Shown: positions 1 to 64,000 of the stretch, in pieces | Layout: the number at the start of each line of letters is the position of its first letter | Numbering within the stretch: position 1 is the stretch's first letter | Source: Candidatus Acetothermia bacterium | GTDB taxonomy: Bacteria > Bipolaricaulota > Bipolaricaulia > RBG-16-55-9 > DRXL01 | DNA length: 64,000 bases | Assembly (NCBI GenBank): GCA_016179105.1 | Contig: JACOSB010000120.1 | Location: 489 to 64,488, forward strand | Reading direction: 5' to 3' | Notes under the pieces: generated by a model | What the model was told of the DNA's origin: nothing | The model's database searches: none | What the model saw: the letters and a program-made list of their open reading frames with translations, nothing else | Program-made: the position numbers and the translations under genes

Positions 1-25
1 CTCAAATCGCCCATGGACTGAGTTC

Positions 26-562
26 TTGTATGGACTGGCTCTGATTCTCTTCTTGCCCGCTGAGCTATGCTTTGTACGATGGGATCAAGAAAAACCCTGT
101 CAGGCCGCAGCTCTTGCGTTGCTCCCCTCAGCAGAGGCTCGCACCTTGCGAAGTTCACTCGCCCGCGCCCTGGCGCAATCCTGGTTGGGGTGGGCAGTGG
201 CTGGCCTCTTCTATGTGGCCTTCGATTTCTATTATCAGTTCGAACAAGCCGTCACGGGCTCATCTGGTTCCCCACAGGCGATCGTTACCGTCATCCTCTT
301 GGCGCTGCTGACATCAATTACGCACCTGCGACAGTCTTTAAAACAGATCGAGGAGTTCCGAAACAAGCCGGAGCGATGGCAGGCTTATTTGCAAAAAATG
401 CGACAAGTGGCTGCAGCGGCAGACGCACTCAGCAGACAAAGATTTGGACTTTTAGCATTGAAGCTGTTGGCAACAATCGTGTTGAGCTGGATGTTGGCGC
501 CTGTGTTAGGACGATTGCTCATCCCCCTACTAAAGACAGGAGTGGAGCCGCTGCTGCATTGA
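26..562 (+). CDS. hypothetical membrane-associated protein (possibly 5'-truncated by window edge)
   Basis: 178-aa ORF with hydrophobic segments; no recognisable motif. An upstream extension beyond the window start cannot be excluded. Confidence 0.3.
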   Translation: MYGLALILFLPAELCFVRWDQEKPCQAAALALLPSAEARTLRSSLARALAQSWLGWAVAGLFYVAFDFYYQFEQAVTGSSGSPQAIVTVILLALLTSITHLRQSLKQIEEFRNKPERWQAYLQKMRQVAAAADALSRQRFGLLALKLLATIVLSWMLAPVLGRLLIPLLKTGVEPLLH

Positions 563-719
563 GTCGCTGGAGCTGCAGCACAGAGCACTATTCAAAGCGA
601 GAAGGCAATGCCAATCAGTACAACCAGAATAGACCTTAGAGGGCCATGACTTCGTTTGCCAAAGGGAGTATACTCAGACAAACAAAGCACTAAGAATTGC
701 GTGAACGAGAAGTTGGTCT

Positions 720-3700
720 ATGATCATTCTTCATGCGGGAACCTATGAGCGCCGAGTCTTTCTCTGGGGTGAGGCGCCCGCGACCTCAGTAGTTGTTCTT
801 CCCAAGCAGCACAAGCAAAAGCCGAAGGTTTCTCGCTGGCCCTATGATGCCGGAATCGACGGGTTATTGGCAGCGCTCAAAGAAGCAGAAAGTCTTCTTA
901 CAGTGGTCGACAAGAAAAACACTGAAGATGTGATCGCCCGGCTCCCCACCCTGAAGGGCAACCCCATTGCATCCAGCCCGCTCATCGCCGAGCCGCCACA
1001 GTCTGACGCGAAACCTACGCTTGCACCTTGGCTTGTGACGGCTCTAACTCTATCTCCCGTAGAAGTCGTTGATTTTCTCTGCGCCTGCATGGGCCAGCAC
1101 ACGATCGCGCCGGGAGTCATCGTCGGGACAGACATAGCCTTCTGGGCTACTACCCTTCGCTTCGCCGGAGCGTTGGCGGCGCGACAGCAACTGCTTCCCA
1201 GTATGACTCAAGAAAATAATTCCTACTATGCTCGCTGGGAGCCAGTCTTTGCCGGACCCGATGCCGACCGGCTCGCCAAGCTCGCGCAAGCGATGCCACC
1301 CGTTTGTCGCGCATTAGCTGACTCAAATAGTTCTTCTCCAGAGTCCCCTGCGATCGCTATGCTCTCAGAATTTATCAGCACGATCGTCGACCATCTCGTG
1401 CGCTCTTCGGCGCTACTTTCTCTTACTCAGCCTGGCCTTGAGCGCAAGAAGAAAAAGCGACTCGCTTATCACAGCGTGCACGACCAGTGGCTGCACGCCC
1501 TGCGCTCACCCGATGGCACGATGACGGGCAACGCGACCGATCTGGCTCAATTGTCTGAGCAAATCTGCGAGTGGCAACACCCTATCGCCGTCTCCACAGC
1601 CACTCCCTTCCGGCTCTGCTTCCGGCTGGAAGAGCCCGAGACTGATGGCGACCACGAGAAAATAACCAAACCAAGACGGTCCAGTCGCGATGCCTGGCAG
1701 GTTCGCTATTTGCTGCAAGCGACGGATGATCCGAGCCTGTTGATCCCGGCGAGCGAGACTTGGAAGGCGAAAGGACCCAAAGCCTCGATCCTGCGCCGTG
1801 ACGGGTTCAACTCCCGAGAATACGTGCTCTCGTCGCTCGGAGAAGCCTCAAGGATCTGCCCGCACATCGAGTCCAGTTTGAAGACTTCTGCACCCCACGG
1901 CTATGCGCTCGACGCCAGCGGTGCTCTAGAATTTCTGAGCGAGAAAGCTTCAGCCTTGGAACAAATAGGATTCGGAGTCCTGCTGCCCGCCTGGTGGACG
2001 CGCAAAGGGACGAAGCTACGTTTGACAGCTCAGGCCCAAGTCAAGAGTCCTTCGATGCAAGCAAAGGGTGGCCTCACGCTCAACTCGATTATTGAATTCG
2101 ACTGGCAGATCGCGCTGGGAGACCAGACGCTCTCTTTCGAAGAACTCCAAGCGCTGGCAAAACTCAAGCAGTCGTTGGTCCAGGTGCGCGGCCAGTGGGT
2201 GCAAGTGAGCGCTGAAGAAATCCAAGCAGCTCTGGATTTCTGGGAGCAAAAAGGGAAAGACCGAGCGACCGTGCGCGAAATTGTTCAAATGGCGCTCGGT
2301 GCAGAAAGAACAACTGGTCCTCTCGCGTTCGGGGGCGTCACTGCGACGGGCTGGATCGCAGACTTTCTGGCGCAACTGGACGGGCGCGCGGCTTTCCAAG
2401 AGCTTGTCCCACCCGAGAGATTTCAAGGGACGTTGCGTCCCTATCAAATACGAGGCTACTCGTGGCTGGCTTTTCTGCGGCGCTGGGGGCTGGGAGCCTG
2501 CTTGGCGGACGATATGGGATTGGGAAAGACCGCCGAGACTCTCGCGTTGATCCAGCGAGATTGGGAATCCAATGAGAAGCGCCCGGTGCTCGTGATCTGC
2601 CCTACGTCCGTGGTGGGCAATTGGCAGAAGGAAGCCGCTCGTTTCACTCCAGATTTGCCCGTCATGGTCCACCACGGCATCACTCGTACCAAAGGCAGTA
2701 ACTTCCGCGAGCACGCCGAAAAGCAAGCGCTCATCATCTCCAGCTACGCCCTTCTGTTCAGGGATCTGGATGTGCTCAAGGAAGTTCCCTGGGCCGGTGT
2801 GATTCTCGATGAAGCGCAAAATATCAAGAACCCGGAGACCAAGCAAGCGAAGGCCGCGCAGGCGCTTAAGGCCGACTATCGCCTCGCGCTCACCGGCACG
2901 CCGGTGGAGAACCACATCGGTGATTTGTGGTCGATCATGGAATTTCTCAACCCCGGCTTCCTCGGCGAACGTAGTGCATTCAAGAGAACTTTCTTTGTGC
3001 CCATTCAGGCAGATCGTGACCCTGAAGCTCTCACGCGCTTGAAACGCCTGACAGGGCCATTCATCTTGCGACGGCTTAAGACTGATAAGACGATCATCGC
3101 CGACTTGCCCGAGAAGATGGAGATGAAAACCTTCTGCACGCTGACTAAGGAGCAAGCCTCGCTCTACGCCGCCGTCGTCAAAGACGCCGAAGAAGCGCTC
3201 GACTCGGTAGAAGAAGAAGGGATCCAGCGCAAGGGCATCGTCTTGGCGACGCTCTCGAAGCTCAAGCAAGTCTGCAACCATCCGGCGCACTTTTTAGGGG
3301 ACAACTCTCCCATTTCTGGACGCTCCGGAAAACTTTCGAGATTAACCGAGATGCTGGAAGAAGTTTTAGAAATTGGAGACCGCGCGCTGATTTTCTCGCA
3401 ATTTACCGAGATGGGCAAGATTCTTCAGAGACACTTGCAGACGACGTTCGGACGAGAAGCGCTCTTTCTGCATGGGGCAGTTCCCAAGAAGCAGCGCGAC
3501 CGGATGGTCGAGCGTTTTCAGTCCGACAGCGAGGGACCGCCAATCTTTATCTTGTCTCTCAAAGCCGGCGGCACTGGGTTAAACTTAACGCGCGCTACTC
3601 ATGTCTTTCACTTTGACCGCTGGTGGAACCCGGCGGTGGAGAATCAAGCAACCGATCGTGCGTTTCGCATCGGCCAAACCAAGAACGTCCAAGTTCATAA

Positions 3701-3866
3701 ATTTTTGTGCATGGGAACTTTGGAAGAGAAGATCGACGCGCTGATTGAGCGCAAGCAGGAGCTTGCCGCGGGAGTCGTCGGAACGGGCGAGGGCTGGTTG
3801 ACCGAGCTGTCTACAGCCGAGCTCAAAGAACTCTTCACCCTGAGAAGAGAAGCCATAGAGGAGTGA
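720..3866 (+). CDS. SNF2/RAD54-family DEAD/H-box helicase (N-terminal uncharacterised region + SNF2_N ATPase + helicase C)
   Basis: 1048 aa. SNF2 motifs include LADDMGLGKT (Walker A), DEAQNIKN (DEAH-like box II) and LTGTPVEN. Helicase-C motifs FSQFTEM, LSLKAGGTGLNL and QATDRAFRIGQ are also present. Confidence 0.85.
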   Translation: MIILHAGTYERRVFLWGEAPATSVVVLPKQHKQKPKVSRWPYDAGIDGLLAALKEAESLLTVVDKKNTEDVIARLPTLKGNPIASSPLIAEPPQSDAKPTLAPWLVTALTLSPVEVVDFLCACMGQHTIAPGVIVGTDIAFWATTLRFAGALAARQQLLPSMTQENNSYYARWEPVFAGPDADRLAKLAQAMPPVCRALADSNSSSPESPAIAMLSEFISTIVDHLVRSSALLSLTQPGLERKKKKRLAYHSVHDQWLHALRSPDGTMTGNATDLAQLSEQICEWQHPIAVSTATPFRLCFRLEEPETDGDHEKITKPRRSSRDAWQVRYLLQATDDPSLLIPASETWKAKGPKASILRRDGFNSREYVLSSLGEASRICPHIESSLKTSAPHGYALDASGALEFLSEKASALEQIGFGVLLPAWWTRKGTKLRLTAQAQVKSPSMQAKGGLTLNSIIEFDWQIALGDQTLSFEELQALAKLKQSLVQVRGQWVQVSAEEIQAALDFWEQKGKDRATVREIVQMALGAERTTGPLAFGGVTATGWIADFLAQLDGRAAFQELVPPERFQGTLRPYQIRGYSWLAFLRRWGLGACLADDMGLGKTAETLALIQRDWESNEKRPVLVICPTSVVGNWQKEAARFTPDLPVMVHHGITRTKGSNFREHAEKQALIISSYALLFRDLDVLKEVPWAGVILDEAQNIKNPETKQAKAAQALKADYRLALTGTPVENHIGDLWSIMEFLNPGFLGERSAFKRTFFVPIQADRDPEALTRLKRLTGPFILRRLKTDKTIIADLPEKMEMKTFCTLTKEQASLYAAVVKDAEEALDSVEEEGIQRKGIVLATLSKLKQVCNHPAHFLGDNSPISGRSGKLSRLTEMLEEVLEIGDRALIFSQFTEMGKILQRHLQTTFGREALFLHGAVPKKQRDRMVERFQSDSEGPPIFILSLKAGGTGLNLTRATHVFHFDRWWNPAVENQATDRAFRIGQTKNVQVHKFLCMGTLEEKIDALIERKQELAAGVVGTGEGWLTELSTAELKELFTLRREAIEE

Positions 3867-3875
3867 GATATTTTT

Positions 3876-4745
3876 ATGGGATGGTATGATTATTTCCCGC
3901 CCTCGCGTCCGCGTGAAGCCAAGGGCGGAATCAAAGCACAGTCCAAACGCGGTGCTTTCGCAGAGAGCTGGTGGGCCAAACGATGGATTGCTGTATTAGA
4001 GAGCTTTAACATCGGCGCACGGTTGGACCGAGGCCGATCCTACGCTCGCAAGGGCCAAGTGCTCTCCATCGCGATCGATAAGGGCCAGATCACAGCCCAA
4101 GTGCAGGGCTCTCGTCCTGATCCCTATGATGTGACAATCAAAATCAAAGTCTTGTCGGCTGCGGACTGGAAGAAGCTGGCCAAGCGATTATCTCAACAAG
4201 CCCTTTTTGCGGCAAAGCTATTGTCCGGTGAGATGCCGCAAGATATCGAAAAAGAATTCACAGACCTCGGGCTATCGCTCTTCCCCGCACGACTCGAAGA
4301 CTTGGAGACAGACTGCTCTTGCCCGGATTGGTCCAACCCCTGCAAGCACATCGCCGCGGTCTACTATTTGTTGGGAGAAGAGTTCAATCGCGACCCGTTC
4401 TTGATCTTCAAGCTGCGCGGCATGGACAGAACAGAGTGGGTCAAACTTTTTGGTGCTGCTGGTGCACAAGCCGCGAAGACGAGAGATCAGTCGCTTCCGA
4501 CGCAGGCGGGTACTGAAAAGTCTCTGCCGCCGGAGCCCCTGGCAGTAGAGGGCTTCTGGGAGATCGGCAAATTACCTGATGATTTATTGGGCGAAGTCCG
4601 GGTTCCACCCTTGTCTGCGGCTTTGCCCAAGCGACTAGGAAACTTCCCGTTTTGGCGGGGCGAAGAGCGATTCCTGGAAGCCCTGGAACCACTGTACGCA
4701 GAAACGTCCTCGCTTGGCTTGGAGATATTTCTTTCGTGGCGATGA
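3876..4745 (+). CDS. SWIM zinc-finger domain protein (partner of the SNF2 helicase)
   Basis: CxC...CxH motif CSCPDWSNPCKHIAAVYY. Sits immediately downstream of the SNF2 gene with a 9-nt gap, the classic bacterial SNF2-SWIM pair. Confidence 0.8.
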   Translation: MGWYDYFPPSRPREAKGGIKAQSKRGAFAESWWAKRWIAVLESFNIGARLDRGRSYARKGQVLSIAIDKGQITAQVQGSRPDPYDVTIKIKVLSAADWKKLAKRLSQQALFAAKLLSGEMPQDIEKEFTDLGLSLFPARLEDLETDCSCPDWSNPCKHIAAVYYLLGEEFNRDPFLIFKLRGMDRTEWVKLFGAAGAQAAKTRDQSLPTQAGTEKSLPPEPLAVEGFWEIGKLPDDLLGEVRVPPLSAALPKRLGNFPFWRGEERFLEALEPLYAETSSLGLEIFLSWR

Positions 4746-4978
4746 AGCCATCTTAAATTTTTACACTAGGCTGCCAGAAGTGGGGATGAAACGCTTCGTA
4801 GAAAGCAAGCCGGTTATCCCATAAGCAACAGTTCAGATCAAGCCGGGACGAACTCTATTTTGAGCTTGGCATTCAAGACCTGAGCAATGTTGCAATCTCT
4901 CTTCTCATCTGATATGCTCTCTACCAATAATATTAGCCTTGAGAAATATATTTTGCCAAAGCCATAAAACGAGCCCAA

Positions 4979-6268
4979 GTGAAAGAAGGACATGTTGTGG
5001 GAAAGCCTATTACTGATCGCACCCAAGACACCATAAACGTCAAAACAAATGCACGCTTTGGCGTTCGCCATTTTTTACCCTATGTCGGACCTGCCTTCGT
5101 CGCGAGCGTCGCCTACATGGACCCCGGTAACTTCGCCACCAATCTCCCCGCCGGCGCTCAGTTCAGCTACAATCTGCTATGGGTCTTGCTCTGGAGCAAC
5201 CTGATGGCCATCTTGCTCCAGAGTCTTTCGGCCAAACTCGGCATCGCTACGGGAAGAACGCTCCCGGAGAATTGTCGCGCATATTTCTCAAAACCCGTGA
5301 ATTTGAGCTTGTGGGTCATGGCCGAGATCGCCGCGATGGCCACCGATTTGGCTGAATTTTTGGGCGCAGCGCTAGGCTTTCAGTTGCTCTTTCATTGGCC
5401 CTTATTCCCGTCGGCTCTTGCCACCGGGGTGATCGTCTTCGCGATTCTCTCGATCGAAAAGCTGGGCTTTCGCCAGTTAGAGTACGTGATTATGGCTTTC
5501 GTCGGAGCGATCGGCGTCGGGTACGCCATCGAGGTTTTTCTCGCTCAGCCCGACTGGGGTCAGATCGCCTATCATATCGCCATCCCTCAACTCAACGGGC
5601 AAAGCGCTTATTTAGCCGTGGGTATGCTCGGCGCGACCGTTATGCCTCACGTCATCTATTTGCACTCCGCGCTCGTCCTGCCGCGGGCCAACGGAAGCGA
5701 TCGAGCCCAGCGCCGGCGCCACTTTCGCTTCGAATTCTTTGATGTGTTGATCGCGATGAACGTCGCTTGGCTGATCAACTCAGCGATGATCATCATGGCC
5801 GCGGCTGTCTTCTTCCGCAACGGAGTCGCCATTGATTCTCTTGAACAAGCCTATCAGACGCTGACACCATTGCTTGGTTCGTTGGCGGCCGTCGCGTTCG
5901 GGATCGCTCTCCTATGCTCTGGGATCTCTTCATCGACGGTAGGCACGCTGGCGGGTCAAGTGATCATCCAAGGGTTCCTCAACATCCGCTTCAGCATCTT
6001 CTTGAGACGTCTCATCACGATGATCCCTGCACTCGTCGTGATCGCACTGGGAGTTGACCCATTGCAAATTTTGATCCTGAGCCAAGTGGCACTCAGCTTC
6101 GCGCTACCCGGCGCGATTATCCCTCTTATCTTACTCACACGAAACAAATCTGTGATGAGCGAGCACGTGAATCGCCCCTGGACGACGGTATTGGCTTGGG
6201 TTGTCGCGTCCATCATCCTTGCACTCAACGGGTTTTTACTCTTCAGGGTCTTCCAAGGCGGCCAATAA
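4979..6268 (+). CDS. mntH: Nramp-family divalent metal (Mn2+/Fe2+):H+ symporter MntH
   Basis: Nramp signature AYMDPGNFATN plus a multi-TM profile, and an adjacent MntR gene. The exact start is uncertain. Confidence 0.85.
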   Translation: MKEGHVVGKPITDRTQDTINVKTNARFGVRHFLPYVGPAFVASVAYMDPGNFATNLPAGAQFSYNLLWVLLWSNLMAILLQSLSAKLGIATGRTLPENCRAYFSKPVNLSLWVMAEIAAMATDLAEFLGAALGFQLLFHWPLFPSALATGVIVFAILSIEKLGFRQLEYVIMAFVGAIGVGYAIEVFLAQPDWGQIAYHIAIPQLNGQSAYLAVGMLGATVMPHVIYLHSALVLPRANGSDRAQRRRHFRFEFFDVLIAMNVAWLINSAMIIMAAAVFFRNGVAIDSLEQAYQTLTPLLGSLAAVAFGIALLCSGISSSTVGTLAGQVIIQGFLNIRFSIFLRRLITMIPALVVIALGVDPLQILILSQVALSFALPGAIIPLILLTRNKSVMSEHVNRPWTTVLAWVVASIILALNGFLLFRVFQGGQ

Positions 6269-6337
6269 CTCAGCGATTGATTGTTCGGGACGATCGCCAC
6301 CGGCTATAATACAACCATATCTTCCGGGGGATAGAGA

Positions 6338-6763
6338 ATGCCGACTCCGAGCGTCGAAGATTATTTAGAGCGCATCTACGAACTCATCCAAGAGAAGGGC
6401 TATGCGCGCGTGATCGACATCGCCTCTTCTCTGGGAATTCAGTCTTCGTCCGTCACCAAGATGATCCAAAAACTCAGCGAGCAAGAATTTCTCGTCTACG
6501 AAAAATATCGCGGTCTCACACTCACACCCAAGGGCGAATCGATCGCTCAGAGTGTAAAGAGCCGCCATCGTAAATTAGAAGAATTCTTGCGCATTCTGGG
6601 CGTCGCCGAAGGAATTATTCAAAAAGACATCGAAGGGCTGGAGCACTATCTCAGCCCTGAGACGCTCCAGTGCATCCGCGATTTTGTCGAATTCGTGCAG
6701 GCCCATCCCGACTGGCAGACTCGTTTCAAAAAATATCGCCAGACCGAGAAAAACTCTCGCTGA
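6338..6763 (+). CDS. mntR: DtxR/MntR-family manganese-dependent transcriptional regulator
   Basis: 141 aa with an N-terminal HTH (YARVIDIASSLGIQSSSVTKMIQKL) and a DtxR-type metal-binding/dimerisation region. Lies next to mntH. Confidence 0.8.
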   Translation: MPTPSVEDYLERIYELIQEKGYARVIDIASSLGIQSSSVTKMIQKLSEQEFLVYEKYRGLTLTPKGESIAQSVKSRHRKLEEFLRILGVAEGIIQKDIEGLEHYLSPETLQCIRDFVEFVQAHPDWQTRFKKYRQTEKNSR

Positions 6764-6813
6764 AAGACCATCGGCTGAAAGGCAAAATGGTTTTCTCGAA
6801 GGAGGCACCGGTT

Positions 6814-8025
6814 CTAGCGCCGCGCGTTGTGGCCTCTGCGGGATCGCGAGAACGTTCGCTCTTGTCCTCGGGGGAACGAGGGACGCGCAGAGCGCGGCGG
6901 CGCCGCCGCGCGATAATCGAAGTCGGGAACGGTCACCCGCGGCAACGCTTTTTTGAGCGATCGCTCGATCGCGCGAATGATCTCTTCTTCTTCGGGAGAG
7001 ACGAGCGTGAATGCGTCACCGACGGCTTGGGCGCGGGCCGTTCGACCGATGCGATGGACGTAGTCCTCGGGAGTCGCCGGGGTGTCATAGTTAATCACGT
7101 GAGAAATCCCTTCGATGTCTAAGCCGCGCGCGGCAATATCGGTAGCGACTAGAATTTTATAACGCCCGGTGCGAAAGCCGTGCAGCGACTGAGATCGTTG
7201 GCTTTGGGAGCGATCGCCGTGGATGTGCGCCGCCGAATGCCCGCGCTCGTGCAAGATGCGAGAGACTTTGTCCGCTCCGTTTTTAGTACGTGTGAAGATG
7301 AGCACCGATGTGGTCGCCGTCGTCTGCAAAATTTTTAGCAGAAGTTTCATTTTGAGGTGGCGCGGGACCGGATAGAGAAACTGGGTAACGCCCTCGGCGG
7401 GAGTCGTCCGCCGGCCGATTTCGACGAGCGCCGGATTCACCAAAATCTGGCGCGCGAGCTGCTCGATTTCGATCGGCACCGTGGCGGAGAAAAGCAGCGT
7501 CTGGCGCTTGCGGGGCAACGCAGAAATGATCCGCTTGATGTCGGGCAAGAACCCCATATCGAGCATGCGATCCGCCTCGTCTAACACTAAAATCTGGAGC
7601 TGAGAAAACTGTACGTTGCGACGGTTCATGTGATCGAGCAAGCGCCCCGGCGTGGCGACGATAATATCGACCCCGCGACGCAGCGCCCCGATCTGCGGTC
7701 CCATTGAGACGCCGCCATAGATCGCGGCGTAGTGCATCTGCATAAATCGCGCATAATCACGCACGCTCGTCTCCACTTGGGCGGCCAGCTCGCGGGTCGG
7801 CGTGAGCACCAGACAGCGCAAGCCTCTTCCATTCTTAAGCTTTTCTAAAATGGGAAGAACGAACGCGGCCGTTTTGCCCGTGCCCGTCTGAGCAATCCCA
7901 ATGAGATCACGACCGGACAGAATGACGGGAATCGCTTGCGCTTGGATGGGTGTCGGCTCGTTGTAGCCGACGGCGCGCACGCCCCGTACGATATTTTGAG
8001 AAAGTCCTAGGTTCGAAAAATGCAT
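6814..8025 (-). CDS. DEAD-box ATP-dependent RNA helicase
   Basis: Q-motif (PTPIQ), Walker A AQTGTGKT, DEAD box VLDEADRM, SAT, and HRIGRTAR motifs. Arg-rich C-terminus. Confidence 0.85.
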   Translation of the reverse strand: MHFSNLGLSQNIVRGVRAVGYNEPTPIQAQAIPVILSGRDLIGIAQTGTGKTAAFVLPILEKLKNGRGLRCLVLTPTRELAAQVETSVRDYARFMQMHYAAIYGGVSMGPQIGALRRGVDIIVATPGRLLDHMNRRNVQFSQLQILVLDEADRMLDMGFLPDIKRIISALPRKRQTLLFSATVPIEIEQLARQILVNPALVEIGRRTTPAEGVTQFLYPVPRHLKMKLLLKILQTTATTSVLIFTRTKNGADKVSRILHERGHSAAHIHGDRSQSQRSQSLHGFRTGRYKILVATDIAARGLDIEGISHVINYDTPATPEDYVHRIGRTARAQAVGDAFTLVSPEEEEIIRAIERSLKKALPRVTVPDFDYRAAAPPRSARPSFPRGQERTFSRSRRGHNARR

Positions 8026-8060
8026 TCGTGGATTAGCTTCGCTTTAGCATAGCGTAGCGC

Positions 8061-8279
8061 TCAATGCCGGAAGACGATGCGGCCCTGATGCAGATCATAC
8101 GCCGAGACTTCGACGGTGACGCGATCACCTACCAGAATACGAATATGGTTACGCCGCATCCGCCCGGAGCAATAGCAGAGCATCTCCCGGCCGTCGCCGA
8201 GCGCCACTTTGTAGATCGTATGGCTGGGAGCCGCGATGACTTTGCCTTCACAGGTTATTAAATTATCTTCTTTAGCCAT
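8061..8279 (-). CDS. infA: translation initiation factor IF-1
   Basis: 72-aa product MAKEDNLITCEGKVIAAPSHTIYKVALGDGREMLCYCSGRMRRNHIRILVGDRVTVEVSAYDLHQGRIVFRH is a canonical S1-like IF-1. Start taken at the internal ATG of the longer ORF. Confidence 0.85.
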   Translation of the reverse strand: MAKEDNLITCEGKVIAAPSHTIYKVALGDGREMLCYCSGRMRRNHIRILVGDRVTVEVSAYDLHQGRIVFRH

Positions 8280-8575
8280 GGTCGTATCACCCTTTGTGAA
8301 TAATTTGGGACCCTGCCGACGTATGAGACTGCTCAACAACGGGCAAGCTAGGTGCGCAGCGACCTTGGCGCGCCCAGTACCATAGAGGTCGGGAATCTTC
8401 ATCCAGTATAACAGAAAAAGTGGATGAGGGCGATAGCTCCAAAAGATATTGGGTGGGTCGGTCCTGGTGATCGCCCTTTTCTGCAGGGCGAATACAAGAT
8501 TCGCCCTACGCAATTTTCTCAACAATTCTCCCAATTATAGACTTTCTCGTCCCCCATCGGTTATAATGATAGCCT

Positions 8576-9058
8576 ATGTTCAAGACCGCGCGTTTTTACA
8601 GCCCGAGCATGGGCAAATTGAGCTTCGATCAGGTTCTCGACGAGATCGTCTCCATCATGGAAGAGGATCCCAAGACGTCCTACGAGATCGTCGTCGGCAG
8701 CGATTCGCATTCGACTCCCGGCGAGATGGATTTTGTCAGTGCGATCATCGTCCATAAAGTCGGCAAGGGCGGGCGCTACTTCTGGCGAAGAATCCGCGAG
8801 CGCAATATCTACACGCTGCGCCAAAAAATCTACCGAGAAGCCCTGCTCTCGTTCGAGCTTGCCAAAGACTTGATGGAAGAGCTCGAACAGCGTACCCTGC
8901 TCGATTATAACTTAGAAATTCACGTGGACGTCGGTCGCAACGGAAAGACCCGCGAGATGATCGACGAGGTCGTGGGCATGATCGTGGCGAACGGCTTTCA
9001 AGTGAAGACCAAGCCCGACTCCTACGCCGCGTCGTGCGTCGCCGACAAGCACGCATAA
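8576..9058 (+). CDS. DUF458/YkuK-like (RNase H-fold) family protein, tentative
   Basis: 160 aa. Resemblance to the YkuK family is by recollection only. Confidence 0.35.
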   Translation: MFKTARFYSPSMGKLSFDQVLDEIVSIMEEDPKTSYEIVVGSDSHSTPGEMDFVSAIIVHKVGKGGRYFWRRIRERNIYTLRQKIYREALLSFELAKDLMEELEQRTLLDYNLEIHVDVGRNGKTREMIDEVVGMIVANGFQVKTKPDSYAASCVADKHA

Positions 9059-9126
9059 AGCTCGTTTGGAGAAGCAGACCTCCGTCCGTGGCTATCCTTG
9101 GATTTTGTCCAACCGCGGGATTTTCT

Positions 9127-12100
9127 CTATAACTTCTGTTCAAGTGCGTACTCGATCGCTTGCTCCAGCGTCATCGCGCGGCCTTCGGCCCAAGCCGCAT
9201 CCGATGCTTTTTCACTTAGCCGAGAACGAGCTGCTGATACACGGTGCTCGTAGCCCGCGCGCTCTGCCGGGGTCAAGGGTGCACGAACCGCTTCTCGCAA
9301 CGCTTCAGCCTCTCCGAATAACGTGAGCGCGCGCTCTGGCTGTCCTCGAGCGCTGGCGACAGCAGCCAATCCCTCTAACGAATAGATAAGACCCTGCTTA
9401 CTTCCTACTTCTCGGAATAAAGCCAAACTTTGCTCATGGAATGATCGCGCGGCTGTATAATCCCCTTGAGCACACGCCACGAGCCCCAAATTGTCTATGA
9501 CTAACGCTATGCCGGACTTGTTTCCTACTTCACGGTGCAGGGCCAGACTTTCCTGCAGCCGAGCGCGCGCTGTCTCGTAGTCACCCTGGTATAAAGCTGT
9601 ACTCCCTAGGTTATTCAACATGACGGCAATCCCTCGATTGTCTCGCAACTCGTGCTTGATGGCGAGACTCTCTTCGTACAGAGAACGCGCGGTGGCATAG
9701 TCTCCTTGAGCATCGGCCACTTGCCCCAAGTTACTGAGCAGATTCGCAATCCTCTCCTTGTCTCCTAATTGGCGGAAGAGCTGCAAGCTATGCTCCAGGA
9801 GCTCTCGCGCTTTCGCATAATCTCCTTGGTAATGGGCAATCATTCCCAAACTGCTCAGCGTAAGCGTCATCGTATGTTGATCTCCTAGCTCTTGTTCGAT
9901 CGCCAAGCTTTCTTCAAAGAGAGGGCGTGCCGCTTCATAATCTCCCTGACTGTATACGATCAAGCCCAAGTTATGGAGAGCCGCCGCGAGGGTTTTGGGG
10001 TTGCCCAGCTCACGGACAAGAGTGAGGTTTTCTTGAAGCAGGGAGCGCGCCCTGACATAATCACCCTGCAATGAGGCCATAATGCCCACACAGGTAAGCG
10101 CTTTGGATTTTACGTCAGCCGGAACCGTAGTACTGGAGGCTGCCAGCATCGCTTCGGCCCATTGGCGTCCTTCGCTCAGCGGGCCATGCAGATGCCAAAA
10201 TCGCCAGACCGCTGCCATCATTCGTACCCCTTGTTCGACCAACCCTCCTTCAAGGGACCACGCCAGCGCTGCTCTCAGGTTGTTGCGCTCTTGCTCGAGT
10301 TTTTCGAGCCAGCGCTTCTGATTCGATCCCTTCAGCTCTGGCTCGGCCCGCTCAGCTAATTTCATAAACCATTCCAAGTGCTGAGAGCGAATTGCTTCTA
10401 GCTCTTGTGCGCCACGCAGTTTCTCTTGAGCATACTCTCGCACGGTCTCCAATAGCCGATAGCGCATCTCGGGGGCGCGTCGCTCAACGATCACCAAAGA
10501 TTTCTGGACCAAGCGACTGAGGAGGTCCAGGACTTTATGTTGCTCAACGTCCGATTCACCGTTGTAGGGGCGAGATAACCTCGCCCCTACACCCTGGGCA
10601 CACACGCCCTCCACTGCCTCCAACGTAAATCCTCCGGCAAAGACCGAAAGCCGACGTAGCAACGCCTTTTCATTCTCTGAGAGCAATTCCCAACTCCAGT
10701 CCATGGTGGCCCGCAGCGTCTGGTGCTGAGGCAGAGCCGCACGGCGATGACTCGCGAGCAACCCAAACCGATCTGCCAGCCGATCGGCGATCTGCGGGAT
10801 CGATAAGACATTGAGTCGTGCAGCCGCGAGTTCAATCGCCAAGGGCAACCCCTCGAGTTGCTGACAAATGCGAGCCACGTCCCGCGCGTTCTCCGGCGTG
10901 AGAGCAAATCCCGGCTGGCTCACCAGTGCTCGGGTGATAAAAAGACTCACCGCTTCATACTGCGCCAAGATCTTCGGAGCCGGCAGAGGCTCTCGATCGG
11001 GCATAGAGAGCGGCGGCACGGACCAGACCGTCTCTCCGTCTAGTCCCAAGGCCGCGCGGCTCGTAGCTAGAATCTGCAAGTTCGCGCAATTTTCTAAGAG
11101 TATTTTAATTAACTCCGCACACGCGTCTATCAGATGTTCACAATTATCTAAGACAAGGAGCGTCTGCTTGAGTCGCAGATGATCCGAGAGAATCCCTAAA
11201 GTAGGACGATCTGGATGCTCGCGCAGGCCGAGTGCCGAAGCGACGGTCTTCGCGACCAATGTCGGGTCGAACAAAACGCCCAGTTCGACCCACCAGATTC
11301 CGTCAGGAAAATCGGGAAGCACGTCGGTGGCCACTTGGAGAGCGAGTCGGGTTTTGCCGCTGCCCCCCATACCAGTCAGCATCAACAGTCGTGTCTGTAG
11401 GGGCGACCGGCCGGTCGCCCCATCCGTGAGCAAGCGTTTGACCTCAATGATCTCCCTCTCTCGCCCAACGAAACTGGTGAGCGCTGACGGGAGATTGTTG
11501 GGATAAACATATGGAAATGCGGCGACTTCGCCGTTAGAAATTTGCTCTTGCACGGCACGCAACTCGTGAGATGGCTCGGCTTGCAAATGCGTCTTCAGTG
11601 CCTCGACACACTGCTGGTACGTTTGCGAGGCAAGCGCCTGCGCTCCAGCGTGATAATGAAAGAGCATTTTTTGCCGAACGATACCTTCGTTCCAAGGCTG
11701 GAGCGCGAGCGCCCGCTCGCAGCACGCGATCGCACGATCGAGCTGGCGCAGGCGTGCATGAACGTCGGCAAGCCGAGCGAGTGCTTTTAGAAAAAGCTCA
11801 CGCCAACGTTCACGGGGAGCGAGCGTCCACTCTTCATAAAGGTCTTCAGTGAGAAAATCGCCCTGATAAAGTGCGACGGCTCGTTGATAGTTTTCTAGAG
11901 CTTGGAGCCAGCGCCCGGCTTGTTCGGCCTCGTGAGCATCCTGAAAAAATTTCTGAAATGCTTCGGTATCGAGCCAGCACGGAACGTCTTTACTAAAGCA
12001 ATAGCCTTGCAATTTGACGTGTAGGATGAATCGAGAATCTGTGCCCTTTTTGAGCTCCGGCTCCAGAAGGCGGCGCAGCTCGCTGATCCGTCCATGCAAG

Positions 12101-12312
12101 CTGAGCACGGCCTTTCCTAAATCCATCTCTGAAAAGAGCGCTTCGATCAACTGATCTTGCGTGAAGAAGCGACCGCGCTCCGTGAGCAATAGTTTTAGGA
12201 GTTGCTGGGTCTTGCGTTGAGGCCAAGCTTGCAGGGGCGACAGCGTTTTCCCGAGCTGCACTGTGAAGTGCCCGAGCATCGTGATTCGGAGCAAAAGCTC
12301 GTTCATGTTCAA
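9127..12312 (-). CDS. AfsR/SARP-family STAND transcriptional regulator (OmpR-type wHTH + BTAD + NB-ARC/AAA ATPase + TPR array), paralog A
   Basis: N-terminal MLGHFTVQLG wHTH and a BTAD region. Walker A GMGGSGKTRLALQVA. The C-terminus carries about 8 TPR-like repeats of pattern QGDYxxAxxLxEESLxxxRELGD. Transcribed divergently from the fibre-gene block. Confidence 0.8.
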   Translation of the reverse strand: MNMNELLLRITMLGHFTVQLGKTLSPLQAWPQRKTQQLLKLLLTERGRFFTQDQLIEALFSEMDLGKAVLSLHGRISELRRLLEPELKKGTDSRFILHVKLQGYCFSKDVPCWLDTEAFQKFFQDAHEAEQAGRWLQALENYQRAVALYQGDFLTEDLYEEWTLAPRERWRELFLKALARLADVHARLRQLDRAIACCERALALQPWNEGIVRQKMLFHYHAGAQALASQTYQQCVEALKTHLQAEPSHELRAVQEQISNGEVAAFPYVYPNNLPSALTSFVGREREIIEVKRLLTDGATGRSPLQTRLLMLTGMGGSGKTRLALQVATDVLPDFPDGIWWVELGVLFDPTLVAKTVASALGLREHPDRPTLGILSDHLRLKQTLLVLDNCEHLIDACAELIKILLENCANLQILATSRAALGLDGETVWSVPPLSMPDREPLPAPKILAQYEAVSLFITRALVSQPGFALTPENARDVARICQQLEGLPLAIELAAARLNVLSIPQIADRLADRFGLLASHRRAALPQHQTLRATMDWSWELLSENEKALLRRLSVFAGGFTLEAVEGVCAQGVGARLSRPYNGESDVEQHKVLDLLSRLVQKSLVIVERRAPEMRYRLLETVREYAQEKLRGAQELEAIRSQHLEWFMKLAERAEPELKGSNQKRWLEKLEQERNNLRAALAWSLEGGLVEQGVRMMAAVWRFWHLHGPLSEGRQWAEAMLAASSTTVPADVKSKALTCVGIMASLQGDYVRARSLLQENLTLVRELGNPKTLAAALHNLGLIVYSQGDYEAARPLFEESLAIEQELGDQHTMTLTLSSLGMIAHYQGDYAKARELLEHSLQLFRQLGDKERIANLLSNLGQVADAQGDYATARSLYEESLAIKHELRDNRGIAVMLNNLGSTALYQGDYETARARLQESLALHREVGNKSGIALVIDNLGLVACAQGDYTAARSFHEQSLALFREVGSKQGLIYSLEGLAAVASARGQPERALTLFGEAEALREAVRAPLTPAERAGYEHRVSAARSRLSEKASDAAWAEGRAMTLEQAIEYALEQKL
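10564..10590. repeat. GTAGGGGCGAG-loop-CTCGCCCCTAC palindromic element copy lying in-frame inside regulator A CDS
   Basis: gtaggggcgag ataac ctcgcccctac. In the gene frame it is translated as ...QGVGARLSRPYN... Confidence 0.6.
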
Positions 12313-12513
12313 TCCTATCGCTGCCCACTGATCTCGATCTTATCTAACAATCAAGGCGTTGCCAAATGGTTGAGTCAGTCCTCCCCTGTCCATCCAACGG
12401 GGAAGGCCGGCGCGAAGCGCAGGTGGGGCTTGGCCCCCATCCCTGGCCCTTCCCCCCGTAGTGACCCACAGAGGGGAAGGGAAACGATCTCCCAGTAGTC
12501 GTTTTTTTATCTT

Positions 12514-12532
12514 AGAAGGTCACCAGAAGGTC
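12514..12532 (+). promoter_or_regulatory. direct repeat AGAAGGTC-n3-AGAAGGTC (11-bp periodicity), candidate SARP-binding site / promoter of the fibre-gene operon
   Basis: agaaggtcaccagaaggtc lies about 20-60 bp upstream of the first ORF of the + strand block. SARPs bind direct repeats at 11-bp spacing overlapping the -35 region. Confidence 0.3.
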
Positions 12533-12551
12533 GCTCGATTACAGTTAGGCC

Positions 12552-12779
12552 ATGTCTGAGCAAACGATCACCCAGACAAAGGAGTGGAAGCCGATGAGCT
12601 TTATCGTGCGATTTCACCCGGCTCTGCCGGACGGTCAAGAGGACTGGCGCGGCCAGGTCGAGCATGTGCAGACGGGCGAGAAGCGTCCCTTTCGCGGAGC
12701 GCAGCAGCTTATGCAAATCATGGAAAGTTTCTTTGAGCTTGAAGCGAAAGAACTGAATACCGAGGAGGTAAGGCCATGA
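12552..12779 (+). CDS. small hypothetical protein (62-75 aa) translationally coupled to the first fibre gene
   Basis: Its stop overlaps the ATG at 12776 (ATGA). An internal start with an AAGGAG RBS exists at 12591. No recognisable domain. Confidence 0.4.
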   Translation: MSEQTITQTKEWKPMSFIVRFHPALPDGQEDWRGQVEHVQTGEKRPFRGAQQLMQIMESFFELEAKELNTEEVRP

Positions 12780-12805
12780 ACATTCGGAACTTAAAGGAGC
12801 CGGTG

Positions 12806-14326
12806 ATGAAGAATTTCAGAGTGCGGCAGATGTGGGTGGCGGTGTTGACAACCATCTTGATCGTGGCGGGATCAATCGGACTGGCCGAAGCCAAGGCGCT
12901 GTTCGTCGCGAACAACGGACTGGATATCGCTACGTGTGGAGCCATCGCGAGTCCCTGTCGCACGATTAGCAAGGCAATTGAGAACGCTGACCCTGGAGAT
13001 AAGATCATCGTCGGTCCGGGGCGTTATGGGGATCTCGACGGAGATGGAACATTCAATCCGATCCTGGGAGAAGAAAAGGCAGAAGTAGGCACGGGTTGCT
13101 TCTGCATGATCAAACTGGACAAGCCCTTGGACATCGAATCACGGGATGGGGCTGCTGCCACCGTGCTGGATGGCGGCAAAGAACTCAGCGCCGTGGTGGG
13201 CATCTTCGCCAGCAATGTCGTCTTTGGCAGGAAAAAGAAGGGCTTCACTCTCACCCACGGAAACCTCGGCATGTACATCAATTTTGGAACGAGTGGGGTA
13301 AGAGTGGAAGGCAACCTCGTCAGCGCCAATAGCACCCTTGGTTTCAGGATCCATGGCAACGGACATGTGCTTAGCAGCAATCTCGTCATCGCCGACGGCT
13401 TGACGGGTTTCGAACTTAACGACAGCGGACTTGTGCTAAACGGTAACCAAGCTATCGCCAATATGCTTGGTTTCGTCCTTAACGGGAGCGGACATCAATT
13501 GTCGGGCAACATAGCTAGCGCTAATAGCGACAAGGGTTTCGCGATAGGAGGCAATGGGGGGCATCACTTCAGCAGCAATGTCGCCAGTGCTAATGGGACT
13601 GGCTTCGATGTCGCTTTCGGCAATAGTAATGTGTTCACCGGCAACATTGTCCATGGGAATCGCTCCCATGGCTTTTTGATCGAGAGTGGCGCTGGACATA
13701 TGCTCACGGGCAACTCTATTCTGGGCAACGGAGGGTTCGGCATCGATCTAAGTTCTGGCGCCGGTGCCACCATCACCAAGAATAACATCTATGGCAATGG
13801 CGAGGGGCTGCGAGATGACTCGGGGGCAGAAACCAATGCAACCAACAACTTCTGGGGCGCCGCCACTGGGCCTGGGGACAATCCGGCAGACGGGCTCTTG
13901 ATCGGCCCGACCAGCAACACGATCTTCACCCCTTTTGCGACCAAGGAGTTCAAGATCAAGACGGTCACGCCTCTAGCAGAGCCGGGACTCATCATCCTGA
14001 CTGATCCTGAGCAGAGCGAGATTCCGCAAGCCCCTAGTCTGACACCCATTCAGTTCTTGAAAGCGCTGCAAACCAAAGAGGGGTGGCTCTTCCGCACGAC
14101 TGGGAATGTGAGCGCACTGCGGCTGGAGGTCATGGACTTATCCGGCAAGAAAATCTATGACAGTGGGCTCGTGAAGGGACAAACGCTCAGTTGGACTCGT
14201 GTCAACGCAAAAGACCAATCCGTCGCTAAGGGGGTGTATCTCTACCGGCTCACAGCACGCGATCGAGATGGCAATGAAATTCACAGTGAGCTACGCAAGC
14301 TCATCATCGAAAATTTCTTTGAGTAG
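12806..14326 (+). CDS. secreted right-handed parallel beta-helix (PbH1/NosD-like) repeat protein with C-terminal FlgD-Ig/T9SS-CTD-like domain
   Basis: Signal peptide MKNFRVRQMWVAVLTTILIVAGSIGLAEA. At least 9 tandem ~22-aa GNxxxxNxxxGF repeats. C-terminal ...GVYLYRLTARDRDGNEIHSELRKLII. An alternative start at 12776 is also RBS-supported. Confidence 0.7.
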   Translation: MKNFRVRQMWVAVLTTILIVAGSIGLAEAKALFVANNGLDIATCGAIASPCRTISKAIENADPGDKIIVGPGRYGDLDGDGTFNPILGEEKAEVGTGCFCMIKLDKPLDIESRDGAAATVLDGGKELSAVVGIFASNVVFGRKKKGFTLTHGNLGMYINFGTSGVRVEGNLVSANSTLGFRIHGNGHVLSSNLVIADGLTGFELNDSGLVLNGNQAIANMLGFVLNGSGHQLSGNIASANSDKGFAIGGNGGHHFSSNVASANGTGFDVAFGNSNVFTGNIVHGNRSHGFLIESGAGHMLTGNSILGNGGFGIDLSSGAGATITKNNIYGNGEGLRDDSGAETNATNNFWGAATGPGDNPADGLLIGPTSNTIFTPFATKEFKIKTVTPLAEPGLIILTDPEQSEIPQAPSLTPIQFLKALQTKEGWLFRTTGNVSALRLEVMDLSGKKIYDSGLVKGQTLSWTRVNAKDQSVAKGVYLYRLTARDRDGNEIHSELRKLIIENFFE

Positions 14327-14344
14327 GCGTATTCACTAAAACTC

Positions 14345-14364
14345 CCCGCTTTACTGAAAGCGGG
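14345..14364 (+). terminator. perfect 8-bp stem hairpin (cccgcttt-actg-aaagcggg) between fibre genes, possible attenuator/processing site
   Basis: Seen directly in the sequence. There is no U-tract, so probably not a strong intrinsic terminator. Confidence 0.25.
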
Positions 14365-14383
14365 CAATTCCTAAGGAGGAATC

Positions 14384-15163
14384 ATGAATCGTTTCTTAAC
14401 GTTAACGGCTGTGGCGTTCGTTGGCGTGGTGATTTGCGTTGGATCGGCTCAGGCTCAGAACACCATTGTGAAAGTCAATTTTCAATACGCGGTCAAGTTT
14501 GTCTGTGGCCAGAGTGCAGAAGACCATTTACAGGCAGTCAAGGGGATTTACACGACAGCGGTGAACGTGCACAATCCGGGTGTGTTTAACGCGGTCTTCG
14601 CTGAGAAAATAGCCATCGCGCGCCCTCAAGAAATAGCTGGACCCATTTCGAAATTCCGATTATCTCAATTGCCATCGGATGCCGCCTTCGAACTAACTTG
14701 CGAGGAGTTTTCCTCAGATACACAGACCAAATTTGTCACCGGTTTTCTGGTGATCGAAAGCCCTGTGGAACTGGATATCACAGCGGTTTACACCGCCCGA
14801 CCGAGTGATGGCGAGGTCAGCACGATCGACGTAGAAACCATCGCATCTCGTAAGGTGCGCCTCACACTATCGGTCGAGCCAGGGCCACAAGCGGACATCT
14901 CTCTGGTTAACAGCCACGGGCAGTTACACTTTAATGTGATGGGTTTGGAGTGGCAAGTTCAGTCCACAGCGTTGTCTGTCTTTGATTTACAAGGAAAGAT
15001 CGTCTACACGTCGGGCAACATCCAAGGCGCTGCACTAAACTGGAATTTCACTGCGACGAATGGACGAGCGGTGGCCAACGGTGTCTACCTGGCAGTGATT
15101 ACCGCCAGAGGCAAACTAGGTCAGCTGATCACTTCGACGCGAAAAATTGCAGTTTCTCGTTAA
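14384..15163 (+). CDS. secreted protein with C-terminal FlgD-Ig/T9SS-CTD-like beta-sandwich (GVYLAVITA motif)
   Basis: Good RBS (aaggagg). Signal peptide MNRFLTLTAVAFVGVVICVGSAQA. The C-terminal ~70 aa align with the Ig-like module of neighbouring genes. Confidence 0.6.
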   Translation: MNRFLTLTAVAFVGVVICVGSAQAQNTIVKVNFQYAVKFVCGQSAEDHLQAVKGIYTTAVNVHNPGVFNAVFAEKIAIARPQEIAGPISKFRLSQLPSDAAFELTCEEFSSDTQTKFVTGFLVIESPVELDITAVYTARPSDGEVSTIDVETIASRKVRLTLSVEPGPQADISLVNSHGQLHFNVMGLEWQVQSTALSVFDLQGKIVYTSGNIQGAALNWNFTATNGRAVANGVYLAVITARGKLGQLITSTRKIAVSR

Positions 15164-15221
15164 GCACACGGGTGAGCGTTGTGTCGAAAATAATACTTTA
15201 CTAGACGATAAGGAGGTCGCC

Positions 15222-17038
15222 ATGACGCATGTACGCGGAGTTGGTATCTGGCTGGCTGGGTTCGTCCTGGCACTCAGCAGTATGGCCACAACAAGTTGGG
15301 CGGCAGGCCAAGGACCATCCTTCAGCGTCCTTGTCGAGGAGCAAGCTTCAGGGTATCGCTTCTCGGTTCAAGCAGAGGACGTCACTTCAGTTCGGGTCGC
15401 CATCTTGCGCCTGGATGGTCGACGGGTCTTCCAGAGCGATTGGATCGTGGGTCCTACAGTCACCTGGCCGCTCGCAACATCATCCAATCAGACTCCCGCC
15501 CGCGGAGTCTATCTGTACGCGGTGAGCGCTCGCGATCAACACGACCGTGAGCAACGCAAACTGGGCAAGTTGGTCGTTTCCTTCGGAGCGGAGTCCTCAC
15601 TGAGCCTGCCTAGCTTGGACCAGTTAGCAGGGAGTCAGCCTTCGGCCCTTCCCAGCGGAGTGAAGTGGAAAGAGCTTTTAGGCAAAGACAGTTTGGACAA
15701 TTTCCGCATCCAGCGCCAGCCTGGCAAAGGGCAAGCTTTCCAAAACTTGCTCACGCTGGACAATGCCGGGAATTTGAGCGTGGCGCAACTCTGCTTGAGT
15801 GAAGTCTGCCTCGCGAGCTGGCCTAGTGGGGGAGGAGGCACTTTCACGTTAGCAGATGGGTCCGTCACGTTAGCCAAGCTGGCGAACCAGGACTGCGGGG
15901 CGGGCAACGCGATCCGGGGCTGGACCGGTGGAGTGTGCTGAACTGTGCCAGTCTTGGGGGCGGAGGGACACCCAGTGGCTGGGTCGATGACGGTACAGTC
16001 GTACGGTTGGCAGACGCAACAGACAAGGTCGGCATCGGGACGACGGGACCACAAAACTTACTAACTATCGGTCCAAATCCATCTGCTGCCTCCAATGCGA
16101 ATGAATTATTACAGTTGGCAAAGAACGAAGACGCATATATGACGATACGAGATGGAACTGCTACTGCTCTTTTGGGCACTACTAGCGGTCTTCCCTTCGT
16201 TGGTAGCCAATCGAATCATGACTTTACCATTCGCACGAACAATGCAGAGAAGGTCAGGATTACAACAAGCGGCAACGTCGGCATCGGGACTATTAGCCCC
16301 AATACGCGGTTGGAAGTGCAAGGCCCGGATACAAATCTTGACACGAAAGCCTTCAAGGTTAGCAACTCAATTGGCTTTGCCGGGTTGATCGTTTGGGACG
16401 ACGGAACTGTGCAAATCGGGACCCTTGTCGACAACCCGAAGACACAACATGCTTGCCTGACCCTCGGACTTTATTTCGCCACGTGCAGTTCCGCCGCCGA
16501 GTATGTTCCCACTGTTGATGAAGGACAGGGTTATCCCATCGCGGGTGATTTAGTCAGTATCGCGCCCACCCTCAAGAATCCGTATAGCGATGATCACGGT
16601 CCCTTCGTGGTCGCCAAGACGAACAAGCCCTGCGACGAGAATCTAATCGGATTTATTCTCGACCCCAAGTTGGGTGCTGACGGCAAGAAACTCAACGAGC
16701 ACTATATGCCGCTCGGCATCTACGGCTACTTCCCTGCGAAAGTCACGATGGAGAATGGGCCTATTAAGCGCGGCGATCCGATCACGTCCAGTTCCAAACC
16801 CGGCTACGGGATGAAAGCGACGCAAGCCTGCAAGATCATCGGCTATGCGCTCGAAGACGCGGACAAAGAAGGTACGATTCAAGTCTTCGCGCATCTGAGC
16901 GAGAATGCCGCACCGGAAGTGACGGCGCTGCGTGCGAAAGTGAGCGAATTAGAGCAAGCAAGAGCTCAGGAGAACGAGGAGTTCCGCAAGAGAATCGAGA
17001 CGCTAGAGAAGATCGTAGCAAGGCTCACGGCTAAGTGA
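15222..17038 (+). pseudogene. fibre-family protein (type I N-terminal Ig-like domain + IGTTxP repeats + family-A C-terminal domain + coiled coil) interrupted by a frameshift at ~15931-15941
   Basis: ORFs 15147..15941 and 15935..17038 are collinear with the intact paralog 17933..19756. The paralog has GWTGGVLNCISVGGGG; here GWTGGVC* is followed by LNCASLGGGG in another frame. Nucleotide alignment shows 2 extra nt (gtgtGCtgaactg vs gtgttgaactg). Confidence 0.6.
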
Positions 17039-17065
17039 TGTGAATGGCTTCGGGGCTTGGTGGGA

Positions 17066-17518
17066 TCATTGCGACTCGGCAAGCCCCCACATGCCCAGCC
17101 ACTGTATCCGTTTGGCTAGCGGCGCGTGACTCAAAGCTTTCACCAGCCGTTGGTCCGCCGTGATGAAGACCGCATCGCGCTGCTCAGCCAATGCCACATA
17201 CAAAGCATCGTAGACGCTGCGCTGGTAAACCCGAGCAATCTCCCAGGCGCTCTCCACAAGGGAAAGCGACGCATACAGCTGAATCGGAAAGGAAGTACGA
17301 ATATGACCAAGAACCTGCTGCACCTCCGACGGTGCAAGCTCCCCGAGCCTGTGCTTCTTCCAAAGGATATTGCCCAACTCGGCCACAATCAGATCTGGCG
17401 CGAGCAGACGGCTGTCCTCCTCGGCAGCGGCTTCCAAAAATTGTTCGGCTTGGCCGGAGAGAACTTCCGGCAGATACCATTTGATCGCCACGCTGGCATC
17501 CACGACGAAGCGCTTCAT
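17066..17518 (-). CDS. vapC: PIN-domain toxin VapC
   Basis: MKRFVVDASVAIKWYLPE... carries the conserved acidic residues of a PIN domain. Overlaps the upstream antitoxin stop by 4 nt. Confidence 0.8.
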   Translation of the reverse strand: MKRFVVDASVAIKWYLPEVLSGQAEQFLEAAAEEDSRLLAPDLIVAELGNILWKKHRLGELAPSEVQQVLGHIRTSFPIQLYASLSLVESAWEIARVYQRSVYDALYVALAEQRDAVFITADQRLVKALSHAPLAKRIQWLGMWGLAESQ

Positions 17519-17751
17519 CGGCGGCGGTCCTCGCGCAGCAAGTGGACGCTGTCGCTGAAGGTGCGGCCGGAGCGGGTGAGCTTGCGGCGGAGTCGGCGGG
17601 TGCCGGCGAGCGCCTCGTGGGCCGAATGTTTTACGGAATCTTCCAAGATCGCTCTCAACTCTTGTTGGAGCGAGCGATGCTGTCGGATGGCACGTTCTTT
17701 GAGAGTCTTCAGCACCTTGTCGGGTACATCACGTATTAAGATATTGGGCAC
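17515..17751 (-). CDS. vapB: VapB-type antitoxin (ribbon-helix-helix/FitA-like), probable GTG start
   Basis: N-terminus (M)PNILIRDVPDKVLKTLKERAIRQHRSLQQELRAIL is a typical RHH antitoxin. AAAGGA RBS sits 8 nt upstream of the GTG. The longer ATG-initiated ORF (to 17808) is also possible. Confidence 0.6.
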   Translation of the reverse strand: MPNILIRDVPDKVLKTLKERAIRQHRSLQQELRAILEDSVKHSAHEALAGTRRLRRKLTRSGRTFSDSVHLLREDRRR

Positions 17752-17769
17752 AGTAGGATTCCTTTCTGA

Positions 17770-17786
17770 TGCTATCACAATGATAG
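17770..17786. promoter_or_regulatory. perfect inverted repeat GCTATCA-caa-TGATAGC immediately upstream of vapB, candidate autoregulatory operator
   Basis: Seen directly in the sequence. TA operons are typically autorepressed via palindromes at the promoter. Confidence 0.4.
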
Positions 17787-17806
17787 CAAAGGCTTCTATG
17801 GGGAGC

Positions 17807-17913
17807 AAAGAACCAATCCATCGCCAGCGGAGTTTATCTGTATCGACTCACCCCGCGCGATCGAGACGGCAATGAAACTCAGAGCGAGCTACGCAAGCTC
17901 ATCATCTTAAAGT
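17807..17913 (+). pseudogene. 3' remnant (last ~35 codons) of a beta-helix/Ig-like paralog of gene 12806..14326, truncated by the vapBC insertion
   Basis: Nucleotide and protein match to 14208..14326. Remnant KNQSIASGVYLYRLTPRDRDGNETQSELRKLIILK* versus KDQSVAKGVYLYRLTARDRDGNEIHSELRKLIIENFFE*. Confidence 0.6.
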
Positions 17914-17932
17914 AAACCAAAGGAGGTACACC

Positions 17933-19756
17933 ATGGCGCGTGTACGCAGAATCAGCATCTTATTGGCTGGGTTCGTCTTGGCACTCAGTAGTGTGAGCAC
18001 GACAACCGGGGCAGCAGATCCAGCAGCATCCTTCAATGTCCTCGTCGAGGAGCAAGCCTCCGAGTATCGCTTCTCGGTTCAAGCAGAGGGCGTAACTTCA
18101 GTGCGGGTCGCTATCTTGCGCTTGGATGGTCGACAGGTCTTTCAGAGCGATTGGGTCGCGGGTCAGACGGTTATCTGGTCACTTGCTACATCATCAAACC
18201 AGACTCCTACCAATGGAGTCTATCTGTACGCGGTGAGCGCTCGCGATCATCAGGGCCGTGAGCAACGCAAACTGGGTAAGCTGGTCGTTTTCTTCGGAGC
18301 GGAGTCCTCACTGAGCCTGCCTAGCTTGGACCAGTTAGCAGGGAGTCAGCCTTCGGCGCTTCCCAGCGGAGTGAAATGGCAAGAGAAATTGGGCAAAGAT
18401 AGCGTGGATAATTTTCGGATTCAGCGTCAGCCTGGCAAAGGACAGTCTTTCCAGAATTTGCTCATGCTGGACAATGCCGGAAATTTGAGCGTGGCGCAAC
18501 TCTGCTTGAGTGGAGTCTGCTTCGCCAGCTGGCCGAGTGGCGGAGGAGGAACCTTCACGTTAGCAGATGGGTCCGTCACTTTAGCCAAGCTGGCGAACCA
18601 GGACTGCGGAGCGGGCAATGCGATCCGGGGCTGGACCGGTGGCGTGTTGAACTGCATCAGTGTCGGAGGTGGGGGAGGAGTGCCCAGCGGCTGGGTCGAT
18701 GATGGCACGGTCGTACGGTTGGCTAATGCGACGGAGAGTGTCGGAATCGGCACAAACATACCTACGTCACTCTTGCACTTGCGCAAGGACGTGCCGGCGG
18801 GCCTCGGTCCAACGCTGACCTTGTACAATGGCGGCGGCAGCGGAGGTGCGGCGGACTCCATAGACTTTTTCACCTACTCGTCCCCCACCCCAACTTCGCC
18901 CACGGCTCGGATCATGAGCATTGATGACGGCAGCTTCAGTAATCACCTGGCATTTTTCACCAGGATTCCAGGGGACAATGGCAATGCGCTGTTGGAGCGG
19001 ATGCGGATCGCTTCGAACGGCGATGTCGGCATTACTGGCAACGTCGGCATCGGGACTACTAGCTCCCCTGGTCTGCGCCTGGCAGTCGTCGGCAACATCG
19101 GCAACACTAGTATCTTGGGACTGAATGTCTATAACGAAGGCTTTGTACAAATTGGCACCCTTTATGGCTCCTCCACCTTGCACGCATGTTATAGCACCAT
19201 CTTGCCTTTCGCCTTCGCCGCGTGCAGCTCGGCCGCCGAGTATGTGCCATCCATTGACAACGGTGCGGGTTTTCCCGAAACCGCCGACCTTGTAAGCATC
19301 GCGCCCGCCGTCACTAATCCTTACGGCGACACGCACGGCCCTTTCACCGTCCAGAAATCCACCATGTCGTGCGATCCGAACCTACTCGGCTTTATCGTGA
19401 AACCCGAATCGGGCGCCAACGGCAAGAAACTGAACGACCACTATCTCCCGCTCGCCATCTATGGCTACTTCCCGGCCAAAGTCACGCTGGAGAATGGGCC
19501 CATCAAGCGCGGGGATCCGATCACGTCTAGTTCCAAGCCAGGCTACGGAATGAAAGCAACGCAAGCCTGCAAGGTCATCGGCTATGCGCTCGAAGACGCA
19601 GACAAAGAAGGCACGATCCAAGTCTTCGCGCATCTGAGCGAGAATGCTGCGCCGGAAGTTGCAGCACTGCGAGCGCAGGTGCAAGAGTTGAAACAACAAT
19701 TACAACAAGTGCTCAGCCAGATAGAGACAATGAAAACCAAGGAGGGATCACGATGA
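17933..19756 (+). CDS. secreted fibre-family protein, type I N-terminal FlgD-Ig-like domain, Gly-rich/IGTTxP repeats, family-A C-terminal domain (CSSAAEYVP...KRGDPITSSSKPGYGMKATQACK) and terminal coiled coil
   Basis: RBS aaaggagg. Signal peptide. Intact counterpart of the frameshifted gene, with which it shares >85% nt identity in long stretches. Confidence 0.75.
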   Translation: MARVRRISILLAGFVLALSSVSTTTGAADPAASFNVLVEEQASEYRFSVQAEGVTSVRVAILRLDGRQVFQSDWVAGQTVIWSLATSSNQTPTNGVYLYAVSARDHQGREQRKLGKLVVFFGAESSLSLPSLDQLAGSQPSALPSGVKWQEKLGKDSVDNFRIQRQPGKGQSFQNLLMLDNAGNLSVAQLCLSGVCFASWPSGGGGTFTLADGSVTLAKLANQDCGAGNAIRGWTGGVLNCISVGGGGGVPSGWVDDGTVVRLANATESVGIGTNIPTSLLHLRKDVPAGLGPTLTLYNGGGSGGAADSIDFFTYSSPTPTSPTARIMSIDDGSFSNHLAFFTRIPGDNGNALLERMRIASNGDVGITGNVGIGTTSSPGLRLAVVGNIGNTSILGLNVYNEGFVQIGTLYGSSTLHACYSTILPFAFAACSSAAEYVPSIDNGAGFPETADLVSIAPAVTNPYGDTHGPFTVQKSTMSCDPNLLGFIVKPESGANGKKLNDHYLPLAIYGYFPAKVTLENGPIKRGDPITSSSKPGYGMKATQACKVIGYALEDADKEGTIQVFAHLSENAAPEVAALRAQVQELKQQLQQVLSQIETMKTKEGSR

Positions 19757-21894
19757 GATTCAAGAATCGACGTTGGCTCTGGGTCGTGCTGTTGCTGCTC
19801 ATGGCGGTGAGAGCAGCGGCTGGCCAAGCTGCCTCTTTCCAAGTGCAAGTCGAGCAGCAAGCCTTGGGCATCCGCTTCACCGTGCAAGACGTGAACGTCA
19901 CTTCCATGCGAGTCGAAGTCGCGGGCTTAGACGGTAGAACAATCTTTGCGAGCGGATGGAAATCAGATCGGTCGGTAACCTGGCCCATGGTCACTCCGCA
20001 AGAGCGATCAGCAGCGAACGGAGTCTATCTGTACGAGATCGTATTACGCGATCACGAGGGACGTGAGTATCGCAAACTTGGCAAGCTAGCGCTCGTGCAG
20101 GGACAAGAGCCGGCATTCAGTATGTCTACAGTGGGCGAACTCGCGGGAACAGGACCTGCAGTGGCGCAGTTTCCCCTGACCGCGGGAACGAGTTGGAGTC
20201 AACGTTTGGGTATTGATCGGTCGGACACATACCGGATTCAACGTCGTCCACCTAGAGTGACTGGAGGGCCTCCAACGACTTTTGAAAACCTGCTCCAACT
20301 CGAGGCCGATGGAAAGCTTCGCATCAAAGCACTGTGTTTGGGAACAGTCTTTGCGCCGGTGACCCCTCAGAACCCGGACAATCTTTCTAACGAAGGAGAC
20401 TGTCGCAGCAGCTGGTCCGGCGTGACTGGTGGAGGTACGACGAACGGATGGACGGATGATGGCGCGATCGTGCGCTTGGCTAACGCAACAGACAAGGTCG
20501 GCATCGGGACGACGAATCCGACTGAACTCTTAACCGTAGCCGGCAATATCGATGCGACCGGACAGAAGAGCAAGATACGATTTCAGTATGATACGTTGGC
20601 CGATCTTCCTTCTGCGGCGACCTATCATGGGATGTTCGCCCATGTGCACGCGACGGGCAAAGCCTATTTCGCCCATGCCGGGCAGTGGGTTGCGTTGGCG
20701 AATGAAGGCAGCAGCGGAGGCGCCTCTGCATGGTCGCTCTCTGGAAATAGTGGAACGAATCCCAGTACAAATTTCTTGGGAACAACCAGCAATACTGCGC
20801 TCGTCTTCCGTACAAATAACTTGGAACGAATGCGTCTCAGTGAAAATGGTAGTATCGTCATCGGAACGAACACTCCTTGCGTAGGCCAGAGGTTGCAGGT
20901 TACCAAGTTCGCTTCAGGGCTCGGCTGCCCAGCCCCAGATCTTCTTGACGTAGCTATCTTCGCGGAGAACAAAGACGGGCGTGCTGTCGTCGGTCAAAGC
21001 GCCGATGATGCAGGCATCGAAGGCATAAGCAATAGCAGCGCTGGTGTCTCCGGGCTCAGCAAAAATGGCGCGGGAGTGAAGGGCGTCAGCGGAGAGGCCA
21101 TCGACATAGGTGAGCGTGAATCAGGCGTGGGTGTAGTGGGTATTAGTGTCTCCGAGCTAGGAGCTGGTGTCCTGGGCCTCAATCTCAATGGTGGCATAGG
21201 TGTACAAGGCGAGAGTGGAAAGAATTTTGGCGTTGCTGGCAAGAGCGAAGAGAAGAGTGGGGTGCTTGGCATCAGCACAATGGAGGCGGGGGTAGCAGGT
21301 GTAAGTACTAAGAATTACGGCATTGCCGGTGGCAGTATCGAGAGCACGGGCGTGTATGGGGAAAGTCAGAACGGGACATATATATTTGAGGGTTTTGATG
21401 GAAATACCAACAACCGACGTTTTGCCGTGGAGCGGGCTACGGGAAATGTCAAAGCGTATGGCACCTTCACCGGCGGCGGCGTGGACTATGCCGATATGCT
21501 TCCCGTCACGGGCAAGCTATCCGACTATGAGCCGGGCGACGTGCTTGTCATCAGCCTGGATGGAAAGTTAACGAAATCATGGCAGCCGTATTCAACGGCG
21601 CTTGCCGGAGTCTATTCTACGAAACCTGCTTTTGTGGGTGATTCCCGCGGACTCACAGAAGATAGCCGAGCGATGGATGAAAATCTGGTTCCCGTGGCGC
21701 TCGTCGGACTCGTGCCGGTGAAAGTGAGCGCCGAGAACGGTCCGATTCATCCCGGAGATTTGCTCACAACTGCGAGTATCCCCGGACACGCGATGAAAGC
21801 CACGGACCCGAAAATTGGGACAATTCTTGGCAAGGCAATGCAGTCTCTAGAAAAAGGCACCGGCGTGATCAATGTGCTGGTGACCTTGCGCTAA
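19753..21894 (+). CDS. secreted fibre-family protein, type II N-terminal Ig-like domain, GVxG-rich repeat region, family-B C-terminal domain (YEPGDVLV...PGDLLTTASIPGHAMKAT...VLVTLR)
   Basis: Start overlaps the previous stop (ATGA). Signal peptide MRFKNRRWLWVVLLLLMAVRAAAG. The N-terminal 230 aa are paralogous to gene 21921..23804. Confidence 0.75.
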   Translation: MRFKNRRWLWVVLLLLMAVRAAAGQAASFQVQVEQQALGIRFTVQDVNVTSMRVEVAGLDGRTIFASGWKSDRSVTWPMVTPQERSAANGVYLYEIVLRDHEGREYRKLGKLALVQGQEPAFSMSTVGELAGTGPAVAQFPLTAGTSWSQRLGIDRSDTYRIQRRPPRVTGGPPTTFENLLQLEADGKLRIKALCLGTVFAPVTPQNPDNLSNEGDCRSSWSGVTGGGTTNGWTDDGAIVRLANATDKVGIGTTNPTELLTVAGNIDATGQKSKIRFQYDTLADLPSAATYHGMFAHVHATGKAYFAHAGQWVALANEGSSGGASAWSLSGNSGTNPSTNFLGTTSNTALVFRTNNLERMRLSENGSIVIGTNTPCVGQRLQVTKFASGLGCPAPDLLDVAIFAENKDGRAVVGQSADDAGIEGISNSSAGVSGLSKNGAGVKGVSGEAIDIGERESGVGVVGISVSELGAGVLGLNLNGGIGVQGESGKNFGVAGKSEEKSGVLGISTMEAGVAGVSTKNYGIAGGSIESTGVYGESQNGTYIFEGFDGNTNNRRFAVERATGNVKAYGTFTGGGVDYADMLPVTGKLSDYEPGDVLVISLDGKLTKSWQPYSTALAGVYSTKPAFVGDSRGLTEDSRAMDENLVPVALVGLVPVKVSAENGPIHPGDLLTTASIPGHAMKATDPKIGTILGKAMQSLEKGTGVINVLVTLR

Positions 21895-21920
21895 CTCAAA
21901 GTGAGAAACAGGAGGAAACA

Positions 21921-23804
21921 ATGAATCAATTCACTCATAGAGTCGTCATGGCGTTGGCAACATTCGCTCTGGCGATCGCCACGGGCAGTGTTGGAACAGT
22001 CTTGACAGCCAAGGCAGCGGAAGCGATTTCTTCTTCTTCAGTTCTGATCGAGCAACAAGCCGCGGGCGTTCGCTTCTCAGTGCAAGACGAGAGCACCGTT
22101 GCGTTGCGGCTGGAAGTCTTGAGCTTGGATGGAAGAAGAATCTTCCAGAGCGAATGGCGACCAGACAAGACCGTGGTATGGTCAGCAGCTCTCATCACTG
22201 GACAAACCGTCGCAAATGGAGTTTATCTCTACGCAATCAGCGTGCGCGACCGGGAGGGACGCGAGCAAAGAAAGCTGGGCAAGTTGGTTCTGGTGCAGGG
22301 ACTGGAGCCGCGGCTGAGCATCCCAGCAGTGAGCGAGTTGGTCACAACAGAACCCGCAGCGGCACAGTTCCCCCTTACTGCGGGAACGAGTTGGAGCCAA
22401 CGATTGGGTATTGACCGGTCAGACACGTATCGGATTCTGCGCCGACCAGCGCGTGTACCCGGTGGACCTGTCACTAGCTTCGAGCAATTGCTCCAGCTCG
22501 GAGCCAATGGAAGGCTGCACATTACAGAACTATGTTTGGGTACAGTCTTTGCTCCGTTCACTGCTCAGAACCCGGACAATCTTTCTAACGGAGGAGACTG
22601 TCGCAGCAGCTGGTCGGGTGTGACGGGTGGAGGTACGTCGAACGGATGGACGGATGATGGTGCGATCGTGCGACTGGCTACCGCGAGCGATAAGGTCGGC
22701 ATTGGCACGACCACGCCAGCACAAGCACTGGAAGTAAACGGGATTGCTTCTTTGGGAGCCCCTGGAGGAGTCTATGGATACTTGTTTGCAGCTCCCTCGC
22801 CAGGACCCTACCCAACCCTCGGGTTTAACACCTATGGGGCACCTTTCTATCTGGCAGGAGTTGCGGGATATGGTGGTATCCTCCAGTTTCAGGATGGGGA
22901 TGGAAAGCTCATTTACTATACCGGCTCGAACGTGGCTGCAGGAGCAGCACATGTCAATACCCCACGATTCGCGATAGATAAGGACGGCAACGTCGGAGTC
23001 GGCACCACCACCCCGACCGCGAAACTTTCGGTTCAGACCGGGACAGGCTTTTATGGCTTCATCCACACCGATGGCGCCATTGTTGTAGGTTCGTATGTGG
23101 GGGGCAGCGCGTCAGGTGCCGTCGGCGGGTGGCTTGGCACCAAGTCGAATCACCAACTTCACTTCTTCACCAACAACGGCCAGCCCAGCATGACGATCGA
23201 CACCGCTGGCAGAGTGGGTATCGGGACGTTCAGCCCGAGTGCCACGCTGGATGTCAACGGGGGCATCCAGGCTAATAGCTTGACGGCGCCGGCGGGTCTG
23301 TTCCTGAACGCCTCGACCGGCCGCATCGCCCTGCGGACGACGACTGGGGGGCTGTTTGCGGAGCGGATGACGATCCTGGACAACGGCAATGTCGGCATCG
23401 GCACCACCAGTCCCACAAACCCCTTACAGATGGGCAGTGGTGCATTCGTCTCCGCTGGAGGCATCTGGACCAATGCGTCAGACCGTAACCTGAAGGAGCA
23501 CTTCACTCCGGTGGACAGTTACACCGTGCTGAAGACACTGGCTGCGCTCCCCATCACCGCTTGGAATTACAAGACGGAAGGAGCTTCCATCCAGCATATT
23601 GGCCCGGTAGCGCAGGACTTCTATGCCGCGTTCAAGTTGGGACAGGACAACAAGCACATCAGCACGATTGACGCGAACGGAGTGGCACTGCTCTCGATCC
23701 AGGCGCTCTATGAGCTGAGCTTGGAGAAAGACAAACAGATCGAGGATTTGCAGCAGCGTATCGAGAAGCTGGAGAAGCTTGTGGAGATGTTGACAAAGAA
23801 ATAA
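21921..23804 (+). CDS. secreted fibre-family protein with tail-fibre-like IGTTxP beta-helical repeats and C-terminal Peptidase_S74 intramolecular chaperone (auto-processing) domain
   Basis: C-terminus SDRNLKEHFTPVDSYTVLKTLAALPITAWNYKTEGASIQHIGPVAQDFYAAF...ELSLEKDKQIEDLQQRIEKLEKL matches the chaperone-of-endosialidase/S74 consensus (SDxxxK...IGxxAQ...coiled coil). N-terminal Ig-like GVYLY domain and signal peptide are present. Confidence 0.75.
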   Translation: MNQFTHRVVMALATFALAIATGSVGTVLTAKAAEAISSSSVLIEQQAAGVRFSVQDESTVALRLEVLSLDGRRIFQSEWRPDKTVVWSAALITGQTVANGVYLYAISVRDREGREQRKLGKLVLVQGLEPRLSIPAVSELVTTEPAAAQFPLTAGTSWSQRLGIDRSDTYRILRRPARVPGGPVTSFEQLLQLGANGRLHITELCLGTVFAPFTAQNPDNLSNGGDCRSSWSGVTGGGTSNGWTDDGAIVRLATASDKVGIGTTTPAQALEVNGIASLGAPGGVYGYLFAAPSPGPYPTLGFNTYGAPFYLAGVAGYGGILQFQDGDGKLIYYTGSNVAAGAAHVNTPRFAIDKDGNVGVGTTTPTAKLSVQTGTGFYGFIHTDGAIVVGSYVGGSASGAVGGWLGTKSNHQLHFFTNNGQPSMTIDTAGRVGIGTFSPSATLDVNGGIQANSLTAPAGLFLNASTGRIALRTTTGGLFAERMTILDNGNVGIGTTSPTNPLQMGSGAFVSAGGIWTNASDRNLKEHFTPVDSYTVLKTLAALPITAWNYKTEGASIQHIGPVAQDFYAAFKLGQDNKHISTIDANGVALLSIQALYELSLEKDKQIEDLQQRIEKLEKLVEMLTKK

Positions 23805-23870
23805 GTGAGGCTTCAGAGAACAAGAGCTGAGATGAGAAGGGCCGGGCAGCGTTCGCTTGGCCCTGTTTGC

Positions 23871-23898
23871 GTAGGGGCGAGGCATGCCTCGCCCCTAC
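23871..23898. repeat. GTAGGGGCGAGG-catg-CCTCGCCCCTAC palindromic element (bidirectional terminator-like) between convergent genes
   Basis: Perfect 12-bp stem hairpin; member of the family also at 10564, 31571, 32798, 40419 and 51377. Confidence 0.6.
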
Positions 23899-23906
23899 GG
23901 GACCAA

Positions 23907-26900
23907 TCATTCTGTGCTCGTGTCTAACGCATACTCGATCGCCTGCTCGAGCGTCAGTGATTGACCTTGGGTCCAGGCAGCTGCAAAAACTTTCTCCTCA
24001 AGCTTCTCACGGATTGTAGCTACAGTGCGATCAAAAGCAGCGCGATTGGTCGGCGGCAAAGAAGCACGCATGGCCCCGCGCAGAGCCGCGACGGCTCCGC
24101 AAAGATGAGCAGCGCGCACAAGCTGACCTTGGGCGAGCGAAACCACTCCCGTCCCTTCGAGTAAGAACGCGATGTTCCATTTATCTCGCAACTCCCGTTG
24201 CAAGAGTAGTCCCTCTTCATAGAGCGCATGAGCGGATGCATAATCACTTTGTTTTAGGGCAACACTGCCCAGATTATTGAGAGAGTTGGCGAGGCCCGGC
24301 TTGTCTCCTAGCTCACGACGTAAAGCCAGACTTTTTTCATAGAGCGTTCGCGCTGTTTGGTAGTCCCCTTGATTCTCTGCTACACTCCCCAAGTTGTTGA
24401 ACAAATAAGAGATGGCTTGTTTGTTCCCCAACTTTGTGTTGATCTCGAGGCTCTCTTCATAGAATGCTTTGGCTTGCGTATACTCACCCTGGGCTCGCGC
24501 GATGAGCCCTAAATTGTTGAGCAAGATAGCAATGCCGGCGGCGTCTCCTAATTTACGAGAGAGATTCAAGCCCTCCTCAGAGAGGGAGCGCGCCCGTGTA
24601 TACTCACCCTGCTTCCAGGCGATCGACCCCAAATTCTGAAGAGTTTTTGCCATGTCTCTCTCGCCTCCCAGACCTCGAAAGATCGCTAGACTTTCTTCGT
24701 GATAAGAACGTGCTGTGAGATAATCTCCTTGTCCTTCAGCCAGAGTGCCGGCCGCGTTGAGCGCCTTGGCACTCGTGATAGTCCTCTTGAGACTCCCGGC
24801 CTGTGCAAGGACAGAAGCCACTTGTGATCGCCCTTCTGTGAGATAGCCGCGAACAAGCCAGAAAGCACTGAGTGCGGTTACCATGCGCAACCCAGCTTCC
24901 GTTTTTCTTCTATCTTTGGCATATTCGAGTGCACTGCGCAGATTGTCTTGCTCTTGCTCCAATCGCTCCAGCCAGCTGGATTGAGCGGGCCCCTGCAGTT
25001 CGGACTCTGCTTTTTCTGCCAGAGCAAGGAACCAATCAAGATGGCGCTCGCGCAAGACCGATTCTTCTTTGGAATCAAGAAGTTTCTCCCGACCGAACTG
25101 GCGCACGGTCTCTAGCAGGCGATACCGTGTCTCTCCGTCTCGCTGATCCACAAGCACTAGCGACTTGTCTATGAGGTGAGTCAGTAAATCCAAAATTTCT
25201 GTAAGGGCGATTCGTGAATCGCCCTTACGAAGATCATCTCTTGCACAGATCGTCTCTACGGCCTCCAACGTAAACCCGCCCGCGAAGATAGACAACCTGC
25301 GCAGCAATGTTTGCTCAGCGGATGAGAGCAGATCGTAGCTCCAGTCCATCGCAGCCTGTAGAGTTTGTTGTCGCGGAAGCGCCGTCCGGCTGCCGCTCGT
25401 GAGCAACCGGAAGCGATCGTCCAGCCGCGCCGCGATCTCTGTGACAGACAAAACTTTCACGCGTGCCGCCGCGAGCTCGATGGCCAAGGGCAAGCCATCC
25501 AGCTTCTGGCAGATCTGCATCACCGCAGGGGCATTTTGTAGGTTCAATCCAAATTCCGGTTGACTAGAGAGTGCCCGCTCGACGAATAAGCTTATAGCTT
25601 CGTATTGTTTTAAAATCTTCAAAGGCAAGGAATCGTGAGCGTCGGGCTGCACGAGCGGAGGCACTTGCCAAACCGTCTCTCCTGCGATGCCCAGCGCCTC
25701 ACGGCTCGTGGCCAAGACCTGAAGATCTGGGCAGGTGTGCAATAGAGTCTCTGTCATGTGCGCACAGGCACTGATCAAGTGCTCACAATTGTCTAGAACC
25801 AGGAGCATTTGTTTGGATTTTAGATAGTCTGAGAGTGCGTCTGTCAACGAACATTGCTGTGTCTCGCGCACTCCCAAGGCAGACGCGATGGCTTGCGGGA
25901 CGAGCTTTGGGTCGGAGATGGATGCCAATTCTACCCACCAGACTCCATCCGAGTAGTCTTTCACCATACTTGCGGAAACTTGCAACGCGAGGCGTGTCTT
26001 GCCGCTGCCCCCGGCTCCAGTGAGAGTAAGTAATCTCGTCGTGTTGAGTAACCATTTCACTTTGACAATCTCGCGCTCGCGCCCGATGAAGCTGGTCACA
26101 GAGCTGGGCAGATTGTGCCGTGCCGGACTCGCGGGCGGCGGGTAGCCTTGGCTGGAACGCTCTCCACGCACAATCTGCTCGTGCAATGTGCACGTCTCGG
26201 GCGACGGTTTTGCACTCAAGTGCTCTTCCATTACTTTGGCACACTCGGCATAAACTTGCAGTGCTTCGCTGTGCTGCCCTGCGAGCGAGTGATAGAGCAT
26301 CTGCTGGCGATAGACGCTCTCGCGTGTGAGCTCTTGTTTCAAGATTTTTCCGCATTGTTCGAGTGCTTGTGGATACTGCCCCAGACGCGCATGGCATTCG
26401 GCGCATTGCGAAAGCGCGGTCAGATAGAGCTCTCGCCAATGTTGACGCGGGCTGAGCGTCCACTCTTCATAAAGGTCTTCGGCCAAGAAATCACCCTGAT
26501 AGAGATCGAGAGCTTGGCGATATGTGTCCAATGCTTCCGGCCAGCGCCCGGCTCGTTCTGAGGCTTGGGCAGTCTCCATCTTCTTTTGGAATTCTTCGGT
26601 GTCGAGCCAACAGGAAGAATCTTTGCTAAAAGAATATCCACCCTGGCGCTTACTCACGATGTAGTGTGAGTCCAAGCTCTTGTCAAGATTAGGCTCTAAT
26701 GCGTGGCGCAGTTCTCCGATGCGTCCGTAGAGATTCTTCGCGGCTTTCGCGGGCTCAAGGTCGGGAAAGAGTGCTTCGATCAGTTGGTCCGGGCTGAAGA
26801 TTTTTCCCCGGTCGGTGAGCAGGATTTTCAAGAGCGACAACGTCTTGTGGCGCCCCCAGGCTTGGGCAGGGACGAGCGCATCCTCACGCCAGACTTCAAA

Positions 26901-26978
26901 GCGACCAAACAGCTTGACCCGGAGTCCTTTGGTGCTCGTCCCGCTCATGAGATACTCCCATCGCCCTGCTGCGCTCAT
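23907..26978 (-). CDS. AfsR/SARP-family STAND transcriptional regulator (wHTH + BTAD + NB-ARC ATPase + TPR array), paralog B
   Basis: Collinear with paralog A at about 45-50% identity. Walker A LTGAGGSGKTRLALQV. At least 8 C-terminal TPR repeats (QGEYxxA...EESLxI...LGN). Divergent from fibre genes 27089 onward. Confidence 0.8.
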   Translation of the reverse strand: MSAAGRWEYLMSGTSTKGLRVKLFGRFEVWREDALVPAQAWGRHKTLSLLKILLTDRGKIFSPDQLIEALFPDLEPAKAAKNLYGRIGELRHALEPNLDKSLDSHYIVSKRQGGYSFSKDSSCWLDTEEFQKKMETAQASERAGRWPEALDTYRQALDLYQGDFLAEDLYEEWTLSPRQHWRELYLTALSQCAECHARLGQYPQALEQCGKILKQELTRESVYRQQMLYHSLAGQHSEALQVYAECAKVMEEHLSAKPSPETCTLHEQIVRGERSSQGYPPPASPARHNLPSSVTSFIGREREIVKVKWLLNTTRLLTLTGAGGSGKTRLALQVSASMVKDYSDGVWWVELASISDPKLVPQAIASALGVRETQQCSLTDALSDYLKSKQMLLVLDNCEHLISACAHMTETLLHTCPDLQVLATSREALGIAGETVWQVPPLVQPDAHDSLPLKILKQYEAISLFVERALSSQPEFGLNLQNAPAVMQICQKLDGLPLAIELAAARVKVLSVTEIAARLDDRFRLLTSGSRTALPRQQTLQAAMDWSYDLLSSAEQTLLRRLSIFAGGFTLEAVETICARDDLRKGDSRIALTEILDLLTHLIDKSLVLVDQRDGETRYRLLETVRQFGREKLLDSKEESVLRERHLDWFLALAEKAESELQGPAQSSWLERLEQEQDNLRSALEYAKDRRKTEAGLRMVTALSAFWLVRGYLTEGRSQVASVLAQAGSLKRTITSAKALNAAGTLAEGQGDYLTARSYHEESLAIFRGLGGERDMAKTLQNLGSIAWKQGEYTRARSLSEEGLNLSRKLGDAAGIAILLNNLGLIARAQGEYTQAKAFYEESLEINTKLGNKQAISYLFNNLGSVAENQGDYQTARTLYEKSLALRRELGDKPGLANSLNNLGSVALKQSDYASAHALYEEGLLLQRELRDKWNIAFLLEGTGVVSLAQGQLVRAAHLCGAVAALRGAMRASLPPTNRAAFDRTVATIREKLEEKVFAAAWTQGQSLTLEQAIEYALDTSTE

Positions 26979-27088
26979 TATACGCCAGTTTGCTCGAAAT
27001 CGCCGCCATCCGGAAGAAGGGTGTGACCTAACTGTAACCTTCTTCTTCTATGCTCAATGCAATGGAGAAATCCCAAGGAGGGATCAAG

Positions 27089-29227
27089 ATGAACGTCAAG
27101 AATTCACTGAAGCTCTTGGTCGTCCTGTCGCTGTTAGCTTTCTCAACAGCGGTGGCAGCTCAACCGGTGTCGTCGTTCCACGTGTTTGTGGAAAAACAAG
27201 CTTCCAATTATTTCTTCTCAGTGCAGGGAGAGAACGTCGCGTCCACACGAGTGGAGGTTTTGGGTCTAAACGGTAGGCCGATCTTTGATAGCGGATGGAT
27301 ACTGGGGCAGACGGTGGCTTGGCCGCTGATGACTCTTAATGGGCAACCTGCCGCCAATGGAGTCTATCTCTATGCAATCAGCGTAAGAGATCAGCAGGGT
27401 AAGGAACAGCGCAAGCTGGGCAAACTGGCAATCGTGCAGGGGCTGAAGCTGTTGTTGAGCACGCCTGACGTGGACGATCTGGTTCAGGTCCAGCCGATGG
27501 CTTCGGGGGCGCAATGGAAAGAGCGTCTGGCAAAGGATGGACAAGATAATTTTCGGATTCTGCGCAATGGTGCTGCGCTACTGACCCTGGACAGTAGCAG
27601 CCGACTGACGGTGGCTCAGCTTTGCTTGGCGGGAGATTGTCGCAACGTCTGGCCCGCAGGCGGAGGTCCCACTCTCGCCTGGTTGCTCAGCGGCAACGCG
27701 GGTACCACGGCAGGCACGAACTTTTTGGGAACTACGGACAATGTCGCTCTGGAACTGAAAGTGAACAGCCAGCGCGCGCTGCGCATTGAGCCTGGTTCGA
27801 CACCCAATCTCATCGAAGGCTTTAGCGGCAACTTTGCTGGCGCGGGCGTAGTCGGCGCCGCTATCGGCGGCGGCGGAGCCAACGGCACCAATAATCGAGT
27901 GCTCGACGATTTTAGTACGATCGGCGGGGGATTGAATAACCAGGCGGGTGATGGCAATGGATCCACAGCAGACCACGAGTTGGCGACCGTCGGCGGAGGA
28001 GCAGGCAACCAAGCCACCGGTAATAATTCTACCGTGGGTGGAGGTCTAGGGAACACTGCCAGCGGTGGTTTCTCCACGATTCCCGGGGGGATGTTCAACA
28101 CAGCCTTGGGTGATTTCAGCTTTGCCGCAGGCCGACGTGCCAAGGCTAACAATCAGGGCAGCTTCGTCTGGGCTGATAATTCAGTCGATGCTGACTTCGC
28201 TTCCACAGCAGACAATCAGTTCCTTATTCGCGCGAGTAAAGTCGGCATCGGCACGACGACGCCTGGGTATAAATTGGACGTCAACGGGGTCGGGCGCTTC
28301 CAGGGCTTAGAGGGCGGAGCGTCCAGCGGCGCAGGAGTAGAGATCCAGTATGGCAATGTGGGTGGAGCAACCCGCGGTATCGTCTTTGCGTTTGACCGGT
28401 CGGCAGGAGCTCCCCGAGATTTGCTCTTAAACCACCCCGGCGGCAATGTCGGCATTGGCACGACCAGCCCCAGTGCCGGGCTAACTGTCCGTGACGTAAA
28501 TCCCAGCGCCTTGAACTTTGTCTTTCGAATAGAAGACTCGACTGGGGCTCAACTATTCGCGGTCGACGACATCGGACGCGCAGGGACGAAAAGCGGCTTC
28601 ACCGTTGGTGCCTTCGCGCCAGCCACGACTACTCACGTTTGTCGCACCACCGCTCCGCCAAGCGGCCCGGGCATATTGGCCGAGTGTTCATCGGCAGCAG
28701 AGTATGTCCCCACTGTGGAAGATAGCAATGGATATCCCGAAACCGGAGATCTGGTGCGCGTTCTGCCCTCAGTCAAAAATCCCTTCGGAGATAAACACTC
28801 ACCTTTCGTCGTAACCAAGACCAGCAAGCCGTGCGATAGCGATCTATTGGGTTTCTTGCTCAAGCCCGAGCTGGGAGCAGATGGTCCGAAGTTGAACGAA
28901 CACTATCGGCCGCTCGCGATCTTCGGCTACTTTCCCGCCAAAGTGACTATGGAGAACGGGACTATTAAGCGAGGCGATCCGATCACGTCGAGCTCTAAGC
29001 CCGGCTACGGCATGAAAGCGACCCAAGCGTGCAAGATCATCGGTTATGCGCTCGAAGATGCAGATAGAGAAGGAACGATTCAGATCTTCGCGCACTTGAG
29101 CGAGAGTGCAGCGCCGGAAGTGACGGCGCTCCGAGCGCAAGTGCAAGAGCTGCACCAACAATTGCAACAAGTACTGAGCCAGTTGGATGCGATCAAAGCC
29201 AAGGTAGGGTCAACACCGATAAAGTAA
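27089..29227 (+). CDS. secreted fibre-family protein, type III N-terminal Ig-like domain, YadA-head/Hep_Hag-like Gly-rich repeats, family-A C-terminal domain and coiled coil
   Basis: RBS aaggaggg 6 nt before the ATG at 27089 (the ORF could also start at 27050). Signal peptide MNVKNSLKLLVVLSLLAFSTAVAA. Its C-terminus is near-identical at nucleotide level to those of genes 15222..17038 and 17933..19756. Confidence 0.75.
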   Translation: MNVKNSLKLLVVLSLLAFSTAVAAQPVSSFHVFVEKQASNYFFSVQGENVASTRVEVLGLNGRPIFDSGWILGQTVAWPLMTLNGQPAANGVYLYAISVRDQQGKEQRKLGKLAIVQGLKLLLSTPDVDDLVQVQPMASGAQWKERLAKDGQDNFRILRNGAALLTLDSSSRLTVAQLCLAGDCRNVWPAGGGPTLAWLLSGNAGTTAGTNFLGTTDNVALELKVNSQRALRIEPGSTPNLIEGFSGNFAGAGVVGAAIGGGGANGTNNRVLDDFSTIGGGLNNQAGDGNGSTADHELATVGGGAGNQATGNNSTVGGGLGNTASGGFSTIPGGMFNTALGDFSFAAGRRAKANNQGSFVWADNSVDADFASTADNQFLIRASKVGIGTTTPGYKLDVNGVGRFQGLEGGASSGAGVEIQYGNVGGATRGIVFAFDRSAGAPRDLLLNHPGGNVGIGTTSPSAGLTVRDVNPSALNFVFRIEDSTGAQLFAVDDIGRAGTKSGFTVGAFAPATTTHVCRTTAPPSGPGILAECSSAAEYVPTVEDSNGYPETGDLVRVLPSVKNPFGDKHSPFVVTKTSKPCDSDLLGFLLKPELGADGPKLNEHYRPLAIFGYFPAKVTMENGTIKRGDPITSSSKPGYGMKATQACKIIGYALEDADREGTIQIFAHLSESAAPEVTALRAQVQELHQQLQQVLSQLDAIKAKVGSTPIK

Positions 29228-29377
29228 ACTGGAATGAAAGCAAAAAACTCACTGGGCCGGGCAAGCTCTGCTCGGCTCCTGTGATTTTCTGGTAGCTGGG
29301 TGCTGGAGCAGCTAACCTGAAGTCGAGCGATCGAGTTGGAACCAAGCGATTGGGGAAATCCCAAAGGAGGGGTCAAG

Positions 29378-31540
29378 ATGAAAGTCAAGAATTCACTCAA
29401 GTTGTGGGTCGTCCTGTCGCTGTTAGCCGTTTCGACAGCAGTGGCCGCAGGACAAGCGTCGTCGTTCCAAGTGCTCGTGGAGGAGCAAGCTTCCAGTTAC
29501 CTCTTCTCGGTACAAGGAGAGAATGTCACCTCCACGCGATTGGAGATTTTGGGCTTAAACGGTAGGCCGATCTTCGACAGCGGATGGATACTGGGGCAGA
29601 CGGTGGCATGGCCGCTGGTGACTCCGACTGGACGACCCGCCGCCAATGGAGTTTATCTCTATGCGATCGGCGTGCGAGATCAGAAGGGCAAAGAAGAGCG
29701 CAAACTGAGCAAACTGGCAATTTTTCATGAGCTACAAGCCTCACTGAGCGTTCCGAGCATAGGCGAAATATCTCAAATTGGGCCATCGGCTCTCCCGGCT
29801 GGAGTGAAGTGGCAAGAGAAGTTGGGCAAAGATAGCGTAGACAATTTTCGGATTCAGCGCCGCCCAGGCAACGGGCAGCCTTTCCAAGACTTGCTGATCC
29901 TAGACAATGCCAGTCGACTGACAGTAGCTCAGATCTGTCTGGCCGGCGACTGCCGCAACGTCTGGCCGGGAGGTGGAGGACCCACTCTGGCCTGGTTGCT
30001 CACCGGCAATGCGGGTACTACAGCGGGCACCAACTTCTTGGGCACAACCGATAACCAGCCGCTTGAGATGCGCGTGAACAACCAGCGGGCGCTGCGCATT
30101 GAGCCGAATGCGACGAGCCCCAACTGGATCGGGGGCTTCAGCGGTAACTCTGTCCGCGCGGGCGTGGCCGGTGCCACAATCGGCGGTGGCGGAAGCGGAG
30201 ATGTTGGAAGAATAAATAAAGTTTTAGAGGAATTTGGCACGGTGAGCGGAGGCTTTGACAATACAGCTGGCGCTGCCTGGGCCACCGTGGGCGGGGGCGC
30301 TGGCAACACCGCCAGCGGCACTCAGGCCACGGTGGGCGGAGGCTTTAGCAACACAGCCAGCGCTCTCGCTCTCTCGGCCACAGTGGGCGGGGGAGGGTTC
30401 AACACAGTCAGCAACGGGTATGCCACCGTGGGCGGAGGCTTCACTAACACCGCCGGCGGCCAGTTTGCCACGGTGGGCGGGGGCAAGAACAATACAGCCC
30501 CCGAGACCAGTTCCACAGTAGGTGGTGGGTTCGGCAACGGGGCAACCGGCCTAGACTCTATAGTGGGCGGAGGCAACCAAAACACGGCGGGCGCTTCTTG
30601 GGCCACCGTGGGCGGGGGCAAGATCAACACGGCTCTTGGCATCAGTTCCACTGTAGGCGGCGGCTTCTCCAATGCGGCCAGCGGCCTTGATTCCACAGTG
30701 CCCGGAGGCCACCAAAACTTCGCCCAGGGGAATTACAGTTTTGCTGCAGGGTTTAGAGCCAAAGCTAACGATCAAGGTGCTTTCGTCTGGGCCGATTCCA
30801 CCGACGCGGATTTCACCTCTACCGCGGCCAATCAGTTCAGTGTACGCGCGAACGGTGGTGCCCGCTTCATCACTCAGCTTTCTACTCCTACCTTTACTTT
30901 AGCGGCTCTCCAGGTGGAGACCGGCGCCACTGGCGGTGAAGCCGCCTGGTTGCGCATAACGAGTTCGGCCAATCCCCAACCGGTCATCAAGCTGCTCAAG
31001 CATCCGAGCGGTACCAATAACTTCCTAGAATGCAGTAATTTCGACAGCACCACCGAGACCACCAAGTGTCATATCAATAAAGATGGTGCCTTCGTGGCGG
31101 GCTCCGACTTTGCCGAATCGCTCCCAGCCAAAGACGGTAAAGCGAACTATGAGCCAGGAGATGTGCTCGTCCTCAGTGTAGATCGACCGGGAGCAGTCCA
31201 GAAGTCAAACCAGCCTTACGATCCAAGAGTGGCGGGCGTCTATTCGACACGGCCTGCGGTGCTGGGTGCCGAAAAGGGCGGAGGAGAGACGCGAGTGGAC
31301 CCTAACGAAATCCCGGTGGCCATCGTGGGGATCGTGCCCGTGAAGGTGACGGCCGAGAATGGAGAGATTCAGCCCGGCGACTTGCTGACAACGTCTAGCG
31401 TGCCCGGCTATGCCATGAAAGCGAAAGCGGTCGTAGTCAATGGGATTGCGATCTATCCCACGGGAACGATCCTGGGGAAGGCTGTGGAGCCGCTGAAAAG
31501 CGGGGCGGGTGTCATCAAAGTGTTGGTGATGCTGCGCTAG
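29378..31540 (+). CDS. secreted fibre-family protein, type III N-terminal Ig-like domain, >12 tandem ATVGGGFxNTAxG (Hep_Hag-like) repeats, family-B C-terminal domain
   Basis: RBS aaaggagggg. The signal peptide and N-terminal 220 aa are about 80% identical to gene 27089..29227. The C-terminal domain is paralogous to that of gene 19753..21894. Confidence 0.75.
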   Translation: MKVKNSLKLWVVLSLLAVSTAVAAGQASSFQVLVEEQASSYLFSVQGENVTSTRLEILGLNGRPIFDSGWILGQTVAWPLVTPTGRPAANGVYLYAIGVRDQKGKEERKLSKLAIFHELQASLSVPSIGEISQIGPSALPAGVKWQEKLGKDSVDNFRIQRRPGNGQPFQDLLILDNASRLTVAQICLAGDCRNVWPGGGGPTLAWLLTGNAGTTAGTNFLGTTDNQPLEMRVNNQRALRIEPNATSPNWIGGFSGNSVRAGVAGATIGGGGSGDVGRINKVLEEFGTVSGGFDNTAGAAWATVGGGAGNTASGTQATVGGGFSNTASALALSATVGGGGFNTVSNGYATVGGGFTNTAGGQFATVGGGKNNTAPETSSTVGGGFGNGATGLDSIVGGGNQNTAGASWATVGGGKINTALGISSTVGGGFSNAASGLDSTVPGGHQNFAQGNYSFAAGFRAKANDQGAFVWADSTDADFTSTAANQFSVRANGGARFITQLSTPTFTLAALQVETGATGGEAAWLRITSSANPQPVIKLLKHPSGTNNFLECSNFDSTTETTKCHINKDGAFVAGSDFAESLPAKDGKANYEPGDVLVLSVDRPGAVQKSNQPYDPRVAGVYSTRPAVLGAEKGGGETRVDPNEIPVAIVGIVPVKVTAENGEIQPGDLLTTSSVPGYAMKAKAVVVNGIAIYPTGTILGKAVEPLKSGAGVIKVLVMLR

Positions 31541-31570
31541 GGTAGTTTCTTTGAGGTGAAAACGTTTTTT

Positions 31571-31595
31571 GTAGGAGCGAGGTCACCTCGCCCCT
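31571..31595. repeat. degenerate copy of the GTAGG(G/A)GCGAGG...CCTCGCCCCT palindromic element preceded by aaaacgtttttt, probable terminator of the fibre operon
   Basis: gtaggagcgaggtcacctcgcccct directly after the stop of gene 29378..31540. Confidence 0.5.
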
Positions 31596-31670
31596 GCAGG
31601 TCTCATGTCCCAATTGGGAGTGCGCAATTCCGGCACCCTCTTCTTCTAAGAGCAAGGCTATAATGACGCC

Positions 31671-32606
31671 ATGCTCTCGGAATGGATGGCCTTTGTTGTC
31701 TCTGGATTGATCGCAGTTTATCTCACGCGCGCGAGCATCGGTTTCTCGCCGACGATCGGTTTAGTCGATGTGCCCGACGCCCGCAAGCGCCATAACGGCC
31801 ATGTCGCGCTTGCGGGTTGGGCACTAGTAATTGCGTCGTTGATCGGAATTCTGTCGGCTATAAATTTCTCGCGCGAGTGGTCGGGGCTCTGGCTGGGAAG
31901 CTTGATCGCCGCCACGACCGGGCTTATGGATGATGGACGCGGCTTGAGCCCTAAACTCAAAGCGCTCGGCCAACTGCTCGCAGCTTTAGTTGCTGTCCTG
32001 TTATCGCCGTGGAGCATCGACTCGATCCGGATTTTCGGGTTTGAGATCTCGCTGGGATGGCTTGCAGTTCCCTTCGCGATCTTCTGGATCATGGGAGCAA
32101 TCAACGCGCTCAACCTCATCGATGGGCTCGATGGATTAGCCGCCGGTGCGACCGCGATCATCTCAGCTGTTTGTGCTTTGATGGCATGGCAGTCGGGCAA
32201 TCTTGCGATGATGGCGCTCGCTCTCGCGATCTGTGGGACGACGCTCGGCTTTCTCGTGTACAATTTCTGCCCGGCTAAGGTTTTTATGGGTGACACCGGC
32301 AGTCACTTTCTCGGGTACTGGCTCGCAATTCTCACGGTGCAAGCGACACAATCTTCACTAAGTTCACCGACCCACGTTCCGTTACTGATCTCAGTTTTGC
32401 TCTTGGGATTGCCTGTTGCTGATACGGGTTGGGCCATTCTCAGACGCTTACGCGCGTATCAATCTATCACAGCTGCAGATTGCGGGCACATCCACCATCG
32501 TCTGTTGGCAAGGGGCTGGGGATGTATGAAGACAGTTTTGGTACTTTACGCTGTGATTGGTTTCTTATCTTTCTTAGCACTATTGCTCTTCTGGTTCAAC
32601 GTCTGA
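31671..32606 (+). CDS. polyprenol-phosphate sugar-1-phosphate transferase, GT4 MraY/WecA/TagO family
   Basis: Multi-TM protein. MDDGRGL (DDxxD-like) and NALNLIDGLDGLAAG (NxxNxxDGxDGL) signature motifs. Confidence 0.75.
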   Translation: MLSEWMAFVVSGLIAVYLTRASIGFSPTIGLVDVPDARKRHNGHVALAGWALVIASLIGILSAINFSREWSGLWLGSLIAATTGLMDDGRGLSPKLKALGQLLAALVAVLLSPWSIDSIRIFGFEISLGWLAVPFAIFWIMGAINALNLIDGLDGLAAGATAIISAVCALMAWQSGNLAMMALALAICGTTLGFLVYNFCPAKVFMGDTGSHFLGYWLAILTVQATQSSLSSPTHVPLLISVLLLGLPVADTGWAILRRLRAYQSITAADCGHIHHRLLARGWGCMKTVLVLYAVIGFLSFLALLLFWFNV

Positions 32607-32675
32607 GGAAATGGGAAATTTTGGTGAAAGCTCTCGCTCAAGATTAGCTGAAGAATGAAGGTGAAGCGGAGCTTC

Positions 32676-32751
32676 TGGTGGAGACGACCGGAGTCGAACC
32701 GGCGACCTCTGCGTTGCGAACGCAGCGCTCTCCCAACTGAGCTACGTCCCC
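32676..32751 (-). tRNA. tRNA-Ala (anticodon CGC)
   Basis: Reverse complement GGGGACGTAGCTCAGTTGGGAGAGCGCTGCGTTCGCAACGCAGAGGTCGCCGGTTCGACTCCGGTCGTCTCCACCA. G3:U70 Ala identity pair. Anticodon loop tTCGCaa. T-loop GGTTCGA. Encoded CCA. Confidence 0.9.
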
Positions 32752-32797
32752 AAGAATGAGTTTATTATAGCATCACAATCCGATGACGACAAGGATT

Positions 32798-32824
32798 GTA
32801 GGGGCGAGGTCACCTCGCCCCTAC
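32798..32824. repeat. GTAGGGGCGAGG-tca-CCTCGCCCCTAC palindromic element
   Basis: Perfect copy between the tRNA-Ala and the 3' end of the pspA-like gene. Confidence 0.6.
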
Positions 32825-32861
32825 GCGCGCGCCCTTACGGGGTGCGAGCTCCACGCCATAG

Positions 32862-33539
32862 CTAGAGTCGCTTGAGCAATTCTTCCGCTTCAGCCTTGGT
32901 CTTCTTGTCTTCCAACGATTCGATCTGGCCCTCGATCGATTCCTTGTACATGCGCTCCTTGGCCGCCGCTTGGTCTTCCATCTGGTTGATCTGTGTCTCC
33001 AGCTGCGCGACCTGGCCACCAATATCTGCTTTGCCCAGACGCTGAGACGTAGACTGCAACTGCTCGCTGAGCTTGGCAGCCTTTAAGCGCAATAAGAAAG
33101 ATTCTCGATTGATGAGAAGCTGTTGCAGCTGACCCTTCGCGGCGTCGACCAAGCGCTTAGCCGAGGTGGATTTTTCGGTCGCGCTTGTGATGTCCGCTCT
33201 CAACTTGTCCAGTGCTCTTTGGGTGTTGACGATTTGCTGCGCAAACTGAAGAGCCGCTGAGTCGTTGCCCGCTGCTTTGAACGCTTTGGCCCGCTCCGTG
33301 TAAACTTCGACCTCGTTCTCATACTCGCGTGTTTGACGCTTGAGTGCCTCTTCACTTTGGTAGATGTCGAGTAAGTCTTTCTCAGCCTCGGCGATCGCGG
33401 CTTTCGTGTTCTCGACCACGTAATTGTAGGCCGCTACGGGGTCAGCATTCTTGACTTTCTTCAACACTTCCAGCGTGTTCATCTGAACGATGTCGCTCAG
33501 GTCCTGCCAGACTTTTGCCGTGAAATCCAAAAAACGCAT
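32862..33539 (-). CDS. PspA/IM30 (Vipp1) family coiled-coil protein
   Basis: 225 aa, almost entirely heptad-repeat helix. Composition and length fit the PspA/IM30 family. Followed upstream by a TPM-domain protein, a known pairing. Confidence 0.55.
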   Translation of the reverse strand: MRFLDFTAKVWQDLSDIVQMNTLEVLKKVKNADPVAAYNYVVENTKAAIAEAEKDLLDIYQSEEALKRQTREYENEVEVYTERAKAFKAAGNDSAALQFAQQIVNTQRALDKLRADITSATEKSTSAKRLVDAAKGQLQQLLINRESFLLRLKAAKLSEQLQSTSQRLGKADIGGQVAQLETQINQMEDQAAAKERMYKESIEGQIESLEDKKTKAEAEELLKRL

Positions 33540-33563
33540 CTTGCCCTCCTTAGGCGTCTAAAA

Positions 33564-36491
33564 TTACCAAGTGCGACGTCCACTGCTCGATGACCAACCG
33601 CCGCTCGATCCAGAACTCGAGCCCCAACTCGAACCGCCTCCGCCACTGAATCCGCCAAAGCCAATGCCACCGCCCCCCCCCCAACTGCTCCTTCGGCTGA
33701 CTCCGCTGGAAAGTAAGAGGCCTGCCACGGTCATGGCCGTGCGGGCCATCTCTGCGTTGCGCCGCTGCCGGTAGAACTCTTCTTGCATCTGCTGCGCTTG
33801 GTCGTACGCTGTATTGACGGCATGAGCCGCGGTGCGTTCCGATGCTTCGGCCAACTGTAACGCTTGTTCGTAGTTCCCGACGCGTAGAGCGCTCAAGGCC
33901 GAATTGAGTGCTTGGCGCGCGGGGAATAAATCCGCATTGACTCCGTAGCCAAAGTTTTGCCCCGTGCTGGTCTCGACTTTTCCCTGCGCGTCGCGCACCT
34001 CGTGCATCGCCTTCTCATAGAGTTCAACATCTTTCTTGGCGAGCGAGAGTGCGAGCTCATTCAGCTCAGTCGCACGAATGGCTTTCTTAGTTAGCTCCGC
34101 CCAGTTGGCTTTGCCTTGCTTCAAGCCAGCTTGAATGTCAGAGAAAAATTCATGGGCTTTTTGATAGTCCGAGTTGGCTTCGGCGCGATCTTCGGTATGC
34201 TCATCCAGAAATTTCTTCGTGGCCGCCAATTGGGATTGCAACTGTGGAGAGAGCTGGCTTAGTTTTTGAAAAGTTTCCTGTTCGTGTCGAGCCTGCTCAG
34301 CGATTAAACTCAGCATTTGTGAGAGCCCTTGCAGCTGCTGAAGAAGAGCAGGCCAATCCGGCCGCAGCTCTGATAGTTGTGGCGTCAACTGCTGCAGCTG
34401 GTTTTGTAGCTCACTGAAGCGACCGTCTGTTTCTGACGAGATACTGAAACTGTTCTCTTTGATGAACTGAGCGAGTGGACTAGAGTTTTGCGTGATTTGT
34501 GTGTGCAAAACTTGAGCTTGCTCGCGGGCGTTCTGAAGCTCTTTCAATTTATTGGGAATGGCGTTCAAAAGAGCTTCACACTGTTTCTGAGCTTGGTCGA
34601 CCTGGGTGAGCAACTCCATCGCGCCCAGATACTCTTGACATTTGGGCTCGGCTTTGCTGAGCGCGAGCGCGATGTGTTTTTCGCACTGCTCCAGAGCCTC
34701 TGTCACTTCATTGATATTGTCGCTCTCGGTCTTGAACGAGTCGGGCGCAAAATTCTTTTTGAGTTCATCGAGTGCAGGTGCAGTCTCTTTAGCCAGTTGT
34801 TGTAGCTCGGCTATATGGTCGCGTAAGTTTTCGGCCTCTCCGGGAATTTTTTCTTTGGCCTCAACCGTGTGATCCAGTTTGGTCCCGATGAAGTTTAGTA
34901 ATTGTGTCAGTTCATCGAGCACAGTCGTCGCTTTTTCTTTGTCGGCATTATCGAACGCTTGTCTTAGAGCTTTCAAGCCTTCGGCGGCGTGATCGCACAA
35001 CGGATCGGGCCCGCCCTCTTCTTGGAGTAAAAAGCCCTGGGTGCGCAGAGTTGCAATGCGTGTGCGTAATGCCTCCAGTTGCTTCGCTCGCTCGCGGCTG
35101 TTGGCTTCCACTTGCAGCATAGAAGTCAGCAGCTCGTTGAGTGCTTGCAGGTCTTGTTGAATTTGCGAGGCCTGTTCGCGCGTACTCAACGGATCGGTCT
35201 TGAGGATCTGTTCAGCTTGAGCTAAGCGACTGATGATCGAGGCGCGTTTGTTCTCATATTGTTCGAGAGTCACACTGGCTTCTTTCAAGGCATTGAGCTG
35301 TGACTCGATCTGTGCGCTCAGTTCTTTGGCCTTCGCGACGGCCGGTCCGCTCTGCAAGATCGCGTTCCAGATCTCGTCCAAGCCGGTCTGCGCTTCGGCA
35401 AAATAATTTTCCAGAGAATCCATCAATTGACTGACTTGGGCTTCGAGGGAAAAATTCATCGATGAGAAGAGTTTGACTTTGCCCGCCTTGACTTCATCGG
35501 TCGTCAGTGTGACTTTTTCGTCCGTGAGAGCGATTTCGGCTTGAGAAAATTTGCTTGAACCGATAAATGATTCTGACTTTAGCAAATTCTCGGCCTTAGC
35601 GACTTGCTGAGCCAAAAGTTGCACACCCAGCTGGAGTCGATTGACCAGCTTGCTCGTGCTCTGATAGGACTCAAACGTTCTACCTTTGTAGATCACTTCA
35701 CCGTCGATCTCAAAGAGCAATTTGTATTTTTCATAGAACTCGTTGAGATGGCTCTGAGCGAGCGCGAGACGCTCTTTGGTTTTGGTGAGCAACTCAGCCA
35801 CGCGACGACGAGCGCTGACATTGCGTTGGCGCAAAGCGAGTAATATGCCCGCTAGAAGCAGCGCGATCAGACCAAAGAGTATCCACGGGAGGACCGTCGT
35901 TTGGAAATACTGCCACTCTGCATTTCTGGCTTCAGCGGCTTTCTTTGCTTCTTCGGCGCGCTTGGCTTGCTCGGCTTTGCGCGCGTCTTCGGTCTTAAAA
36001 AATGCTTCGACGCGGGTGATGAGGTTTTTGAGACCGACCTCGTAATCTCCCGACTTGGCATACGGGAGCCAGTCAGAGTCATAGAAGCGATCGAGCAAAC
36101 TTTTCCCGGTGGCTCCATAGCGCGCTTCGAGTCCTCCGGCAAATTTCATCTCGATGACGTGATTTAATCCAAGCGCTAGAATCAAATAGTCTTGCTCGAT
36201 GAAATTCGGACGCTGTGCTTGCCATGCGGCGCTCAGCCGATCGATGTATAGCTCCGAATTGTTCTCGAGAATTTCTTTGACGATGACAACATAAGCTTTA
36301 AGTGAAGATTTCGCGTTGTGCTCGGTCAAAAAATTACTGAGATTCTGATACGCGTTGGGACTGGCATCGATAAAATAGATGAAAGAGTCGCCCAGACTAG
36401 GATAAGGCTGAGCACTGGCAACCCAGCTCAATAGCCAGAGCAGGACAAGACAAATTCCCCAGATTCTCTGAAACGATTTTAGGGCACTCAT
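33564..36491 (-). CDS. TPM (TLP18.3/Psb32/MOLO-1) domain protein with TM helix, ~650-aa coiled-coil region and Gly/Ser/Trp-rich C-terminal tail
   Basis: Signal/TM N-terminus. TPM-like segment YVVIVKEILENNSELYIDRL...HVIEMKFAGGLEARYG. TM helix VLPWILFGLIALLLAGILLAL. Long alpha-helical repeats. C-terminus GGGGGIGFGGFSGGGGSSWGSSSGSSGGWSSSSGRRTW. Confidence 0.6.
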   Translation of the reverse strand: MSALKSFQRIWGICLVLLWLLSWVASAQPYPSLGDSFIYFIDASPNAYQNLSNFLTEHNAKSSLKAYVVIVKEILENNSELYIDRLSAAWQAQRPNFIEQDYLILALGLNHVIEMKFAGGLEARYGATGKSLLDRFYDSDWLPYAKSGDYEVGLKNLITRVEAFFKTEDARKAEQAKRAEEAKKAAEARNAEWQYFQTTVLPWILFGLIALLLAGILLALRQRNVSARRRVAELLTKTKERLALAQSHLNEFYEKYKLLFEIDGEVIYKGRTFESYQSTSKLVNRLQLGVQLLAQQVAKAENLLKSESFIGSSKFSQAEIALTDEKVTLTTDEVKAGKVKLFSSMNFSLEAQVSQLMDSLENYFAEAQTGLDEIWNAILQSGPAVAKAKELSAQIESQLNALKEASVTLEQYENKRASIISRLAQAEQILKTDPLSTREQASQIQQDLQALNELLTSMLQVEANSRERAKQLEALRTRIATLRTQGFLLQEEGGPDPLCDHAAEGLKALRQAFDNADKEKATTVLDELTQLLNFIGTKLDHTVEAKEKIPGEAENLRDHIAELQQLAKETAPALDELKKNFAPDSFKTESDNINEVTEALEQCEKHIALALSKAEPKCQEYLGAMELLTQVDQAQKQCEALLNAIPNKLKELQNAREQAQVLHTQITQNSSPLAQFIKENSFSISSETDGRFSELQNQLQQLTPQLSELRPDWPALLQQLQGLSQMLSLIAEQARHEQETFQKLSQLSPQLQSQLAATKKFLDEHTEDRAEANSDYQKAHEFFSDIQAGLKQGKANWAELTKKAIRATELNELALSLAKKDVELYEKAMHEVRDAQGKVETSTGQNFGYGVNADLFPARQALNSALSALRVGNYEQALQLAEASERTAAHAVNTAYDQAQQMQEEFYRQRRNAEMARTAMTVAGLLLSSGVSRRSSWGGGGGIGFGGFSGGGGSSWGSSSGSSGGWSSSSGRRTW

Positions 36492-36600
36492 TTTCTTAAG
36501 AGTATTTTACACGAAAGAGAAGCCTTTCGGGACAAATAGCGGCTTTAGGCTCAACACACATTTTGTGAGAAACTGAAGAAGTTCTGCTATCGTAGGAGTC

Positions 36601-37161
36601 ATGCGTATTATCGCTGGTAGCCACCAAGGGCGTCCGATTCTCGAACCGACGACGCGCGAGATACGGCCAATGCGTGAGGCTGTGCGCGCCGCGCTCTTCA
36701 GTATTCTCCAAGACGTAGTGGTTGACAGTCGCTTTTTGGATCTCTTTGCCGGCACCGGAAGCGTTGGATTGGAAGCCCTGAGCCGTGGCGCGCACTCCTG
36801 CGACTTCGTCGATAGTGCTTCAGAAGCGATTGCGATTATTCAAAAAAATTTGGAAGCGTTAGAGCTAGAGTCATTAGCACAGGTACATCAACAAGATGCG
36901 CTCAGAGCCATCGAGCATTTTCACGAGAAAAGAGAGCAGTTTGATCTGATCTTTATCGGTCCACCCTATGGAAAAGGCCTCGCGATCCAAGCTTTTGAGA
37001 CGCTCGCAGAGCATCCTCTCTTGAGCGAAGGTGGCCTTGCTATCACGGAAGTTTTCAAGAAAGAAAAACTGGCGGATGCTTATGGAGACTATAAACTCTT
37101 CGAGGCGCGTCAGTACGGGGACAATCTGCTGAAATTTTATCGCACGTCCAATAGGTTTTGA
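36601..37161 (+). CDS. rsmD: 16S rRNA (guanine966-N2)-methyltransferase RsmD
   Basis: MRIIAGSHQGRPIL N-terminus. SAM motif LDLFAGTGSVGLEAL. GPPY motif (IFIGPPYGKG). Confidence 0.75.
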   Translation: MRIIAGSHQGRPILEPTTREIRPMREAVRAALFSILQDVVVDSRFLDLFAGTGSVGLEALSRGAHSCDFVDSASEAIAIIQKNLEALELESLAQVHQQDALRAIEHFHEKREQFDLIFIGPPYGKGLAIQAFETLAEHPLLSEGGLAITEVFKKEKLADAYGDYKLFEARQYGDNLLKFYRTSNRF

Positions 37162-37236
37162 ATCACTGAAAACACGGAAGAAAAACGGGTCGTTTTCCGT
37201 GCATTCTATGGGACTTCAGCGCTTTCCATGATTCTA

Positions 37237-37274
37237 TGTAACATATATTGCATAGATAAGAAATATATGTTACA
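37237..37274. promoter_or_regulatory. perfect 12-bp inverted repeat TGTAACATATAT-n14-ATATATGTTACA upstream of chrB, candidate operator/promoter
   Basis: Seen directly in the sequence, 25 bp before the chrB start. AT-rich, promoter-like. Confidence 0.35.
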
Positions 37275-37298
37275 ATGAGCCCATTTTAGGAGTGAACG

Positions 37299-38279
37299 AT
37301 GGATTGGGTCGTCTTTACATATTCGTTGCCGACGAAGCTGCGCTCGAGCCCGCGCGTCGCGCTCTGGCGCAGGTTAAAACGACTCGGCGCGGTCTCGCTC
37401 GCCGGCGGGATGCAAGTCTTGCCGGCGCAAGACGAGTGCGTCGAAGCGTTCCAATGGCTCGCTCAAGAGATTCGACAAGCCCAGGGAGAAGCGCTCGTGA
37501 TGCGCGTCGAAAAATTTGAAGGGTTGACGGACCAACAGGTGATCAATCTCTTTAATCGGTCACGCCAAGAGGAGTATCACGAGATCGAAGCTCAGCTTGA
37601 GAAATTGGAGAAGATGCTTGTAGTTAAGAATAAGAAAGTGAGGGAAACTTCGGAGGCGCAAGCGATGCTCGATAAGCTCAGGAAGCGTCACGCCGAGGTT
37701 GCTCGTGTGGATTACTTTGATTGCCCTGAAGGAAGCCGTGTCTCAGCACGGTTCATTGAGATTGAACAGGCTCTCTCGCCCAAGTCGACTCCATCAACCA
37801 AGATCGAGTCAGCGCTTCTCGCAGAGTATAGAGACAAGCGCTGGATGACGCGCCCGCGACCCCATGTCGATCGACTCGCGTGCGTCTGGCTCATCCGCCG
37901 GTTTATCGACCCCAACGCTGTGATTCGTTATGCCATGCAACCAGAACCGGACGAGATCGCTTTTGACATCGAAGACGGACACTTCGGGCATCAGGGCAAC
38001 CTCTGCACGTTTGAGATAATGCAGCGCACCTTCAATCTCAAGGATTCGGTTCTGATGAAAATGGCCGAGATTGTGCATGAGATCGACTTGCTTGACGGTC
38101 GTTATTCTCACTCAGAGATAGATGGAATCGATGGCGTGCTCAAGGGCTGGCTCTCGGCCGGATTTTCTGACGCTGAGCTGGAATCGCACGGCGTTGCGTT
38201 GTTCGAGGGATTGTATGCGACGCTCTCCAGTCACTCGGCTTCTGCGCGACAGAAAGAGAAAACGAAGAAGCAAAAGTGA
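37299..38279 (+). CDS. chrB: chromate resistance regulator-like protein ChrB (ChrB N-domain + Chrome_Resist C-domain)
   Basis: N-terminus MDWVVFTYSLPTKLRSSPRVALWRRLKRLGAV... is typical of ChrB_N. The C-terminal VDRLACVWLIRRFIDP motif is shared with the stand-alone ChrB_C ORF at 39938. Confidence 0.65.
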   Translation: MDWVVFTYSLPTKLRSSPRVALWRRLKRLGAVSLAGGMQVLPAQDECVEAFQWLAQEIRQAQGEALVMRVEKFEGLTDQQVINLFNRSRQEEYHEIEAQLEKLEKMLVVKNKKVRETSEAQAMLDKLRKRHAEVARVDYFDCPEGSRVSARFIEIEQALSPKSTPSTKIESALLAEYRDKRWMTRPRPHVDRLACVWLIRRFIDPNAVIRYAMQPEPDEIAFDIEDGHFGHQGNLCTFEIMQRTFNLKDSVLMKMAEIVHEIDLLDGRYSHSEIDGIDGVLKGWLSAGFSDAELESHGVALFEGLYATLSSHSASARQKEKTKKQK

Positions 38280-38325
38280 AGTTCAGTTTTGTAATCCATT
38301 CAAAGTTTCGATCGGGAGGTACAAG

Positions 38326-39999
38326 ATGAAGCGAATAGCTGATAAAGCAACAAAAGTGTTGTCCAAACGTTCGCTAGGGTGGATGGGAATTCTCTTTGCA
38401 GTACTAGCGCTCGCGGGGTGCAGTGGAGGGCAACCTAGCGTGAGGTATCATCCAGATGATCGAACGGCTCAACCTGGCACGAAGCTGCAATGGAATTTTG
38501 ATACAGACTCTGTTGGCGGACTCCCCAAGGACGCTGAGGTTTTTAATGGCACTTGGGCTGTCCGTGTCGAAGCTGATACACCCAGCCCGCCCAATGCTCT
38601 CTGTCAAACCGGCACGGCCGAATTCCCGGCATTAACGTTGGGAGATACTGTGTTCGCTGATCTCGTACTGTCCACTCGTTTCAAGCCTATCTCTGGACAT
38701 GAAGATCAAGCGGCTGGTCTCATCTTCCGTGTGCAGGACAAAGATAACTACTATATCCTGCGCGCGAATGCTTTGGAGAACAACGTCGTCATCTTCAAGT
38801 ATGCGGGTGGCCAGCGTAGCTCGATCAAAGAAGGATCAGCGAAGGTAGCTTCTGGCCAGTGGCAGGAGCTGAAGGTAGAAGTAGCAGGAAACCATATTGA
38901 AGGTTACCTCAACGGCCAGCTCGTGGTGGAAGCTGCCGACGGTACTTACAAGGCTGGGAAAGTAGGCCTCTGGACGAAAGCGGATTCCGTGACCTGCTTT
39001 GACAACGTTGAAGTGCGCGCTGGAACTGGATCTCAGCAGCAGACCAGCATGACTTCCCAACCGCAACCAAGTGCGACCGACTGGTCGCCTGTGGAGCAGG
39101 CAATGGGAAAGCCCGGAGCCATGCAGCCGGGTGATGTCTTTAAGTTCAGCTTACCGCGAAGCGACCTTGTAGTGAAAGTCGGAGAGGTGCAGATCAAGCC
39201 AGCGCTCGCTCTGGGTTCTTGGGTTGCTTTTAAGAAGATGAGTAAAGAAACGGTAGTGATGGGAGATTTTGTGCTGACCGGGGACGAAGTAAGCGTCGTG
39301 ATGACGAGACTCCAGCAAGGCAGCATCGAGCCAACAGCCGTGCATAATCACGTGTTGGGTGAATCGCCGCGAGTGATGTACATGCACATCCATGGTCGCG
39401 GTGATGCAGTAGCGATGGCCGAGACCATTCATGCAGCGCTCGCTCTTACCAAGACCCCTTTTGCTACCTCCGCTAGTAATACTCCGGCGCAGGAGTTAGA
39501 GATGGACACCAAACAACTGGACCAAATCATCGGATATAGCGGCAAGGTCAACAACGGCGTCTATCAATTCAGTATCCCGCGTTCGGAGAAAATCATGGAT
39601 GGCGAGATGGAAATCCCGCCTTCGATGGGCACAGCCACCGCGATCAATTTTCAACCGACGGGTGAGGGCAAAGCAGCAATTACCGGTGATTTTGTGCTAA
39701 TAGCGAATGAAGTCAATCCCGCCATGCGTGCGTTGCGAGAGAATGGTATTGAGGTGACCGCGCTGCATAGTCACATGCTGACAGAGGAGCCTCATCTTTT
39801 CTTCATGCACTTTTGGGCGAACGATGACGCGATAAAACTTGCGCATGGCCTTCGCACTGCGCTCGATAAGACCAATAGCGTCAAGCCGGCTAAAAGTGAG
39901 ATTATCCCAATTTCAACATCAAAGAAGGAGGAAGACAATGAAGTGGATTACACGAGAGAGAGTGAAAGTCGATCGAGTGGCGTGTCCGTGGCTGATTAA
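38326..39999 (+). CDS. lipoprotein with LamG/3-keto-disaccharide-hydrolase-like domain and two DUF1259 (LppY/LpqO-like) repeats
   Basis: Lipobox LALAGC. Duplicated ~150-aa modules (FKFSLPRSDL.../QFSIPRSEK..., HNHVLGESPRVMYMHIHG / LHSHMLTEEPHLFFMHFWA). The start of the ORF-track entry 38122 was trimmed to the signal-peptide Met. Confidence 0.55.
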   Translation: MKRIADKATKVLSKRSLGWMGILFAVLALAGCSGGQPSVRYHPDDRTAQPGTKLQWNFDTDSVGGLPKDAEVFNGTWAVRVEADTPSPPNALCQTGTAEFPALTLGDTVFADLVLSTRFKPISGHEDQAAGLIFRVQDKDNYYILRANALENNVVIFKYAGGQRSSIKEGSAKVASGQWQELKVEVAGNHIEGYLNGQLVVEAADGTYKAGKVGLWTKADSVTCFDNVEVRAGTGSQQQTSMTSQPQPSATDWSPVEQAMGKPGAMQPGDVFKFSLPRSDLVVKVGEVQIKPALALGSWVAFKKMSKETVVMGDFVLTGDEVSVVMTRLQQGSIEPTAVHNHVLGESPRVMYMHIHGRGDAVAMAETIHAALALTKTPFATSASNTPAQELEMDTKQLDQIIGYSGKVNNGVYQFSIPRSEKIMDGEMEIPPSMGTATAINFQPTGEGKAAITGDFVLIANEVNPAMRALRENGIEVTALHSHMLTEEPHLFFMHFWANDDAIKLAHGLRTALDKTNSVKPAKSEIIPISTSKKEEDNEVDYTRESESRSSGVSVAD

Positions 40000-40402
40000 G
40001 AAGTTTGTGGACCCTCAAGCCGAGTTTTACTTTGTTCCGGCCGACAAAGTGCTGGAAGAAGCGAAACGGTTGGGAGCGACTCCGTACGATGTGAAAGATG
40101 TCGAGCTGGGTCATCACGGCAAAGAGTGTTCGTTCGAAGCCATCTTAAAAAAGCATAAGCTGATGAACGACCCAGCACTTGTGTTGCTCGGAAAAATTGT
40201 GAACGGAGCGGACACCGACAACACGCTCTGGAACCAGCCCGAAGGGCCGGGACTTGAAGCGATTGCCGAGGGGTTCCGTCATCTCGGATTCAAGAACGAT
40301 CATGAACAGAACCAGGCTGAGTGGATTGTCTACGATGCGCTGTATGCGTATTGTCAAGAGATGGTTCGTCAGGGTAAGCCGAACGGAGATTTTAAATCGT
40401 AA
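39938..40402 (+). CDS. stand-alone ChrB C-terminal (Chrome_Resist) domain protein
   Basis: MKWITRERVKVDRVACPWLIKKFVDP... is paralogous to the C-terminal half of the gene at 37299. RBS aaggagg. Overlaps the upstream gene 3' end by ~60 nt. Confidence 0.6.
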   Translation: MKWITRERVKVDRVACPWLIKKFVDPQAEFYFVPADKVLEEAKRLGATPYDVKDVELGHHGKECSFEAILKKHKLMNDPALVLLGKIVNGADTDNTLWNQPEGPGLEAIAEGFRHLGFKNDHEQNQAEWIVYDALYAYCQEMVRQGKPNGDFKS

Positions 40403-40418
40403 CCAGCTGGAATTTGGG

Positions 40419-40457
40419 GTAGGGGCGAAGCATTTTCTGAAAATGCTTCGCCCCTAC
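40419..40457. repeat. GTAGGGGCGAAGCATTTT-ctg-AAAATGCTTCGCCCCTAC palindromic element (18-bp stem variant)
   Basis: Sits between the ChrB_C gene and chrA. Shares the GTAGGGGCGA...TCGCCCCTAC termini of the family. Confidence 0.55.
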
Positions 40458-40467
40458 AAGGAACGAT

Positions 40468-41682
40468 ATGGCTGAGATGGTCGAACGCTTAGAACCAACT
40501 CCTCCGCGCGAGCCATACGGGAAACTTTTCTGGCGGTTCTTGCGCTTTGGGATGCTCGCCTGGGGTGGGCCCGTCGCGCAGATCGCGATGATTCGCGAGG
40601 AGCTGGTGGAAGAGGAACGCTGGGTCTCAAGCGAGAAGTTCAACCGAGCATTAGCCTTATATCAAGCCCTTCCTGGCCCCGAAGCCCACGAGCTGTGCGT
40701 CTATTTCGGGATGACCGCACGGAGACGGTTCGGTGGGTTTCTGGCCGGGGCCGGGTTTATGCTGCCCGGCTTTGTGCTGATCTTTCTTCTCTCGTGGCTG
40801 TACGTGCAGTACGGCAGCGCCTTGGCTGCTTTGGCAGGGCTCTTTTATGGGATGCAACCGGCTGTCGCAGCGCTCATCGTTCGTGCTATCCATCGCATCG
40901 GGCAACATGCGCTGACAGATTACTGGCTGTGGGCGATCGCGATCTTGACCGGGATTGCGGATTTACTCGGCACGAGCTTCTGGGTGACGCTCCCGTTTGC
41001 AGGATTGGCTTATCTCTCGGTGAAGAGAGAAAAATATGCTTTCGCCGGGGCTCTGGGCATTGCCTTCATCGCGATTACAATTGCCTTCTCGCCTTTCGTA
41101 CACCTCATCATACCCGCACCAGCGTCTGATCTCTCGCTGCGTTCGAATGCATCTCTGCTGGCTCTCTTCGGCTCCGGGTTGCGCGCGGGGCTCCTCACGT
41201 TTGGCGGAGCCTACACAGCGATTCCGTTGTTGCAGCACGATGCCGTCGACGTGAACCATTGGATGACGAATGCGCAGTTTTTGGATGGGATTGCGCTGGG
41301 AGGGATTCTGCCAGCGCCATTGATTATCTTCGGGACGTTCGTGGGCTACATCGCTGGAGGAGCCTGGGGAGCACTGGTGATGACATTTGGGATCTTTTTG
41401 CCCGCATTTGGCTTCACGCTGATCGGTCATACCTATCTGGAAAAACTCATCGAACACAAAACGCTGCAAATTTTTTTGGATGGGCTCATGGCCGGAGTCG
41501 TCGGACTGATCGCATCGGCGGCGATAACGCTCTTCCGTACGGCGGTCACCGATCTGGTTGCGTTAGGGATTTTTCTGATTGCGCTATTGATCTTGTATCG
41601 CTGGCAAGCGAAAGCGGCTGTGGCTGTAATCATGCTCGCGGCGGGAGCAGCAGGACTCATCTTCCATGTCATGAGCAAATAA
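40468..41682 (+). CDS. chrA: chromate ion transporter ChrA (CHR family, two-domain)
   Basis: Internally duplicated membrane protein (GGPVAQIAMIREELV... / GGAYTAIPLLQHDAVD...) typical of long-chain ChrA. Confidence 0.8.
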   Translation: MAEMVERLEPTPPREPYGKLFWRFLRFGMLAWGGPVAQIAMIREELVEEERWVSSEKFNRALALYQALPGPEAHELCVYFGMTARRRFGGFLAGAGFMLPGFVLIFLLSWLYVQYGSALAALAGLFYGMQPAVAALIVRAIHRIGQHALTDYWLWAIAILTGIADLLGTSFWVTLPFAGLAYLSVKREKYAFAGALGIAFIAITIAFSPFVHLIIPAPASDLSLRSNASLLALFGSGLRAGLLTFGGAYTAIPLLQHDAVDVNHWMTNAQFLDGIALGGILPAPLIIFGTFVGYIAGGAWGALVMTFGIFLPAFGFTLIGHTYLEKLIEHKTLQIFLDGLMAGVVGLIASAAITLFRTAVTDLVALGIFLIALLILYRWQAKAAVAVIMLAAGAAGLIFHVMSK

Positions 41683-41695
41683 CTAAGGAGCAAGC

Positions 41696-42622
41696 ATGGC
41701 TCTCAAACTTTTTGGATATATCGAGCTGCCTTCGCATCAACGACCGGGGGGCTTCGACCACGCAGACGTTCACACAAAAATGGCGCGACTGTACGTTGCT
41801 CACACCGCCAACGATGCGCTGGATGTGATCGACTGTGTGAACGATCGCTATTTGCACTCGATCACGAATTTGGGTGGCGTCGCGGGCGCGCTGGTCTCTG
41901 CCGAGCGTGACTTGGTCTTCACGTCCAATCGCGGCGAGGACACAGTAGGAATTTTTGTTCCGGCCAACGAAGCGAGTTTGGACAAAGTGAAGGTGGGCAT
42001 TCGCCCGAACGGGCTCGCGTACGATCGGACACGGAATCTCTTGCTGGCAGCTAATGTGGGAGACCCAGCCGTGCCAAACTCGTACACGGTCTCGATGGTC
42101 GATGTTCGACGCAAAGTAATGATCGCTGATATCCCAGTACCCGGGCGCACGCGGTGGGCTATCTTCGATGGGGAAACTGATCTCTTCTTCGTGAATATCG
42201 CGGACCCACCACAAATTGTAGCAATCGATCCAGAAAAACCTAAACAGATCGCGCGCACGTTTGAGATCTCTGTAGCTGGGCCTCATGGGCTTGAGTTAGA
42301 TCAAGAGCGCCGACGTCTGTTCTGCGCGTGCGATGGGAAGAAGATAGTCTGTGTTGACGTTCTCTCCGGGCGGATTTCAGAAGAAGCAGACTTGAGCGGC
42401 GTGCCCGACGTTATCTTCTTTAATCACAAACTGAGACACTTGTACGTCGCGATCGGCGACCCCGGCGTGATTGACGTGTTTGATACGCAGACAATGAAAC
42501 GGCTCGCAACGGTGCCGACGGAGAAGGGGGCGCACACGATCGCGATGGACGAAGCGAGAAACAAAGTCTACGCGTTCTTGCCCCAGATGCATCGCGCGGC
42601 AGTGTATGTCGATCGAGACTAA
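41696..42622 (+). CDS. YVTN/YncE-like beta-propeller repeat protein
   Basis: Repeated ~40-aa blades with the LYVA/NxxxxxVxVID pattern. Confidence 0.55.
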   Translation: MALKLFGYIELPSHQRPGGFDHADVHTKMARLYVAHTANDALDVIDCVNDRYLHSITNLGGVAGALVSAERDLVFTSNRGEDTVGIFVPANEASLDKVKVGIRPNGLAYDRTRNLLLAANVGDPAVPNSYTVSMVDVRRKVMIADIPVPGRTRWAIFDGETDLFFVNIADPPQIVAIDPEKPKQIARTFEISVAGPHGLELDQERRRLFCACDGKKIVCVDVLSGRISEEADLSGVPDVIFFNHKLRHLYVAIGDPGVIDVFDTQTMKRLATVPTEKGAHTIAMDEARNKVYAFLPQMHRAAVYVDRD

Positions 42623-42631
42623 AACACCATC

Positions 42632-43594
42632 ATGCAAACGCTATTACTCACTCGCTCTGAAGTAGCGCAGTTGCTCGATCCAATGGCGCTTTTGCCAGAA
42701 TTGCGAAAGGCATTCGAAAACTATTCGCGCGAGCGCACGGGTCCCGCGCAGAAAGTGCGCGCGCTGCTCCCCGCGCCGGGCAACGCGCATATTTTGGTTC
42801 CGGGTTTGGCTCCAGGCATTCCCGCATACTCCGTGAAAGTGAACGCAAAATATCCAAATGAGAGGCCGGCGATTCGCGGCATCTTGCATCTGCATGATTT
42901 GCAGACAGGAACATTGCTCGCGTTGATGGATGCTACGTACATCACAGCGGCGCGTACCGGGCTCACGGGCGTGCTAGCGACCGATCTGTTGGCTCGCAAA
43001 GACGCGCGATCAGTCGCGATCATCGGTGCGGGTGTACAGGGAGAGTTTCATCTAAGATACTTGGCGCTGCTGCGCTCTCTCCAGCGAGCGTCTGTCTATG
43101 ACATCGTGCCGGAACGCGCGGCTGCGTTCGCTGTACGAATGTCTTCAGAATTAAGATTCCCTGTAGTAGCCCACGAATCGCTTCAAGTTGCCGTCAAAGA
43201 TGCTGATATTATCATCACGGCGACCTGGGCGGAGAAATCGTTCCTTATACCTGAAATGGCGAAAAAGGGAACCCATCTCACTACGGTCGGTCCCGACGAG
43301 CCGGGGAAGTGCGAAATCGATGCCTCGCTCATCAAACAATCGCTCTTTGTCTGTGATGACCGGGAACTCGCGGTGCAGATCGGTGCGATTGGCGGAGCCG
43401 GTCTCGGCCCGGAGGCGATCCATGCCGAGCTGGGCGAAGTGCTTGCGGGAACGAAGCTAGGACGGACTCATCCAGAACAGATCACGATCTTCGGCAGCGT
43501 GGGCTTGCCGTTCCAAGACTTAGTTGCTGCTTGGCAGGTTTATCGAGCAGCTCAAGAAAAAAATATCGGGCGTCGGTTAGATTTTTTAGACTGA
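42632..43594 (+). CDS. ornithine cyclodeaminase / mu-crystallin family NAD-dependent enzyme
   Basis: 320 aa. Rossmann motif VAIIGAGVQGEFHL. Family-typical N-terminus (SEVAQLLDPMALLPELRKAF). Confidence 0.7.
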   Translation: MQTLLLTRSEVAQLLDPMALLPELRKAFENYSRERTGPAQKVRALLPAPGNAHILVPGLAPGIPAYSVKVNAKYPNERPAIRGILHLHDLQTGTLLALMDATYITAARTGLTGVLATDLLARKDARSVAIIGAGVQGEFHLRYLALLRSLQRASVYDIVPERAAAFAVRMSSELRFPVVAHESLQVAVKDADIIITATWAEKSFLIPEMAKKGTHLTTVGPDEPGKCEIDASLIKQSLFVCDDRELAVQIGAIGGAGLGPEAIHAELGEVLAGTKLGRTHPEQITIFGSVGLPFQDLVAAWQVYRAAQEKNIGRRLDFLD

Positions 43595-43639
43595 GTTACT
43601 CTGTAAAATAGCAGATCAGAAAATTGTAAGGGAGGAGCT

Positions 43640-44695
43640 TTGATGGAGACAATCCAATTGATGGAAAAACTCTCGAATGCCTTCGGCGTGGCGGGCTTCG
43701 AGCACGAAGTACGCACAGAAATTGAGAAGTTAGTAAAACCATTGTCTGACGAAACACGGGTCGATGCCCTGGGAAATCTTATTGCGACCCGCAAGGGCAA
43801 AGACGGTTTTACGCTTATGCTCGACGCGCACATGGACGAAGTCGGTTTGATCGTCAGTTACGTCGAAGAACGAGGCTTCTTGAGGTTCGCGACGCTCGGC
43901 GGCTGGGATGCGCGCGTCTTGCCCGCTCAAGTCGTACAAGTGCAGACGAGGTCCGGGAAAAAATCTACCGGCGTGATCGGATGCCTTCCGCCGCATGTGC
44001 TCAAGCCCGAAGACCGTGAAAAGCCCTTCAAGATCGAAGACCTTTTTATTGACATCGGGGCTGAGTCAATCGAAGAGGCCACGGGAATGGGAGTACGGAT
44101 CGGCGATCCGGCGGTGCCCTTCTATCCCTTCACGCAGCTCACAGAAAATCTCATCGGGGGGAAAGCCTTCGATGACCGCGCGGGCTGCGCCGTGATGATT
44201 CGTGTGCTCGAAGCGCTCAAGAATGCTAAGCTGGACTTAACGCTTGTCTGTAACTTTGCCGTGGCTGAAGAGATCGGGGCGCGCGGAGCGCGTACAGCCG
44301 CGTATCAGGTCAAGCCCGACCTCGCGCTGGCGCTCGAGGGCACGATCGGGGCCGATGTGCCCGGAGTGGCTCCCTCGCGTCAGCCGACAGGGTTGGGGAA
44401 AGGACCGGCGATCACGATCGTGGACAACTCGCTGGTGGCCAGTCGTCGCGTCGTCGAAGCTCTGGAGAAATTGGCGGAGAAAACTAAGATGGCTTATCAA
44501 TACAAACTCCCGATCTACGGCGGGACGGACGCTGGGGGCATTCACACGACGGGCGCGGGCGTCGAGAGCGGGGTTCTCTCCGTGCCGTGTCGCTACATTC
44601 ACTCGCAATTCAGTCTGATGCGTCTCGATGATTTTGAGCAGACGGCAAAACTCGCGACAGAATTCGCGCAAAACAGCCGAGCGATGCTGGGATGA
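43640..44695 (+). CDS. M42-family metallo-aminopeptidase (FrvX/glutamyl aminopeptidase-like)
   Basis: LSNAFGVAGFEHEVR N-terminus, HMDEVGLIV, and FAVAEEIGARGA motifs of M42 peptidases. Confidence 0.8.
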   Translation: MMETIQLMEKLSNAFGVAGFEHEVRTEIEKLVKPLSDETRVDALGNLIATRKGKDGFTLMLDAHMDEVGLIVSYVEERGFLRFATLGGWDARVLPAQVVQVQTRSGKKSTGVIGCLPPHVLKPEDREKPFKIEDLFIDIGAESIEEATGMGVRIGDPAVPFYPFTQLTENLIGGKAFDDRAGCAVMIRVLEALKNAKLDLTLVCNFAVAEEIGARGARTAAYQVKPDLALALEGTIGADVPGVAPSRQPTGLGKGPAITIVDNSLVASRRVVEALEKLAEKTKMAYQYKLPIYGGTDAGGIHTTGAGVESGVLSVPCRYIHSQFSLMRLDDFEQTAKLATEFAQNSRAMLG

Positions 44696-44820
44696 GAGAT
44701 CAGACCGATGCTCATCCGCGAGCCATTTGACTTGGAACAGTGAGTTCGGATAGGATCGGCTAAGAATCTCCTTATAGGGAAAATATCCGAGGAGATTCAC
44801 ATCGGAGGAGGTTTTTCATC

Positions 44821-45183
44821 ATGCGTGTCGTGTTGTGTGCACTGTTGGTGATCGTGGCGATTGTGTGTGTCAATGTCGATAGCTGGGCCGTTTCCATTAG
44901 ACCCGAAGAAGTGAAATGCCGCCTGAAGGGAGACCCGTTGTTGTTCGGAGCGGCTTCTTTCTTTGTGCCGGGATTGGGACAATTCTTCAATGGCCAAGAT
45001 GGCAAAGGAATCACCCATCTCGTCGTGGCGATCATCCTGCCGGCGGCAGTGGCCTACATTGCCTACATACTTGTGCCGATTTCCCCGTTGGCTTTTGCCG
45101 CTCCCTCCTTGATCTATCTGGTATGGGCGCTGTATAGCGCCCTCGATGCCTATAACATAGCGGCAGAGTATTGCAAGGCTTGA
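44821..45183 (+). CDS. small membrane protein (2-3 TM), unknown function
   Basis: RBS ggaggagg. Hydrophobic segments. The stop overlaps the left copy of a 36-bp direct repeat. Confidence 0.4.
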   Translation: MRVVLCALLVIVAIVCVNVDSWAVSIRPEEVKCRLKGDPLLFGAASFFVPGLGQFFNGQDGKGITHLVVAIILPAAVAYIAYILVPISPLAFAAPSLIYLVWALYSALDAYNIAAEYCKA

Positions 45184-45208
45184 GCTCCGACACCGTGTCG
45201 ATCCAGAG
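45173..45208. repeat. 36-bp imperfect direct repeat, copy 1 (gcaaggcttgagctccgacaccgtgtcgatccagag), partner at 47835..47870
   Basis: 33 of 36 nt identical to copy 2, which lies inside the ABC permease gene 3' region. Confidence 0.6.
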
Positions 45209-45313
45209 TTTGAGAATGGTGCTGGCCTTGCCGATCTTGTAGAGGGCAGCGGTGATCTCTTCGTCATCTCGCCAGACCCGGAAGGGACCGAGCAATTGAA
45301 TGCGTAAGCTCAC
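45209..45313 (-). pseudogene. N-terminal fragment (~35 codons) of a SARP-family regulator fused to repeat-derived sequence
   Basis: MSLRIQLLGPFRVWRDDEEITAALYKIGKASTILK aligns with MGLDIRLLGPFRVLHDNQDITNEIRQIGKADVILK of gene 46721..47635. It then reads into LWIDTVSELKPC, encoded by the 36-bp repeat, which in copy 2 is permease coding sequence. Confidence 0.45.
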
Positions 45314-45363
45314 TTTTGGAATTGTAAGGGGGGAGAATTCGCTGAGAGCAAGTCAGGCTTCAC

Positions 45364-45714
45364 TTAGATGAATTTGCGCTGGTTCATGATTTCTTCCGCA
45401 GTAAAGCGATCTAAGAATTCTAAAACCTTTTTGAGCAAAGGGCGAAATTCAGGCGTACTTGTCAGAACGATTCCATAATGCTCTTTGCTTTCACTGAGCC
45501 AGCGCTCATGGAGTTTGGCAAAGTCGGCAACATTGTGTGAGAAAATGGCCATCTTATGTTGGACAGCGTATTCTAGCTGTTCTTCGTCTTCCACTCCTTT
45601 GCGTTCCGTTTCTCTGGCAGTCGCAGCATCATAACCGTAGCGACGCAAAGCGGGGCCTAGTTTGTTGTCGACATTCTCGTCTATGAAGAGTGCGATGAAG
45701 AGCCGTTCCGCCAA
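45364..45714 (-). CDS. DUF5615 family protein (PIN-like putative toxin)
   Basis: 116 aa. Overlaps the upstream DUF433 gene by 34 nt. The DUF433-DUF5615 pairing is a recurrent putative TA arrangement. Confidence 0.6.
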   Translation of the reverse strand: MAERLFIALFIDENVDNKLGPALRRYGYDAATARETERKGVEDEEQLEYAVQHKMAIFSHNVADFAKLHERWLSESKEHYGIVLTSTPEFRPLLKKVLEFLDRFTAEEIMNQRKFI

Positions 45715-45962
45715 CGCTCCTCCGAGTTCTCTTCGAGGTCTTGGGTGATTTCTTCAATATGGTCAAACGCATAGCCGATGGCGTCCAAAATTTGGGATGG
45801 AGTTAGATGGCTATAAGCGCTTTGAATTTCTTCGATGGTCTCTCCGCCACGATAGCGCTTGAAGATCAACCAGATTGGGATGCGTGTGCCGACAATTACG
45901 GCCCTGCCCCCACAGACGCCCTTGCGCTTTTCCACATAAGGGTGTTTGATTTTTACAGCCAT
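45681..45962 (-). CDS. DUF433 family protein (putative antitoxin / HTH-like)
   Basis: VCGGRAVIVGTRIPIWLIFKRYRGGETIEEIQSAYSHLTPSQILDAIGYA is the characteristic DUF433 core. Confidence 0.65.
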   Translation of the reverse strand: MAVKIKHPYVEKRKGVCGGRAVIVGTRIPIWLIFKRYRGGETIEEIQSAYSHLTPSQILDAIGYAFDHIEEITQDLEENSEERWRNGSSSHSS

Positions 45963-46184
45963 GACAGACCACCAATCTCATGATGAGAGAAACGAGATCA
46001 TACGTAACCAGTCTAGCGATTTTGATTCACTATTGTCAATCGCCGGATTAAAAGCCGTTGTATGAGAGAGAAAGATAGTGTCATCCGATCCGTAAAGTCG
46101 GCGCAAATCTCAGCGCAAAATAACGAGCTTCTTGACCTCGCTCTTGACAATTGTACTGTCCTCACGGCTTACATAGTAGAGCTA

Positions 46185-46718
46185 TCATGGACAGCCTGAG
46201 CCTTGAGTCACGGTCTGAGTCACGGTATTGCTGGAAATACCGGTCGTATCATCGACAACCCAGAGTTGAGAAGTGCCTACAGGTGTAGCACAGGTGCTGG
46301 TGAAGTCCCAACTGATATTGCCATTACTGTCGGCACTGATTGCTGGAGTCAAGATGATCTCTTGGCCGTTAGGCTTCAGCAGGTGTCGAGTTACAGTTCG
46401 GTTGGGAGTGAAGCCGCTACCGTTGGTGCGGAAGGTCGTACCCTGAGAACCTGCACTCGGGGTGATGGTGATTAAGGGGGCACAACCTGGTCCAAGAGTG
46501 ACTGTCTCAGTGATGACATTACTCTGTAGGTTCTTGCCCACATCGAGAGTCCAGACTTGATAGGTGCCAGGTTGTCCTAAAGGATCGTCGCATGGAGGAG
46601 AATAGTCCCAACTGATGTTGCCGTTGGGGTCAGCGGTGATGGCTGGGATCTCTTGCGGATTCTTGCCAGACGGTTGAACGAAGCGACGGACACTCCCGTT
46701 GGAGGTAAACTTGTTTCC
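46185..46718 (-). pseudogene. start-less ORF encoding two tandem ~85-aa Ig-like repeats (NGNISWD...C...G..QxW..D....N.VT.TVT.G.GC), probable gene remnant
   Basis: A continuous reading frame runs from directly after the stop of gene 46721..47635 to 46185. There is no ATG/GTG near the 5' end and no signal peptide. The ORF-track 46185..46541 covers only its second half. Confidence 0.3.
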
Positions 46719-46720
46719 TG

Positions 46721-47635
46721 TTAATGGGCTCGCTGTAGCGCGTCCATGAGCTGGGCATACTCGTGCTTTCGACCCACAAACGGGACGCTCCCCGGCGAGA
46801 GCGCGTATGGAAACTCTATCGCTTGTGAGGACGGAGGGGGTCGGTCTACTTCAGGCACGTGGCCTGCTCGAATCTGTTCGTACAATTGCTTGATCTCGGG
46901 CGTAGGATCTGTTGCCAGCTCTTCCTTGAGCATCTTCACGCACTGCTCATAGGTGCGCGGCGCCTCGGCCTGATCCCCCGCAAGATAGTAGTACAGCATG
47001 AGCTGGCGATGGGTACTCTCTCGGAATTTTTCAAGCCGCAAGACATGACGATAGCATTCAATCGCGCGCCGGTACTGCCCTGAATGAACGTAGCAGTTTG
47101 CTAATTGTTTCAACAGATCGAGATGGGTCTCTTGCCATTTCTCGCGTACTGGGATGGCCCATTCTTCGGTGCGATCTTCGATCAAGTACTCTCCATCATG
47201 AGCTGAGCGGAGCGCGGTTTCGTAAGCATCAATGGCGGGAGAGATTTGTCCTTGATTCTGTAATTTTCGAGCCCGCTCATAATGCTGAAGGTATTCTTGG
47301 AAGTCGATCCTGCATTCGACCTTGGAGTTCCAGTAATAGCCCTGAGGTCTCTTGAGGAGAATGTAACGAGATTGGCCAAATTTTTTGAGCGAGGGCTCCA
47401 AGATCTTACGAAGCTTGCTGATGCGTTTGTAAAGATTCCCTTTTGCTTTTTTGAGATCAGTATGATGGTTCCAGAGAGCGTCGATGAGGTCTTCTATGCC
47501 AACAATTTGACCAGGCTGATTGAGTAATAGCTTCAGGATGACATCTGCTTTGCCGATCTGACGGATTTCATTTGTAATATCTTGATTGTCGTGCAGGACT
47601 CGGAAAGGTCCCAGCAGTCGAATATCCAAACCCAT
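46721..47635 (-). CDS. truncated SARP-family regulator (wHTH + BTAD only; NB-ARC/TPR portion absent)
   Basis: 304 aa collinear with the N-terminal ~300 aa of regulators A and B (LLGPFRV..., DTEEF.., YLAGDQAEA...). Ends at ...FVGRKHEYAQLMDALQRAH*, just before where the Walker A would follow. Confidence 0.65.
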   Translation of the reverse strand: MGLDIRLLGPFRVLHDNQDITNEIRQIGKADVILKLLLNQPGQIVGIEDLIDALWNHHTDLKKAKGNLYKRISKLRKILEPSLKKFGQSRYILLKRPQGYYWNSKVECRIDFQEYLQHYERARKLQNQGQISPAIDAYETALRSAHDGEYLIEDRTEEWAIPVREKWQETHLDLLKQLANCYVHSGQYRRAIECYRHVLRLEKFRESTHRQLMLYYYLAGDQAEAPRTYEQCVKMLKEELATDPTPEIKQLYEQIRAGHVPEVDRPPPSSQAIEFPYALSPGSVPFVGRKHEYAQLMDALQRAH

Positions 47636-47716
47636 CCCGCACTCTCCCCAAAGAAGTTTCTGTCATTGTAACGGGGAGAGTGCGGCAAAGACAAGTTGGA
47701 TTGTATAAATTGCAAG

Positions 47717-48670
47717 TTATTCTCTTCGGTACGGTTGCCCGCTCTGCTTGGGGAAGCGCGCGTGCCCGATCGCAACTGCCACGACCGCAAGCGTCGCGAT
47801 GTACGGGAGCATCTTCACAAAGTTATGGAAGGCAAAGGGCAAGCACGGCTTGAGCTCCGAGACCGTGTCGATCCAAAGCGCGAGCGTGTCGAAGACGCCA
47901 AAGAGAAAGCCACCCAAGAGCGCGAGCAACGGATTCAATCCACTAAAAACGACGTTCGCGAGCGCGATGAAGCCGCGCCCCGCTGAGAGCTCTTTGGTGA
48001 TTGTGCTCAGCCAGTCAATACTGAGATATGCTCCCCCAAGTCCCGCGAGCGAGGCGCCGTAGATCACCGCGAAGAAGCGTGTGCGCTCTACAGAAATTCC
48101 GGCCACATCCGTCGCTTCCGGGTTCTCGCCCACAGCTTTGACGCGTAACCCCAGCACGGTCTTGTTCAATAAGAACCAAGTCAAGATCGCGATCAGAATC
48201 GTCGCCGGGATGAGCGGGCTGAGATCGCCTAAGGGCGTCTGCAGGGCCGGCACGCGCGCGGCCGGCGGCGCTTGGTGATAGCCCGCTGACTTCCAGACCG
48301 CCATGATGCCAAACGCGACGAACCCCAACGCAAAGAGATTGATCCCAATCCCGCTGATGACTTGGTCGCCTTTGAGCGGGATTGCGATCAGACCATGAAT
48401 CCAGCCGATGAGCGCCCCCGTGCCCAGGCCCGCCAGAAGGCCGATCCAGGGACTAGACGTCACTTCCGCGGCCCACAACGACGTGAACGCACTGATAAGT
48501 AGAATGCCTTCGAGGCCAATGTTGACGATGCCAGATTTTTCACTGAAAACTTCGCCGACGCTGGTCAGCGTGATCGGGACCATCGCGATGAGCGCCAGCC
48601 TCAGCAAGTCCGGCGCGGAGTTCCATAAGAGCGACAAGAATCCGACGAAATTGACAGTACACTCTTGCAT
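47717..48670 (-). CDS. BMP-family (nucleoside/simple-sugar type) ABC transporter permease, second permease
   Basis: The start was trimmed to the internal Met (MQECTVNFVGFLSLLW...) that lies 5 nt after the stop of the upstream permease. The 145-aa Arg-rich N-terminal extension in the ORF track is spurious. Confidence 0.7.
   Translation of the reverse strand: MQECTVNFVGFLSLLWNSAPDLLRLALIAMVPITLTSVGEVFSEKSGIVNIGLEGILLISAFTSLWAAEVTSSPWIGLLAGLGTGALIGWIHGLIAIPLKGDQVISGIGINLFALGFVAFGIMAVWKSAGYHQAPPAARVPALQTPLGDLSPLIPATILIAILTWFLLNKTVLGLRVKAVGENPEATDVAGISVERTRFFAVIYGASLAGLGGAYLSIDWLSTITKELSAGRGFIALANVVFSGLNPLLALLGGFLFGVFDTLALWIDTVSELKPCLPFAFHNFVKMLPYIATLAVVAVAIGHARFPKQSGQPYRRE
47835..47870. repeat. 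36-bp imperfect direct repeat, copy 2 (gcacggcttgagctccgagaccgtgtcgatccaaag)
   Basis: Lies inside the permease CDS and encodes LWIDTVSELKPC on the minus strand. Confidence 0.6.
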
Positions 48671-48675
48671 GGCGT

Positions 48676-49806
48676 TCAACCTCGCTTGCGCCGGAAAATC
48701 TTGAAAATACTCAATAATTCGGGAATCGCGAGCGTCAGGATGATCGCGCCCTGCACGACGCGCACCATCTCCAAGGGCACTTGAGCGGCGATCTGCATCT
48801 GGTTCGAGCCGGCGGAGAGCCCGCCCATGAAGATCGCGGCCACGATCGCGCCCAACGGATGGTTGCGCCCGATGAGCGCGACCGCGATTCCGTCGAACCC
48901 CAAATTCATCACGTTCGAGAGGTCTTCGTAGAGCGCATAGGTCGGCGGCCGACCCAGGATCTGCGTCGCTCCGGCTAGTCCCGCCGCAAGACCTCCGAGC
49001 ACGAACGACGCGATCATCGTGCGGGTCGGTCGTATCCCGCCGTAGCGTGACGCATCGGGGTTGAGCCCGACCGCGCGAATCTCGTAACCCAAGGCCGTCT
49101 GCCACAGAATCCAGTAAATAATTCCCGCGAAGAGCACGCTAACCAGAAGCGAAGCCGTCAGGTCCATTCCCGGCAGGATGGGAAGGAGCCGTGCGCTCTG
49201 AGCGATGCTGATCGACTTCTCGGCACGGTTGGGGTCGACGAGCGCCGTCGCGATCAGATAGTAGGCCAGATAGCGCCCGACCCAGTTCAACATGATGGTT
49301 GAGATAACTTCGTGTACGCCGCGGGTCGCTTTCAACAGGGCGACGGGAAGACTCCAGAGCGCGCCAGCGATCAGTGCGAAGAGAATTGAAACAAGAACAT
49401 GCAAGCCCGGCGGGAGAGAGAAGAGACTGGCTGCGACCGCGGCCATGGCCCCAATATAGACTTGGCCCTCGGCTCCGATATTAAATAGCCCAGCCCGGAT
49501 GCCGATGGCAAACGTGAGCCCGGTTAAAATCAAGGGAGTCGCGTTGGTCAGAGTGTTGGTCAGCTCGTAGAGGCCATATATGACCCCCGTCTCTTTGCAA
49601 GCATCGATGCCTTGTGAGAGTAAACATGAGAGGGCTTTCCCTATCGAGCCGAAATCTCCGAAGGCGCCTTGAAAGAGAGCAAGGTATGCTTTTACAGGGT
49701 CATACTTCCACAAGAGCATGAGAACAGCGCCGATTCCGAAACCCAAGAGCGCCGCGAAAAGCCCTTCGACCAAGGGCTTAAACCAGCCCCAGAGCTTGGT
49801 CCTCAT
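48676..49806 (-). CDS. BMP-family ABC transporter permease, first permease
   Basis: 376 aa, 8-10 TM. Overlaps the ATPase gene stop by 4 nt. Confidence 0.75.
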   Translation of the reverse strand: MRTKLWGWFKPLVEGLFAALLGFGIGAVLMLLWKYDPVKAYLALFQGAFGDFGSIGKALSCLLSQGIDACKETGVIYGLYELTNTLTNATPLILTGLTFAIGIRAGLFNIGAEGQVYIGAMAAVAASLFSLPPGLHVLVSILFALIAGALWSLPVALLKATRGVHEVISTIMLNWVGRYLAYYLIATALVDPNRAEKSISIAQSARLLPILPGMDLTASLLVSVLFAGIIYWILWQTALGYEIRAVGLNPDASRYGGIRPTRTMIASFVLGGLAAGLAGATQILGRPPTYALYEDLSNVMNLGFDGIAVALIGRNHPLGAIVAAIFMGGLSAGSNQMQIAAQVPLEMVRVVQGAIILTLAIPELLSIFKIFRRKRG

Positions 49807-51356
49807 CGCGCGGCCTCACCCACCGGTGCGGCCAGCGCACTCACGCCCCCCATCATAAGTCCGATGCGCTCACGATCCAGCTCTTCGGGCTTGGCCACGC
49901 CCATGAATTTCCCCTCGTACATGACAGCAATACGATCGCTCAATTGAAAGATCTCTTCCAAATCAGCCGAGACTAATAAGACGGCCTTGCCCTCATCGCG
50001 CAAATGAACTAATTGATCGCGAATGTATTGCGTCGCAGAAATATCTAATCCTCGGGTCGGCTGAGCCGCCACCACTAAGCTAGGTTGCTTGTCGAACTCG
50101 CGGGCGCAGACTAATTTTTGCTGATTGCCCCCGCTCAAGCTCTTGGCCGGCGCTTTTACATCGGAAGCGACGATGGAAAATTTTTTGATTAAATCCCACG
50201 TGTGGCTGCCCACTTTTCCCCACAGAATTTTTCCTAACCATCCATGAAAACGCTTTTCGCGGTGCACGCCCAAAATGCTGTTCTCGGACAACGAAAACTC
50301 TAGAATCATGCCCAGGCGCCGCCGGTCTTCGGGCACGTGCGCGAGCCCTTGTTGGTAGAGCTGGCGCGGGTTCTGCCCAGCGATATTTTTTTCGTTGATA
50401 GAAATCTCTCCGTGCTCGACGGGGCGCAAGCCCGTGATCGCTTCCACCAACTCCGTCTGACCATTGCCCTCGACTCCGGCGATTCCGAGAATCTCGCCGG
50501 CGTGCACAGCGAACGAAAGGTCTTCGATCGAATGCAGGCCCAAATTATCTTTGACTCTGAGATGCGAGACTTGCATGATGGCCGAGCCGATCTGGGTTGG
50601 CTTTTTCTCAATCGAGGGCAAGACGTCGTGTCCGATCATCATGCGCGCCAAAATTTCGGGCGTCGCCTCTGGAGTTGCTATCTGTCCGGCGTTTTGTCCC
50701 TGACGTAGCACTGTCACTCGATCGGTCACATCCAAAATTTCTTTAAGCTTGTGGGTGATCAAAATGATCGATTTGCCCGCGTCCCGAAGTGTACGAAGTG
50801 TCTTAAAAAAATCGTGGACTTCGACGGGAGTGAGCACGGCCGTCGGTTCGTCCAGAATCAACACATCGACGGAGCGATAGAGCATCTTAATGATTTCGAC
50901 GCGCTGCTGGACGCCCACGGCAAGCGACTCGGTGCGCGCATCCAAGGGAACCGAAAACCCTCCCGCGCGCATCATCTCTTCGACGCGCGCTCTGGCTTTG
51001 CTCATCTGAAGGCGCGAGAGATTCGAGCTGCCCTCTTGACCGAGCAAAATGTTTTCTAATGCGCTGAAGGTTGGGACGAGCGCGAAGTGCTGGTGGACCA
51101 TCCCGATGCCCGAGCGCAGTGCATCGGAGGGATTGCGAAAATTTTTGAGTTTCCCCCGGATAAAAATTTTCCCTTCGGTCGGTCGCAAAAGGCCTGAGAG
51201 AATTTTGGTCAGAGTCGATTTTCCGGCACCGTTCTCGCCCAAGAGCCCGTGGATCTCACCGCGGCGTAAGTCAAAATTCACACCCTTCAATGCAACGGTA
51301 CCGTCGGGATAGATTTTTTGGATCGACAGCATCTGAATTGCGAGAGATTCGCTCAT
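49803..51356 (-). CDS. ABC transporter ATP-binding protein with duplicated NBDs (BMP/nucleoside uptake type)
   Basis: Two Walker A motifs (GENGAGKST; GVEGNGQTE-like second domain). LSGG signature motifs. 517 aa. Confidence 0.85.
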   Translation of the reverse strand: MSESLAIQMLSIQKIYPDGTVALKGVNFDLRRGEIHGLLGENGAGKSTLTKILSGLLRPTEGKIFIRGKLKNFRNPSDALRSGIGMVHQHFALVPTFSALENILLGQEGSSNLSRLQMSKARARVEEMMRAGGFSVPLDARTESLAVGVQQRVEIIKMLYRSVDVLILDEPTAVLTPVEVHDFFKTLRTLRDAGKSIILITHKLKEILDVTDRVTVLRQGQNAGQIATPEATPEILARMMIGHDVLPSIEKKPTQIGSAIMQVSHLRVKDNLGLHSIEDLSFAVHAGEILGIAGVEGNGQTELVEAITGLRPVEHGEISINEKNIAGQNPRQLYQQGLAHVPEDRRRLGMILEFSLSENSILGVHREKRFHGWLGKILWGKVGSHTWDLIKKFSIVASDVKAPAKSLSGGNQQKLVCAREFDKQPSLVVAAQPTRGLDISATQYIRDQLVHLRDEGKAVLLVSADLEEIFQLSDRIAVMYEGKFMGVAKPEELDRERIGLMMGGVSALAAPVGEAAR

Positions 51357-51376
51357 GGTGTGTTTGCGAAAATTGT

Positions 51377-51404
51377 GTAGGGGCGCACAGCCGTGCGCCC
51401 CTAC
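51377..51404. repeat. GTAGGGGCGCAC-agcc-GTGCGCCCCTAC palindromic element variant
   Basis: Sits between the binding-protein gene and the ATPase gene of the ABC operon. 12-bp stem with the family termini GTAGGGGCG/CGCCCCTAC. Confidence 0.5.
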
Positions 51405-51421
51405 GGTGCGTTGGCGTCAGA

Positions 51422-52603
51422 TTAGAAATTCTTGCGACACGCCTCGATCGCGTCCTTGTCCTGAGCGAGAGGAACCTTGACCTCGCCGCTCTTGATCTTG
51501 GTCTCCAGCTCTGCTGCAATGGCAAAGACGGAGGCAGGAACAGAGGCACGCATCGCGCGGACTTTGGCGACGATCTTGTCCTTGTCCTCGGCCTTGACCG
51601 TGCCGGCCTTGATGCCCAGTTGCAGGAAGGTATCGAGATCCTCGACGGTGCTCAACCTGACGCCGCCCTCATTCAGACCCAACTCCAGAATGCCGCCCTT
51701 GAAGGTGCCTTCTTTGGCTTGCTTAGCAGCCGTGAAGACGCCCGTGTCGACACGCTTCATCATGCTGGCCAGAATGAAGCCGGGCTTGATGTAGTCTTGG
51801 TCGGCGTCGACGCCAATCGCGAACGGCGGGCCCTGGTCCTTGCCAGCGGCCTTGCCGCGCGCCTCAACAGCCTCAAAGATGCCCAAGCCCGTCGCACCCG
51901 CGACGTTGTAGACCAAGATCGCACCCTGGTTTAACATAATTTCCGTGGCAGTCTTGCCCTTGGCCGGGTCGCCGAAGGAACCAGTATAGTTAGACAAAAC
52001 TTTCACGGCATCTTTGTTCGTCTTCAATTTTTGAGTCAGCGCGTAGTTAACGCCAAAACGATACCCGCACTCGAACTTCCACAAAACGGGGATCTCGATG
52101 CCGAGCACAACACCGATAGAAGACGCTTTCAATTCGGTCGCAAGCACTGCACCGAGTGCGCCGACAAGCGCGCTACCCTCTTGCTCCTTGAAAAGCACGC
52201 TCAGGACGTTCTTCTTGTCCGGGATGAAGCCGTCGATAATCGCGAAGTTTTGGTTCGGGGATTCAGTCGAGACCGCGACCATCGCGTCCGTGAGCAAGAA
52301 GCCCACGCCGACGACTACCGTGCAGGTTCCGGTGCGGGCGAGCGTGCGCAGGTTCGGGAGATAATCCTGCTCAGTCTTGCTCTGGACTTCCACGAGCTTT
52401 GTCGCATGACCGGCCTTGACGGCGTTGTCTCCGCCGAGGGCAGCCATGTCGTTGAACGAGAGATCGCCGCGTCCACCTACATCGTAGACGATACAGAGAT
52501 CTGTCTTTTGCTGCGCCGTTAGTGTATTTTCATTCAGCGAGACAATTCCCAGGAACCCAAATAAAGCAACGCTTAGTAAAAAAACCTTGGCCAGGGTGTT
52601 CAT
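51422..52603 (-). CDS. BMP-family (Med/TmpC/PnrA-like) ABC substrate-binding protein
   Basis: Signal peptide. IVYDVGGRGDLSFNDMAALG and YNVAGATGLGIFEA motifs typical of basic membrane protein binding proteins. Confidence 0.8.
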   Translation of the reverse strand: MNTLAKVFLLSVALFGFLGIVSLNENTLTAQQKTDLCIVYDVGGRGDLSFNDMAALGGDNAVKAGHATKLVEVQSKTEQDYLPNLRTLARTGTCTVVVGVGFLLTDAMVAVSTESPNQNFAIIDGFIPDKKNVLSVLFKEQEGSALVGALGAVLATELKASSIGVVLGIEIPVLWKFECGYRFGVNYALTQKLKTNKDAVKVLSNYTGSFGDPAKGKTATEIMLNQGAILVYNVAGATGLGIFEAVEARGKAAGKDQGPPFAIGVDADQDYIKPGFILASMMKRVDTGVFTAAKQAKEGTFKGGILELGLNEGGVRLSTVEDLDTFLQLGIKAGTVKAEDKDKIVAKVRAMRASVPASVFAIAAELETKIKSGEVKVPLAQDKDAIEACRKNF

Positions 52604-52725
52604 CTAAAACCTCCTTGTAGAGAGTCCAATCACTTTTGCCATCAATTTCCGCCGCACGAACGATTTACTTTTTTCCCCTTTTTCCCTCTGCTCTTACTCT
52701 TAGATCTCACCTCCCCGCGATGAGT

Positions 52726-53928
52726 CTATTTATCCAATTCCGCACGCCATTTTTTCAAGTCGTCTTGCGTCGTGACTTTCGGCACTTGCACTTTCCCAGA
52801 ACGAATCAATTGCTCCAGTACGCTGACTGCGGCCCAGATATAGGTCGGGAGACTATCGCGCATCGCTTTGACTTTTTTCACGATCGCGTCGTGCTGGTCG
52901 GCTTTCACTGCGCCGGCTTTGATGCCAAGTTGTAGGAAAGTCTCGAGGTCTTCGAGTCGGCTCATCGAAACGCCATTCTCTTTAAGACCGAGCTCCAAGG
53001 TTCCCCCCCGAAAGCTGCCTTCTTTGGCGAGCTTCGCGGCGGTGAAGACGCCCTGATCGACACGCTTGATCATACTGGCAATGATGAAACCGGGTTTTAA
53101 GTAATCTTGGTCGGCGTCGACGCCGATGCCAAACGGCGGCCCCAGCTCTTTGCCGGCGGATTTGCCCTTGGCTTCTGCAGCTTCGAAGATTCCAAGTCCC
53201 GTCGCGCCCGCGACGTTATACACAGCAATCGCTCCTTGGTTGAGCTGGACTTCGGTCGCGTTCTTGCCGCGAGCGGGATCGTTGAACGAGCCCGTATACG
53301 TCCAGAGCACTTTGGCGCCCGCGAGTTGGGGATTACCGAGCGCGGCGCGCAGGACATCACGGGCCCAGCGCACGCCCCACTTGTAGCCGATCTCAAACTT
53401 CCACAAAACGGGGATCTCCAGGCCCAGAATGACTCCGACGGCGGAAGCTTTGTTCTCCATCGCAATCAAGCCAGCCAACGCGCCGACGAGCGCGCTGCCC
53501 TCATTCTCCTTGAAGAGCACACTCAGCACGTTCTTTTTGGTGTCGAGAAAGCCATCGACGATCGCGTAGTTTTGTTTGGGGAATTCATCGGCGACCGCTT
53601 TCGCAGCATCGGTCAGCAAGAAGCCGACGGCGACGATTAAGATACAATCGCCGGCACGGGAGAGCGACCTTAAGTTCGGCAAATAGTCGGACTCGGATTT
53701 GCTCTGGGCTTCGACCACTTGGGCAGCGATGCCGGCCTTCACGACTGATTCGCCGCCCAAAGCCGCCATGTCGTTGAACGAGAGATCGCCGCGCCCGCCG
53801 ATGTCATAGACGATGCACATCTTGTTCTTTGTGGATTGGGCGACACTAGAATTTTCGGTGAAGGTGATGCCTACGCTATATAGCAGAACCAGCGAGCTGA
53901 CGAGCGCGAGCTTTAGACTATGGCGCAT
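52726..53928 (-). CDS. BMP-family ABC substrate-binding protein, tandem paralog
   Basis: About 60% identical to 51422..52603 (IVYDIGGRGDLSFNDMAALG...). Confidence 0.8.
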   Translation of the reverse strand: MRHSLKLALVSSLVLLYSVGITFTENSSVAQSTKNKMCIVYDIGGRGDLSFNDMAALGGESVVKAGIAAQVVEAQSKSESDYLPNLRSLSRAGDCILIVAVGFLLTDAAKAVADEFPKQNYAIVDGFLDTKKNVLSVLFKENEGSALVGALAGLIAMENKASAVGVILGLEIPVLWKFEIGYKWGVRWARDVLRAALGNPQLAGAKVLWTYTGSFNDPARGKNATEVQLNQGAIAVYNVAGATGLGIFEAAEAKGKSAGKELGPPFGIGVDADQDYLKPGFIIASMIKRVDQGVFTAAKLAKEGSFRGGTLELGLKENGVSMSRLEDLETFLQLGIKAGAVKADQHDAIVKKVKAMRDSLPTYIWAAVSVLEQLIRSGKVQVPKVTTQDDLKKWRAELDK

Positions 53929-54186
53929 GAAGAGACTTCCTCCCCCCTCGGGTCGTCTTTTATAAGAAACTCTCGATTTTTGCCTGCGTTTGGCCTCCTG
54001 CGGGATGTCTGTTGACTACGCAAATTTCGTATTAGATCGCTGATCTAGGATACAAGATGGAAGGGGATGCGGTCAAATTTAAGAATGTTATAGGGATAAA
54101 TTTTTTGTAAAGGACAACTGGGATACTCAGTATCCCACAGTTTCAGCACAAAGTCAGGATCTATGAGCAAGATCAACGTAAACAGT

Positions 54187-54239
54187 TAGGACTGTCTTCG
54201 TGGACGCTTTCTGTCTTAGTTTTCACAAAGACAGTCCTA
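54187..54239. promoter_or_regulatory. perfect 12-bp inverted repeat TAGGACTGTCTT-n29-AAGACAGTCCTA in the intergenic region between the SPFH gene 3' end and the ABC operon 5' end
   Basis: Seen directly in the sequence. Could be a terminator for the nfeD-SPFH operon or an operator for the ABC operon. Confidence 0.3.
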
Positions 54240-54267
54240 GGCAATGACTATTCGTTCTCGTTTATCG

Positions 54268-55203
54268 TTACTCCTTCTTTTTGCCCTTGCTTCCACCTTC
54301 GTCTCCCATGGCCTTCTCGGCGTAGTTCGTGAGCGGCTTCAGGAAGTTGGCAAACTCTAGGGGGAAAATAAATTTCGTCGCCGGACTATTGCCGAGTGCT
54401 TTGAGCGCTTCTAAGTATTGCAGACTCAACGTCTTGGGATCGACTGTCTGTGCGACTTGATAAATTTTGTCGAGCGCGAGCGAAAAACCCTCGGCGCGCA
54501 AGACCGCCGCTTGACGATCGCCCTCGGCCGTCAAGATGGTCGCTTGCCGTAAGCCTTCCGCCTTGAGAATCGCCGCTTGCTTATCGCCCTCCGCGATGGT
54601 GATCGCCGCTTGCTTCTTGCCGTCGGCTTCTGTGACCAAGGCGCGACGGCTGCGCTCGGCCGACATCTGACGAGTCATCGCGTCTTGTACATCCTTGGGC
54701 GGTGTGATCTCGCGGATTTCAACCGTCGTCACTTTGACGCCCCAGCGGGCCGTCACTTCGTCCAACTTGACGCGCAATACTTGGTTGATGTGATCGCGCT
54801 TGGCCAGCACGTCATCGAGAATAATATCGCCGATGACCGCGCGCAGCGTGGTCGTAGCGATGCCCATGGAGGCTCCGGAGAAATTCAGCACTTGGATAAC
54901 ACTCGAGCTGGGATCGACCACTTTCCAGTAGATGAGAAAGTCAATCGAGATGGGCGCGTTGTCGCGCGTGATGCATGTCTGCGCGGGGATTTCCAAAAAC
55001 TGCTCGCGCAAATCCACCCAGACCGGTCGGTCTACCAGCGGGATGAGTGGGACGAGCCCCGGACCCTTTTCTTGTTGGAGTGCGCGCCCGAGCCGAAAGA
55101 CGACGAGTCGCTTGTACTCCGGCACAATTTTGATGATTTGTGAGATCAACCACAGCGCAAAAAGGAAGAGTACGGCTATGACGATGACGGGAAAACTTTC
55201 CAT
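54268..55203 (-). CDS. SPFH/band-7 (stomatin-like) membrane protein
   Basis: The start was trimmed to the Met preceded by RBS ggagg (MESFPVIVIAVLFLFAL...). Band-7 core RLVVFRLGR...EAPAQ...TRDN..., an Ala/Gln-rich coiled coil, and a Lys-rich tail. Confidence 0.8.
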   Translation of the reverse strand: MESFPVIVIAVLFLFALWLISQIIKIVPEYKRLVVFRLGRALQQEKGPGLVPLIPLVDRPVWVDLREQFLEIPAQTCITRDNAPISIDFLIYWKVVDPSSSVIQVLNFSGASMGIATTTLRAVIGDIILDDVLAKRDHINQVLRVKLDEVTARWGVKVTTVEIREITPPKDVQDAMTRQMSAERSRRALVTEADGKKQAAITIAEGDKQAAILKAEGLRQATILTAEGDRQAAVLRAEGFSLALDKIYQVAQTVDPKTLSLQYLEALKALGNSPATKFIFPLEFANFLKPLTNYAEKAMGDEGGSKGKKKE

Positions 55204-55226
55204 TCGAGGACCTCCTGAATAAATTT

Positions 55227-56570
55227 TTATGCTTTGGTCACGCGCAACTGCACACCCTGCACGATTTCTACCACCTTGACGGCATCTCCCTTTTGGATGG
55301 ACCCTCCCACCGCCTCCGCACTCCACTCTTCGCTGTGCATCAGCACCACCCCGCGAGGAGTGAGATCGGTCTCAGCAATCCCTGTCTCCCCCATCAAGAC
55401 CTTCACTCCGCTCGAGACCCTGGCACGGTGCGCGCGAACCGTGGCCGTCAAAACCCAGACAAAGAAAAAGACCCAAATGGCCGTCATCAGCGCGATCAGC
55501 CAGGGGTTCACGGATATCTCTGGCAGTCCGGGCAGTGTAGGCGTGAACGGTTTATAGAGCAGTATGGAGCCGAGCACGAAAGCGATCGCGCCACCGATGC
55601 CCAGGGCATAACCCTGCACTTTTAAGTCAGCGACAAATAAGATGAGCGCTAAAATGATGAGCCCCACCCCGGCCCAGTTGGGCTGCAAGACCCCAAAAGC
55701 CGTGAAGGCCATCACCAGGAAGATCACGCCGGTCACGCCCGGCAAGATCGCGCCCGGATTGTAAAACTCCGCGATCAACGCGATCGTTCCTAAGCTGAGC
55801 AGGATGTAAGCGATATTGGGGTCGGTGATCACCTGCAAGAATCTCTCGGACCACGTCATGTCTATGTTGTTTTGCTGTGCGCCTTTGGTATGGAGAATCC
55901 GCTTGCCGGACGCGACGTTGACAGTGAAGCCGTCTATCTTCGTCAGCAAATCGTCCATGTTATCGGCAATGACATCGATCACTTTCAGTGCGAGCGCCTG
56001 GTCAGCCGTGATTGAAACACTCTTGCGCACGGCTTCTTCAGCCCAGTCGGCATTGCGACCGCGAGTAATCGCATAGTTGCGGATACGCGCGACGGCATCG
56101 TTGGTCACTTTCTCATCCAAATTTTTCTGAATATCTTCGCCCTGGCCGCCGACAGGATGGGCCGCGCCGATGTTGGTGATCGGGGCCATCGCCGCGACGT
56201 GCGCAGCCATCGTGATGAAGACACCCGCAGACCCGGCCCGCGCTCCGCGCGGCGTGATGTAAACAACGACGGGCACATGGCTGTCCAAAATTTTCTTGGT
56301 GATCTCATCCATAGAATTCATCAGACCACCGGGCGTATCCATTTGGATGATAACGGCCTCAGCTTCCTCCGATTCCGCAGTCTCGATGCCGCGGATGACG
56401 TACTGGGCCGTGAATGGTGCGATGACACCGTCGAGAGTGAGTATGCTCACATGGGTCCCCGATGAAGCTTGAGTTGAAGCGAAAAACACGAGGGCGAACG
56501 GCACGACGACGAAGAAGCTAACGACCGCAAGCAATCCCAGAGCACAAGATTTTCGCTTTCTCATAGCCAC
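55227..56570 (-). CDS. NfeD-family membrane-bound ClpP-class serine protease (partner of SPFH protein)
   Basis: N-terminal ClpP-like domain (ILTLDGVIAP..., GGLMNSM, ARGARAGSAGVFI), 5 TM helices, and a C-terminal OB-fold (VKVVEIVQGVQLRVTKA). Confidence 0.8.
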   Translation of the reverse strand: MAMRKRKSCALGLLAVVSFFVVVPFALVFFASTQASSGTHVSILTLDGVIAPFTAQYVIRGIETAESEEAEAVIIQMDTPGGLMNSMDEITKKILDSHVPVVVYITPRGARAGSAGVFITMAAHVAAMAPITNIGAAHPVGGQGEDIQKNLDEKVTNDAVARIRNYAITRGRNADWAEEAVRKSVSITADQALALKVIDVIADNMDDLLTKIDGFTVNVASGKRILHTKGAQQNNIDMTWSERFLQVITDPNIAYILLSLGTIALIAEFYNPGAILPGVTGVIFLVMAFTAFGVLQPNWAGVGLIILALILFVADLKVQGYALGIGGAIAFVLGSILLYKPFTPTLPGLPEISVNPWLIALMTAIWVFFFVWVLTATVRAHRARVSSGVKVLMGETGIAETDLTPRGVVLMHSEEWSAEAVGGSIQKGDAVKVVEIVQGVQLRVTKA

Positions 56571-56824
56571 CCCCTGATTAGCATTATAGCAGGGTTTACC
56601 CCAAAAAAGACAGAGCGAGGAAACGAGAGAGGTCAGAAGACCAACGCTAGGCTAACGTTGGATACTGTTGGCGAATTCGTTTGGAAGAATATAATAACTC
56701 ATCCATCACAAGCTCCTATTGCGGCGTCTAGAGTTGTCGATCTGAAAATTTCTCTTTTTTCCCTAATGAGACACAGAACAGCACTCTTCTCCCACCCCTT
56801 GAATTCTTCGTCAGGCCATGTGCC

Positions 56825-56998
56825 CTACGCAACAAAACGGTCTCTTTGCGTATGAGAGAGACAAATGCAGGTGGCCACGTCGCAAAATACGTGCTTGATT
56901 TTGAAGCCGCGCTTACGGGCAAAAGCTTTGAGAGTGTGTAGCTGGTTCTCAAGCTCTTGTGTGTTCGTTGAGACACGACAGTAAATAGCGGCGTTCAT
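56825..56998 (-). mobile_element. remnant of a serine recombinase (resolvase/invertase) N-terminus, ~57 codons then a premature stop
   Basis: Translation MNAAIYCRVSTNTQELENQLHTLKAFARKRGFKIKHVFCD... matches the resolvase catalytic N-terminus (AIYxRVSTxxQ with the active-site Ser, then G..I..F.D). No continuation was found in any frame. Confidence 0.35.
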
Positions 56999-57118
56999 GA
57001 TGCAAAGTTTAAAGCGTAGCTAAGTAAATTTCATACGGCATTCATCAGTATCCCTTGACTGCAACATTACACAATACTAGAATTACAGCAATACACTTCC
57101 ACTTAAAGGGGGCTGCGG

Positions 57119-58111
57119 ATGCGCGGTGTAAAACTCCTCGGGATGGCCGTGACTTTGGTTCTATACAGTATGATAACTGGTCCCCATGCGCGAGTTGGCT
57201 TCGCCCAAAGCGACTGCGCCGTGCTGGTTCAATCCGGACAGTCGATCCAACATGCGATCAACAATGCTGCGGCGGGTGCCGTGATTTGTCTGAGTCCCAG
57301 CACGTTTAAGGAAACGATCAAGATTGACAAGAGTCTGACCCTAAGAGGTGCGGGCCGGGAAGATACCACTATAAAGACCGAAGTGAGTGTCTTGGCGGTC
57401 ATTCTCATCGAGAGCGATAGTGATATTGAAGTAAAAATAATGGATCTCGCTATCACGGGGTTTGAACAAACCAATGGTATTTACGTGAGCGGTGATGGCC
57501 ACGCCACCGTTACTCTGAGTAATCTCAGCATCTCGGGGAACGGGAGCGATGGTCTTTCTGTTAATAATTTTGCCCAAGTGAACCTCGTTGATTCCCAGAT
57601 CAGTAAGAACGGAGCCGATGGTGTCTTTCTTTACGAGAAGACAGCACGAGTGAGCATCGACAATTCCCAAATCTCTGACAACCTTTTCTGGGGTCTCGTT
57701 GTCGGTGGTGCAAGCCAAGTGAGTTTCATTAACTCGGTTATCGCAAGTAATCGTTTAGGAGGCCTGGTGATGGGAGATTCAGCCAACGCTCAGGTGCAAG
57801 CAAGTATCATCAAAGACAACGGAATAGGGTACCCTTGCTCCCAACGTGATTATTCCTGCAACGGGATAGAAATCGAAGGTCAGGCTCACCTAAAGATGAC
57901 CAACTCCACGATCAAAGGAAGCGCCGACTGGGGTATAGCTGCTTTGCTGCGGCGTTGTGGATATAGCAGTGATTATTTTATCGGTCAGGTAATTTTCCAG
58001 GGCACCAATAAGATCAGTGATAATAATAACATGGGTAAACAGGACGGCAAGGGGAATCCGGGGAATCACCCATTCCAGAATCTGCTCGACGGGCAGGTCT
58101 GCCTTCCATAA
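57119..58111 (+). CDS. secreted right-handed parallel beta-helix (PbH1/pectate-lyase-like) repeat protein
   Basis: Signal peptide. At least 7 PbH1 repeats (NGIYVSGDGHATVTLSNLSISGNGSDGLSV...). Confidence 0.65.
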   Translation: MRGVKLLGMAVTLVLYSMITGPHARVGFAQSDCAVLVQSGQSIQHAINNAAAGAVICLSPSTFKETIKIDKSLTLRGAGREDTTIKTEVSVLAVILIESDSDIEVKIMDLAITGFEQTNGIYVSGDGHATVTLSNLSISGNGSDGLSVNNFAQVNLVDSQISKNGADGVFLYEKTARVSIDNSQISDNLFWGLVVGGASQVSFINSVIASNRLGGLVMGDSANAQVQASIIKDNGIGYPCSQRDYSCNGIEIEGQAHLKMTNSTIKGSADWGIAALLRRCGYSSDYFIGQVIFQGTNKISDNNNMGKQDGKGNPGNHPFQNLLDGQVCLP

Positions 58112-58130
58112 TTTAGCATAAGGACGCATC

Positions 58131-58982
58131 ATGACCGACTACTCCCGATCATTTCGCCTTGGTGCTGCAACCACCACTTTGATTAACGTAGGTGACGGCC
58201 AAGTGAACTTGGCGGAGATGCTCGACGTACCCGCGAGCGAATGGTCGCCTCGTTACGCCTCCTCCTTCGACCAACCGATCAGAGCACCGTTCCAATGCGT
58301 CCACCTCAGATTGTCTGCAATGTCCATCTTGGTCGATGCTAGTTCCTACCCTCTCCCGGATTCGCCCTACGCCAAATTCGCTCTACCCAATTACCAACCG
58401 CCTCCCGGCCTGCTCGCGCAGCTTGCTGAGGTCGGCGTGAACCCCGAGGAGGTTACTCACGTCGTTTTCACCCATTGGCACTGGGATCACCACAGTGGGG
58501 CCACCGTGGAGCGGGGTGGCTACTACATCCCTTGCTTTCCCAACGCGCGTCACTATCTGGGTCGTGCCGATTGGGAGAGCGAAGATACGCAGAAAGCCAT
58601 GCGAGACCCTAATGCCATGGAGAGCCGAACTCTCGCTGTATTGCATCAGCGAGGCCTGCTAGACTTAGTCGAAGGGAATCACGAGTTGTGTGCTGGTATT
58701 CAGATCATCGCCGCACCTGGCGAGTCCCCAGGGCATCAGATCGTCCGCGTCCACTCAGAGGGGCGAACGCTCTATTGTTTAGGAGATCTTTATCATCATC
58801 CGGTGGAAGTAGAGCAGCCGTCATGGTCCACGCGCTGGGCTGATGCAAAAGCGAGCCTGTCCAGTCGCCAATCTCTCGCTGAAACCGCCCTGATTGAGCA
58901 ATCACTCTTGATTGCTGGGCACATTTCCGGCGTCGGCCGTTTGCACCGTACACCCTCGGGTGTGAGCTGGAGCGCAATCTGA
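58131..58982 (+). CDS. MBL-fold metallo-hydrolase
   Basis: HxHxDH motif (HWHWDHHSG) plus downstream His/Asp ligands. Confidence 0.7.
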   Translation: MTDYSRSFRLGAATTTLINVGDGQVNLAEMLDVPASEWSPRYASSFDQPIRAPFQCVHLRLSAMSILVDASSYPLPDSPYAKFALPNYQPPPGLLAQLAEVGVNPEEVTHVVFTHWHWDHHSGATVERGGYYIPCFPNARHYLGRADWESEDTQKAMRDPNAMESRTLAVLHQRGLLDLVEGNHELCAGIQIIAAPGESPGHQIVRVHSEGRTLYCLGDLYHHPVEVEQPSWSTRWADAKASLSSRQSLAETALIEQSLLIAGHISGVGRLHRTPSGVSWSAI

Positions 58983-59353
58983 CTTTTGTGAGCTTGTGCA
59001 TTGTTACCTAAAGCATATTACTCTCGCTGCAGCTTCAGGAATAAGGCTAGACATAGATCGGAGGCAAGTATGGACAGACAGTTAACACAAAACGCGCTCC
59101 CACTCATCGGCCCCTATAGCCCACTCGCGGATGCCCAATCGCTCTAAGGCTTCAATCGCGGATCGTACGCCGGTAGGCAGGGAACGTCATCACATGAGCG
59201 ATCATGCCGTCCTACGTGAAGGTCTCAGGCGGGTCACAGAGCATGTCGAGAAAGTTCGTATAACAGAGGGTCAGCTCTTCTTCACTTCTGTCCTTCAACG
59301 TGCGATAATGATAAGCAGCACCCTACACCCATACCTAAGAAGGGAGACTTCGT

Positions 59354-60721
59354 ATGCTGAGCAGTAAACTTCTCGGACTCAGTGTGGCTCTGGTCATAAT
59401 CGCTACCTCGTTTAACCAATGTAGCTCGATTACTACTACTCATCATCTTCCAGCAACGGCGTTAGACAAGATCAAACATGTGATCGTCATTTATCAAGAG
59501 AACCGGAGCTTTGACACTCTTTATGGTAACTTCCCGGGCGCCACCGGGATCGCCAACGCGGGTGCCGCGATAAAGCAAGTTAACAAGAACAACCAACCCT
59601 ACGTGACGCTTCCCCAACCTTTGGACCCCAACAAAAAACCAGACTCCCGTTTCCCGGCGAACATGTCCGTTCAACCCTTCGACATCGGAAGGTTTGTACC
59701 CCCCGATCAGACGACCGGCGACCTCATCCACCGTTTCTACCAAGAGCAGTACCAAATCAACGGGGGCAAGATGAACAAGTTCGTTACTTGGAGCGACAAC
59801 GGCGGCTTGGTGATGGGCTACTATGATGGGACGCAACTACCGCTAGGTAAGTTAGCCCAACAGTATACGCTAGCCGATAACTTCTTCCATGCTGCGTTCG
59901 GTGGTTCGTTCCTCAACCACTTCTGGCTCATCTGCGCTTGCACGCCCCGCTGGCCGAATGCTCCTGCTGATAAAGTCGCGCAGCTCAACTCAAACGGAGT
60001 GTTGGTCAAAGATGGCACAGTCACACCCGACGGATACGCTGTCAACACTTCCTACCCAATCAATCAGCCGCATCCAGCGAATATCACTGACTCAACCCAG
60101 CTGCTCCCGCAACAGACAATGCCGACCATCGGCGACCGACTGGACGAAAAAGGCATCTCATGGGCATGGTACTCTGGCGGATGGAACGACGCGCTGGCTG
60201 GCAAACCCGATCGGCTGTTTCAGTTCCACCATCAGCCGTTCGCTTACTTTGCCCACTACGCCGACGGCACTCCGGGCCGGGCGGCTCATCTAAAAGACGA
60301 GCAGGATTTCTTACAAGCACTGCAAACCAGCGGCTTGCCAGCCGTATCATTCGTGAAGCCGATTGGTCGTTTTAACGAGCATCCTGGCTACGCGAATCTG
60401 CTCGAGGGCCAGCACCACGTAGAAGATCTAGTCAACGCCGTCAAGAATAGCCCGTATTGGTCCGACACGGTGATCATTATCACCTACGATGAAAACGGTG
60501 GTTTATGGGACCATGTATCTCCGCCGAAGGGCGATCGGTGGGGCCCCGGCACCCGCGTGCCGACGATCATCATCTCGCCGTTCGCGAAGAAGGGCTTTGT
60601 CGATCACACTCAGTATGACACGACTTCTATCCTAAGGTTCATCGAGGAGCGATGGAATCTCCCCGCTCTAGGAAGCCGTGATGCTGTCGCGAATGACCTG
60701 AGTAACGCGTTCAATTTTTGA
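59354..60721 (+). CDS. phosphoesterase-family protein (PlcN/AcpA-type phospholipase C / acid phosphatase)
   Basis: Signal peptide. IKHVIVIYQENRSFDTLYGNFPG N-terminal motif and a C-terminal TYDENGGLWDHV motif of the phosphoesterase family. Confidence 0.75.
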   Translation: MLSSKLLGLSVALVIIATSFNQCSSITTTHHLPATALDKIKHVIVIYQENRSFDTLYGNFPGATGIANAGAAIKQVNKNNQPYVTLPQPLDPNKKPDSRFPANMSVQPFDIGRFVPPDQTTGDLIHRFYQEQYQINGGKMNKFVTWSDNGGLVMGYYDGTQLPLGKLAQQYTLADNFFHAAFGGSFLNHFWLICACTPRWPNAPADKVAQLNSNGVLVKDGTVTPDGYAVNTSYPINQPHPANITDSTQLLPQQTMPTIGDRLDEKGISWAWYSGGWNDALAGKPDRLFQFHHQPFAYFAHYADGTPGRAAHLKDEQDFLQALQTSGLPAVSFVKPIGRFNEHPGYANLLEGQHHVEDLVNAVKNSPYWSDTVIIITYDENGGLWDHVSPPKGDRWGPGTRVPTIIISPFAKKGFVDHTQYDTTSILRFIEERWNLPALGSRDAVANDLSNAFNF

Positions 60722-60799
60722 AGCGTCGGGCACCATCCACTCATAAAGATCACAGTTGTATCTTTTCAGTTTGACAGAGTATGGGGGGTATATCCTAAG

Positions 60800-63382
60800 A
60801 TGACCAGTAGGAGGTTTTCTATGCTCTCAATGAGGTGCTCTTCTGTAAAGAGCTTCATCGTAGTGCTGCTGCTAGTGGCCACTGCAGCATTGCTTGTGTC
60901 TTGTAAACTGACGAATCTCCCGCTCCCGGGTCGGCAATCGGATAGTCGTACTTTACTTCCAAACGGCTGGTTCCTTAGTCCTGCGGGACAACAGATTCCC
61001 GTCGGTAACTTGCCTCTCAATATACAAGCAACACGAGATGGCAAATACCTGCTGGTTCTCAACAATGGCTTCAGCGATCCAGAATTGCTCCAGGTGATCG
61101 ATACTCAAAGTGGAAAAGTCATCAGCCATGCCGATGCCGCGTCTTCGTTCTATGGTTTGGCCCTCAGCCCTGATGAGCATACTGCCTATGTCTCCGGGTT
61201 TGGGAATAATACTTTGTTGATGTATCGCTTGGATCCTGCTTCAGGGAGCTTAGCACCTCCGTCTTCAATCCCCCTTGGCGGGGCCAAAGATCCGCTAGGA
61301 CCATTCGGATTAGCCATGAGCGCCGATGGCCAGAAGCTCTACATCGCGTTTTGCATGAATCATAGTTTAGGAGTCTTCGATGCCTCTGCTTCTCTGAAAA
61401 TACTCGATACTATCCCATTAGGCGACGTCTGCCCGTACGGGGTGACCCTCAGTCCAGACGGCAAGAAGGCTTACGTCACGCACTGGAGCGGTACAACGGT
61501 CTCTGCGGTCGATCTCACCACACGCGCAGCAAAGAAGATTGCCATTGACGACCAGCCCGAGTATCTGCAAGCTCAAGGCTTCCCCAAAATAGGTACAGAA
61601 CATCCCTCCGCACTCTTGCTCAGCAAAGACGGCCAGCGCCTGTTTGTTACGAACACGAACACAGACACGATCAAGATCGTCGATACTTCGAGCGATACCG
61701 TGGTCGAAACGATTCCTTTGACGCCCTATCTGAATGCTCCTTTGGGAAGTCAGCCCGATGCGCTCGCACTCAGCCCCGATCAGAAAACATTGTATGTGGC
61801 TAACGCGAACAACAACGACGTTGCCGTGATTGAGTTGGGCAGCAATGGGCAAAAGAGCCGAGCCAAAGGGCTCGTCCCTGTCGGCTGGTATCCTACGGCT
61901 CTCTCCCTCAGCCCCGACGGCAAAACCCTCTACGTGGCTAATGCGAAAGGACTGAGTTCCAAAGCAAACCCCAATCACGCCAAGTTCGGGGACAGCTCGT
62001 ACATCGCGGGCCTCTTCCAAGGCACTGTCTCTGTCATCCCGATTCCCGACGAGAAGGCTCTGGCTCGTTACACTCAAGAGGTCATCAAGAACAACGGCTT
62101 CGATGAGACGCGACAATGGCTTGCCCAACCGCCGCAAGAGAAGTCTCCCAAACCAATCCCAGTGAGAGTTGGAGAGCCTTCCACTATCAAACATGTCATC
62201 TATATCATCAAGGAGAACCGCACGTATGATCAAGTGTTAGGCGATATGTCTCAAGGGAATGGAGACCGAAAGCTCGTGCTTTTCGGGCGGCAAGTCTCTC
62301 CCAATCACCACGCGCTGGCGGAGGACTTCGTGCTACTGGACAATTTCTACGCCAATGGTGATGTGTCCGCCGATGGCCATAGCTGGTCTATGGGAGCGGC
62401 CGTCACCGACTCTGAGGAGAAGCTCTGGCCTAGCTCCTATGCCGGCCGCTTACCCAAAGCCGCAGTGAAGGAATTGCCCGAGCCCTTCCCTGGGAATCCC
62501 ATCACAAAAAATCCAAGCCTGGGATTCATCTGGGATGTCGCGGCAATCAAGAAGCTCACCTATAGGATCTACGGGGAGTCCCTGATCGCCGGCCCCAATC
62601 CTAAAAATCCATGCGAAGGCAACACAGTCCCGTTCGATAACGTGCGCGAGCATGTTGATCTCTGCTTTCGACCTTATGATCTAGCTTACAGAGATGTGGA
62701 CCGCGCCAAAGAATTTTTGAAAGAGTTCCAAGCGTTTGAAGCGAACGGTCAGTTACCGCAGCTCACTATCTTGGACTTGCCCGCTGATCATACCTCGGGT
62801 ACAAGGCCCAACTTCCCCACCCCCCGAGCGATGGTGGCTGACAACGATCTGGCCTTAGGCATGATAGTCGAAGCCGTTTCTCACAGTGAACGCTACTGGA
62901 AGAAGGAACCCACGGCGATCTTCGTCGTCGAGGACGACGCGCAGGACGGCCCCGACCACGTCGATGCTCATCGGACGGTAGCACTGGTCGTAAGTCCTTA
63001 CACGAAGCGGAAATTTGTCGACAGCACCTTCTATGATACTGCGAGCATACTGCGGGCCATCGAGTTAATCCTCGGACTCCCCCCGATGAGTCAGTACGAT
63101 GCGGCCGCCATATCCATGCTCAATGTCTTCCAGGCCCAATCGGACTTTACCCCGTATAAGCTGCGACCAGCGACTTGGCCTGTAGACGAGATGAATACTA
63201 TGCAGAGCTACGGAGCCCAGCGCTCGGACCAGATGAACTTCCAAGTGGTCGATGCCGCACCGGCTCAAGAGCTGAATGAGATCCTCTGGAAATCGATCAA
63301 AGGGCCTGACTCCGAGATGCCCCCACCTATTACTCATGGCTCTGCCCTGAACGACGAAGAAGATCGTGATGAAGGAAGATGA
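60800..63382 (+). CDS. fusion protein: N-terminal YVTN beta-propeller (~430 aa) + C-terminal phosphoesterase-family domain
   Basis: Lipoprotein-like signal (LLVSCKL). Repeated LSPDGKxxYVxN blades. Then IKHVIYIIKENRTYDQVLGDM and VVEDDAQDGPDHVDAHR phosphoesterase motifs. Confidence 0.7.
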   Translation: MTSRRFSMLSMRCSSVKSFIVVLLLVATAALLVSCKLTNLPLPGRQSDSRTLLPNGWFLSPAGQQIPVGNLPLNIQATRDGKYLLVLNNGFSDPELLQVIDTQSGKVISHADAASSFYGLALSPDEHTAYVSGFGNNTLLMYRLDPASGSLAPPSSIPLGGAKDPLGPFGLAMSADGQKLYIAFCMNHSLGVFDASASLKILDTIPLGDVCPYGVTLSPDGKKAYVTHWSGTTVSAVDLTTRAAKKIAIDDQPEYLQAQGFPKIGTEHPSALLLSKDGQRLFVTNTNTDTIKIVDTSSDTVVETIPLTPYLNAPLGSQPDALALSPDQKTLYVANANNNDVAVIELGSNGQKSRAKGLVPVGWYPTALSLSPDGKTLYVANAKGLSSKANPNHAKFGDSSYIAGLFQGTVSVIPIPDEKALARYTQEVIKNNGFDETRQWLAQPPQEKSPKPIPVRVGEPSTIKHVIYIIKENRTYDQVLGDMSQGNGDRKLVLFGRQVSPNHHALAEDFVLLDNFYANGDVSADGHSWSMGAAVTDSEEKLWPSSYAGRLPKAAVKELPEPFPGNPITKNPSLGFIWDVAAIKKLTYRIYGESLIAGPNPKNPCEGNTVPFDNVREHVDLCFRPYDLAYRDVDRAKEFLKEFQAFEANGQLPQLTILDLPADHTSGTRPNFPTPRAMVADNDLALGMIVEAVSHSERYWKKEPTAIFVVEDDAQDGPDHVDAHRTVALVVSPYTKRKFVDSTFYDTASILRAIELILGLPPMSQYDAAAISMLNVFQAQSDFTPYKLRPATWPVDEMNTMQSYGAQRSDQMNFQVVDAAPAQELNEILWKSIKGPDSEMPPPITHGSALNDEEDRDEGR

Positions 63383-63635
63383 ATGAGACACAATTTCGAA
63401 AATGTGCTCACCGTCAAAAAGTTTTGGTAGCAATCTAAACAACAACGGGATTATTTTGATGCCTGAAGCGGGGTTAGTGGTTTCGTATCTAGTGGGTTCA
63501 CGTGCTAATACTGTTTTGCTTTCTAAATGTCCGAATGATTGGCTCTTCCAGCCAGCCTTTGCCGCCAGTTTATCCAGACATTCCAATGACGAATTAGTAT
63601 AAGCATATGCGATCGAGGGAGCGCCCCGCACATGC

Positions 63636-63929
63636 TCAGGGCAACGCCCCAATGATCTTGCGGTAGTCCGCCTCGCTGAAGGCGCGTAGGGTCTCCGAGC
63701 GGACATTCCCTTTCGCACCGCTGGCTAACGCGAACTTCGCTACGGTTTCCTCATTCGGTGCCTCCAGCACGACGACAAAATCGTATTGGCCTATGACGAG
63801 GTAGAACGCCTTGATTTCTGCGCCCATAGATTGAGCGAGTTTTTTGGCGGCGTCCAGACGACTAGGACTCTCCTTGATGTTCTCAATGCCTTGTTGTGTC
63901 AAGCGGAAGAGTGAGATGTAAGTGGGCAT
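63636..63929 (-). CDS. GYD-domain protein
   Basis: MPTYISLFRLTQQGIENIKESPSRLDAAKKLAQSMGAEIKAFYLVIGQYDFVVVLEAP... is the typical GYD family sequence. Confidence 0.7.
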   Translation of the reverse strand: MPTYISLFRLTQQGIENIKESPSRLDAAKKLAQSMGAEIKAFYLVIGQYDFVVVLEAPNEETVAKFALASGAKGNVRSETLRAFSEADYRKIIGALP

Positions 63930-64000
63930 GAGACTGCTCCTTTCGGTTTTTGAGGGCGCTCCCTCAGCGCTCTGTCAGCTTAGCTAAAACCCTCGATCGG

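Follow-up and report, generated by a model that had tools for sequence, protein, structure and literature searches.

The locus reported here is best read against an adhesive fibre superfamily and a class of transcriptional regulators. The mosaic adhesive trimer (MAT) fibres of Bdellovibrio bacteriovorus (Caulton et al. 2024, PMC10769870) form a multi-paralogue family encoded by the cell and not by a phage. Its members combine a signal peptide, a conserved beta-rich N-terminal domain, a trimeric phage-tail-fibre-like shaft and swappable tips, and in some, not all, the C-terminus is a Peptidase_S74 chaperone carrying an SDxxxK motif; the parts of that paper searched describe no regulator for them. 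The fibres described below appear to share all of these traits. Streptomyces AfsR, in turn, joins an OmpR-type wHTH to BTAD, NOD/NB-ARC and TPR domains, and its target promoter follows the SARP rule quoted in PMC10936776: direct repeats spaced at 11 bp, the 3' one lying 8 bp away from the -10 element. The sugar-induced regulators MalT and GutR are likewise STAND proteins (PMC10936776).

Here we describe, within a 64-kb window (the whole stretch of DNA analysed, from an uncultivated Acetothermia bacterium), a fibre family of eight paralogous genes and one remnant, arranged in two plus-strand blocks that each diverge from an adjoining wHTH-BTAD-NB-ARC-TPR regulator, R1 for block 1 and R2 for block 2 (Table 1). 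The open reading frames listed in a preliminary description of this DNA were recovered in place or nearly so; that list lacked the small gene S.

Table 1. Features of the two regulator-fibre blocks, in window coordinates
Feature	Position	Strand	Description	Evidence
R1	9127..12312	-	Large SARP/STAND regulator (wHTH-BTAD-NB-ARC-TPR)	Pfam: Trans_reg_C 31.8 bits, BTAD 80 bits, NB-ARC 37 bits, TPR_12 180 bits
R1 promoter	12337..12365	-	Predicted sigma-70-like promoter, TTGGCA-17-TAAGAT	Consensus scan
SARP box 1	12514..12545	+	Predicted; AGAAGGT-cacc-AGAAGGT, 8 nt, -10-like TACAGT	Geometry match to rule in PMC10936776
S	12591..12779	+	Small cytoplasmic protein of 61 aa, conserved; opens block 1	Homologues; AAGGAG Shine-Dalgarno
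F1	12806..14326	+	Secreted parallel beta-helix protein, C-terminal Ig-like module	Pfam Beta_helix 56.8 bits, NosD
F2	14384..15163	+	Secreted 259-aa protein, C-terminal Ig-like module	Sub-threshold CHU_C, Por_Secre_tail matches
F3	15222..17038	+	Frameshift-split fibre gene (~15935-15941), type-A C-terminus	BLAST, translation
VapBC-like pair	17066..17808	-	Toxin-antitoxin pair between F3 and F4	Pfam PIN 54 bits, FitA-like_RHH 50.6 bits
Remnant	17807..17913	+	F1-type C-terminal Ig module	Translation
F4	17933..19756	+	Fibre: signal peptide, Ig-like N-domain, stem, VGIGT-repeat shaft, type-A C-terminal module, coiled coil	
F5	19753..21894	+	Fibre, type-B (Peptidase_G2-like, DYAD motif) C-terminus	PHROG tail-fibre match, E 1.7e-14
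F6	21921..23804	+	Fibre, Peptidase_S74 intramolecular-chaperone C-terminus (SDRNLK motif)	Pfam S74 40.9 bits, E 2.5e-10
R2	23907..26978	-	Second large SARP/STAND regulator	Pfam
SARP box 2	27023..27054	+	Predicted; GTGACCT-aact-GTAACCT, 8 nt, TATGCT	Full-geometry scan
F7	27089..29227	+	Fibre, UspA1/YadA-like head repeats, type-A C-terminus	Match to 3pr7, E 7.6e-14
Hairpin	29254..29288	+	Predicted terminator-like hairpin with T-run, between F7 and F8	Consensus scan
F8	29378..31540	+	Fibre, long UspA1-like head repeats, type-B (DFAE) C-terminus	Match to 3pr7, E 5.5e-26

Trans_reg_C, BTAD, NB-ARC and TPR domains score above the Pfam cut-offs in both regulators, which are 49% identical to each other, in agreement with the earlier proposal of two SARP-NB-ARC-TPR proteins divergent from the fibre blocks. 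The true start of R1 is likely the ATG at 12306 and that of R2 the ATG at 26948; the R2 orthologue in another contig (L035) shows 79% identity, the alignment beginning at residue 11, and the R1 orthologues in L027 and L030 show 90-91%. The sigma-70-like stretch upstream of R1 is conserved in four Acetothermia contigs and may serve as its promoter. We considered R1 and R2 as orthologues of AfsR itself and rejected this assignment (scores of 136-142 bits, where the NCBIfam cut-off is 1430).

Both regulator-fibre intergenic regions contain a canonical SARP box, with 7-nt direct repeats, an 11-bp period and 8 bp to the -10 element. A scan for this full geometry on both strands of the window returned exactly two sites, boxes 1 and 2, both facing fibre genes; this total is not above that of shuffled sequence (mean 2.3), and it is the placement and conservation of box-like sites, not their number, that are significant. 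The geometry of box 1 is retained in L027 and L030, while in L024 both heptamers are replaced jointly (AGAACAT twice) with unchanged spacing. Box 2 is retained in L035 as GTGACAA-aact-GTGACAT, 8 nt, TATGCT, at a locus that also diverges into an open reading frame with an F-type N-terminus, even though the sequence of the 8-nt spacer and of the surroundings differs there. A third heptamer pair with the same geometry is found in Anaerolineales loci. With SARP-type boxes before both blocks, which we count among the new findings, and with conserved synteny, the regulator-fibre link suggested earlier is, as read from sequence, more than mere adjacency; promoter and regulon assignments are predictions throughout.

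The gene for S, positioned between R1 and F1 and preceded by a conserved AAGGAG Shine-Dalgarno, is a further new element: a conserved, unannotated opener of block 1. Its homologues (P0116-P0124) belong to a family of 1,532 clusters at 50% identity that carries no annotation, S itself has no match in Pfam, NCBIfam or PADLOC, and the family adjoins SARP regulators in four lineages. F1 has an alternative start at 12776, in an ATGA overlap with the stop codon of S. By eye, S shows no likeness to the AfsS sequence.

All-against-all BLAST confirmed that the fibre genes are one family sharing an Ig-like module of ~70-90 aa, which sits at the N-terminus of F3-F8 but at the C-terminus of F1 and F2 (cross-placement E 1e-9 to 1e-13); the F1 copy shares 35-44% identity with those at the N-termini of F3-F8. 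For the likeness to FlgD-Ig and T9SS C-terminal domains that had been assigned to it, FlgD_ig and T9SS-CTD matches are only sub-threshold, and the T9SS-CTD resemblance is weak, at the level of fold. The remnant translates as SIASGVYLYRLTPRDRDGNE..., an F1-type C-terminal piece containing …GVYLYRLTPRDRDGNE…. As previously noted, F3 is frameshifted: compared with F4, it has gained 2 nt at ~15935. A second MAG, L030, has the identical frameshift, which is therefore not an assembly error. L030 also carries the same VapBC-like insertion, the pair that interrupts block 1.

A signal-peptide-like N-terminus is present in all eight fibre genes, by a hydropathy heuristic or by eye (that of F4, which is near-identical to F3, was missed by the regular expression used), and by the same kind of heuristic in 84/92 homologues. 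The earlier claim of Sec signals in every listed paralog is supported at this level for the eight genes but not for the remnant or F3b, which have none.

The fibre nature of these proteins is supported by UspA1 head repeats, the S74 domain, MAT structure matches, PHROG tail-fibre families and a C-terminal model. The predicted beta-helix is borne out in F1 by Pfam Beta_helix, and a Pfam search for Peptidase_S74 found it in F6. Hep_Hag-like repeats, also proposed, have no Pfam match, but F7 and F8 do match the UspA1 head. F6 aligns to the Bdellovibrio MAT crystal structures 8oml, 8ond (Bd2133), 8ojn and 8on4 by way of its shaft repeat, …ERMRI..GNVGIGT..P..L. A D-[YF]-A-[ED] motif is found in the C-termini of F5 and F8, the Peptidase_G2 match of F5 (E 9e-4) being under the cut-off. 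In the type-A module, which falls under every Pfam cut-off, the motif Asp is lost (SAAEY) and conserved cysteines and a coiled coil are gained. The modelled type-A C-terminus of F4 (pLDDT 83.6) matches in fold the trimeric phage cement proteins and the auto-chaperone of phi29 gp12; it can be superposed on the cement proteins of Pam3 and BB1, on the base of phi29 gp8.5 and on the C-terminal part of phi29 gp12. Trimer formation, surface location and adhesion are predicted.

L027 and L030 are syntenic with block 1 and contain F2 orthologues. Conservation of the arrangement, a check proposed at the outset, was found both in other Acetothermia contigs and in Anaerolineales, where the order is regulator, S, type-A fibre and then beta-helix-like (Chlam_PMP-repeat) proteins; this recurrence of the regulator-S-fibre order is also new. 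For most type-A fibre homologues of other phyla (Acidobacteriota, Rokubacteria, Saccharibacteria, some Anaerolineae), no R homologue lies within 10 kb, nor does one occur within 9.9 kb on the Acetothermia contig L001. The earlier description took the pairing of STAND regulators with such fibre genes to be undescribed; the specific combination of a SARP-STAND regulator, S and fibre genes was not found in the literature searched.

Based on the observed domain content, paralogy, synteny and box geometry with its conservation, we suggest that the locus probably represents two neighbouring regulons, each an AfsR-type 'large SARP' with an adjoining operon of secreted fibre proteins. In R1 and R2, an OmpR-type wHTH and BTAD would act as effector, NB-ARC as ATPase switch and TPR as sensor, and by analogy with AfsR and MalT the proteins may be auto-inhibited until ligand and ATP free the SARP domain. 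This domain would then bind the two heptamer repeats, which are separated by one turn of the helix and sit 8 bp ahead of a weak -10 element, and would recruit RNA polymerase. The R1 box would drive S-F1-F2-F3, possibly with read-through past VapBC into F4-F6, and the distinct R2 box (GTRACCT twice) F7 and possibly F8. Because F4-F6 lie behind the antisense toxin-antitoxin insertion and have no recognisable box, and F8 follows the predicted hairpin, their control is uncertain. Exported by Sec, the products would assemble as trimeric, phage-tail-fibre-like fibres of MAT type, docked on a common envelope component by the Ig-like domain and stem. Their shafts (VGIGT beta-prism repeats, UspA1-type head repeats or beta-helix) and C-terminal trimerisation or chaperone modules (S74, G2-like, or cement-protein-like barrel with coiled coil) would vary. 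In this way a cell could vary the fibre set it displays with two distinct signals, most likely so as to adhere to surfaces, glycans or other cells. For S, the conserved first product, feedback on the regulator or joint action with it is probable, like that of the small AfsS downstream of AfsR.

The link to the regulators could be kept and the products viewed instead as released exo-enzymes or glycan-binding proteins, tailspike-like depolymerases used in polymer foraging, with TPR sensing a breakdown product as MalT senses maltotriose. The PbH1/NosD-type helix of F1, the beta-helix and Chlam_PMP proteins of Anaerolineales clusters, the sugar induction of MalT and GutR (PMC10936776) and an S-plus-SARP locus (L031) encoding an SBP_bac_5 binding protein and a large Vgb_lyase/CARDB protein all fit. 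We nonetheless regard this as unlikely: no catalytic family is recognised in F2-F8, UspA1 head repeats and MAT-type architecture are adhesin traits, and the conserved N-terminal module suggests docking, not free release. Coincidence, with regulators of other targets beside a recombining surface-protein family, is less probable still. The regulators are ordinary members of a huge family (7,973/8,000 candidates at E<=1e-50) with many Acetothermia paralogues, and since they are so common some chance adjacency is expected; elsewhere in the window a truncated third SARP and a SARP fragment have no fibre genes near them, and many fibre homologues have no regulator neighbour. Against this, the only two full-geometry boxes of the window fall, correctly oriented, in these two intergenic regions, each is kept in diverged relatives, in one case with the two heptamers co-varying, the regulator-S-fibre order is found again in another phylum, and a decayed R C-terminus lies inside a second fibre cluster, in L002.

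Phages with several tailspikes combine a common N-terminal adaptor with variable tips, as these fibres do, and the S74, G2-like and cement-like C-termini and PHROG tail-fibre matches are phage-type modules. The genes might then encode the tail fibres or tailspikes of a prophage, a tailocin or a contractile injection system whose other genes lie elsewhere, with the regulators as unrelated neighbours. This is very improbable: the 64 kb contain no capsid, terminase, baseplate or tape-measure match, Sec-type signal peptides in nearly all family members are at odds with cytoplasmic virion assembly, homologues lie amid housekeeping genes on Mb-scale contigs, two low-sensitivity pattern scans of IMG/VR gave no relative, and SARP boxes and synteny connect the fibre genes to the regulators. 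The preliminary description, too, had favoured a cellular system. An anti-phage defence, in which Avs-like STAND NTPases sense phage proteins and induce decoy fibres or surface remodelling, is hardly credible; the STAND-plus-TPR architecture resembles pattern-recognition NTPases, the cargo has phage-receptor-binding-type modules and toxin-antitoxin genes lie within the cluster, yet the sole PADLOC match is to a generic TPR model, the effector is a SARP domain that binds DNA and not a nuclease or other killing domain, and no defence genes lie beside the locus.

Two regulons of secreted fibres therefore remain our preferred reading, and their parts are largely familiar. Judged by sequence, the fibres are not a new kind, sharing the MAT architecture and, in F6, the MAT shaft repeat; the novelty implied earlier for signal-peptide-bearing, tail-fibre-like cellular proteins is not supported. 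They differ from MAT fibres in their host, Acetothermia, which is not known as a predator, possibly in the N-domain (here a ~90-aa T9SS-CTD/FlgD-Ig-like sandwich with stem), in non-S74 ends built as a cement-protein/G2-like barrel with or without coiled coil, in the UspA1-type head repeats of some shafts, and in clustering behind dedicated SARP-STAND regulators and S. With trimeric autotransporter adhesins (YadA/UspA1), F7 and F8 share long runs of UspA1-type head repeats, but their conserved domain is N-terminal and a phage-type module stands in place of the C-terminal membrane-anchor beta-barrel. F6 has a bona fide S74 domain, the type of the phage intramolecular chaperones of K1F/T5, and the motif of F5 and F8, with the weak match of F5, recalls the Peptidase_G2 of phi29 gp12; unlike phage tail-fibre chaperones and cement proteins, the proteins here are cellular and bear signal peptides. 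R1 and R2 share with AfsR its domain order and target-promoter geometry, and in both systems the first activated gene would encode a ~60-aa protein, AfsS there and S here. The hosts here are Acetothermia and Chloroflexota, and the genes predicted to be regulated encode surface fibres, not secondary-metabolite pathways.

The two large regulators R1 and R2 are each transcribed divergently from secreted fibre-like paralogues, and each fibre block is preceded by a predicted SARP box. The ORFs listed in the preliminary description are all present on this Candidatus Acetothermia MAG contig (locus tags HYR54_126xx), and its pairing of regulators with divergent fibre genes is confirmed. R1 and R2 are 49% identical and begin with an OmpR-type winged helix (Trans_reg_C, 31.8 and 30.2 bits, respectively; cut-off 26.2), followed by BTAD (80.2 and 91.4 bits; cut-off 22.1), a central NB-ARC/NOD ATPase (37.1 and 44.3 bits; cut-off 23.5) and a C-terminal TPR sensor (TPR_12, 180 and 144 bits; TPR_MalT matches are partial), with the Walker-type motifs GxxGSGKT and LLVLDNCEH visible in the translations. 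Winged helix plus BTAD, NB-ARC, TPR and the predicted promoter layout all fit large SARPs, or AfsR-like STAND proteins, an enormous family with numerous Acetothermia paralogues. Among the PADLOC defence models, R1 and R2 match a generic TPR model only, and the small protein S and the fibres match nothing. Elsewhere in the window, a third SARP of 304 aa (46721..47635, minus strand) stops where NB-ARC should start, as though a large SARP had been truncated; a wHTH fragment lies near it (45032..45313, minus strand), and between the two is a putative toxin-antitoxin-like pair recognized by eye (45364..45962, minus strand).

Features of the two regulator-fibre blocks and their positions in the window
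Feature	Position	Strand or orientation	Description
R1	9127..12312	-	Trans_reg_C, BTAD, NB-ARC and several TPR families over Pfam cut-offs
R1 promoter	12365..12337		predicted, sigma-70-like; conserved
Box 1	12514..12545	facing block 1	AGAAGGT-cacc-AGAAGGT-cgctcgat-TACAGT
S	12591..12779	+	61 aa, between R1 and F1; Shine-Dalgarno conserved; missing from the preliminary description
F1	12806..14326	+	parallel beta-helix; Ig-like module C-terminal
F2	14384..15163	+	Ig-like module C-terminal
F3	15222..17038	+	N-terminal Ig-like module; type-A C-terminus; frameshifted
VapBC-like pair	17066..17808	-	PIN toxin and FitA-like RHH antitoxin; between F3 and F4, interrupts block 1
Remnant	17807..17913		F1-type C-terminal module
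F4	17933..19756	+	N-terminal Ig-like module; type-A C-terminus
F5	19753..21894	+	N-terminal Ig-like module; type-B C-terminus
F6	21921..23804	+	N-terminal Ig-like module; Peptidase_S74 C-terminus
R2	23907..26978	-	Trans_reg_C, BTAD, NB-ARC and several TPR families over Pfam cut-offs
Box 2	27023..27054	facing F7	GTGACCT-aact-GTAACCT-tcttcttc-TATGCT
F7	27089..29227	+	N-terminal Ig-like module; UspA1/YadA-type head repeats; type-A C-terminus
F8	29378..31540	+	N-terminal Ig-like module; UspA1/YadA-type head repeats; type-B C-terminus

In published SARP targets, direct repeats are spaced by one or two turns of the helix, and 8 bp separate the 3' copy from the -10 element (PMC10936776). Both candidate boxes fit this layout: each is a direct repeat with a period of 11 bp whose 3' copy lies 8 bp from a putative -10. 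When both strands of the whole window were scanned for the full geometry (a 7-mer repeated with at most one mismatch across a 4-nt spacer, then 8 nt and TANNNT), exactly these two sites were returned, each pointing at fibre genes. Shuffled sequence yields about 2.3 sites per window against the 2 observed, so that the total count is non-significant; it is the placement that is significant, with about 0.004 and 0.002 sites expected in the two intergenic regions. The boxes are also kept in relatives. Two Acetothermia loci (L027 and L030) retain box 1 with a better -10 (TATAGT), and L024, a more distant locus, has both heptamers swapped jointly (AGAACAT-ttct-AGAACAT-8 nt-CAGAAT). At L035, which carries an R2 orthologue (79%) and also diverges into an ORF with an F-type N-terminus, box 2 reads GTGACAA-aact-GTGACAT-cgctcgtt-TATGCT, with spacer and flanks changed. 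An exact 11-mer found in both intergenic regions, TTACAGTTAGG, was first taken for a common operator and was dropped for the heptamer repeats because it is absent from L035 and has differing roles in boxes 1 and 2. No SARP-type box was found upstream of F4 or F8. F4-F6 lie beyond the toxin-antitoxin insertion and F8 beyond a terminator-like hairpin, and these genes are at most possible targets of the regulators. Between the R1 promoter and box 1 lie GC-rich inverted repeats (12399..12481; GGGGAAGG / CCTTCCCC / GGGGAAGGG), in whose place L027 has a different GC-rich palindrome.

F1 to F8 form a single paralogous family. Its shared Ig-like module of about 70-90 aa, bearing the GVYLY motif, directly follows the signal-peptide-like N-terminus in F3-F8 and leads into a common stem. 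Among 92 homologues, a hydropathy heuristic picks out 84 with a signal-peptide-like N-terminus. The likeness of the beta-sandwich to T9SS C-terminal and FlgD-Ig domains, proposed in the preliminary description, amounts to a set of consistent matches, all of them sub-threshold: the C-termini of F1 and F2 score below cut-off for a T9SS sorting domain (TIGR04183, 22.0 bits against 23; CHU_C, 22.3 against 27; a further score of 17.2 against 27), and a profile search of the PDB matches PorU (E 0.024) and PorZ (E 0.17). A T9SS sorting role in F3-F8 is ruled out by the module's N-terminal position.

F3 differs from F4 by a 2-nt insertion that is identical in a second Acetothermia MAG (L030), and therefore the frameshift noted in the preliminary description is real. 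That MAG also has the VapBC-like insertion, which in the window sits over the remnant of an F1-type gene. Nucleotide identity between the two MAGs is mosaic (window 15222..19756 against L030 5493..10027), at 99.8-100% in F2, F3b and PIN, 88.7% in F3a and 96.5% in F4. Such uneven divergence suggests recent recombination or gene conversion within the fibre cluster, as expected of variable surface proteins. The frameshift falls within a near-identical block, and with F3b 99.8% identical in the two MAGs, dN/dS over it gives no information. Around the cluster, at 31671..32751, a WecA/MraY-type glycosyltransferase family 4 gene lies 130 nt beyond F8 in the same orientation, possibly linked to fibre glycosylation or anchoring glycans, and a minus-strand tRNA-Ala(CGC) comes next. 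A further Beta_helix/NosD protein of 330 aa (57119..58111, plus strand) lies 25 kb from the cluster with no adjacent regulator, and fragments of toxin-antitoxin, transposase and integrase genes adjoin the fibre genes of L001.

A number of the domains resemble those of phages. The shafts of F3-F6 match PHROG tail-fibre families, F6 ends in Peptidase_S74 (40.9 bits, cut-off 22) with its SDxxxK motif as SDRNLK, and the other paralogues end with non-S74 modules, among which type A (F3, F4, F7) has a predicted phage-like fold. Its sequence runs …CSSAAEYVP…RGDPITSSSKPGYGMKAT… into a coiled coil, and the related type B (F5, F8) begins with D[YF]A[ED] where type A has AAEY. The type-A model (pLDDT 83.6) is a beta-barrel with a long helix. 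In the PDB it is closest to trimeric cement or decoration proteins of phage capsids (Pam3, Borrelia BB1, phi29 gp8.5 base), followed more weakly by the C-terminal auto-chaperone of phi29 gp12 (3gqh, 3suc; E about 0.016). Profile matches stay below curated cut-offs, both for phi29 gp8.5 (E 0.003) and for Peptidase_G2, which matches 2 of 14 family members (best E 5.4e-5) and the F5 C-terminus (PF11962, 19.1 bits, E 9e-4, cut-off 25). We read the type-A and type-B modules as trimerization or chaperone modules of phage ancestry; they may self-cleave, although type A is without the motif Asp.

Phage ancestry of modules is one matter and a resident prophage, tailocin or contractile injection system another. 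Pfam searches of all large ORFs in the 64-kb window found no capsid, terminase, baseplate, sheath, tube or tape-measure gene, and these ORFs encode housekeeping, transport and resistance functions. PHROGs scans of the fibre proteins gave tail-fibre-type matches only, inside the fibres themselves. IMG/VR scans with the type-A domain returned no match, a weak negative. Anaerolineae, Acidobacteriota, Rokubacteria and Saccharibacteria have secreted proteins with type A, encoded in chromosomal surroundings. The absence of phage structural genes from the window, the SARP boxes and the synteny support the earlier claim of a cellular, regulated system. Over 158 aa, identity of type A to F4 is 71-87% in 10 of 12 loci, 55% in Rokubacteria and 35% in Saccharibacteria. 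The 71-87% range applies between Acetothermia and the Anaerolineae, Chloroflexota and Acidobacteriota loci among L006-L016, whose proteins diverge far more outside the module, as do S and R; horizontal module transfer or very strong constraint could account for this conservation. Two Anaerolineales fibres, P0059 (L018 10001..11635) and P0065 (L019), continue past the type-A module into an additional SnoaL_2 domain, an unusual fibre tip.

The synteny comparison suggested in the preliminary description found the regulator-fibre order again in Acetothermia relatives and in Anaerolineales. In L030, R and S precede genes for a beta-helix protein, a 259-aa protein, the split F3, VapBC and a 607-aa protein, in that order; L027 runs R, S, beta-helix, 259 aa and 602 aa; and in L024, F-type genes come after S. 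The Anaerolineales loci L018-L020 encode a BTAD/NB-ARC/TPR regulator of 960-973 aa with 36% full-length identity to R1 and R2. Behind it on its own strand come, in order, genes for an S homologue, a type-A fibre, a methyltransferase and two beta-helix-like proteins with Chlam_PMP repeats, and 5' of S stands TGACGCT-ttga-TAACGCT-8 nt-TATTCT. The decayed C-terminus of an R gene also lies inside another Acetothermia fibre cluster (L002). In other phyla, most type-A fibre genes are without a regulator of this sort beside them; one in Chloracidobacterium (L005 7362..12637) is divergent from a different wHTH regulator, Trans_reg_C with a PD40/Tricorn beta-propeller. A large TPR protein is encoded two genes downstream of that fibre gene on the opposite strand.

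S, the gene opening block 1, stops 27 nt ahead of the F1 ATG (12806) and overlaps an alternative ATG at 12776. Its profile gathers 1,532 clusters at 50% identity, nearly all of 60-110 aa, with the consensus FIVRLW…WRGxVEHVQSGE…F. No Pfam, NCBIfam or PADLOC family matches it, fold comparison gave no significant match, and a literature search turned up no paper with the motif. A metagenome scan with S gave 4 loci only. S recurs beside SARP regulators in four lineages, also where the cargo differs, with a 1,433-aa Vgb_lyase/CARDB protein in L031-L034 and a small SARP in L025 and L026. Some members (P0262, P0309) carry the motif in two to eight tandem copies. It is tempting, if on balance doubtful, to see S as the partner that SARP regulators have to themselves, far outside Actinobacteria too, the two forming a portable sensor and small-protein cassette for exchangeable secreted surface proteins, which in Acetothermia would govern two independently inducible MAT-type fibre repertoires. 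S would then be the first product of a SARP-activated promoter and might bind back to the regulator or RNA polymerase as co-activator or timer, and the repertoires may serve attachment to partner or prey cells.

To our knowledge, SARPs have been studied almost solely as switches of antibiotic gene clusters in actinomycetes. A SARP promoter layout before putative surface-fibre genes in Acetothermia and Chloroflexota points to a new regulon class for them, and the two concrete heptamer boxes lend themselves to in-vitro tests that need no culture. R1 and R2 are the first candidate regulators for MAT-type fibres, and the locus reveals a large unannotated small-protein family linked to SARPs.

Each half of the system has a known counterpart. 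The paper on the Bdellovibrio 'mosaic adhesive trimer' (MAT) fibres describes 21 cellular, surface-located, phage-tail-fibre-like proteins in which a signal peptide leads into a conserved N-terminal domain, beta-rich and of about 130 aa, and then a trimeric shaft and swappable tips; 13 end in S74 and 8 do not, and such proteins are noted in other bacteria, predatory and otherwise (PMC10769870). The F family appears to have the same architecture, its Ig-like module and stem being a possible counterpart of the MAT N-terminal domain, so the fibres belong to an already known kind, here extended to non-predatory, uncultivated phyla. Shaft homology to solved MAT fibres is confined to F6 (8oml, E 1.2e-5; 8ond/Bd2133, 2.6e-5; 8ojn, 1.5e-4; 8on4, 2.2e-3), in alignments running repeat to repeat (…ERMRI..GNVGIGT..P..L), and the VG(I)G..P...L repeat is also visible in F3-F5 and F7. 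The head repeats of F7 and F8 match UspA1 (PDB 3pr7; E 7.6e-14 and 5.5e-26), and from the UspA1, S74 and cement-protein modules we infer that the fibres form trimers. The YadA-type membrane-anchor beta-barrel that marks trimeric autotransporter adhesins was absent from every Pfam scan of the fibres, whose C-termini are instead S74, G2-like or cement-like. R1 and R2 share the architecture of AfsR, whose isolated SARP domain is constitutively active, but are not its orthologues (they reach 136 and 142 bits where NCBIfam equivalog NF053617 requires 1430). With MAT-like fibres and AfsR-like regulators, the novelty claimed in the preliminary description is narrowed to their coupling, which appears not to have been described: SARP boxes stand before fibre operons in bacteria other than Actinobacteria, each of two regulators has a box and a fibre set of its own, and a conserved small protein is the first gene.

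Follow-up and report, generated by a model that had tools for sequence, protein, structure and literature searches.

A probable GTAG-headed REP family in Candidatus Acetothermia with in-frame copies in two regulator genes

Introduction

What are the short palindromes that recur at gene ends in a stretch of Candidatus Acetothermia DNA, and how can the same kind of sequence lie within the reading frame of a regulator gene? The stretch, called the window below, is 64 kb long, and all positions refer to it. A first-pass annotation had proposed a REP-like palindromic family here, with at least six copies, five of them at gene ends or between convergent genes and one inserted in frame into a regulator. 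Our preferred explanation, held with good though not complete confidence, is that the palindromes are a lineage-specific, GTAG-headed REP family of Bipolaricaulota (Acetothermia), a reading that includes their origin, their role at 3′ ends and their in-frame insertion into protein loops.

A Palindrome Family in the Window

With a relaxed definition, eight GTAGGGGCG…CGCCCCTAC palindromes are present in the window, and 200 first-order Markov simulations gave a mean of 0.02 and a maximum of 1. This excess bears out the proposed family. A stricter pattern search, GTAGGGGCG-N(3-30)-CGCCCCTAC, returned five exact matches (10564-10590, 23871-23898, 32798-32824, 40419-40457, and 51377-51404) and none in 100 shuffles, so that the coordinates previously given for these five copies are confirmed. 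The degenerate copy placed at 31571..31595 also exists, but its true span is 31571-31597. "At least six copies" was an understatement: there are two more, at 25201-25228 and 11397-11424, both in coding sequence. In total, five copies are extragenic and three are in frame inside two regulator genes, A and B.

Each unit is a single G+C-rich hairpin of 27-39 bp with a stem of 11-19 bp that combines a conserved outer module, GTAGGGGCG/CGCCCCTAC, with a variable yet complementary inner part. The predicted RNA hairpins range from about -20 to -31.5 kcal/mol. The head is GTAG in seven of the eight copies, the exception being the internal copy of regulator B (GTAA). GTAG…CTAC is symmetric at both ends, and the tag is paired within the stem in predicted folds. 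All copies are singlets, and solely the one at 32798 has a neighboring half-site and a second hairpin. No REPIN or BIME dimers or clusters were found among the eight copies, and neither a target-site signature nor a direct duplication is visible in their flanks. Identity with a MITE (70-300 bp, with IS-related inverted repeats and target-site duplication) was rejected for a hairpin of 27-39 bp with no visible flanking duplication.

Copies Downstream of Genes

A stop codon precedes each of the five extragenic copies by 8-37 nt. Their neighbors are convergent genes in one case, co-directional protein genes in three, and the stop of a pspA-like gene and a tRNA gene in one; divergent genes flank none of the five. 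The gene-end position claimed in the first-pass annotation therefore holds for five copies, but the convergent arrangement is found in only one. Intergenic DNA makes up 8.5% of the window, and the probability that at least five of eight copies are intergenic is about 2e-4.

The copy between convergent genes (23871..23898) is a perfect 28-nt palindrome, GTAGGGGCGAGGCATGCCTCGCCCCTAC, 8 nt past the stop of regulator B and 66 nt past that of the ORF at 21921-23804, and its hairpin reaches -28 to -31 kcal/mol on either strand. This subtype is the commonest in the metagenome scan (66 copies), and its orthologue in locus L203 has a compensatory change from AGG/CCT to ACG/CGT. The degenerate copy GTAGGAGCGAGGTCACCTCGCCCCTGC (31571..31597), 30 nt past the stop of the ORF at 29336-31540 and 73 nt ahead of the next co-directional gene, still folds (-20.1 kcal/mol). 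The feature at 32798..32848 consists of a perfect 27-nt REP, GTAGGGGCGAGGTCACCTCGCCCCTAC (32798-32824), and a small second hairpin containing the half-site CGCCCTTAC (32830-32838); the pspA-like gene (32862-33539, minus strand) ends 37 nt ahead of the REP, and a co-directional tRNA gene (32679-32751, minus strand) is 46 nt away from it. The long-stem variant at 40419..40457 (39 nt, perfect 19-bp arms, -31.5 kcal/mol, z -7.2) is placed between a ChrB_C-domain gene, whose stop is 16 nt upstream, and a chromate transporter gene, whose ATG is 10 nt downstream. Finally, the variant GTAGGGGCGCACAGCCGTGCGCCCCTAC (51377..51404, -26.4 kcal/mol) is placed within a minus-strand ABC-transporter operon, 17 nt past the stop of the substrate-binding-protein gene and 20 nt ahead of the start of the ATPase gene; its 28-mer recurs in metagenome locus L165.

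These copies resemble Rho-independent terminators in having a stable G+C-rich hairpin directly past a stop codon. However, no copy has a U-tract on either strand, and a terminator scan of 21000-40900, which made 23 calls in total against a shuffle expectation of 20.7, did not call any of the four REP sites that it covers. The copies are thus unlikely to be classical intrinsic terminators, and this identity was rejected, also for a sequence that is common to the sites. A role of the extragenic copies as 3′-hairpin mRNA stabilizers is plausible. Reportedly, Newbury and co-workers described in 1987 E. coli REP/BIME sequences as 3′ mRNA stabilizers within operons such as malE-malF. A REP hairpin between the gene for a substrate-binding protein and the downstream ABC-transporter genes is in the classical position for raising expression of the upstream gene, and the 51377 copy is placed in the same manner. 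In contrast to the E. coli BIME clusters, the window elements are single hairpins.

Copies inside Regulators A and B

Regulator A (9127..12312, minus strand, 1061 aa) is a SARP/AfsR-like STAND regulator with Trans_reg_C, BTAD, NB-ARC, and TPR domains, and regulator B (23907..26978, minus strand, 1023 aa) is its paralogue with 49% identity. The first-pass annotation had noticed a single intragenic copy; there are three, two in A and one in B. The copy that had been noticed (10564..10590, 27 nt with one stem mismatch) is at what we call site 2, the linker that joins the NB-ARC/winged-helix part to the TPR domain. It is indeed in frame, and its minus (coding) strand, GTA GGG GCG AGG TTA TCT CGC CCC TAC, encodes VGARLSRPY (residues 575-583); the RNA hairpin is predicted at -26 kcal/mol (z -4.8). 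The second copy in A, GTAGGGGCGACCGGCCGGTCGCCCCATC (11397..11424), is at site 1, N-terminal to and adjoining the Walker-A strand. It has a perfect 22-nt palindromic core, GGGGCGACCGGCCGGTCGCCCC, with GTAG at one end and a degraded GATG at the other, and encodes DGATGRSPLQ (residues 297-306), an exact 9-residue insertion relative to paralogue B. The perfect form of this subtype, GTAGGGGCGACCGGCCGGTCGCCCCTAC, is present in metagenome locus L179.

In regulator B, the linker homologous to that of A is occupied by GTAAGGGCGATTCGTGAATCGCCCTTAC (25201..25228), which has perfect 13-bp arms, a G-to-A change in the head matched by C-to-T in the tail, and a hairpin predicted at -20.3 kcal/mol (z -5.8). 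Translation in the second open frame gives RKGDSRIALT (residues 584-593). The statement that the linker of A is about 6 aa longer than that of B is right in number, but misleading as a comparison with an empty site, because B carries its own copy there.

On either strand, two of the three frames of the palindrome element are free of stop codons, which makes survival inside genes possible. In an AlphaFold model of regulator A (mean pLDDT 84.5), the segments with pLDDT below 50, residues 301-305 and 575-589, coincide with both REP peptides, which places the two peptides in predicted low-confidence loops.

Filled, Empty, and Decayed Sites in Homologues

Among 120 regulator homologues, most have fixed empty lengths of 16 aa at site 1 and 18 aa at site 2 across phyla (P0001, P0010, P0014, P0019, and P0033 are examples of empty-site homologues). 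Only Acetothermia-type relatives among the 120 have 7-16 extra residues at these sites, and the extra residues translate REP subtypes. The inserted peptide is the translation of a REP that is identical to intergenic copies, and perfect forms of all three intragenic subtypes are found elsewhere (L082, L163, and L179). The fixed empty lengths across phyla together with the REP-encoded residues in Acetothermia-type relatives argue that the intragenic copies are insertions and not ancestral coding sequence. The earlier suggestion of a tolerated in-frame insertion is thus supported by the empty-site homologues, the REP-type peptide, and the loop with pLDDT below 50. Whether the 10564 insertion is strain-specific had been raised as well, and it is not simply so: homologues of ~50% identity share its subtype.

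The closest orthologue of A (in L001, ~90% identical) has the frame-2 subtype where A has the frame-1 subtype. At the REP site, the gene of this orthologue breaks into two ORFs, and a 400-nt block of 100% identity with A abuts this site, whereas the remainder of the gene is 81-94% identical. Site 2 copies are of two types, type 1 with 27 nt and type 2 with 28 nt, each occurring in three separate clades of a neighbor-joining (NJ) tree. With site 1 filled or empty and site 2 of type 1, of type 2, or empty, six combinations are possible; every one of them is seen, scattered over the tree. The copy in P0008 is a perfect palindrome identical to intergenic copies, in proteins that are only ~51% identical, and decayed copies are seen in P0001, P0011, and, at the DNA level, P0012. 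From the scattered insert states and the different subtype in the closest orthologue, we infer that both sites are recurrent hot spots. Some of the apparently independent insertions could instead be the product of gene conversion between paralogues or of chimeric MAG assembly.

Distribution and Probable Link to RayT Transposases

A contig of the Candidatus Acetothermia MAG GCA_016201315.1 matches positions 13377-19969 of the window with 97.8% identity. Three copies of the 27-mers of the family are present in L082, a related contig of 15 kb; in a further two Acetothermia loci, L207 and L208, which total 37 kb, no palindrome copy is present. In 1.3 Mb of SARP loci from other phyla, the 27-mers hardly occur. 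Identical 27-28-mers are found in more than 120 metagenome stretches, whose hosts have 36-75% G+C, and a further in-frame intragenic case is a queA gene in L086. The 27-mer of the 32798 copy recurs identically in the regulator coding sequence of L082 and in a RayT-like ORF of L088.

Neither the window nor ~100 kb of related Acetothermia loci yielded a RAYT (Y1_Tnp gene or motif), so the link to a transposase is drawn from contigs of other organisms. The exact 27-mers GTAGGGGCGAGGT(C/A)ACCTCGCCCCTAC are present in metagenome contigs L088 and L143. A RayT-like ORF of L088 includes the 27-mer in frame; in L143, the 27-mer abuts a truncated second RayT-like copy, and a related palindrome, GTAGGGGC, is nested in frame within the full RayT-like ORF. 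The full ORFs of both contigs score 24.0 and 24.9 bits with Pfam Y1_Tnp, barely above the cut-off of 23, and match NCBIfam REP_Tyr_transpos with E values of 1e-16 to 1e-17. In at least 78 of the 120 best RayT-like homologues, a REP-encoded peptide follows directly after the HUH motif (RRGEVTSPL, RRGGSRTAPT, VGAQHAAPL, or VGARHASPL), and these peptides are of the same types as in the regulators. Many of these homologues are named "REP element-mobilizing transposase RayT" by JGI. This RayT clade differs from the REPtron arrangement in that the REP is in frame inside the transposase ORF and not flanking it.

Since identical sequences are found within RayT-family genes elsewhere, the elements are most likely made and spread by a REP-associated tyrosine (Y1 HUH) transposase, presumably acting on the hairpin in single-stranded form. 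Copies that land shortly past stop codons would persist, and those that are transcribed probably form stable 3′ hairpins that shield the upstream mRNA or attenuate read-through. Intragenic copies can survive where the insertion adds a net multiple of three nucleotides within a flexible loop. This has occurred at two loops of the paralogous regulator family, one directly before the P-loop strand and the other in the linker ahead of the TPR domain, both of which have repeatedly received, received anew, or exchanged an element. A function of the inserted peptides as modules is unlikely; most probably they are passengers.

Alternative Explanations

After one or two original insertions, the intragenic copies may have been passed among paralogous and orthologous regulators mainly by homologous recombination, gene conversion, or horizontal transfer of gene segments, and not by repeated de novo insertion at these loops, an explanation that we regard as possible but doubtful. 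The whole B clade has one site 2 subtype, and P0012 has drifted, consistent with vertical descent; the 400-nt identical block that ends at the REP site, in an orthologue of ~90% identity, is a recombination signature, and at least two large paralogues are available within the window itself. However, one loop contains two frames and two lengths (27-nt type 1 and 28-nt type 2), so that at least two independent insertions are needed, each type is present in three separate clades, and the perfect palindrome of P0008 at ~51% protein identity better fits a fresh insertion. The same block of 100% identity can also be taken for a sign that the intragenic hairpins were co-opted, either as mRNA hairpins that pause translation or permit processing into separate N-terminal and TPR proteins, or as DNA recombination junctions that shuffle sensor (TPR) modules among the paralogous regulators. 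Both sites are exactly at domain boundaries, the L001 gene is split at the REP site, and the stem-position changes of P0012 relative to B are C-to-T, which keeps G·U pairing in the sense RNA. Even so, co-option is improbable: copies decay in P0001, P0011, and P0012 (DNA level), many functional-looking homologues have empty sites, the split in L001 may be a MAG assembly error, and the G·U observation comes from three transitions, with a chance of about 1 in 8.

Two other explanations deny insertion of a mobile element altogether. That the palindromes evolved locally as terminators or operators (sites for SARP or other dimeric proteins) is very unlikely, even with five copies directly past stop codons and four of the eight in or directly beside the two regulator genes. 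U-tracts are absent and the terminator-scan total equals chance expectation, while identical 27-28-mers occur in the metagenome stretches, RayT-like ORFs, and queA gene mentioned above; the sites known for SARPs, moreover, are direct heptamer repeats, not palindromes. Hardly credible is the null hypothesis of the first-pass annotation, in which the segment of regulator A is ancestral coding sequence that is palindromic by chance. The diverged P0008 and P0026 and the decayed P0011 do have a related peptide at the same position, but most homologues across phyla keep the fixed 18-residue linker without the segment, its DNA matches intergenic family members, and the nearest orthologue has a different element. 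It would be impossible for a 27-nt near-perfect palindrome to outlast ~50% protein divergence by chance.

Comparison with Known Palindromic Elements

In-frame palindromes are known from another bacterial group. The Rickettsia palindromic elements (RPEs), which Ogata and co-workers reportedly described in 2000, are said to be in-frame insertions in protein genes that are surface-exposed and tolerated. RPEs are ~100-150 bp in size and known only from Rickettsia. The window elements have 27-39 bp and a GTAG head, are mostly extragenic, and belong to a Bipolaricaulota host, so that identity with RPEs was rejected and only the in-frame behavior is common to both. In the text of the GTAG REP survey, RPE-1 is described as "longer palindromic insertions" (PMC3733652).

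The preferred assignment to the GTAG REPs draws on several likenesses to the elements described in the texts of that literature. The GTAG REPs and their RAYTs involve G+C-rich stem-loops of 20-40 bp with a terminal GTAG (PMC2817692; PMC3733652; PMC3479197), subfamilies with complementary stem changes (PMC2817692; PMC3733652), location downstream of ORFs between convergent or unidirectional (co-directional) genes, occasional in-frame intragenic copies, and an association with Y1 HUH transposases of the RayT family (PMC3733652). The palindromes studied here are alike in the first four; as to the fifth, their sequence type is associated with RayT-family genes in contigs of other organisms, and no RAYT gene was found in the window. 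GTAG REPs also number tens to hundreds per genome; the 64 kb of the window hold eight copies, and the 15 kb of L082 three. In the definition given in the same texts, the tag is unpaired and at one end only (Di Nocera 2013, PMC3733652; Nunvar 2010, PMC2817692), whereas the window elements have GTAG on both strands and inside the stem, and so depart from the definition in this point. The window units also differ in being singlets without REPIN/BIME pairs; such dimers are, as far as that literature describes them, common but not obligatory, and REP families dominated by singletons have been described. Bipolaricaulota is not among the phyla named in the text of the survey (PMC3733652).

Since in-frame intragenic GTAG REPs were already known from other phyla (Di Nocera et al., 2013), the case in Bipolaricaulota is a new example. 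Intragenic REPs of Opitutus terrae, Pseudomonas putida, Stenotrophomonas, and others are compiled in Additional file 3 of that survey (PMC3733652), and according to its text they add 7-30 residues in frame to proteins that include regulators and kinases, some of which are hit twice (PMC3733652). The copies in regulators A and B are like those of Opitutus, Pseudomonas, and Stenotrophomonas in being read through in frame in otherwise normal proteins. They differ from the published cases, as far as these are described there, in that two loops of one paralogous regulator family are repeatedly occupied, by various subtypes and in various frames, and that the gene tree allows filled, empty, and decayed sites to be set side by side.

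The Palindrome Family in the Window

A pattern search of the window for GTAGGGGCG-N(3-30)-CGCCCCTAC gave five matches, starting at positions 10564, 23871, 32798, 40419, and 51377, and none in 100 shuffles. All five exact copies claimed by the first-pass annotation were thus recovered. The sixth, degenerate copy that it listed also exists, but its span has to be corrected to 31571-31597. From one-mismatch matches and the inverted-repeat list, two further members were found, both within coding sequence. One lies at 25201-25228 in the regulator gene paralogue B (GTAAGGGCGATTCGTGAATCGCCCTTAC, with perfect 13-bp arms), and the other at 11397-11424 in regulator A (GTAGGGGCGACCGGCCGGTCGCCCCATC, with a perfect 22-nt core). 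A palindrome within coding sequence had been recognized at 10564, and this holds; the copies at 25201 and 11397 had been overlooked. With a relaxed definition, the window contains 8 copies against 0.02 in Markov simulations, and the family is non-random. Every copy has hairpin potential, with folding energies of -20 to -31 kcal/mol. In the consensus element, two of the three frames on each strand are open, encoding VGARSPRPY and xRGEVTSPL, and TAG opens the third frame.

Several other element classes were considered. CRISPR repeats were ruled out by the lack of a regular array, MITEs by the short length of the elements and the lack of target-site duplication, and intrinsic terminators by the lack of a U-tract at any copy; a terminator scan of 21000-40900 called none of the copies in that range terminator-like. 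A tRNA was the sole match in the Rfam scan, which placed no known RNA family over the palindrome sites. No Y1 transposase was detected in the window by Pfam analysis of 43 window ORFs or by a six-frame motif search.

In-Frame Copies in Two STAND Regulators

Regulators A (9127-12312, minus strand, 1061 aa) and B (23907-26978, minus strand, 1023 aa) are SARP/AfsR-type STAND regulators that share 49% identity; Pfam places Trans_reg_C, BTAD, NB-ARC, and TPR domains in both. Their palindromes occupy two positions, the loop before the P-loop strand (site 1) and the linker before the TPR domain (site 2). At site 1, DGATGRSPLQ (A residues 297-306) is the translation of the 11397 copy and corresponds exactly to a 9-residue gap in the A/B alignment. 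At site 2, VGARLSRPY (A residues 575-583) comes from the 10564 copy and, at the homologous position of B, RKGDSRIALT (residues 584-593) from the 25201 copy. The first-pass annotation took B as the shorter reference for A, but B holds its own copy there and so cannot stand for the empty site. This copy differs in subtype from that of A, and its reading frame is the second of the two open ones. In an AlphaFold model of A (16-sequence alignment; mean pLDDT 84.5), five segments have pLDDT below 50. The REP peptides fall on two of these segments, 301-305 and 575-589, each between secondary-structure elements. The intragenic copies thus lie in predicted loops, and this fits a role of the encoded peptides as tolerated passengers, probably in flexible loops at domain boundaries.

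Lengths at the two sites were compared in the 16-sequence alignment and in a survey of 120 homologues. The top homologues are Candidatus Acetothermia/Bipolaricaulia proteins (Acetothermia belongs to the phylum Candidatus Bipolaricaulota), and GCA_016201315.1 has a contig with 97.8% identity to window positions 13377-19969. In most of the 120 homologues, across phyla, both sites have fixed "empty" lengths: 16 residues from F[IV]GR to the P-loop strand at site 1, and 18 residues of a AAEAVCAGEGIEEYEVLD-like sequence at site 2. Longer forms are restricted to the Acetothermia-type top matches, and all of them read as REP translations, namely DGATGRSPLQ, GVGAQHAAPL, and SVGANGRSPLH at site 1, and VGARSPRPY or (R/K)GDSR(I/T)A(P/L)T at site 2. 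The insert DNA was checked for six homologues and confirmed this reading. For example, P0008 carries a perfect GTAGGGGCGAGGTCACCTCGCCCCTAC, the same as the intergenic 32798 copy, despite about 51% protein identity. The insert of P0017 is GTAGGGGCGATTCGCGAATCGTCCCTAC, and that of P0011 at site 1 is GTAGGAGCGAACGGCCGTTCGCCCCTGC, where the C:G pair of A is replaced, in a compensatory change, by A:T. Decayed copies are present in P0012, at site 2 of P0011, and at site 1 of P0001, of which site 2 is empty. Loci of SARP homologues from other phyla served as a negative control, and in their 1.3 Mb the family 27-mers were almost absent.

The null explanation raised by the first-pass annotation was that the segment is ancestral coding sequence, palindromic by chance. 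It is rejected because the empty lengths are fixed in most homologues, the insert DNA is REP-like, and all three intragenic subtypes have perfect forms elsewhere (contigs L082, L163, and L179). Compared with the empty homologues, the copies within genes are in-frame insertions. The original reading, REP-like elements with a tolerated in-frame insertion in a regulator, was essentially right.

Two related contigs terminate inside REP copies (L082, 2-28; L203, 3645-3671), as expected if the element recurs so often in those genomes that short-read assemblies break at it. Another Bipolaricaulota contig, L207, has no GTAGGGGCG elements; it has instead CCCCTCTCC…GGAGAGGGG-like palindromes at 6079-6102, 15604-15626, 15931-15952, and 19535-19561, which suggests distinct REP-like families in different Bipolaricaulota lineages.

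Probable Turnover at the Two Sites

The same site is occupied by several subtypes. Site 2 holds type 1 (27 nt, frame 1), type 2 (28 nt, frame 2), or no element, site 1 is filled or empty, and all six combinations were found. In a rough neighbor-joining tree, types 1 and 2 are each spread over three separate clades, and inserts at site 1 occur in three places or more. Taken from a distance-based tree that has no support values, the numbers of events (five or more at site 2, three or more at site 1) are approximate. We infer repeated insertion or replacement rather than conversion between paralogues.

The first-pass annotation considered that the insert in A might be strain-specific when compared with orthologues. 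However, the nearest orthologue of A (L001, GCA_016201315.1; about 90% nucleotide identity), in which the site-1 copy is unchanged, holds a different element type at site 2. This is a frame-2-type element, GTAGGGGGGGGTCGCGAACCGCCTCTAC, accompanied by a net loss of 62 nt, by which the gene is split into two ORFs (L001 7534-10240). A 400-nt block 100% identical to the window ends at this site, and the remaining gene is 81-94% identical. These features point to a putative replacement or recombination at the hairpin. They reflect either recombination or pseudogenisation at the hairpin or, conceivably, a chimera of MAG assembly. In Bipolaricaulota, the hairpins may serve as junctions between STAND-regulator domains, where one subtype would be exchanged in place for another and recombination breakpoints would be marked. 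REP turnover would then actively remodel coding sequence, beyond being merely tolerated.

Extragenic Copies and Their Neighbors

Gene context was taken from the ORF listing, Pfam annotation, and Rfam. All five extragenic copies lie downstream of genes, 8-37 nt past a stop codon, in agreement with the earlier statement that five copies sit at gene ends or between convergent genes. The 23871 copy is between convergent genes, those at 31571, 40419, and 51377 are between co-directional genes, the 32798 copy is between a pspA-like gene and a tRNA gene, and none of the five separates a divergent pair. With an intergenic share of 8.5% of the window, the intergenic enrichment has P ~2e-4. In E. coli, REPs stabilize upstream mRNA, and their classical position is that of the 51377 copy, which lies in an ABC operon between the genes for the substrate-binding protein and the ATPase. 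The extragenic copies may act as 3' hairpins or mRNA stabilizers. In the orthologue of B (P0012, contig L203), the extragenic REP past the stop codon is still a perfect palindrome, with a compensatory AGG/CCT to ACG/CGT change, whereas the intragenic copy has drifted.

The tRNA gene (32679-32751, minus strand; Rfam, 68.6 bits) is 46 nt from the 32798 copy, and between this copy and the pspA-like gene there are another small hairpin and the REP half-site CGCCCTTAC (32830-32838). Within 40419-40467, the long-stem 39-nt variant stops 10 nt upstream of the ATG of a chromate transporter gene, so that the purine-rich, possibly ribosome-binding AAGGAA abuts the hairpin foot. This hairpin could couple or limit chrA translation relative to the upstream ChrB-domain gene. 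The deviation pair GTAGGAGCG … CGCCCCTGC is common to the extragenic copy at 31571-31597 and the site-1 intragenic copy of P0011 (L205 6478-6505), which hints at an asymmetric sub-variant and not random decay.

Relation to REP-Associated Tyrosine Transposases

A metagenome scan with GTAGGGGCGAGG-N(1-8)-CCTCGCCCCTAC gave more than 120 stretches among the matches listed. Their host contigs (L083-L202) span 36-75% G+C and many environments, and the commonest form, again among the matches listed, is the 28-mer of window 23871, GTAGGGGCGAGGCATGCCTCGCCCCTAC, with at least 66 copies. Constancy of this 28-mer across lineages is unusual for a "junk" repeat and suggests constraint by a cognate enzyme or horizontal spread.

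RayT-like ORFs are directly associated with the palindromes on two contigs. In L088 (ORF 484-1077), a 27-mer lies in frame past the HUH motif (PNHIHGII) and ahead of the C-terminal Tyr region; it is a perfect palindrome identical to the window 32798 copy. In L143, the full ORF (279-890) has a related nested GTAGGGGC palindrome at the corresponding position, and a third, truncated RayT copy (1546-1815) starts directly after a 27-mer. The two full ORFs score 24.0 and 24.9 bits against Pfam Y1_Tnp (cut-off 23), with E-values of 1e-16 to 1e-17 against NCBIfam REP_Tyr_transpos. A RayT homologue search gave 6128 proteins (E<=1e-10), for many of which JGI uses the name RayT. Among the best 120 of these 6128 (P0121-P0240), at least 78 have a REP-encoded peptide immediately behind the HUH motif NHIHGII. 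Such peptides include RRGEVTSPL, VGAIHESPL, RRGGSRTAPT, and VGAQHAAPL, of which the latter two types are common to RayT ORFs and the regulators.

REPs with the same sequences as window copies are present in RayT genes outside the window, and by these matches the family appears tied to REP-associated tyrosine transposases. No RayT-type gene was found in the window or in the fetched Acetothermia loci; mobilization is presumably by a RayT-type enzyme. The GTAGGGGCG palindromes may belong to a REP system that spans phyla and in which the ORF of the RayT-family transposase holds the cognate REP in frame, directly after the HUH motif. In the classical REPtron, REPs flank the gene, whereas in this RayT clade the REP is within the ORF, an arrangement for which no description was found in the literature searched. 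It seems rather unlikely, though still conceivable, that both proposals hold together: a cross-phylum REP system with the REP inside its own RayT ORF, and hairpins as exchangeable STAND-regulator junctions in Bipolaricaulota.

A perfect REP in frame (VGARHASPLL) also lies in the middle of a queA gene of an unrelated organism (L086 4117-4144). As the Pfam Queuosine_synth match (E 1e-92) spans the insert, this is, judging from sequence, another genuine intragenic case. Most other long ORFs spanning REPs on high-GC metagenome contigs are Arg-rich artefacts and were excluded, leaving queA as the sole case accepted.

Comparison with Published REPs

In Di Nocera et al. (2013; PMC3733652), GTAG REPs are 20-40-bp stem-loops with an unpaired terminal GTAG, found mostly past ORF ends between convergent or unidirectional genes and often near RAYT genes, and in-frame intragenic copies are explicitly described in several species. 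The present family shares the features given there except in three respects: its tag is paired and symmetric, its units are all singlets, and the RAYT association is seen in contigs of other organisms. Literature searches for the element sequence or its peptides gave no relevant paper, and those on palindromic elements in Acetothermia gave nothing relevant.

The in-frame REP phenomenon is already known; what deserves follow-up is the hot-spot series at two sites of STAND regulators, together with the REP embedded in RayT. The GTAG-REP/RAYT system probably extends to the uncultivated phylum Bipolaricaulota (Acetothermia). At the two protein loops, in-frame insertions can be compared in empty, filled, replaced, and decayed states, a natural series of unusual clarity that can help to show how mobile hairpins get into coding sequence and persist there. 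The large RayT clade with a REP in its own ORF merits a dedicated check by REP/RAYT specialists. For annotation, VGARSPRPY, RGEVTSPL, RGDSRxAPT, and VGARHASPL in predicted proteins can be taken as REP read-throughs.

Regulator Neighborhoods

Each of the large SARP/STAND regulators divergently adjoins a block of large ORFs (12776-23804; 27050-31540), mostly without Pfam matches; the only ones are Beta_helix/NosD in 12776-14326 and Peptidase_S74 in 21921-23804. The Beta_helix neighbor is kept beside regulator homologues in L001, L082, L205, and L207. These blocks may be regulated clusters for surface or secreted proteins. A third, short SARP-type regulator (46721-47635, minus strand, 304 aa), with Trans_reg_C and BTAD only, lies beside the ABC transporter operon. 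Two BPD_transp_2 permease ORFs, 47717-49105 and 48676-49806, overlap, so the downstream one probably has an over-called start.

Follow-up and report, generated by a model that had tools for sequence, protein, structure and literature searches.

The window analyzed here, 64,000 nucleotides of a Candidatus Acetothermia bacterium contig, carries a chromosomal, regulator-flanked locus of six secreted paralogs resembling phage tail fibres (g1–g6), which all lie on the + strand at the coordinates given in the preliminary description (Table 1). The two regulators are 49% identical to each other, and the first is transcribed divergently from the first fibre operon. Synteny of the regulator 1 region is kept in contig L001, from another species, and in the strain contig L089, while regulator 2 of the HY009 contig lacks 26457–26666. 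Upstream of g1, two secreted proteins bear at their C-termini the Ig-like domain that the fibres have at their N-termini, as detected by BLASTP for the β-helix protein (36% identity, E 6e-15) and by BLASTP (E 6e-8) plus tblastn for the 259-aa protein, whose CHU_C, FlgD_ig and Por_Secre_tail matches are all sub-threshold. The VapBC-like pair is also present in L089. The relic preceding g2 is 82% identical in nucleotides to 14207–14308, with tblastn support, and a β-helix gene sits immediately 5' of a fibre gene in contig L004.

Table 1. Features of the fibre locus and positions of their modules in the window.
Feature	Position	Strand	Description
Regulator 1	9127..12312	-	Trans_reg_C + BTAD + NB-ARC + TPR (SARP/STAND type; Pfam)
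Secreted right-handed β-helix protein	12776..14326	+	Pfam Beta_helix and NosD; C-terminal Ig-like domain 14108-14308
Secreted 259-aa protein	14384..15163	+	Fibre-type Ig-like domain at C-terminus (14957-15154)
g1	15222..17038	+	Type I head, own shaft, family-A tail, alpha-type coiled coil; frameshifted; Ig-like domain 15318-15596, family-A domain 16472-16918, conserved block 16682-16936
g1 strain-variable head segment	15282..15821	+	85.0% to L089 positional ortholog, 96.3% to L089 g2-position copy
VapBC-like toxin-antitoxin pair	17066..17808	-	Inserted between g1 and g2
PIN toxin	17066..17518	-	Pfam PIN, E 2.8e-14
RHH antitoxin	17515..17808	-	ORF; counterpart in L089 has FitA-like_RHH match
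Ig-like domain 3'-end relic (β-helix gene end)	17793..17912	+	Just upstream of g2
g2	17933..19756	+	Type I head, family-A tail, beta-type coiled coil; Ig-like domain 18017-18307, family-A domain 19208-19657, conserved block 19421-19675
g2 strain-variable head segment	18090..18619	+	61 of 147 mismatches to L089
g3	19753..21894	+	Type II linker and neck, family-B tail 21460-21891
g4	21921..23804	+	Type II head, fibre shaft, Peptidase_S74 (23421-23801), alpha-type coiled coil
g4 portion replaced in HY230 contig	22702..23804	+	Strain alignment
Regulator 2	23907..26978	-	Trans_reg_C + BTAD + NB-ARC + TPR (Pfam); divergent from g5-g6
g5	27089..29227	+	Type III head, YadA-head-like GGG-N-A-G repeat shaft, family-A tail 28670-29119 with conserved block 28883-29137, beta-type coiled coil
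g6	29378..31540	+	Type III head, 45/135-nt repeat shaft (30197-30718), family-B tail (31085-31537)

The fibres are organized as a signal peptide, an Ig-like β-sandwich, a linker and neck ending in a 'GW.DDG..VRLA...VGIGT' motif, a variable shaft and a C-terminal folding/trimerisation module. A Sec-type signal peptide, read by eye, starts every fibre protein and predicts export. The β-sandwich is of the T9SS-CTD/FlgD-Ig type; unlike the Por_Secre_tail and CHU_C sorting domains and the FlgD Ig-like domain, it is N-terminal, right after the Sec leader, and all its Pfam and NCBIfam scores lie below the cut-offs. No T9SS is known in Acetothermia. The g1 interval, previously taken as one gene, is split into ORFs 15222..15941 and 15935..17038 by a 2-nt 'GC' insertion at ~15937–15938 that is also present in the independent assembly yielding L089; g1 is either a pseudogene or needs frameshifting. 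The g3 start overlaps the g2 stop (ATGA), and its ribosome-binding site and first codons are type III-like, resembling those of g5 and g6.

Two kinds of C-terminal module occur: Peptidase_S74 and a β-tulip domain not annotated before. The former, an endosialidase-type intramolecular chaperone of the kind also seen as the MYRF ICA domain, resides in g4 as had been proposed (PF13884, 40.9 bits against a Pfam cut-off of 22). Its Ser and Lys (SDRNLK, 23478–23495, aa 520–525) are spaced as the catalytic dyad (PMC3742443), with helices after them. The β-tulip domain occupies the ends of the remaining genes, with families A and B distributed as originally assigned, but the two are not separate modules: they are homologous (BLASTP E 1e-11 to 1e-15), two subtypes of one domain. 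By profile comparison, this domain is related to the phi29 gp12 D4 autochaperone and Peptidase_G2. An A2 profile matched the β-tulip base of phi29 gp8.5 at E 6e-4, and a search with the profile returned 23,230 cluster representatives, seven of which were scanned: P0202 scores above and P0179 just at the Peptidase_G2 cut-off, and P0228 above that of Phage_cement_2. The D4 tandem β-tulips function as an autochaperone (bioRxiv 10.1101/216911). Unlike phi29 gp12 D4/Peptidase_G2 and Phage_cement_2/DUF2190, the window proteins match neither Pfam family at E ≤ 0.1, and none reaches a Peptidase_G2 threshold. Family A further departs from D4/Peptidase_G2 in that a coiled-coil tail follows the domain and in that S-A-A-E, after a nearly invariant Cys, replaces the D-[YF]-A-E motif and its Asp, so that autocleavage stays putative. 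Such a tail, of one of two types, ends four of the six proteins (g1, g2, g4 and g5), the family-B fibres g3 and g6 having none, and both A and S74 are found with either type, alpha as well as beta. The fibre proteins are probably trimeric.

This organization is shared with phage tail fibres and tailspikes, in which a conserved N-terminal module for attachment is likewise followed by a shaft or binding part that varies and by a chaperone module at the C-terminus. In their shafts, g1, g3 and g4 match PHROG tail-fibre families, the C-terminal modules represent both known phage fibre/spike chaperone types, and NCBI names g4 a 'tail fiber domain-containing protein', all of which would suit the tail fibres of a prophage, a tailocin or an extracellular contractile injection system undergoing ordinary receptor-binding-protein exchange. 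We regard this origin as quite improbable, and the fibre locus is not a prophage. No capsid, portal, terminase, sheath, tube or baseplate gene is found among the ORFs scanned over the 64-kb window (most ORFs of at least 150 aa), which are regulators, transporters and enzymes. Moreover, virion proteins need no Sec-type signal peptide, whereas each Acetothermia fibre has one, and the N-terminal Ig-like domain is common to secreted β-helix proteins, not baseplate adaptors. The A/B domain is nearly absent from IMG/VR (two weak matches, versus 270 in GTDB genomes), and synteny of the locus extends to a relative whose flanks are 79–85% identical. Unlike phage receptor-binding proteins, the fibres are encoded by chromosomal tandem paralogs under BTAD/NB-ARC/TPR regulators.

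The proposed N-terminal pairings g1/g2, g3/g4 and g5/g6 are borne out, except that type II is limited to the linker onward: there g3 and g4 share 72–85% of amino acids, with local stretches of up to 97% nucleotide identity, whereas their Ig-like domains are only 52% identical, no closer than those of g3 and g6. The segment groupings among paralogs are incongruent, in agreement with the non-congruent module combinations reported earlier. Breakpoint analyses are significant within the window (run tests, P = 0.0002–0.0006 for g1–g2, g1–g3 and g3–g4; PHI, P = 0.001) and across contigs (P = 0.0002 and P = 0.001, respectively), with the proviso that rate heterogeneity can exaggerate the significance of permutation tests on concordant runs. 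Local patches point the same way: the g6 linker includes a type I-like stretch (~29800–29860) 93% identical to g2; the g2 shaft (18701–18994) is 92% identical to L001 (87–98% in local windows), with flanking genes at 79–85%; and 19013–19216 is 95% identical to L003_622, including a 104-nt exact match, next to segments at 32–56%. L003 and L004 belong to the MAGs that also supplied the strain-level contigs; since they may represent further loci of one and the same species or relatives binned with it, which sequence was donor and which recipient is uncertain.

The family-A 3' ends had been described as nearly identical and as a sign of recent gene conversion. They are indeed conserved far above the gene bodies, but near-identity is an overstatement: the 255-nt blocks are 89.0% (g1–g2), 83.5% (g1–g5) and 81.2% (g2–g5) identical, with longest exact matches of 29, 17 and 14 nt. 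The g5 block (81–83.5% identity to g1/g2, dS 0.9–1.2) is no closer to the g1/g2 blocks than these are to copies from another species (L001, 84–85.5%) or from Anaerolineae and Binatia MAGs (82–84%), and cannot be counted as evidence of recent conversion. Codon identity at conserved residues is 0.55–0.58 versus 0.38 by chance, and not significantly higher than in the adjacent half of the domain. The suggested comparison of synonymous divergence gave the same g1–g2 divergence in the block and the N-termini (dS about 0.4–0.5), which fits a duplication of that age whose middle part was replaced. We interpret the block as the second half of the autochaperone domain, conserved because this half of a putative folding and trimerisation domain is under strong purifying selection (dN 0.03–0.08), and not as a recent conversion tract.

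Constraint of this kind might be extended to the whole locus, as old duplicates without recent recombination whose uneven similarity mirrors selection that varies along the protein, with head and autochaperone conserved and the shaft evolving fast. This reading accounts for the low dN of the block, for its nucleotide identity being equal to that with copies in another species and in other phyla, and for the codon identity of the g5 block, which is near that of the neighbouring segment. The combinations I+A, II+B and II+S74 are also old, being found again in L004. It does not account for non-homologous tails (S74, β-tulip) on homologous heads, and it is already contradicted by the strain comparisons below; we hold it to be highly improbable.

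We compared the window with contigs from two other assemblies whose flanks are 99.5–100% identical to it. Between strains, heads are exchanged between g1 and g2, g4 has another shaft and tail and g5 another body, one fibre gene is added and several indels occur, with sharp breakpoints at the replaced heads, shafts and tails. Relative to L089, an N-terminal segment of ~540 nt is exchanged between g1 and g2: 141 of the 147 mismatches over 6.6 kb lie in these two homologous patches (80 in that of g1), with 34 crossed site patterns and identities of 96.3% and 88.1% to the other-position copy. The HY230 contig matches the window without a mismatch from 20366 to 22702, where it has a 37-nt insertion, then diverges by 7.5% over 22718–23227 and continues as unrelated sequence, a different shaft with a family-B tail in place of S74, alongside one extra fibre gene; the two chaperone types are thus interchangeable in one gene, in contrast to other endosialidase-type chaperones, and S74 is found in one of the six window paralogs. 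In HY009, g4 carries a 127-nt deletion (23134–23260), and the gene at the g5 position is 100% identical over its first 300 nt and an unrelated mosaic from about 27430–27470 onward, the breakpoint falling just after the Ig-like domain, at the Ig/linker boundary. By comparison, g3 is 99.8–100% identical in both contigs. Strain-exchange breakpoints fall at module junctions. Neither the crossed patches nor the abrupt transitions in g4 and g5 are explained by uneven constraint on old duplicates. The earlier proposal that recombination swaps heads and tails thus stands on segment incongruence, run and PHI tests and strain breakpoints, and loses the 3' block; the proof of recombination is the differences between near-identical strains.

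All genomes are metagenome-assembled, and chimeric contigs that switch paralogs or strains at shared k-mers, or mixed-strain consensus, could mimic some exchanges. Four related contigs (L001, L085, L086 and L090) terminate within fibre genes, the usual outcome when an assembly breaks in repeated or variable sequence. Because one of its boundaries lies in a stretch ~96% identical between the paralogs, the g1/g2 head swap is more open to artefact than the other exchanges. The copies are not collapsed repeats, a caveat of the preliminary description, because no two window paralogs share an exact match longer than 66 nt and the gene order recurs in three to four independent assemblies. A plain paralog switch also predicts ~100% identity to the other copy, above the values observed, and within the window the best donors for the replaced parts of g4 and g5 reach no more than 73–95% identity. 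ORFs remain open over the junctions and breakpoints match domain boundaries. We therefore consider an assembly or binning origin of the mosaics unlikely.

Cassette-based antigenic variation by gene conversion is known from Neisseria pilE/pilS and Borrelia vlsE, where, as here, variable segments are swapped between conserved flanks from homologous copies elsewhere in the genome, so that strains differ in a surface structure, a putative one in the present case. Unlike silent cassettes, the Acetothermia copies are full-length with their own ribosome-binding site and signal peptide, donors include alleles outside the window, and no sign of a programmed or high-frequency mechanism is seen. A dedicated device, either a diversity-generating retroelement or a site-specific invertase (shufflon), would be in keeping with strong localised variability in putative binding proteins and with the integrase fragment, Y1 transposase and TA modules adjoining the L003 paralog. 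It is nonetheless extremely unlikely: the ORFs scanned in the window include no reverse transcriptase, invertase or recombinase, a direct-repeat search returned no template-repeat/variable-repeat pair, and the paralogs are all on one strand. Finally, the exchanged segments span hundreds of nucleotides, comprise all substitution types and end in homologous junctions.

Our data favour, with good though not full confidence, a modular chromosomal cluster of probably trimeric, Sec-exported fibres whose segments are exchanged by homologous recombination. Conserved modules and their junctions would serve as homology handles, and recombination, including gene conversion-like non-reciprocal events, would swap heads, shafts and tails between paralogs, tandem or dispersed, and alleles that circulate in the population. 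With breakpoints at module junctions, non-congruent head/tail combinations and PHROG motifs in the shafts, as in phage tail fibres, the locus may be read as a variant of the known modular exchange of phage receptor-binding proteins. The outcome would be mosaic genes and fast strain-level variation, and the biological pay-off may be variation of a surface or adhesive structure.

The window forms part of a 65.2-kb contig of the 'Candidatus Acetothermia bacterium' MAG (locus tags HYR54_126xx) and encodes six fibre paralogs, g1 to g6, with an Ig-like head, a linker, a neck, a shaft, a tail and, in g1, g2, g4 and g5, a coiled coil. The C-terminal modules assigned in a preliminary description of this DNA are correct: g1, g2 and g5 carry a family-A tail, g3 and g6 a family-B tail and g4 a Peptidase_S74 domain. 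That description required revision on four points, namely the integrity of g1, the extent of the type II subtype, the separateness of families A and B and the near identity of the family-A 3' ends. g1 is indeed a paralog but not a single intact gene, as 2 nt inserted at about 15937-15938 break its reading frame. This insertion is also found in an independent assembly (position 6198 of contig L089) and is therefore not a one-off sequencing error; because of its recurrence, g1 is either a conserved pseudogene or a gene that needs frameshifting. The type II subtype proposed for g3 and g4 holds from the linker onward (72-85% amino acid identity, with windows of up to 97% nucleotide identity) but not for the Ig-like domains, which are 52% identical. 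The ribosome-binding site and first codons of g3 resemble their g5 and g6 counterparts.

Features of the fibre locus and its surroundings (window positions)
Feature	Position	Strand	Description
Regulator 1	9127..12312	-	Trans_reg_C, BTAD, NB-ARC, TPR; faces a fibre operon
Small conserved ORF	12552-12779	+	between regulator 1 and beta-helix gene; 61 aa from internal Met (MSFIVRF...)
Secreted beta-helix protein	12776..14326		5' of g1
259-aa protein	14384..15163		5' of g1
g1	15222..17038	+	fibre paralog
Family-A 3' block of g1	16682-16936		
VapBC-like pair	17066-17808	-	between g1 and g2; PIN toxin 17066..17518, RHH antitoxin 17515..17808
Ig-like relic	17793-17912		just 5' of g2; 100-120 nt from an Ig-like domain 3' end, 82% nt identity to 14207-14308
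g2	17933..19756	+	fibre paralog
Family-A 3' block of g2	19421-19675		
g3	19753..21894	+	fibre paralog
g4	21921..23804	+	fibre paralog
Regulator 2	23907..26978	-	Trans_reg_C, BTAD, NB-ARC, TPR; faces a fibre operon
g5	27089..29227	+	fibre paralog
Family-A 3' block of g5	28883-29137		
g6	29378..31540	+	fibre paralog
Third BTAD/Trans_reg_C regulator	46721-47635	-	304 aa, without NB-ARC and TPR parts; 15 kb downstream, adjoins ABC transporter operon

Regulators 1 and 2 share 49% identity. The remaining ORFs that we scanned over the window code for proteins such as helicases, transporters, peptidases and a family-4 glycosyltransferase, with no phage structural genes among them. The domain shared by families A and B occurs widely in cellular genomes, at 270 confirmed loci across GTDB species of several phyla, and is almost absent from IMG/VR, with 2 weak matches. 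We rejected an origin as prophage, tailocin or eCIS tail fibres on the basis of this gene context and of the near absence from viral genomes. Pfam and NCBIfam searches of the fibres returned nothing beyond the S74 domain of g4 and sub-threshold T9SS-type matches; no C-terminally located match scored above the Por_Secre_tail or CHU_C cut-off as expected of a T9SS sorting domain. Tandem-repeat and promoter/terminator scans yielded nothing decisive, and literature searches turned up no account of a comparable locus from Acetothermia.

Several neighboring features also recur in related contigs. The small ORF upstream of the beta-helix gene is called in L001, a contig of another species (2610-2795), and in L089 (2993-3178). 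A VapBC-like pair of identical make-up is present in L089, and the fibre paralog of the related contig L003 is flanked by other toxin-antitoxin modules, an integrase fragment and a Y1 transposase. In the related contig L004, a beta-helix gene lies immediately 5' of the fibre gene. This gene order and the Ig-like relic upstream of g2 suggest that g1 and g2 arose by duplication of a unit of beta-helix and fibre gene, with loss of the second beta-helix gene.

The g4 match to PF13884 (Peptidase_S74; 40.9 bits for a cut-off of 22, E = 2.5e-10, residues 520-571) begins with S520-D-R-N-L-K525, which places Ser and Lys five residues apart, as required of the catalytic dyad. The spacing is like that of MYRF S578/K583 and of the endosialidase dyad (PMC3742443). 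Families A and B are C-terminal modules as described, but they are homologous to each other (BLASTP E values of 1e-11 to 1e-15) rather than separate. Their domain forms the last 150-190 residues of g1, g2, g3, g5 and g6, and lies 21-190 residues from the C-terminus in 89 related proteins. A fold search assigned it a beta-tulip fold superposable on the C-terminal fragment of phi29 gp12, a protein that neither single-sequence nor profile searches against PDB sequences retrieved; at the sequence level, the domain profile matches the phi29 head fibre in its beta-tulip base with an E value of 6e-4. The tandem beta-tulips of gp12 D4 are described as an autochaperone needed in trimer assembly (bioRxiv 10.1101/216911). 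The domain start bears the motif VDYADM in g3 and SDFAES in g6 (family B), ADYAEYF or YDFAEMF in remote homologs, and C-S-S-A-A-E-Y, devoid of Asp, in family A; sequence comparison gave no alignment for the phi29 site.

An exhaustive profile search retrieved 23,230 cluster representatives, of which 10,886 have E <= 1e-10. Among seven of these proteins that we scanned, P0202 scores above the Peptidase_G2 cut-off (37.1 bits for a cut-off of 25), P0179 just at it and P0228 above the Phage_cement_2 cut-off. No window protein matches PF11962 (Peptidase_G2) at E <= 0.1, and families A and B are thus linked to it only transitively, through the match of the beta-tulip profile A2 to P0202 (E = 2.6e-44). 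Many of the retrieved proteins (P0157-P0236) are giant, with 1,500-5,700 residues and two tandem A/B-like beta-tulip copies, with a D-[YF]-A-E motif ahead of each copy. The shorter P0179, P0202 and P0228 (620-768 residues) end in Pro/Glu-rich tails, which Pfam scores as extensin-like in P0179 and P0202. In a GTDB scan, related domains occurred mostly in Patescibacteria, Elusimicrobia and Gammaproteobacteria MAGs.

Judging from the homology of families A and B to the gp12 D4 autochaperone and from the S74 dyad of g4, all three tails would belong to one functional class, the C-terminal modules by which phage-type fibres fold and trimerise. 'VGIGT' and GGG-N-A-G repeats occur in the shafts, and the shafts of g1, g3 and g4 match PHROG tail-fibre families. 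The g6 shaft contains, at 30197-30718, degenerate 45-nt repeats (15 residues, 'ATVGGG..N.A.G..S') and a 135-nt unit duplicated in tandem (1.9 copies, 76% match), which look like YadA-head or tail-fibre beta-roll repeats and have no Pfam match.

The segments of the six paralogs group in mutually incongruent ways. The heads pair g1 with g2 and g5 with g6, and the linker of g6 is nearer to those of g1 and g2 (up to 85% for g2-g6) than to that of g5 (51-63%). The neck of g1 is nearer to that of g3, with a 32-nt exact match, than to that of g2. The tails form the groups g1-g2-g5, g3-g6 and g4, whereas the coiled coils pair g1 with g4 and g2 with g5; in the window and related contigs, each coiled-coil type is combined with both family-A and S74 tails. 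Runs of concordant polymorphic sites exceed those of permutations for g1-g2, g1-g3 and g3-g4 (P = 0.0002-0.0006; PHI P = 0.001). Type-I/family-A genes, including those of relatives reached via homologs and cluster members, behave likewise (run tests P = 0.0002, PHI P = 0.001). The g2 and L001 shafts are 92% identical over 18701-18994 (windows of 87-98%), and g2 shares with the L003 gene L003_622 a 204-nt tract at 95% (19013-19216, including a 104-nt exact match) that adjoins segments at 32-56%. A tract common to L003 and L004 is 92-96% identical, and their heads are 50-65% identical. Both contigs come from MAGs that yielded the strain-level contigs described below, and may thus be other loci of the same species.

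The decisive evidence for recombination comes from strain-level contigs of assemblies GCA_016196055.1 (HY009; L085 and L086) and GCA_016201315.1 (HY230; L089 and L090), which are 99.5-100% identical to the window over kilobases save in discrete patches. Across 13377-19969, 141 of the 147 mismatches between L089 and the window fall in the heads of g1 (15282-15814) and g2 (18090-18619), leaving 6 elsewhere; outside the patches, orthologs are 97-100% identical. The g1 head segment of the window is 96.3% identical to the copy at the g2 position of the other strain and 85.0% to its positional ortholog, with a crossed pattern at 34 sites and a strain-specific pattern at none. A simple assembly switch would predict identities of about 100% for both crossed comparisons, whereas we observed 96.3% and 88.1%. 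In these patches, tandem paralogs have recently exchanged their heads ectopically. The g1 head is swapped between strains despite the frameshift in this gene.

Tails and shafts are replaced as well. L090 shows no mismatch to the window from 20366 until a 37-nt insertion at 22702, in the 'VGIGTT' neck of g4; it then diverges by 7.5% up to 23227 and continues into an unrelated shaft, with a family-B tail at its end where the window has Peptidase_S74. Between this replaced g4 and regulator 2 lies an additional fibre gene. In L085, the first 300 nt of g5 are 100% identical to the window and give way after the Ig-like domain (about 27430-27470) to a different mosaic, with patches at 95% to g6 and 88-90% to g2. 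HY009 also carries a 127-nt deletion that splits g4 (23134-23260) and a 210-nt deletion in regulator 2 (26457-26666), each bounded by short microhomologies (GGC, TGAG). In these comparisons of assembled MAG contigs, the breakpoints coincide with junctions between modules, namely where the Ig domain ends, at the neck motif and inside the autochaperone. Upstream of the fibre genes, 9538-13013 (regulator 1 together with the first part of the beta-helix gene) is just 90-93% identical to L089 and the adjoining 13076-15281 about 99.9%, which marks a further boundary between recombination blocks at about 13013-13076. In L089, the beta-helix protein is shorter (384 residues versus 516).

Breakpoints, incongruence and strain differences thus bear out recombination or gene conversion among the fibre paralogs, as first proposed; the evidence originally offered for it, the family-A 3' block, does not. 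These 255-nt blocks are conserved (85 codons, dN 0.03-0.08) but not nearly identical: g1 and g2 share 89.0% of nucleotides (dS 0.49), g1 and g5 83.5% (dS 0.94) and g2 and g5 81.2% (dS 1.19), with longest exact matches of 29, 17 and 14 nt. Collapsed-repeat assembly was rejected, since the copies are 11-19% apart and no exact match between them exceeds 66 nt. Recent intragenomic conversion of the block fails too, as g5 is no closer to g1 and g2 than these are to copies from other genomes and its dS to them is not sharply lowered. The g1 and g2 blocks are 84-85.5% identical (dS 0.72-1.00) to that of L001, whose flanks are at 79-85%, and 82-84% (dS 0.61-1.15) to copies on Anaerolineae and Binatia MAG contigs that have no other sequence in common with the window.

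At conserved amino acids, the g1-g2 block has a codon identity of 0.74, equal to that of the g1-g2 N-termini (0.76). The g1-g2 block is of the same age as the heads, which fits one duplication with later replacement of the middle. Conservation of the g5 block lies mainly in the protein sequence, because the codon identity of this block to g1 (0.58) and g2 (0.55; 0.38 by chance) is not significantly above that of the adjacent half-domain (0.46). The family-A 3' block is therefore not a conversion tract. The whole g2 family-A domain (19165-19684) is 82% identical at the nucleotide level to positions 10001-10450 of L005, a contig of an Anaerolineae MAG from another phylum. Its first half is nearer to the L005 copy (85%) than to its own paralogs (61-66%), a hint that the module passed between phyla or that the contig was mis-binned.

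Homologous recombination, with non-reciprocal exchange resembling conversion among its forms, is the best-supported mechanism. The conserved head, neck and autochaperone sequences would act as recombination handles, and tandem paralogs, dispersed paralogs and population alleles as exchange partners. A dedicated diversity mechanism, DGR or shufflon, was ruled out because we found neither a reverse transcriptase nor an invertase among the scanned ORFs and no template repeat, and because all fibre genes lie on one strand. The system presumably varies an exported fibrous structure, in which the Ig-like N-terminal domain would be a common docking element, the shaft would bear specificity and the C-terminal domain would be a folding device.

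We read the locus as a family of paralogs with modular exchange as in phage receptor-binding proteins, from which it differs in being chromosomal and secreted; it uses an unannotated gp12-D4-like domain. A wider reading, which we advance tentatively and regard as rather unlikely, is a surface-fibre variation system of cells of this candidate phylum, with rapid re-assortment among strains and a switch controlled by the STAND-type regulators. Sec-exported fibres and beta-helix enzymes would then have one Ig-like docking domain in common, and phage-type autochaperones, S74 or beta-tulip, would double as folding devices and recombination handles. The beta-tulip would belong to an unannotated family of more than 23,000 sequence clusters that also occurs in tandem in giant CPR proteins. 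Strains would re-assort heads, shafts and tails over very short times, for example altering partner or substrate recognition or evading phages.

For genome scans, our results caution that a well-conserved paralog block may be a constrained domain and not a conversion tract, two cases that strain comparison tells apart. The locus also offers structural and functional clues to a very large domain family without a Pfam match, which comprises the 23,230 cluster representatives. The locus itself would show the modular, recombining architecture of phage receptor-binding proteins in a chromosomal secreted family of an uncultured phylum, in which the unrelated folding modules Peptidase_S74 and gp12-D4-like beta-tulip interchange on one gene between strains whose flanks are 99.5-100% identical.
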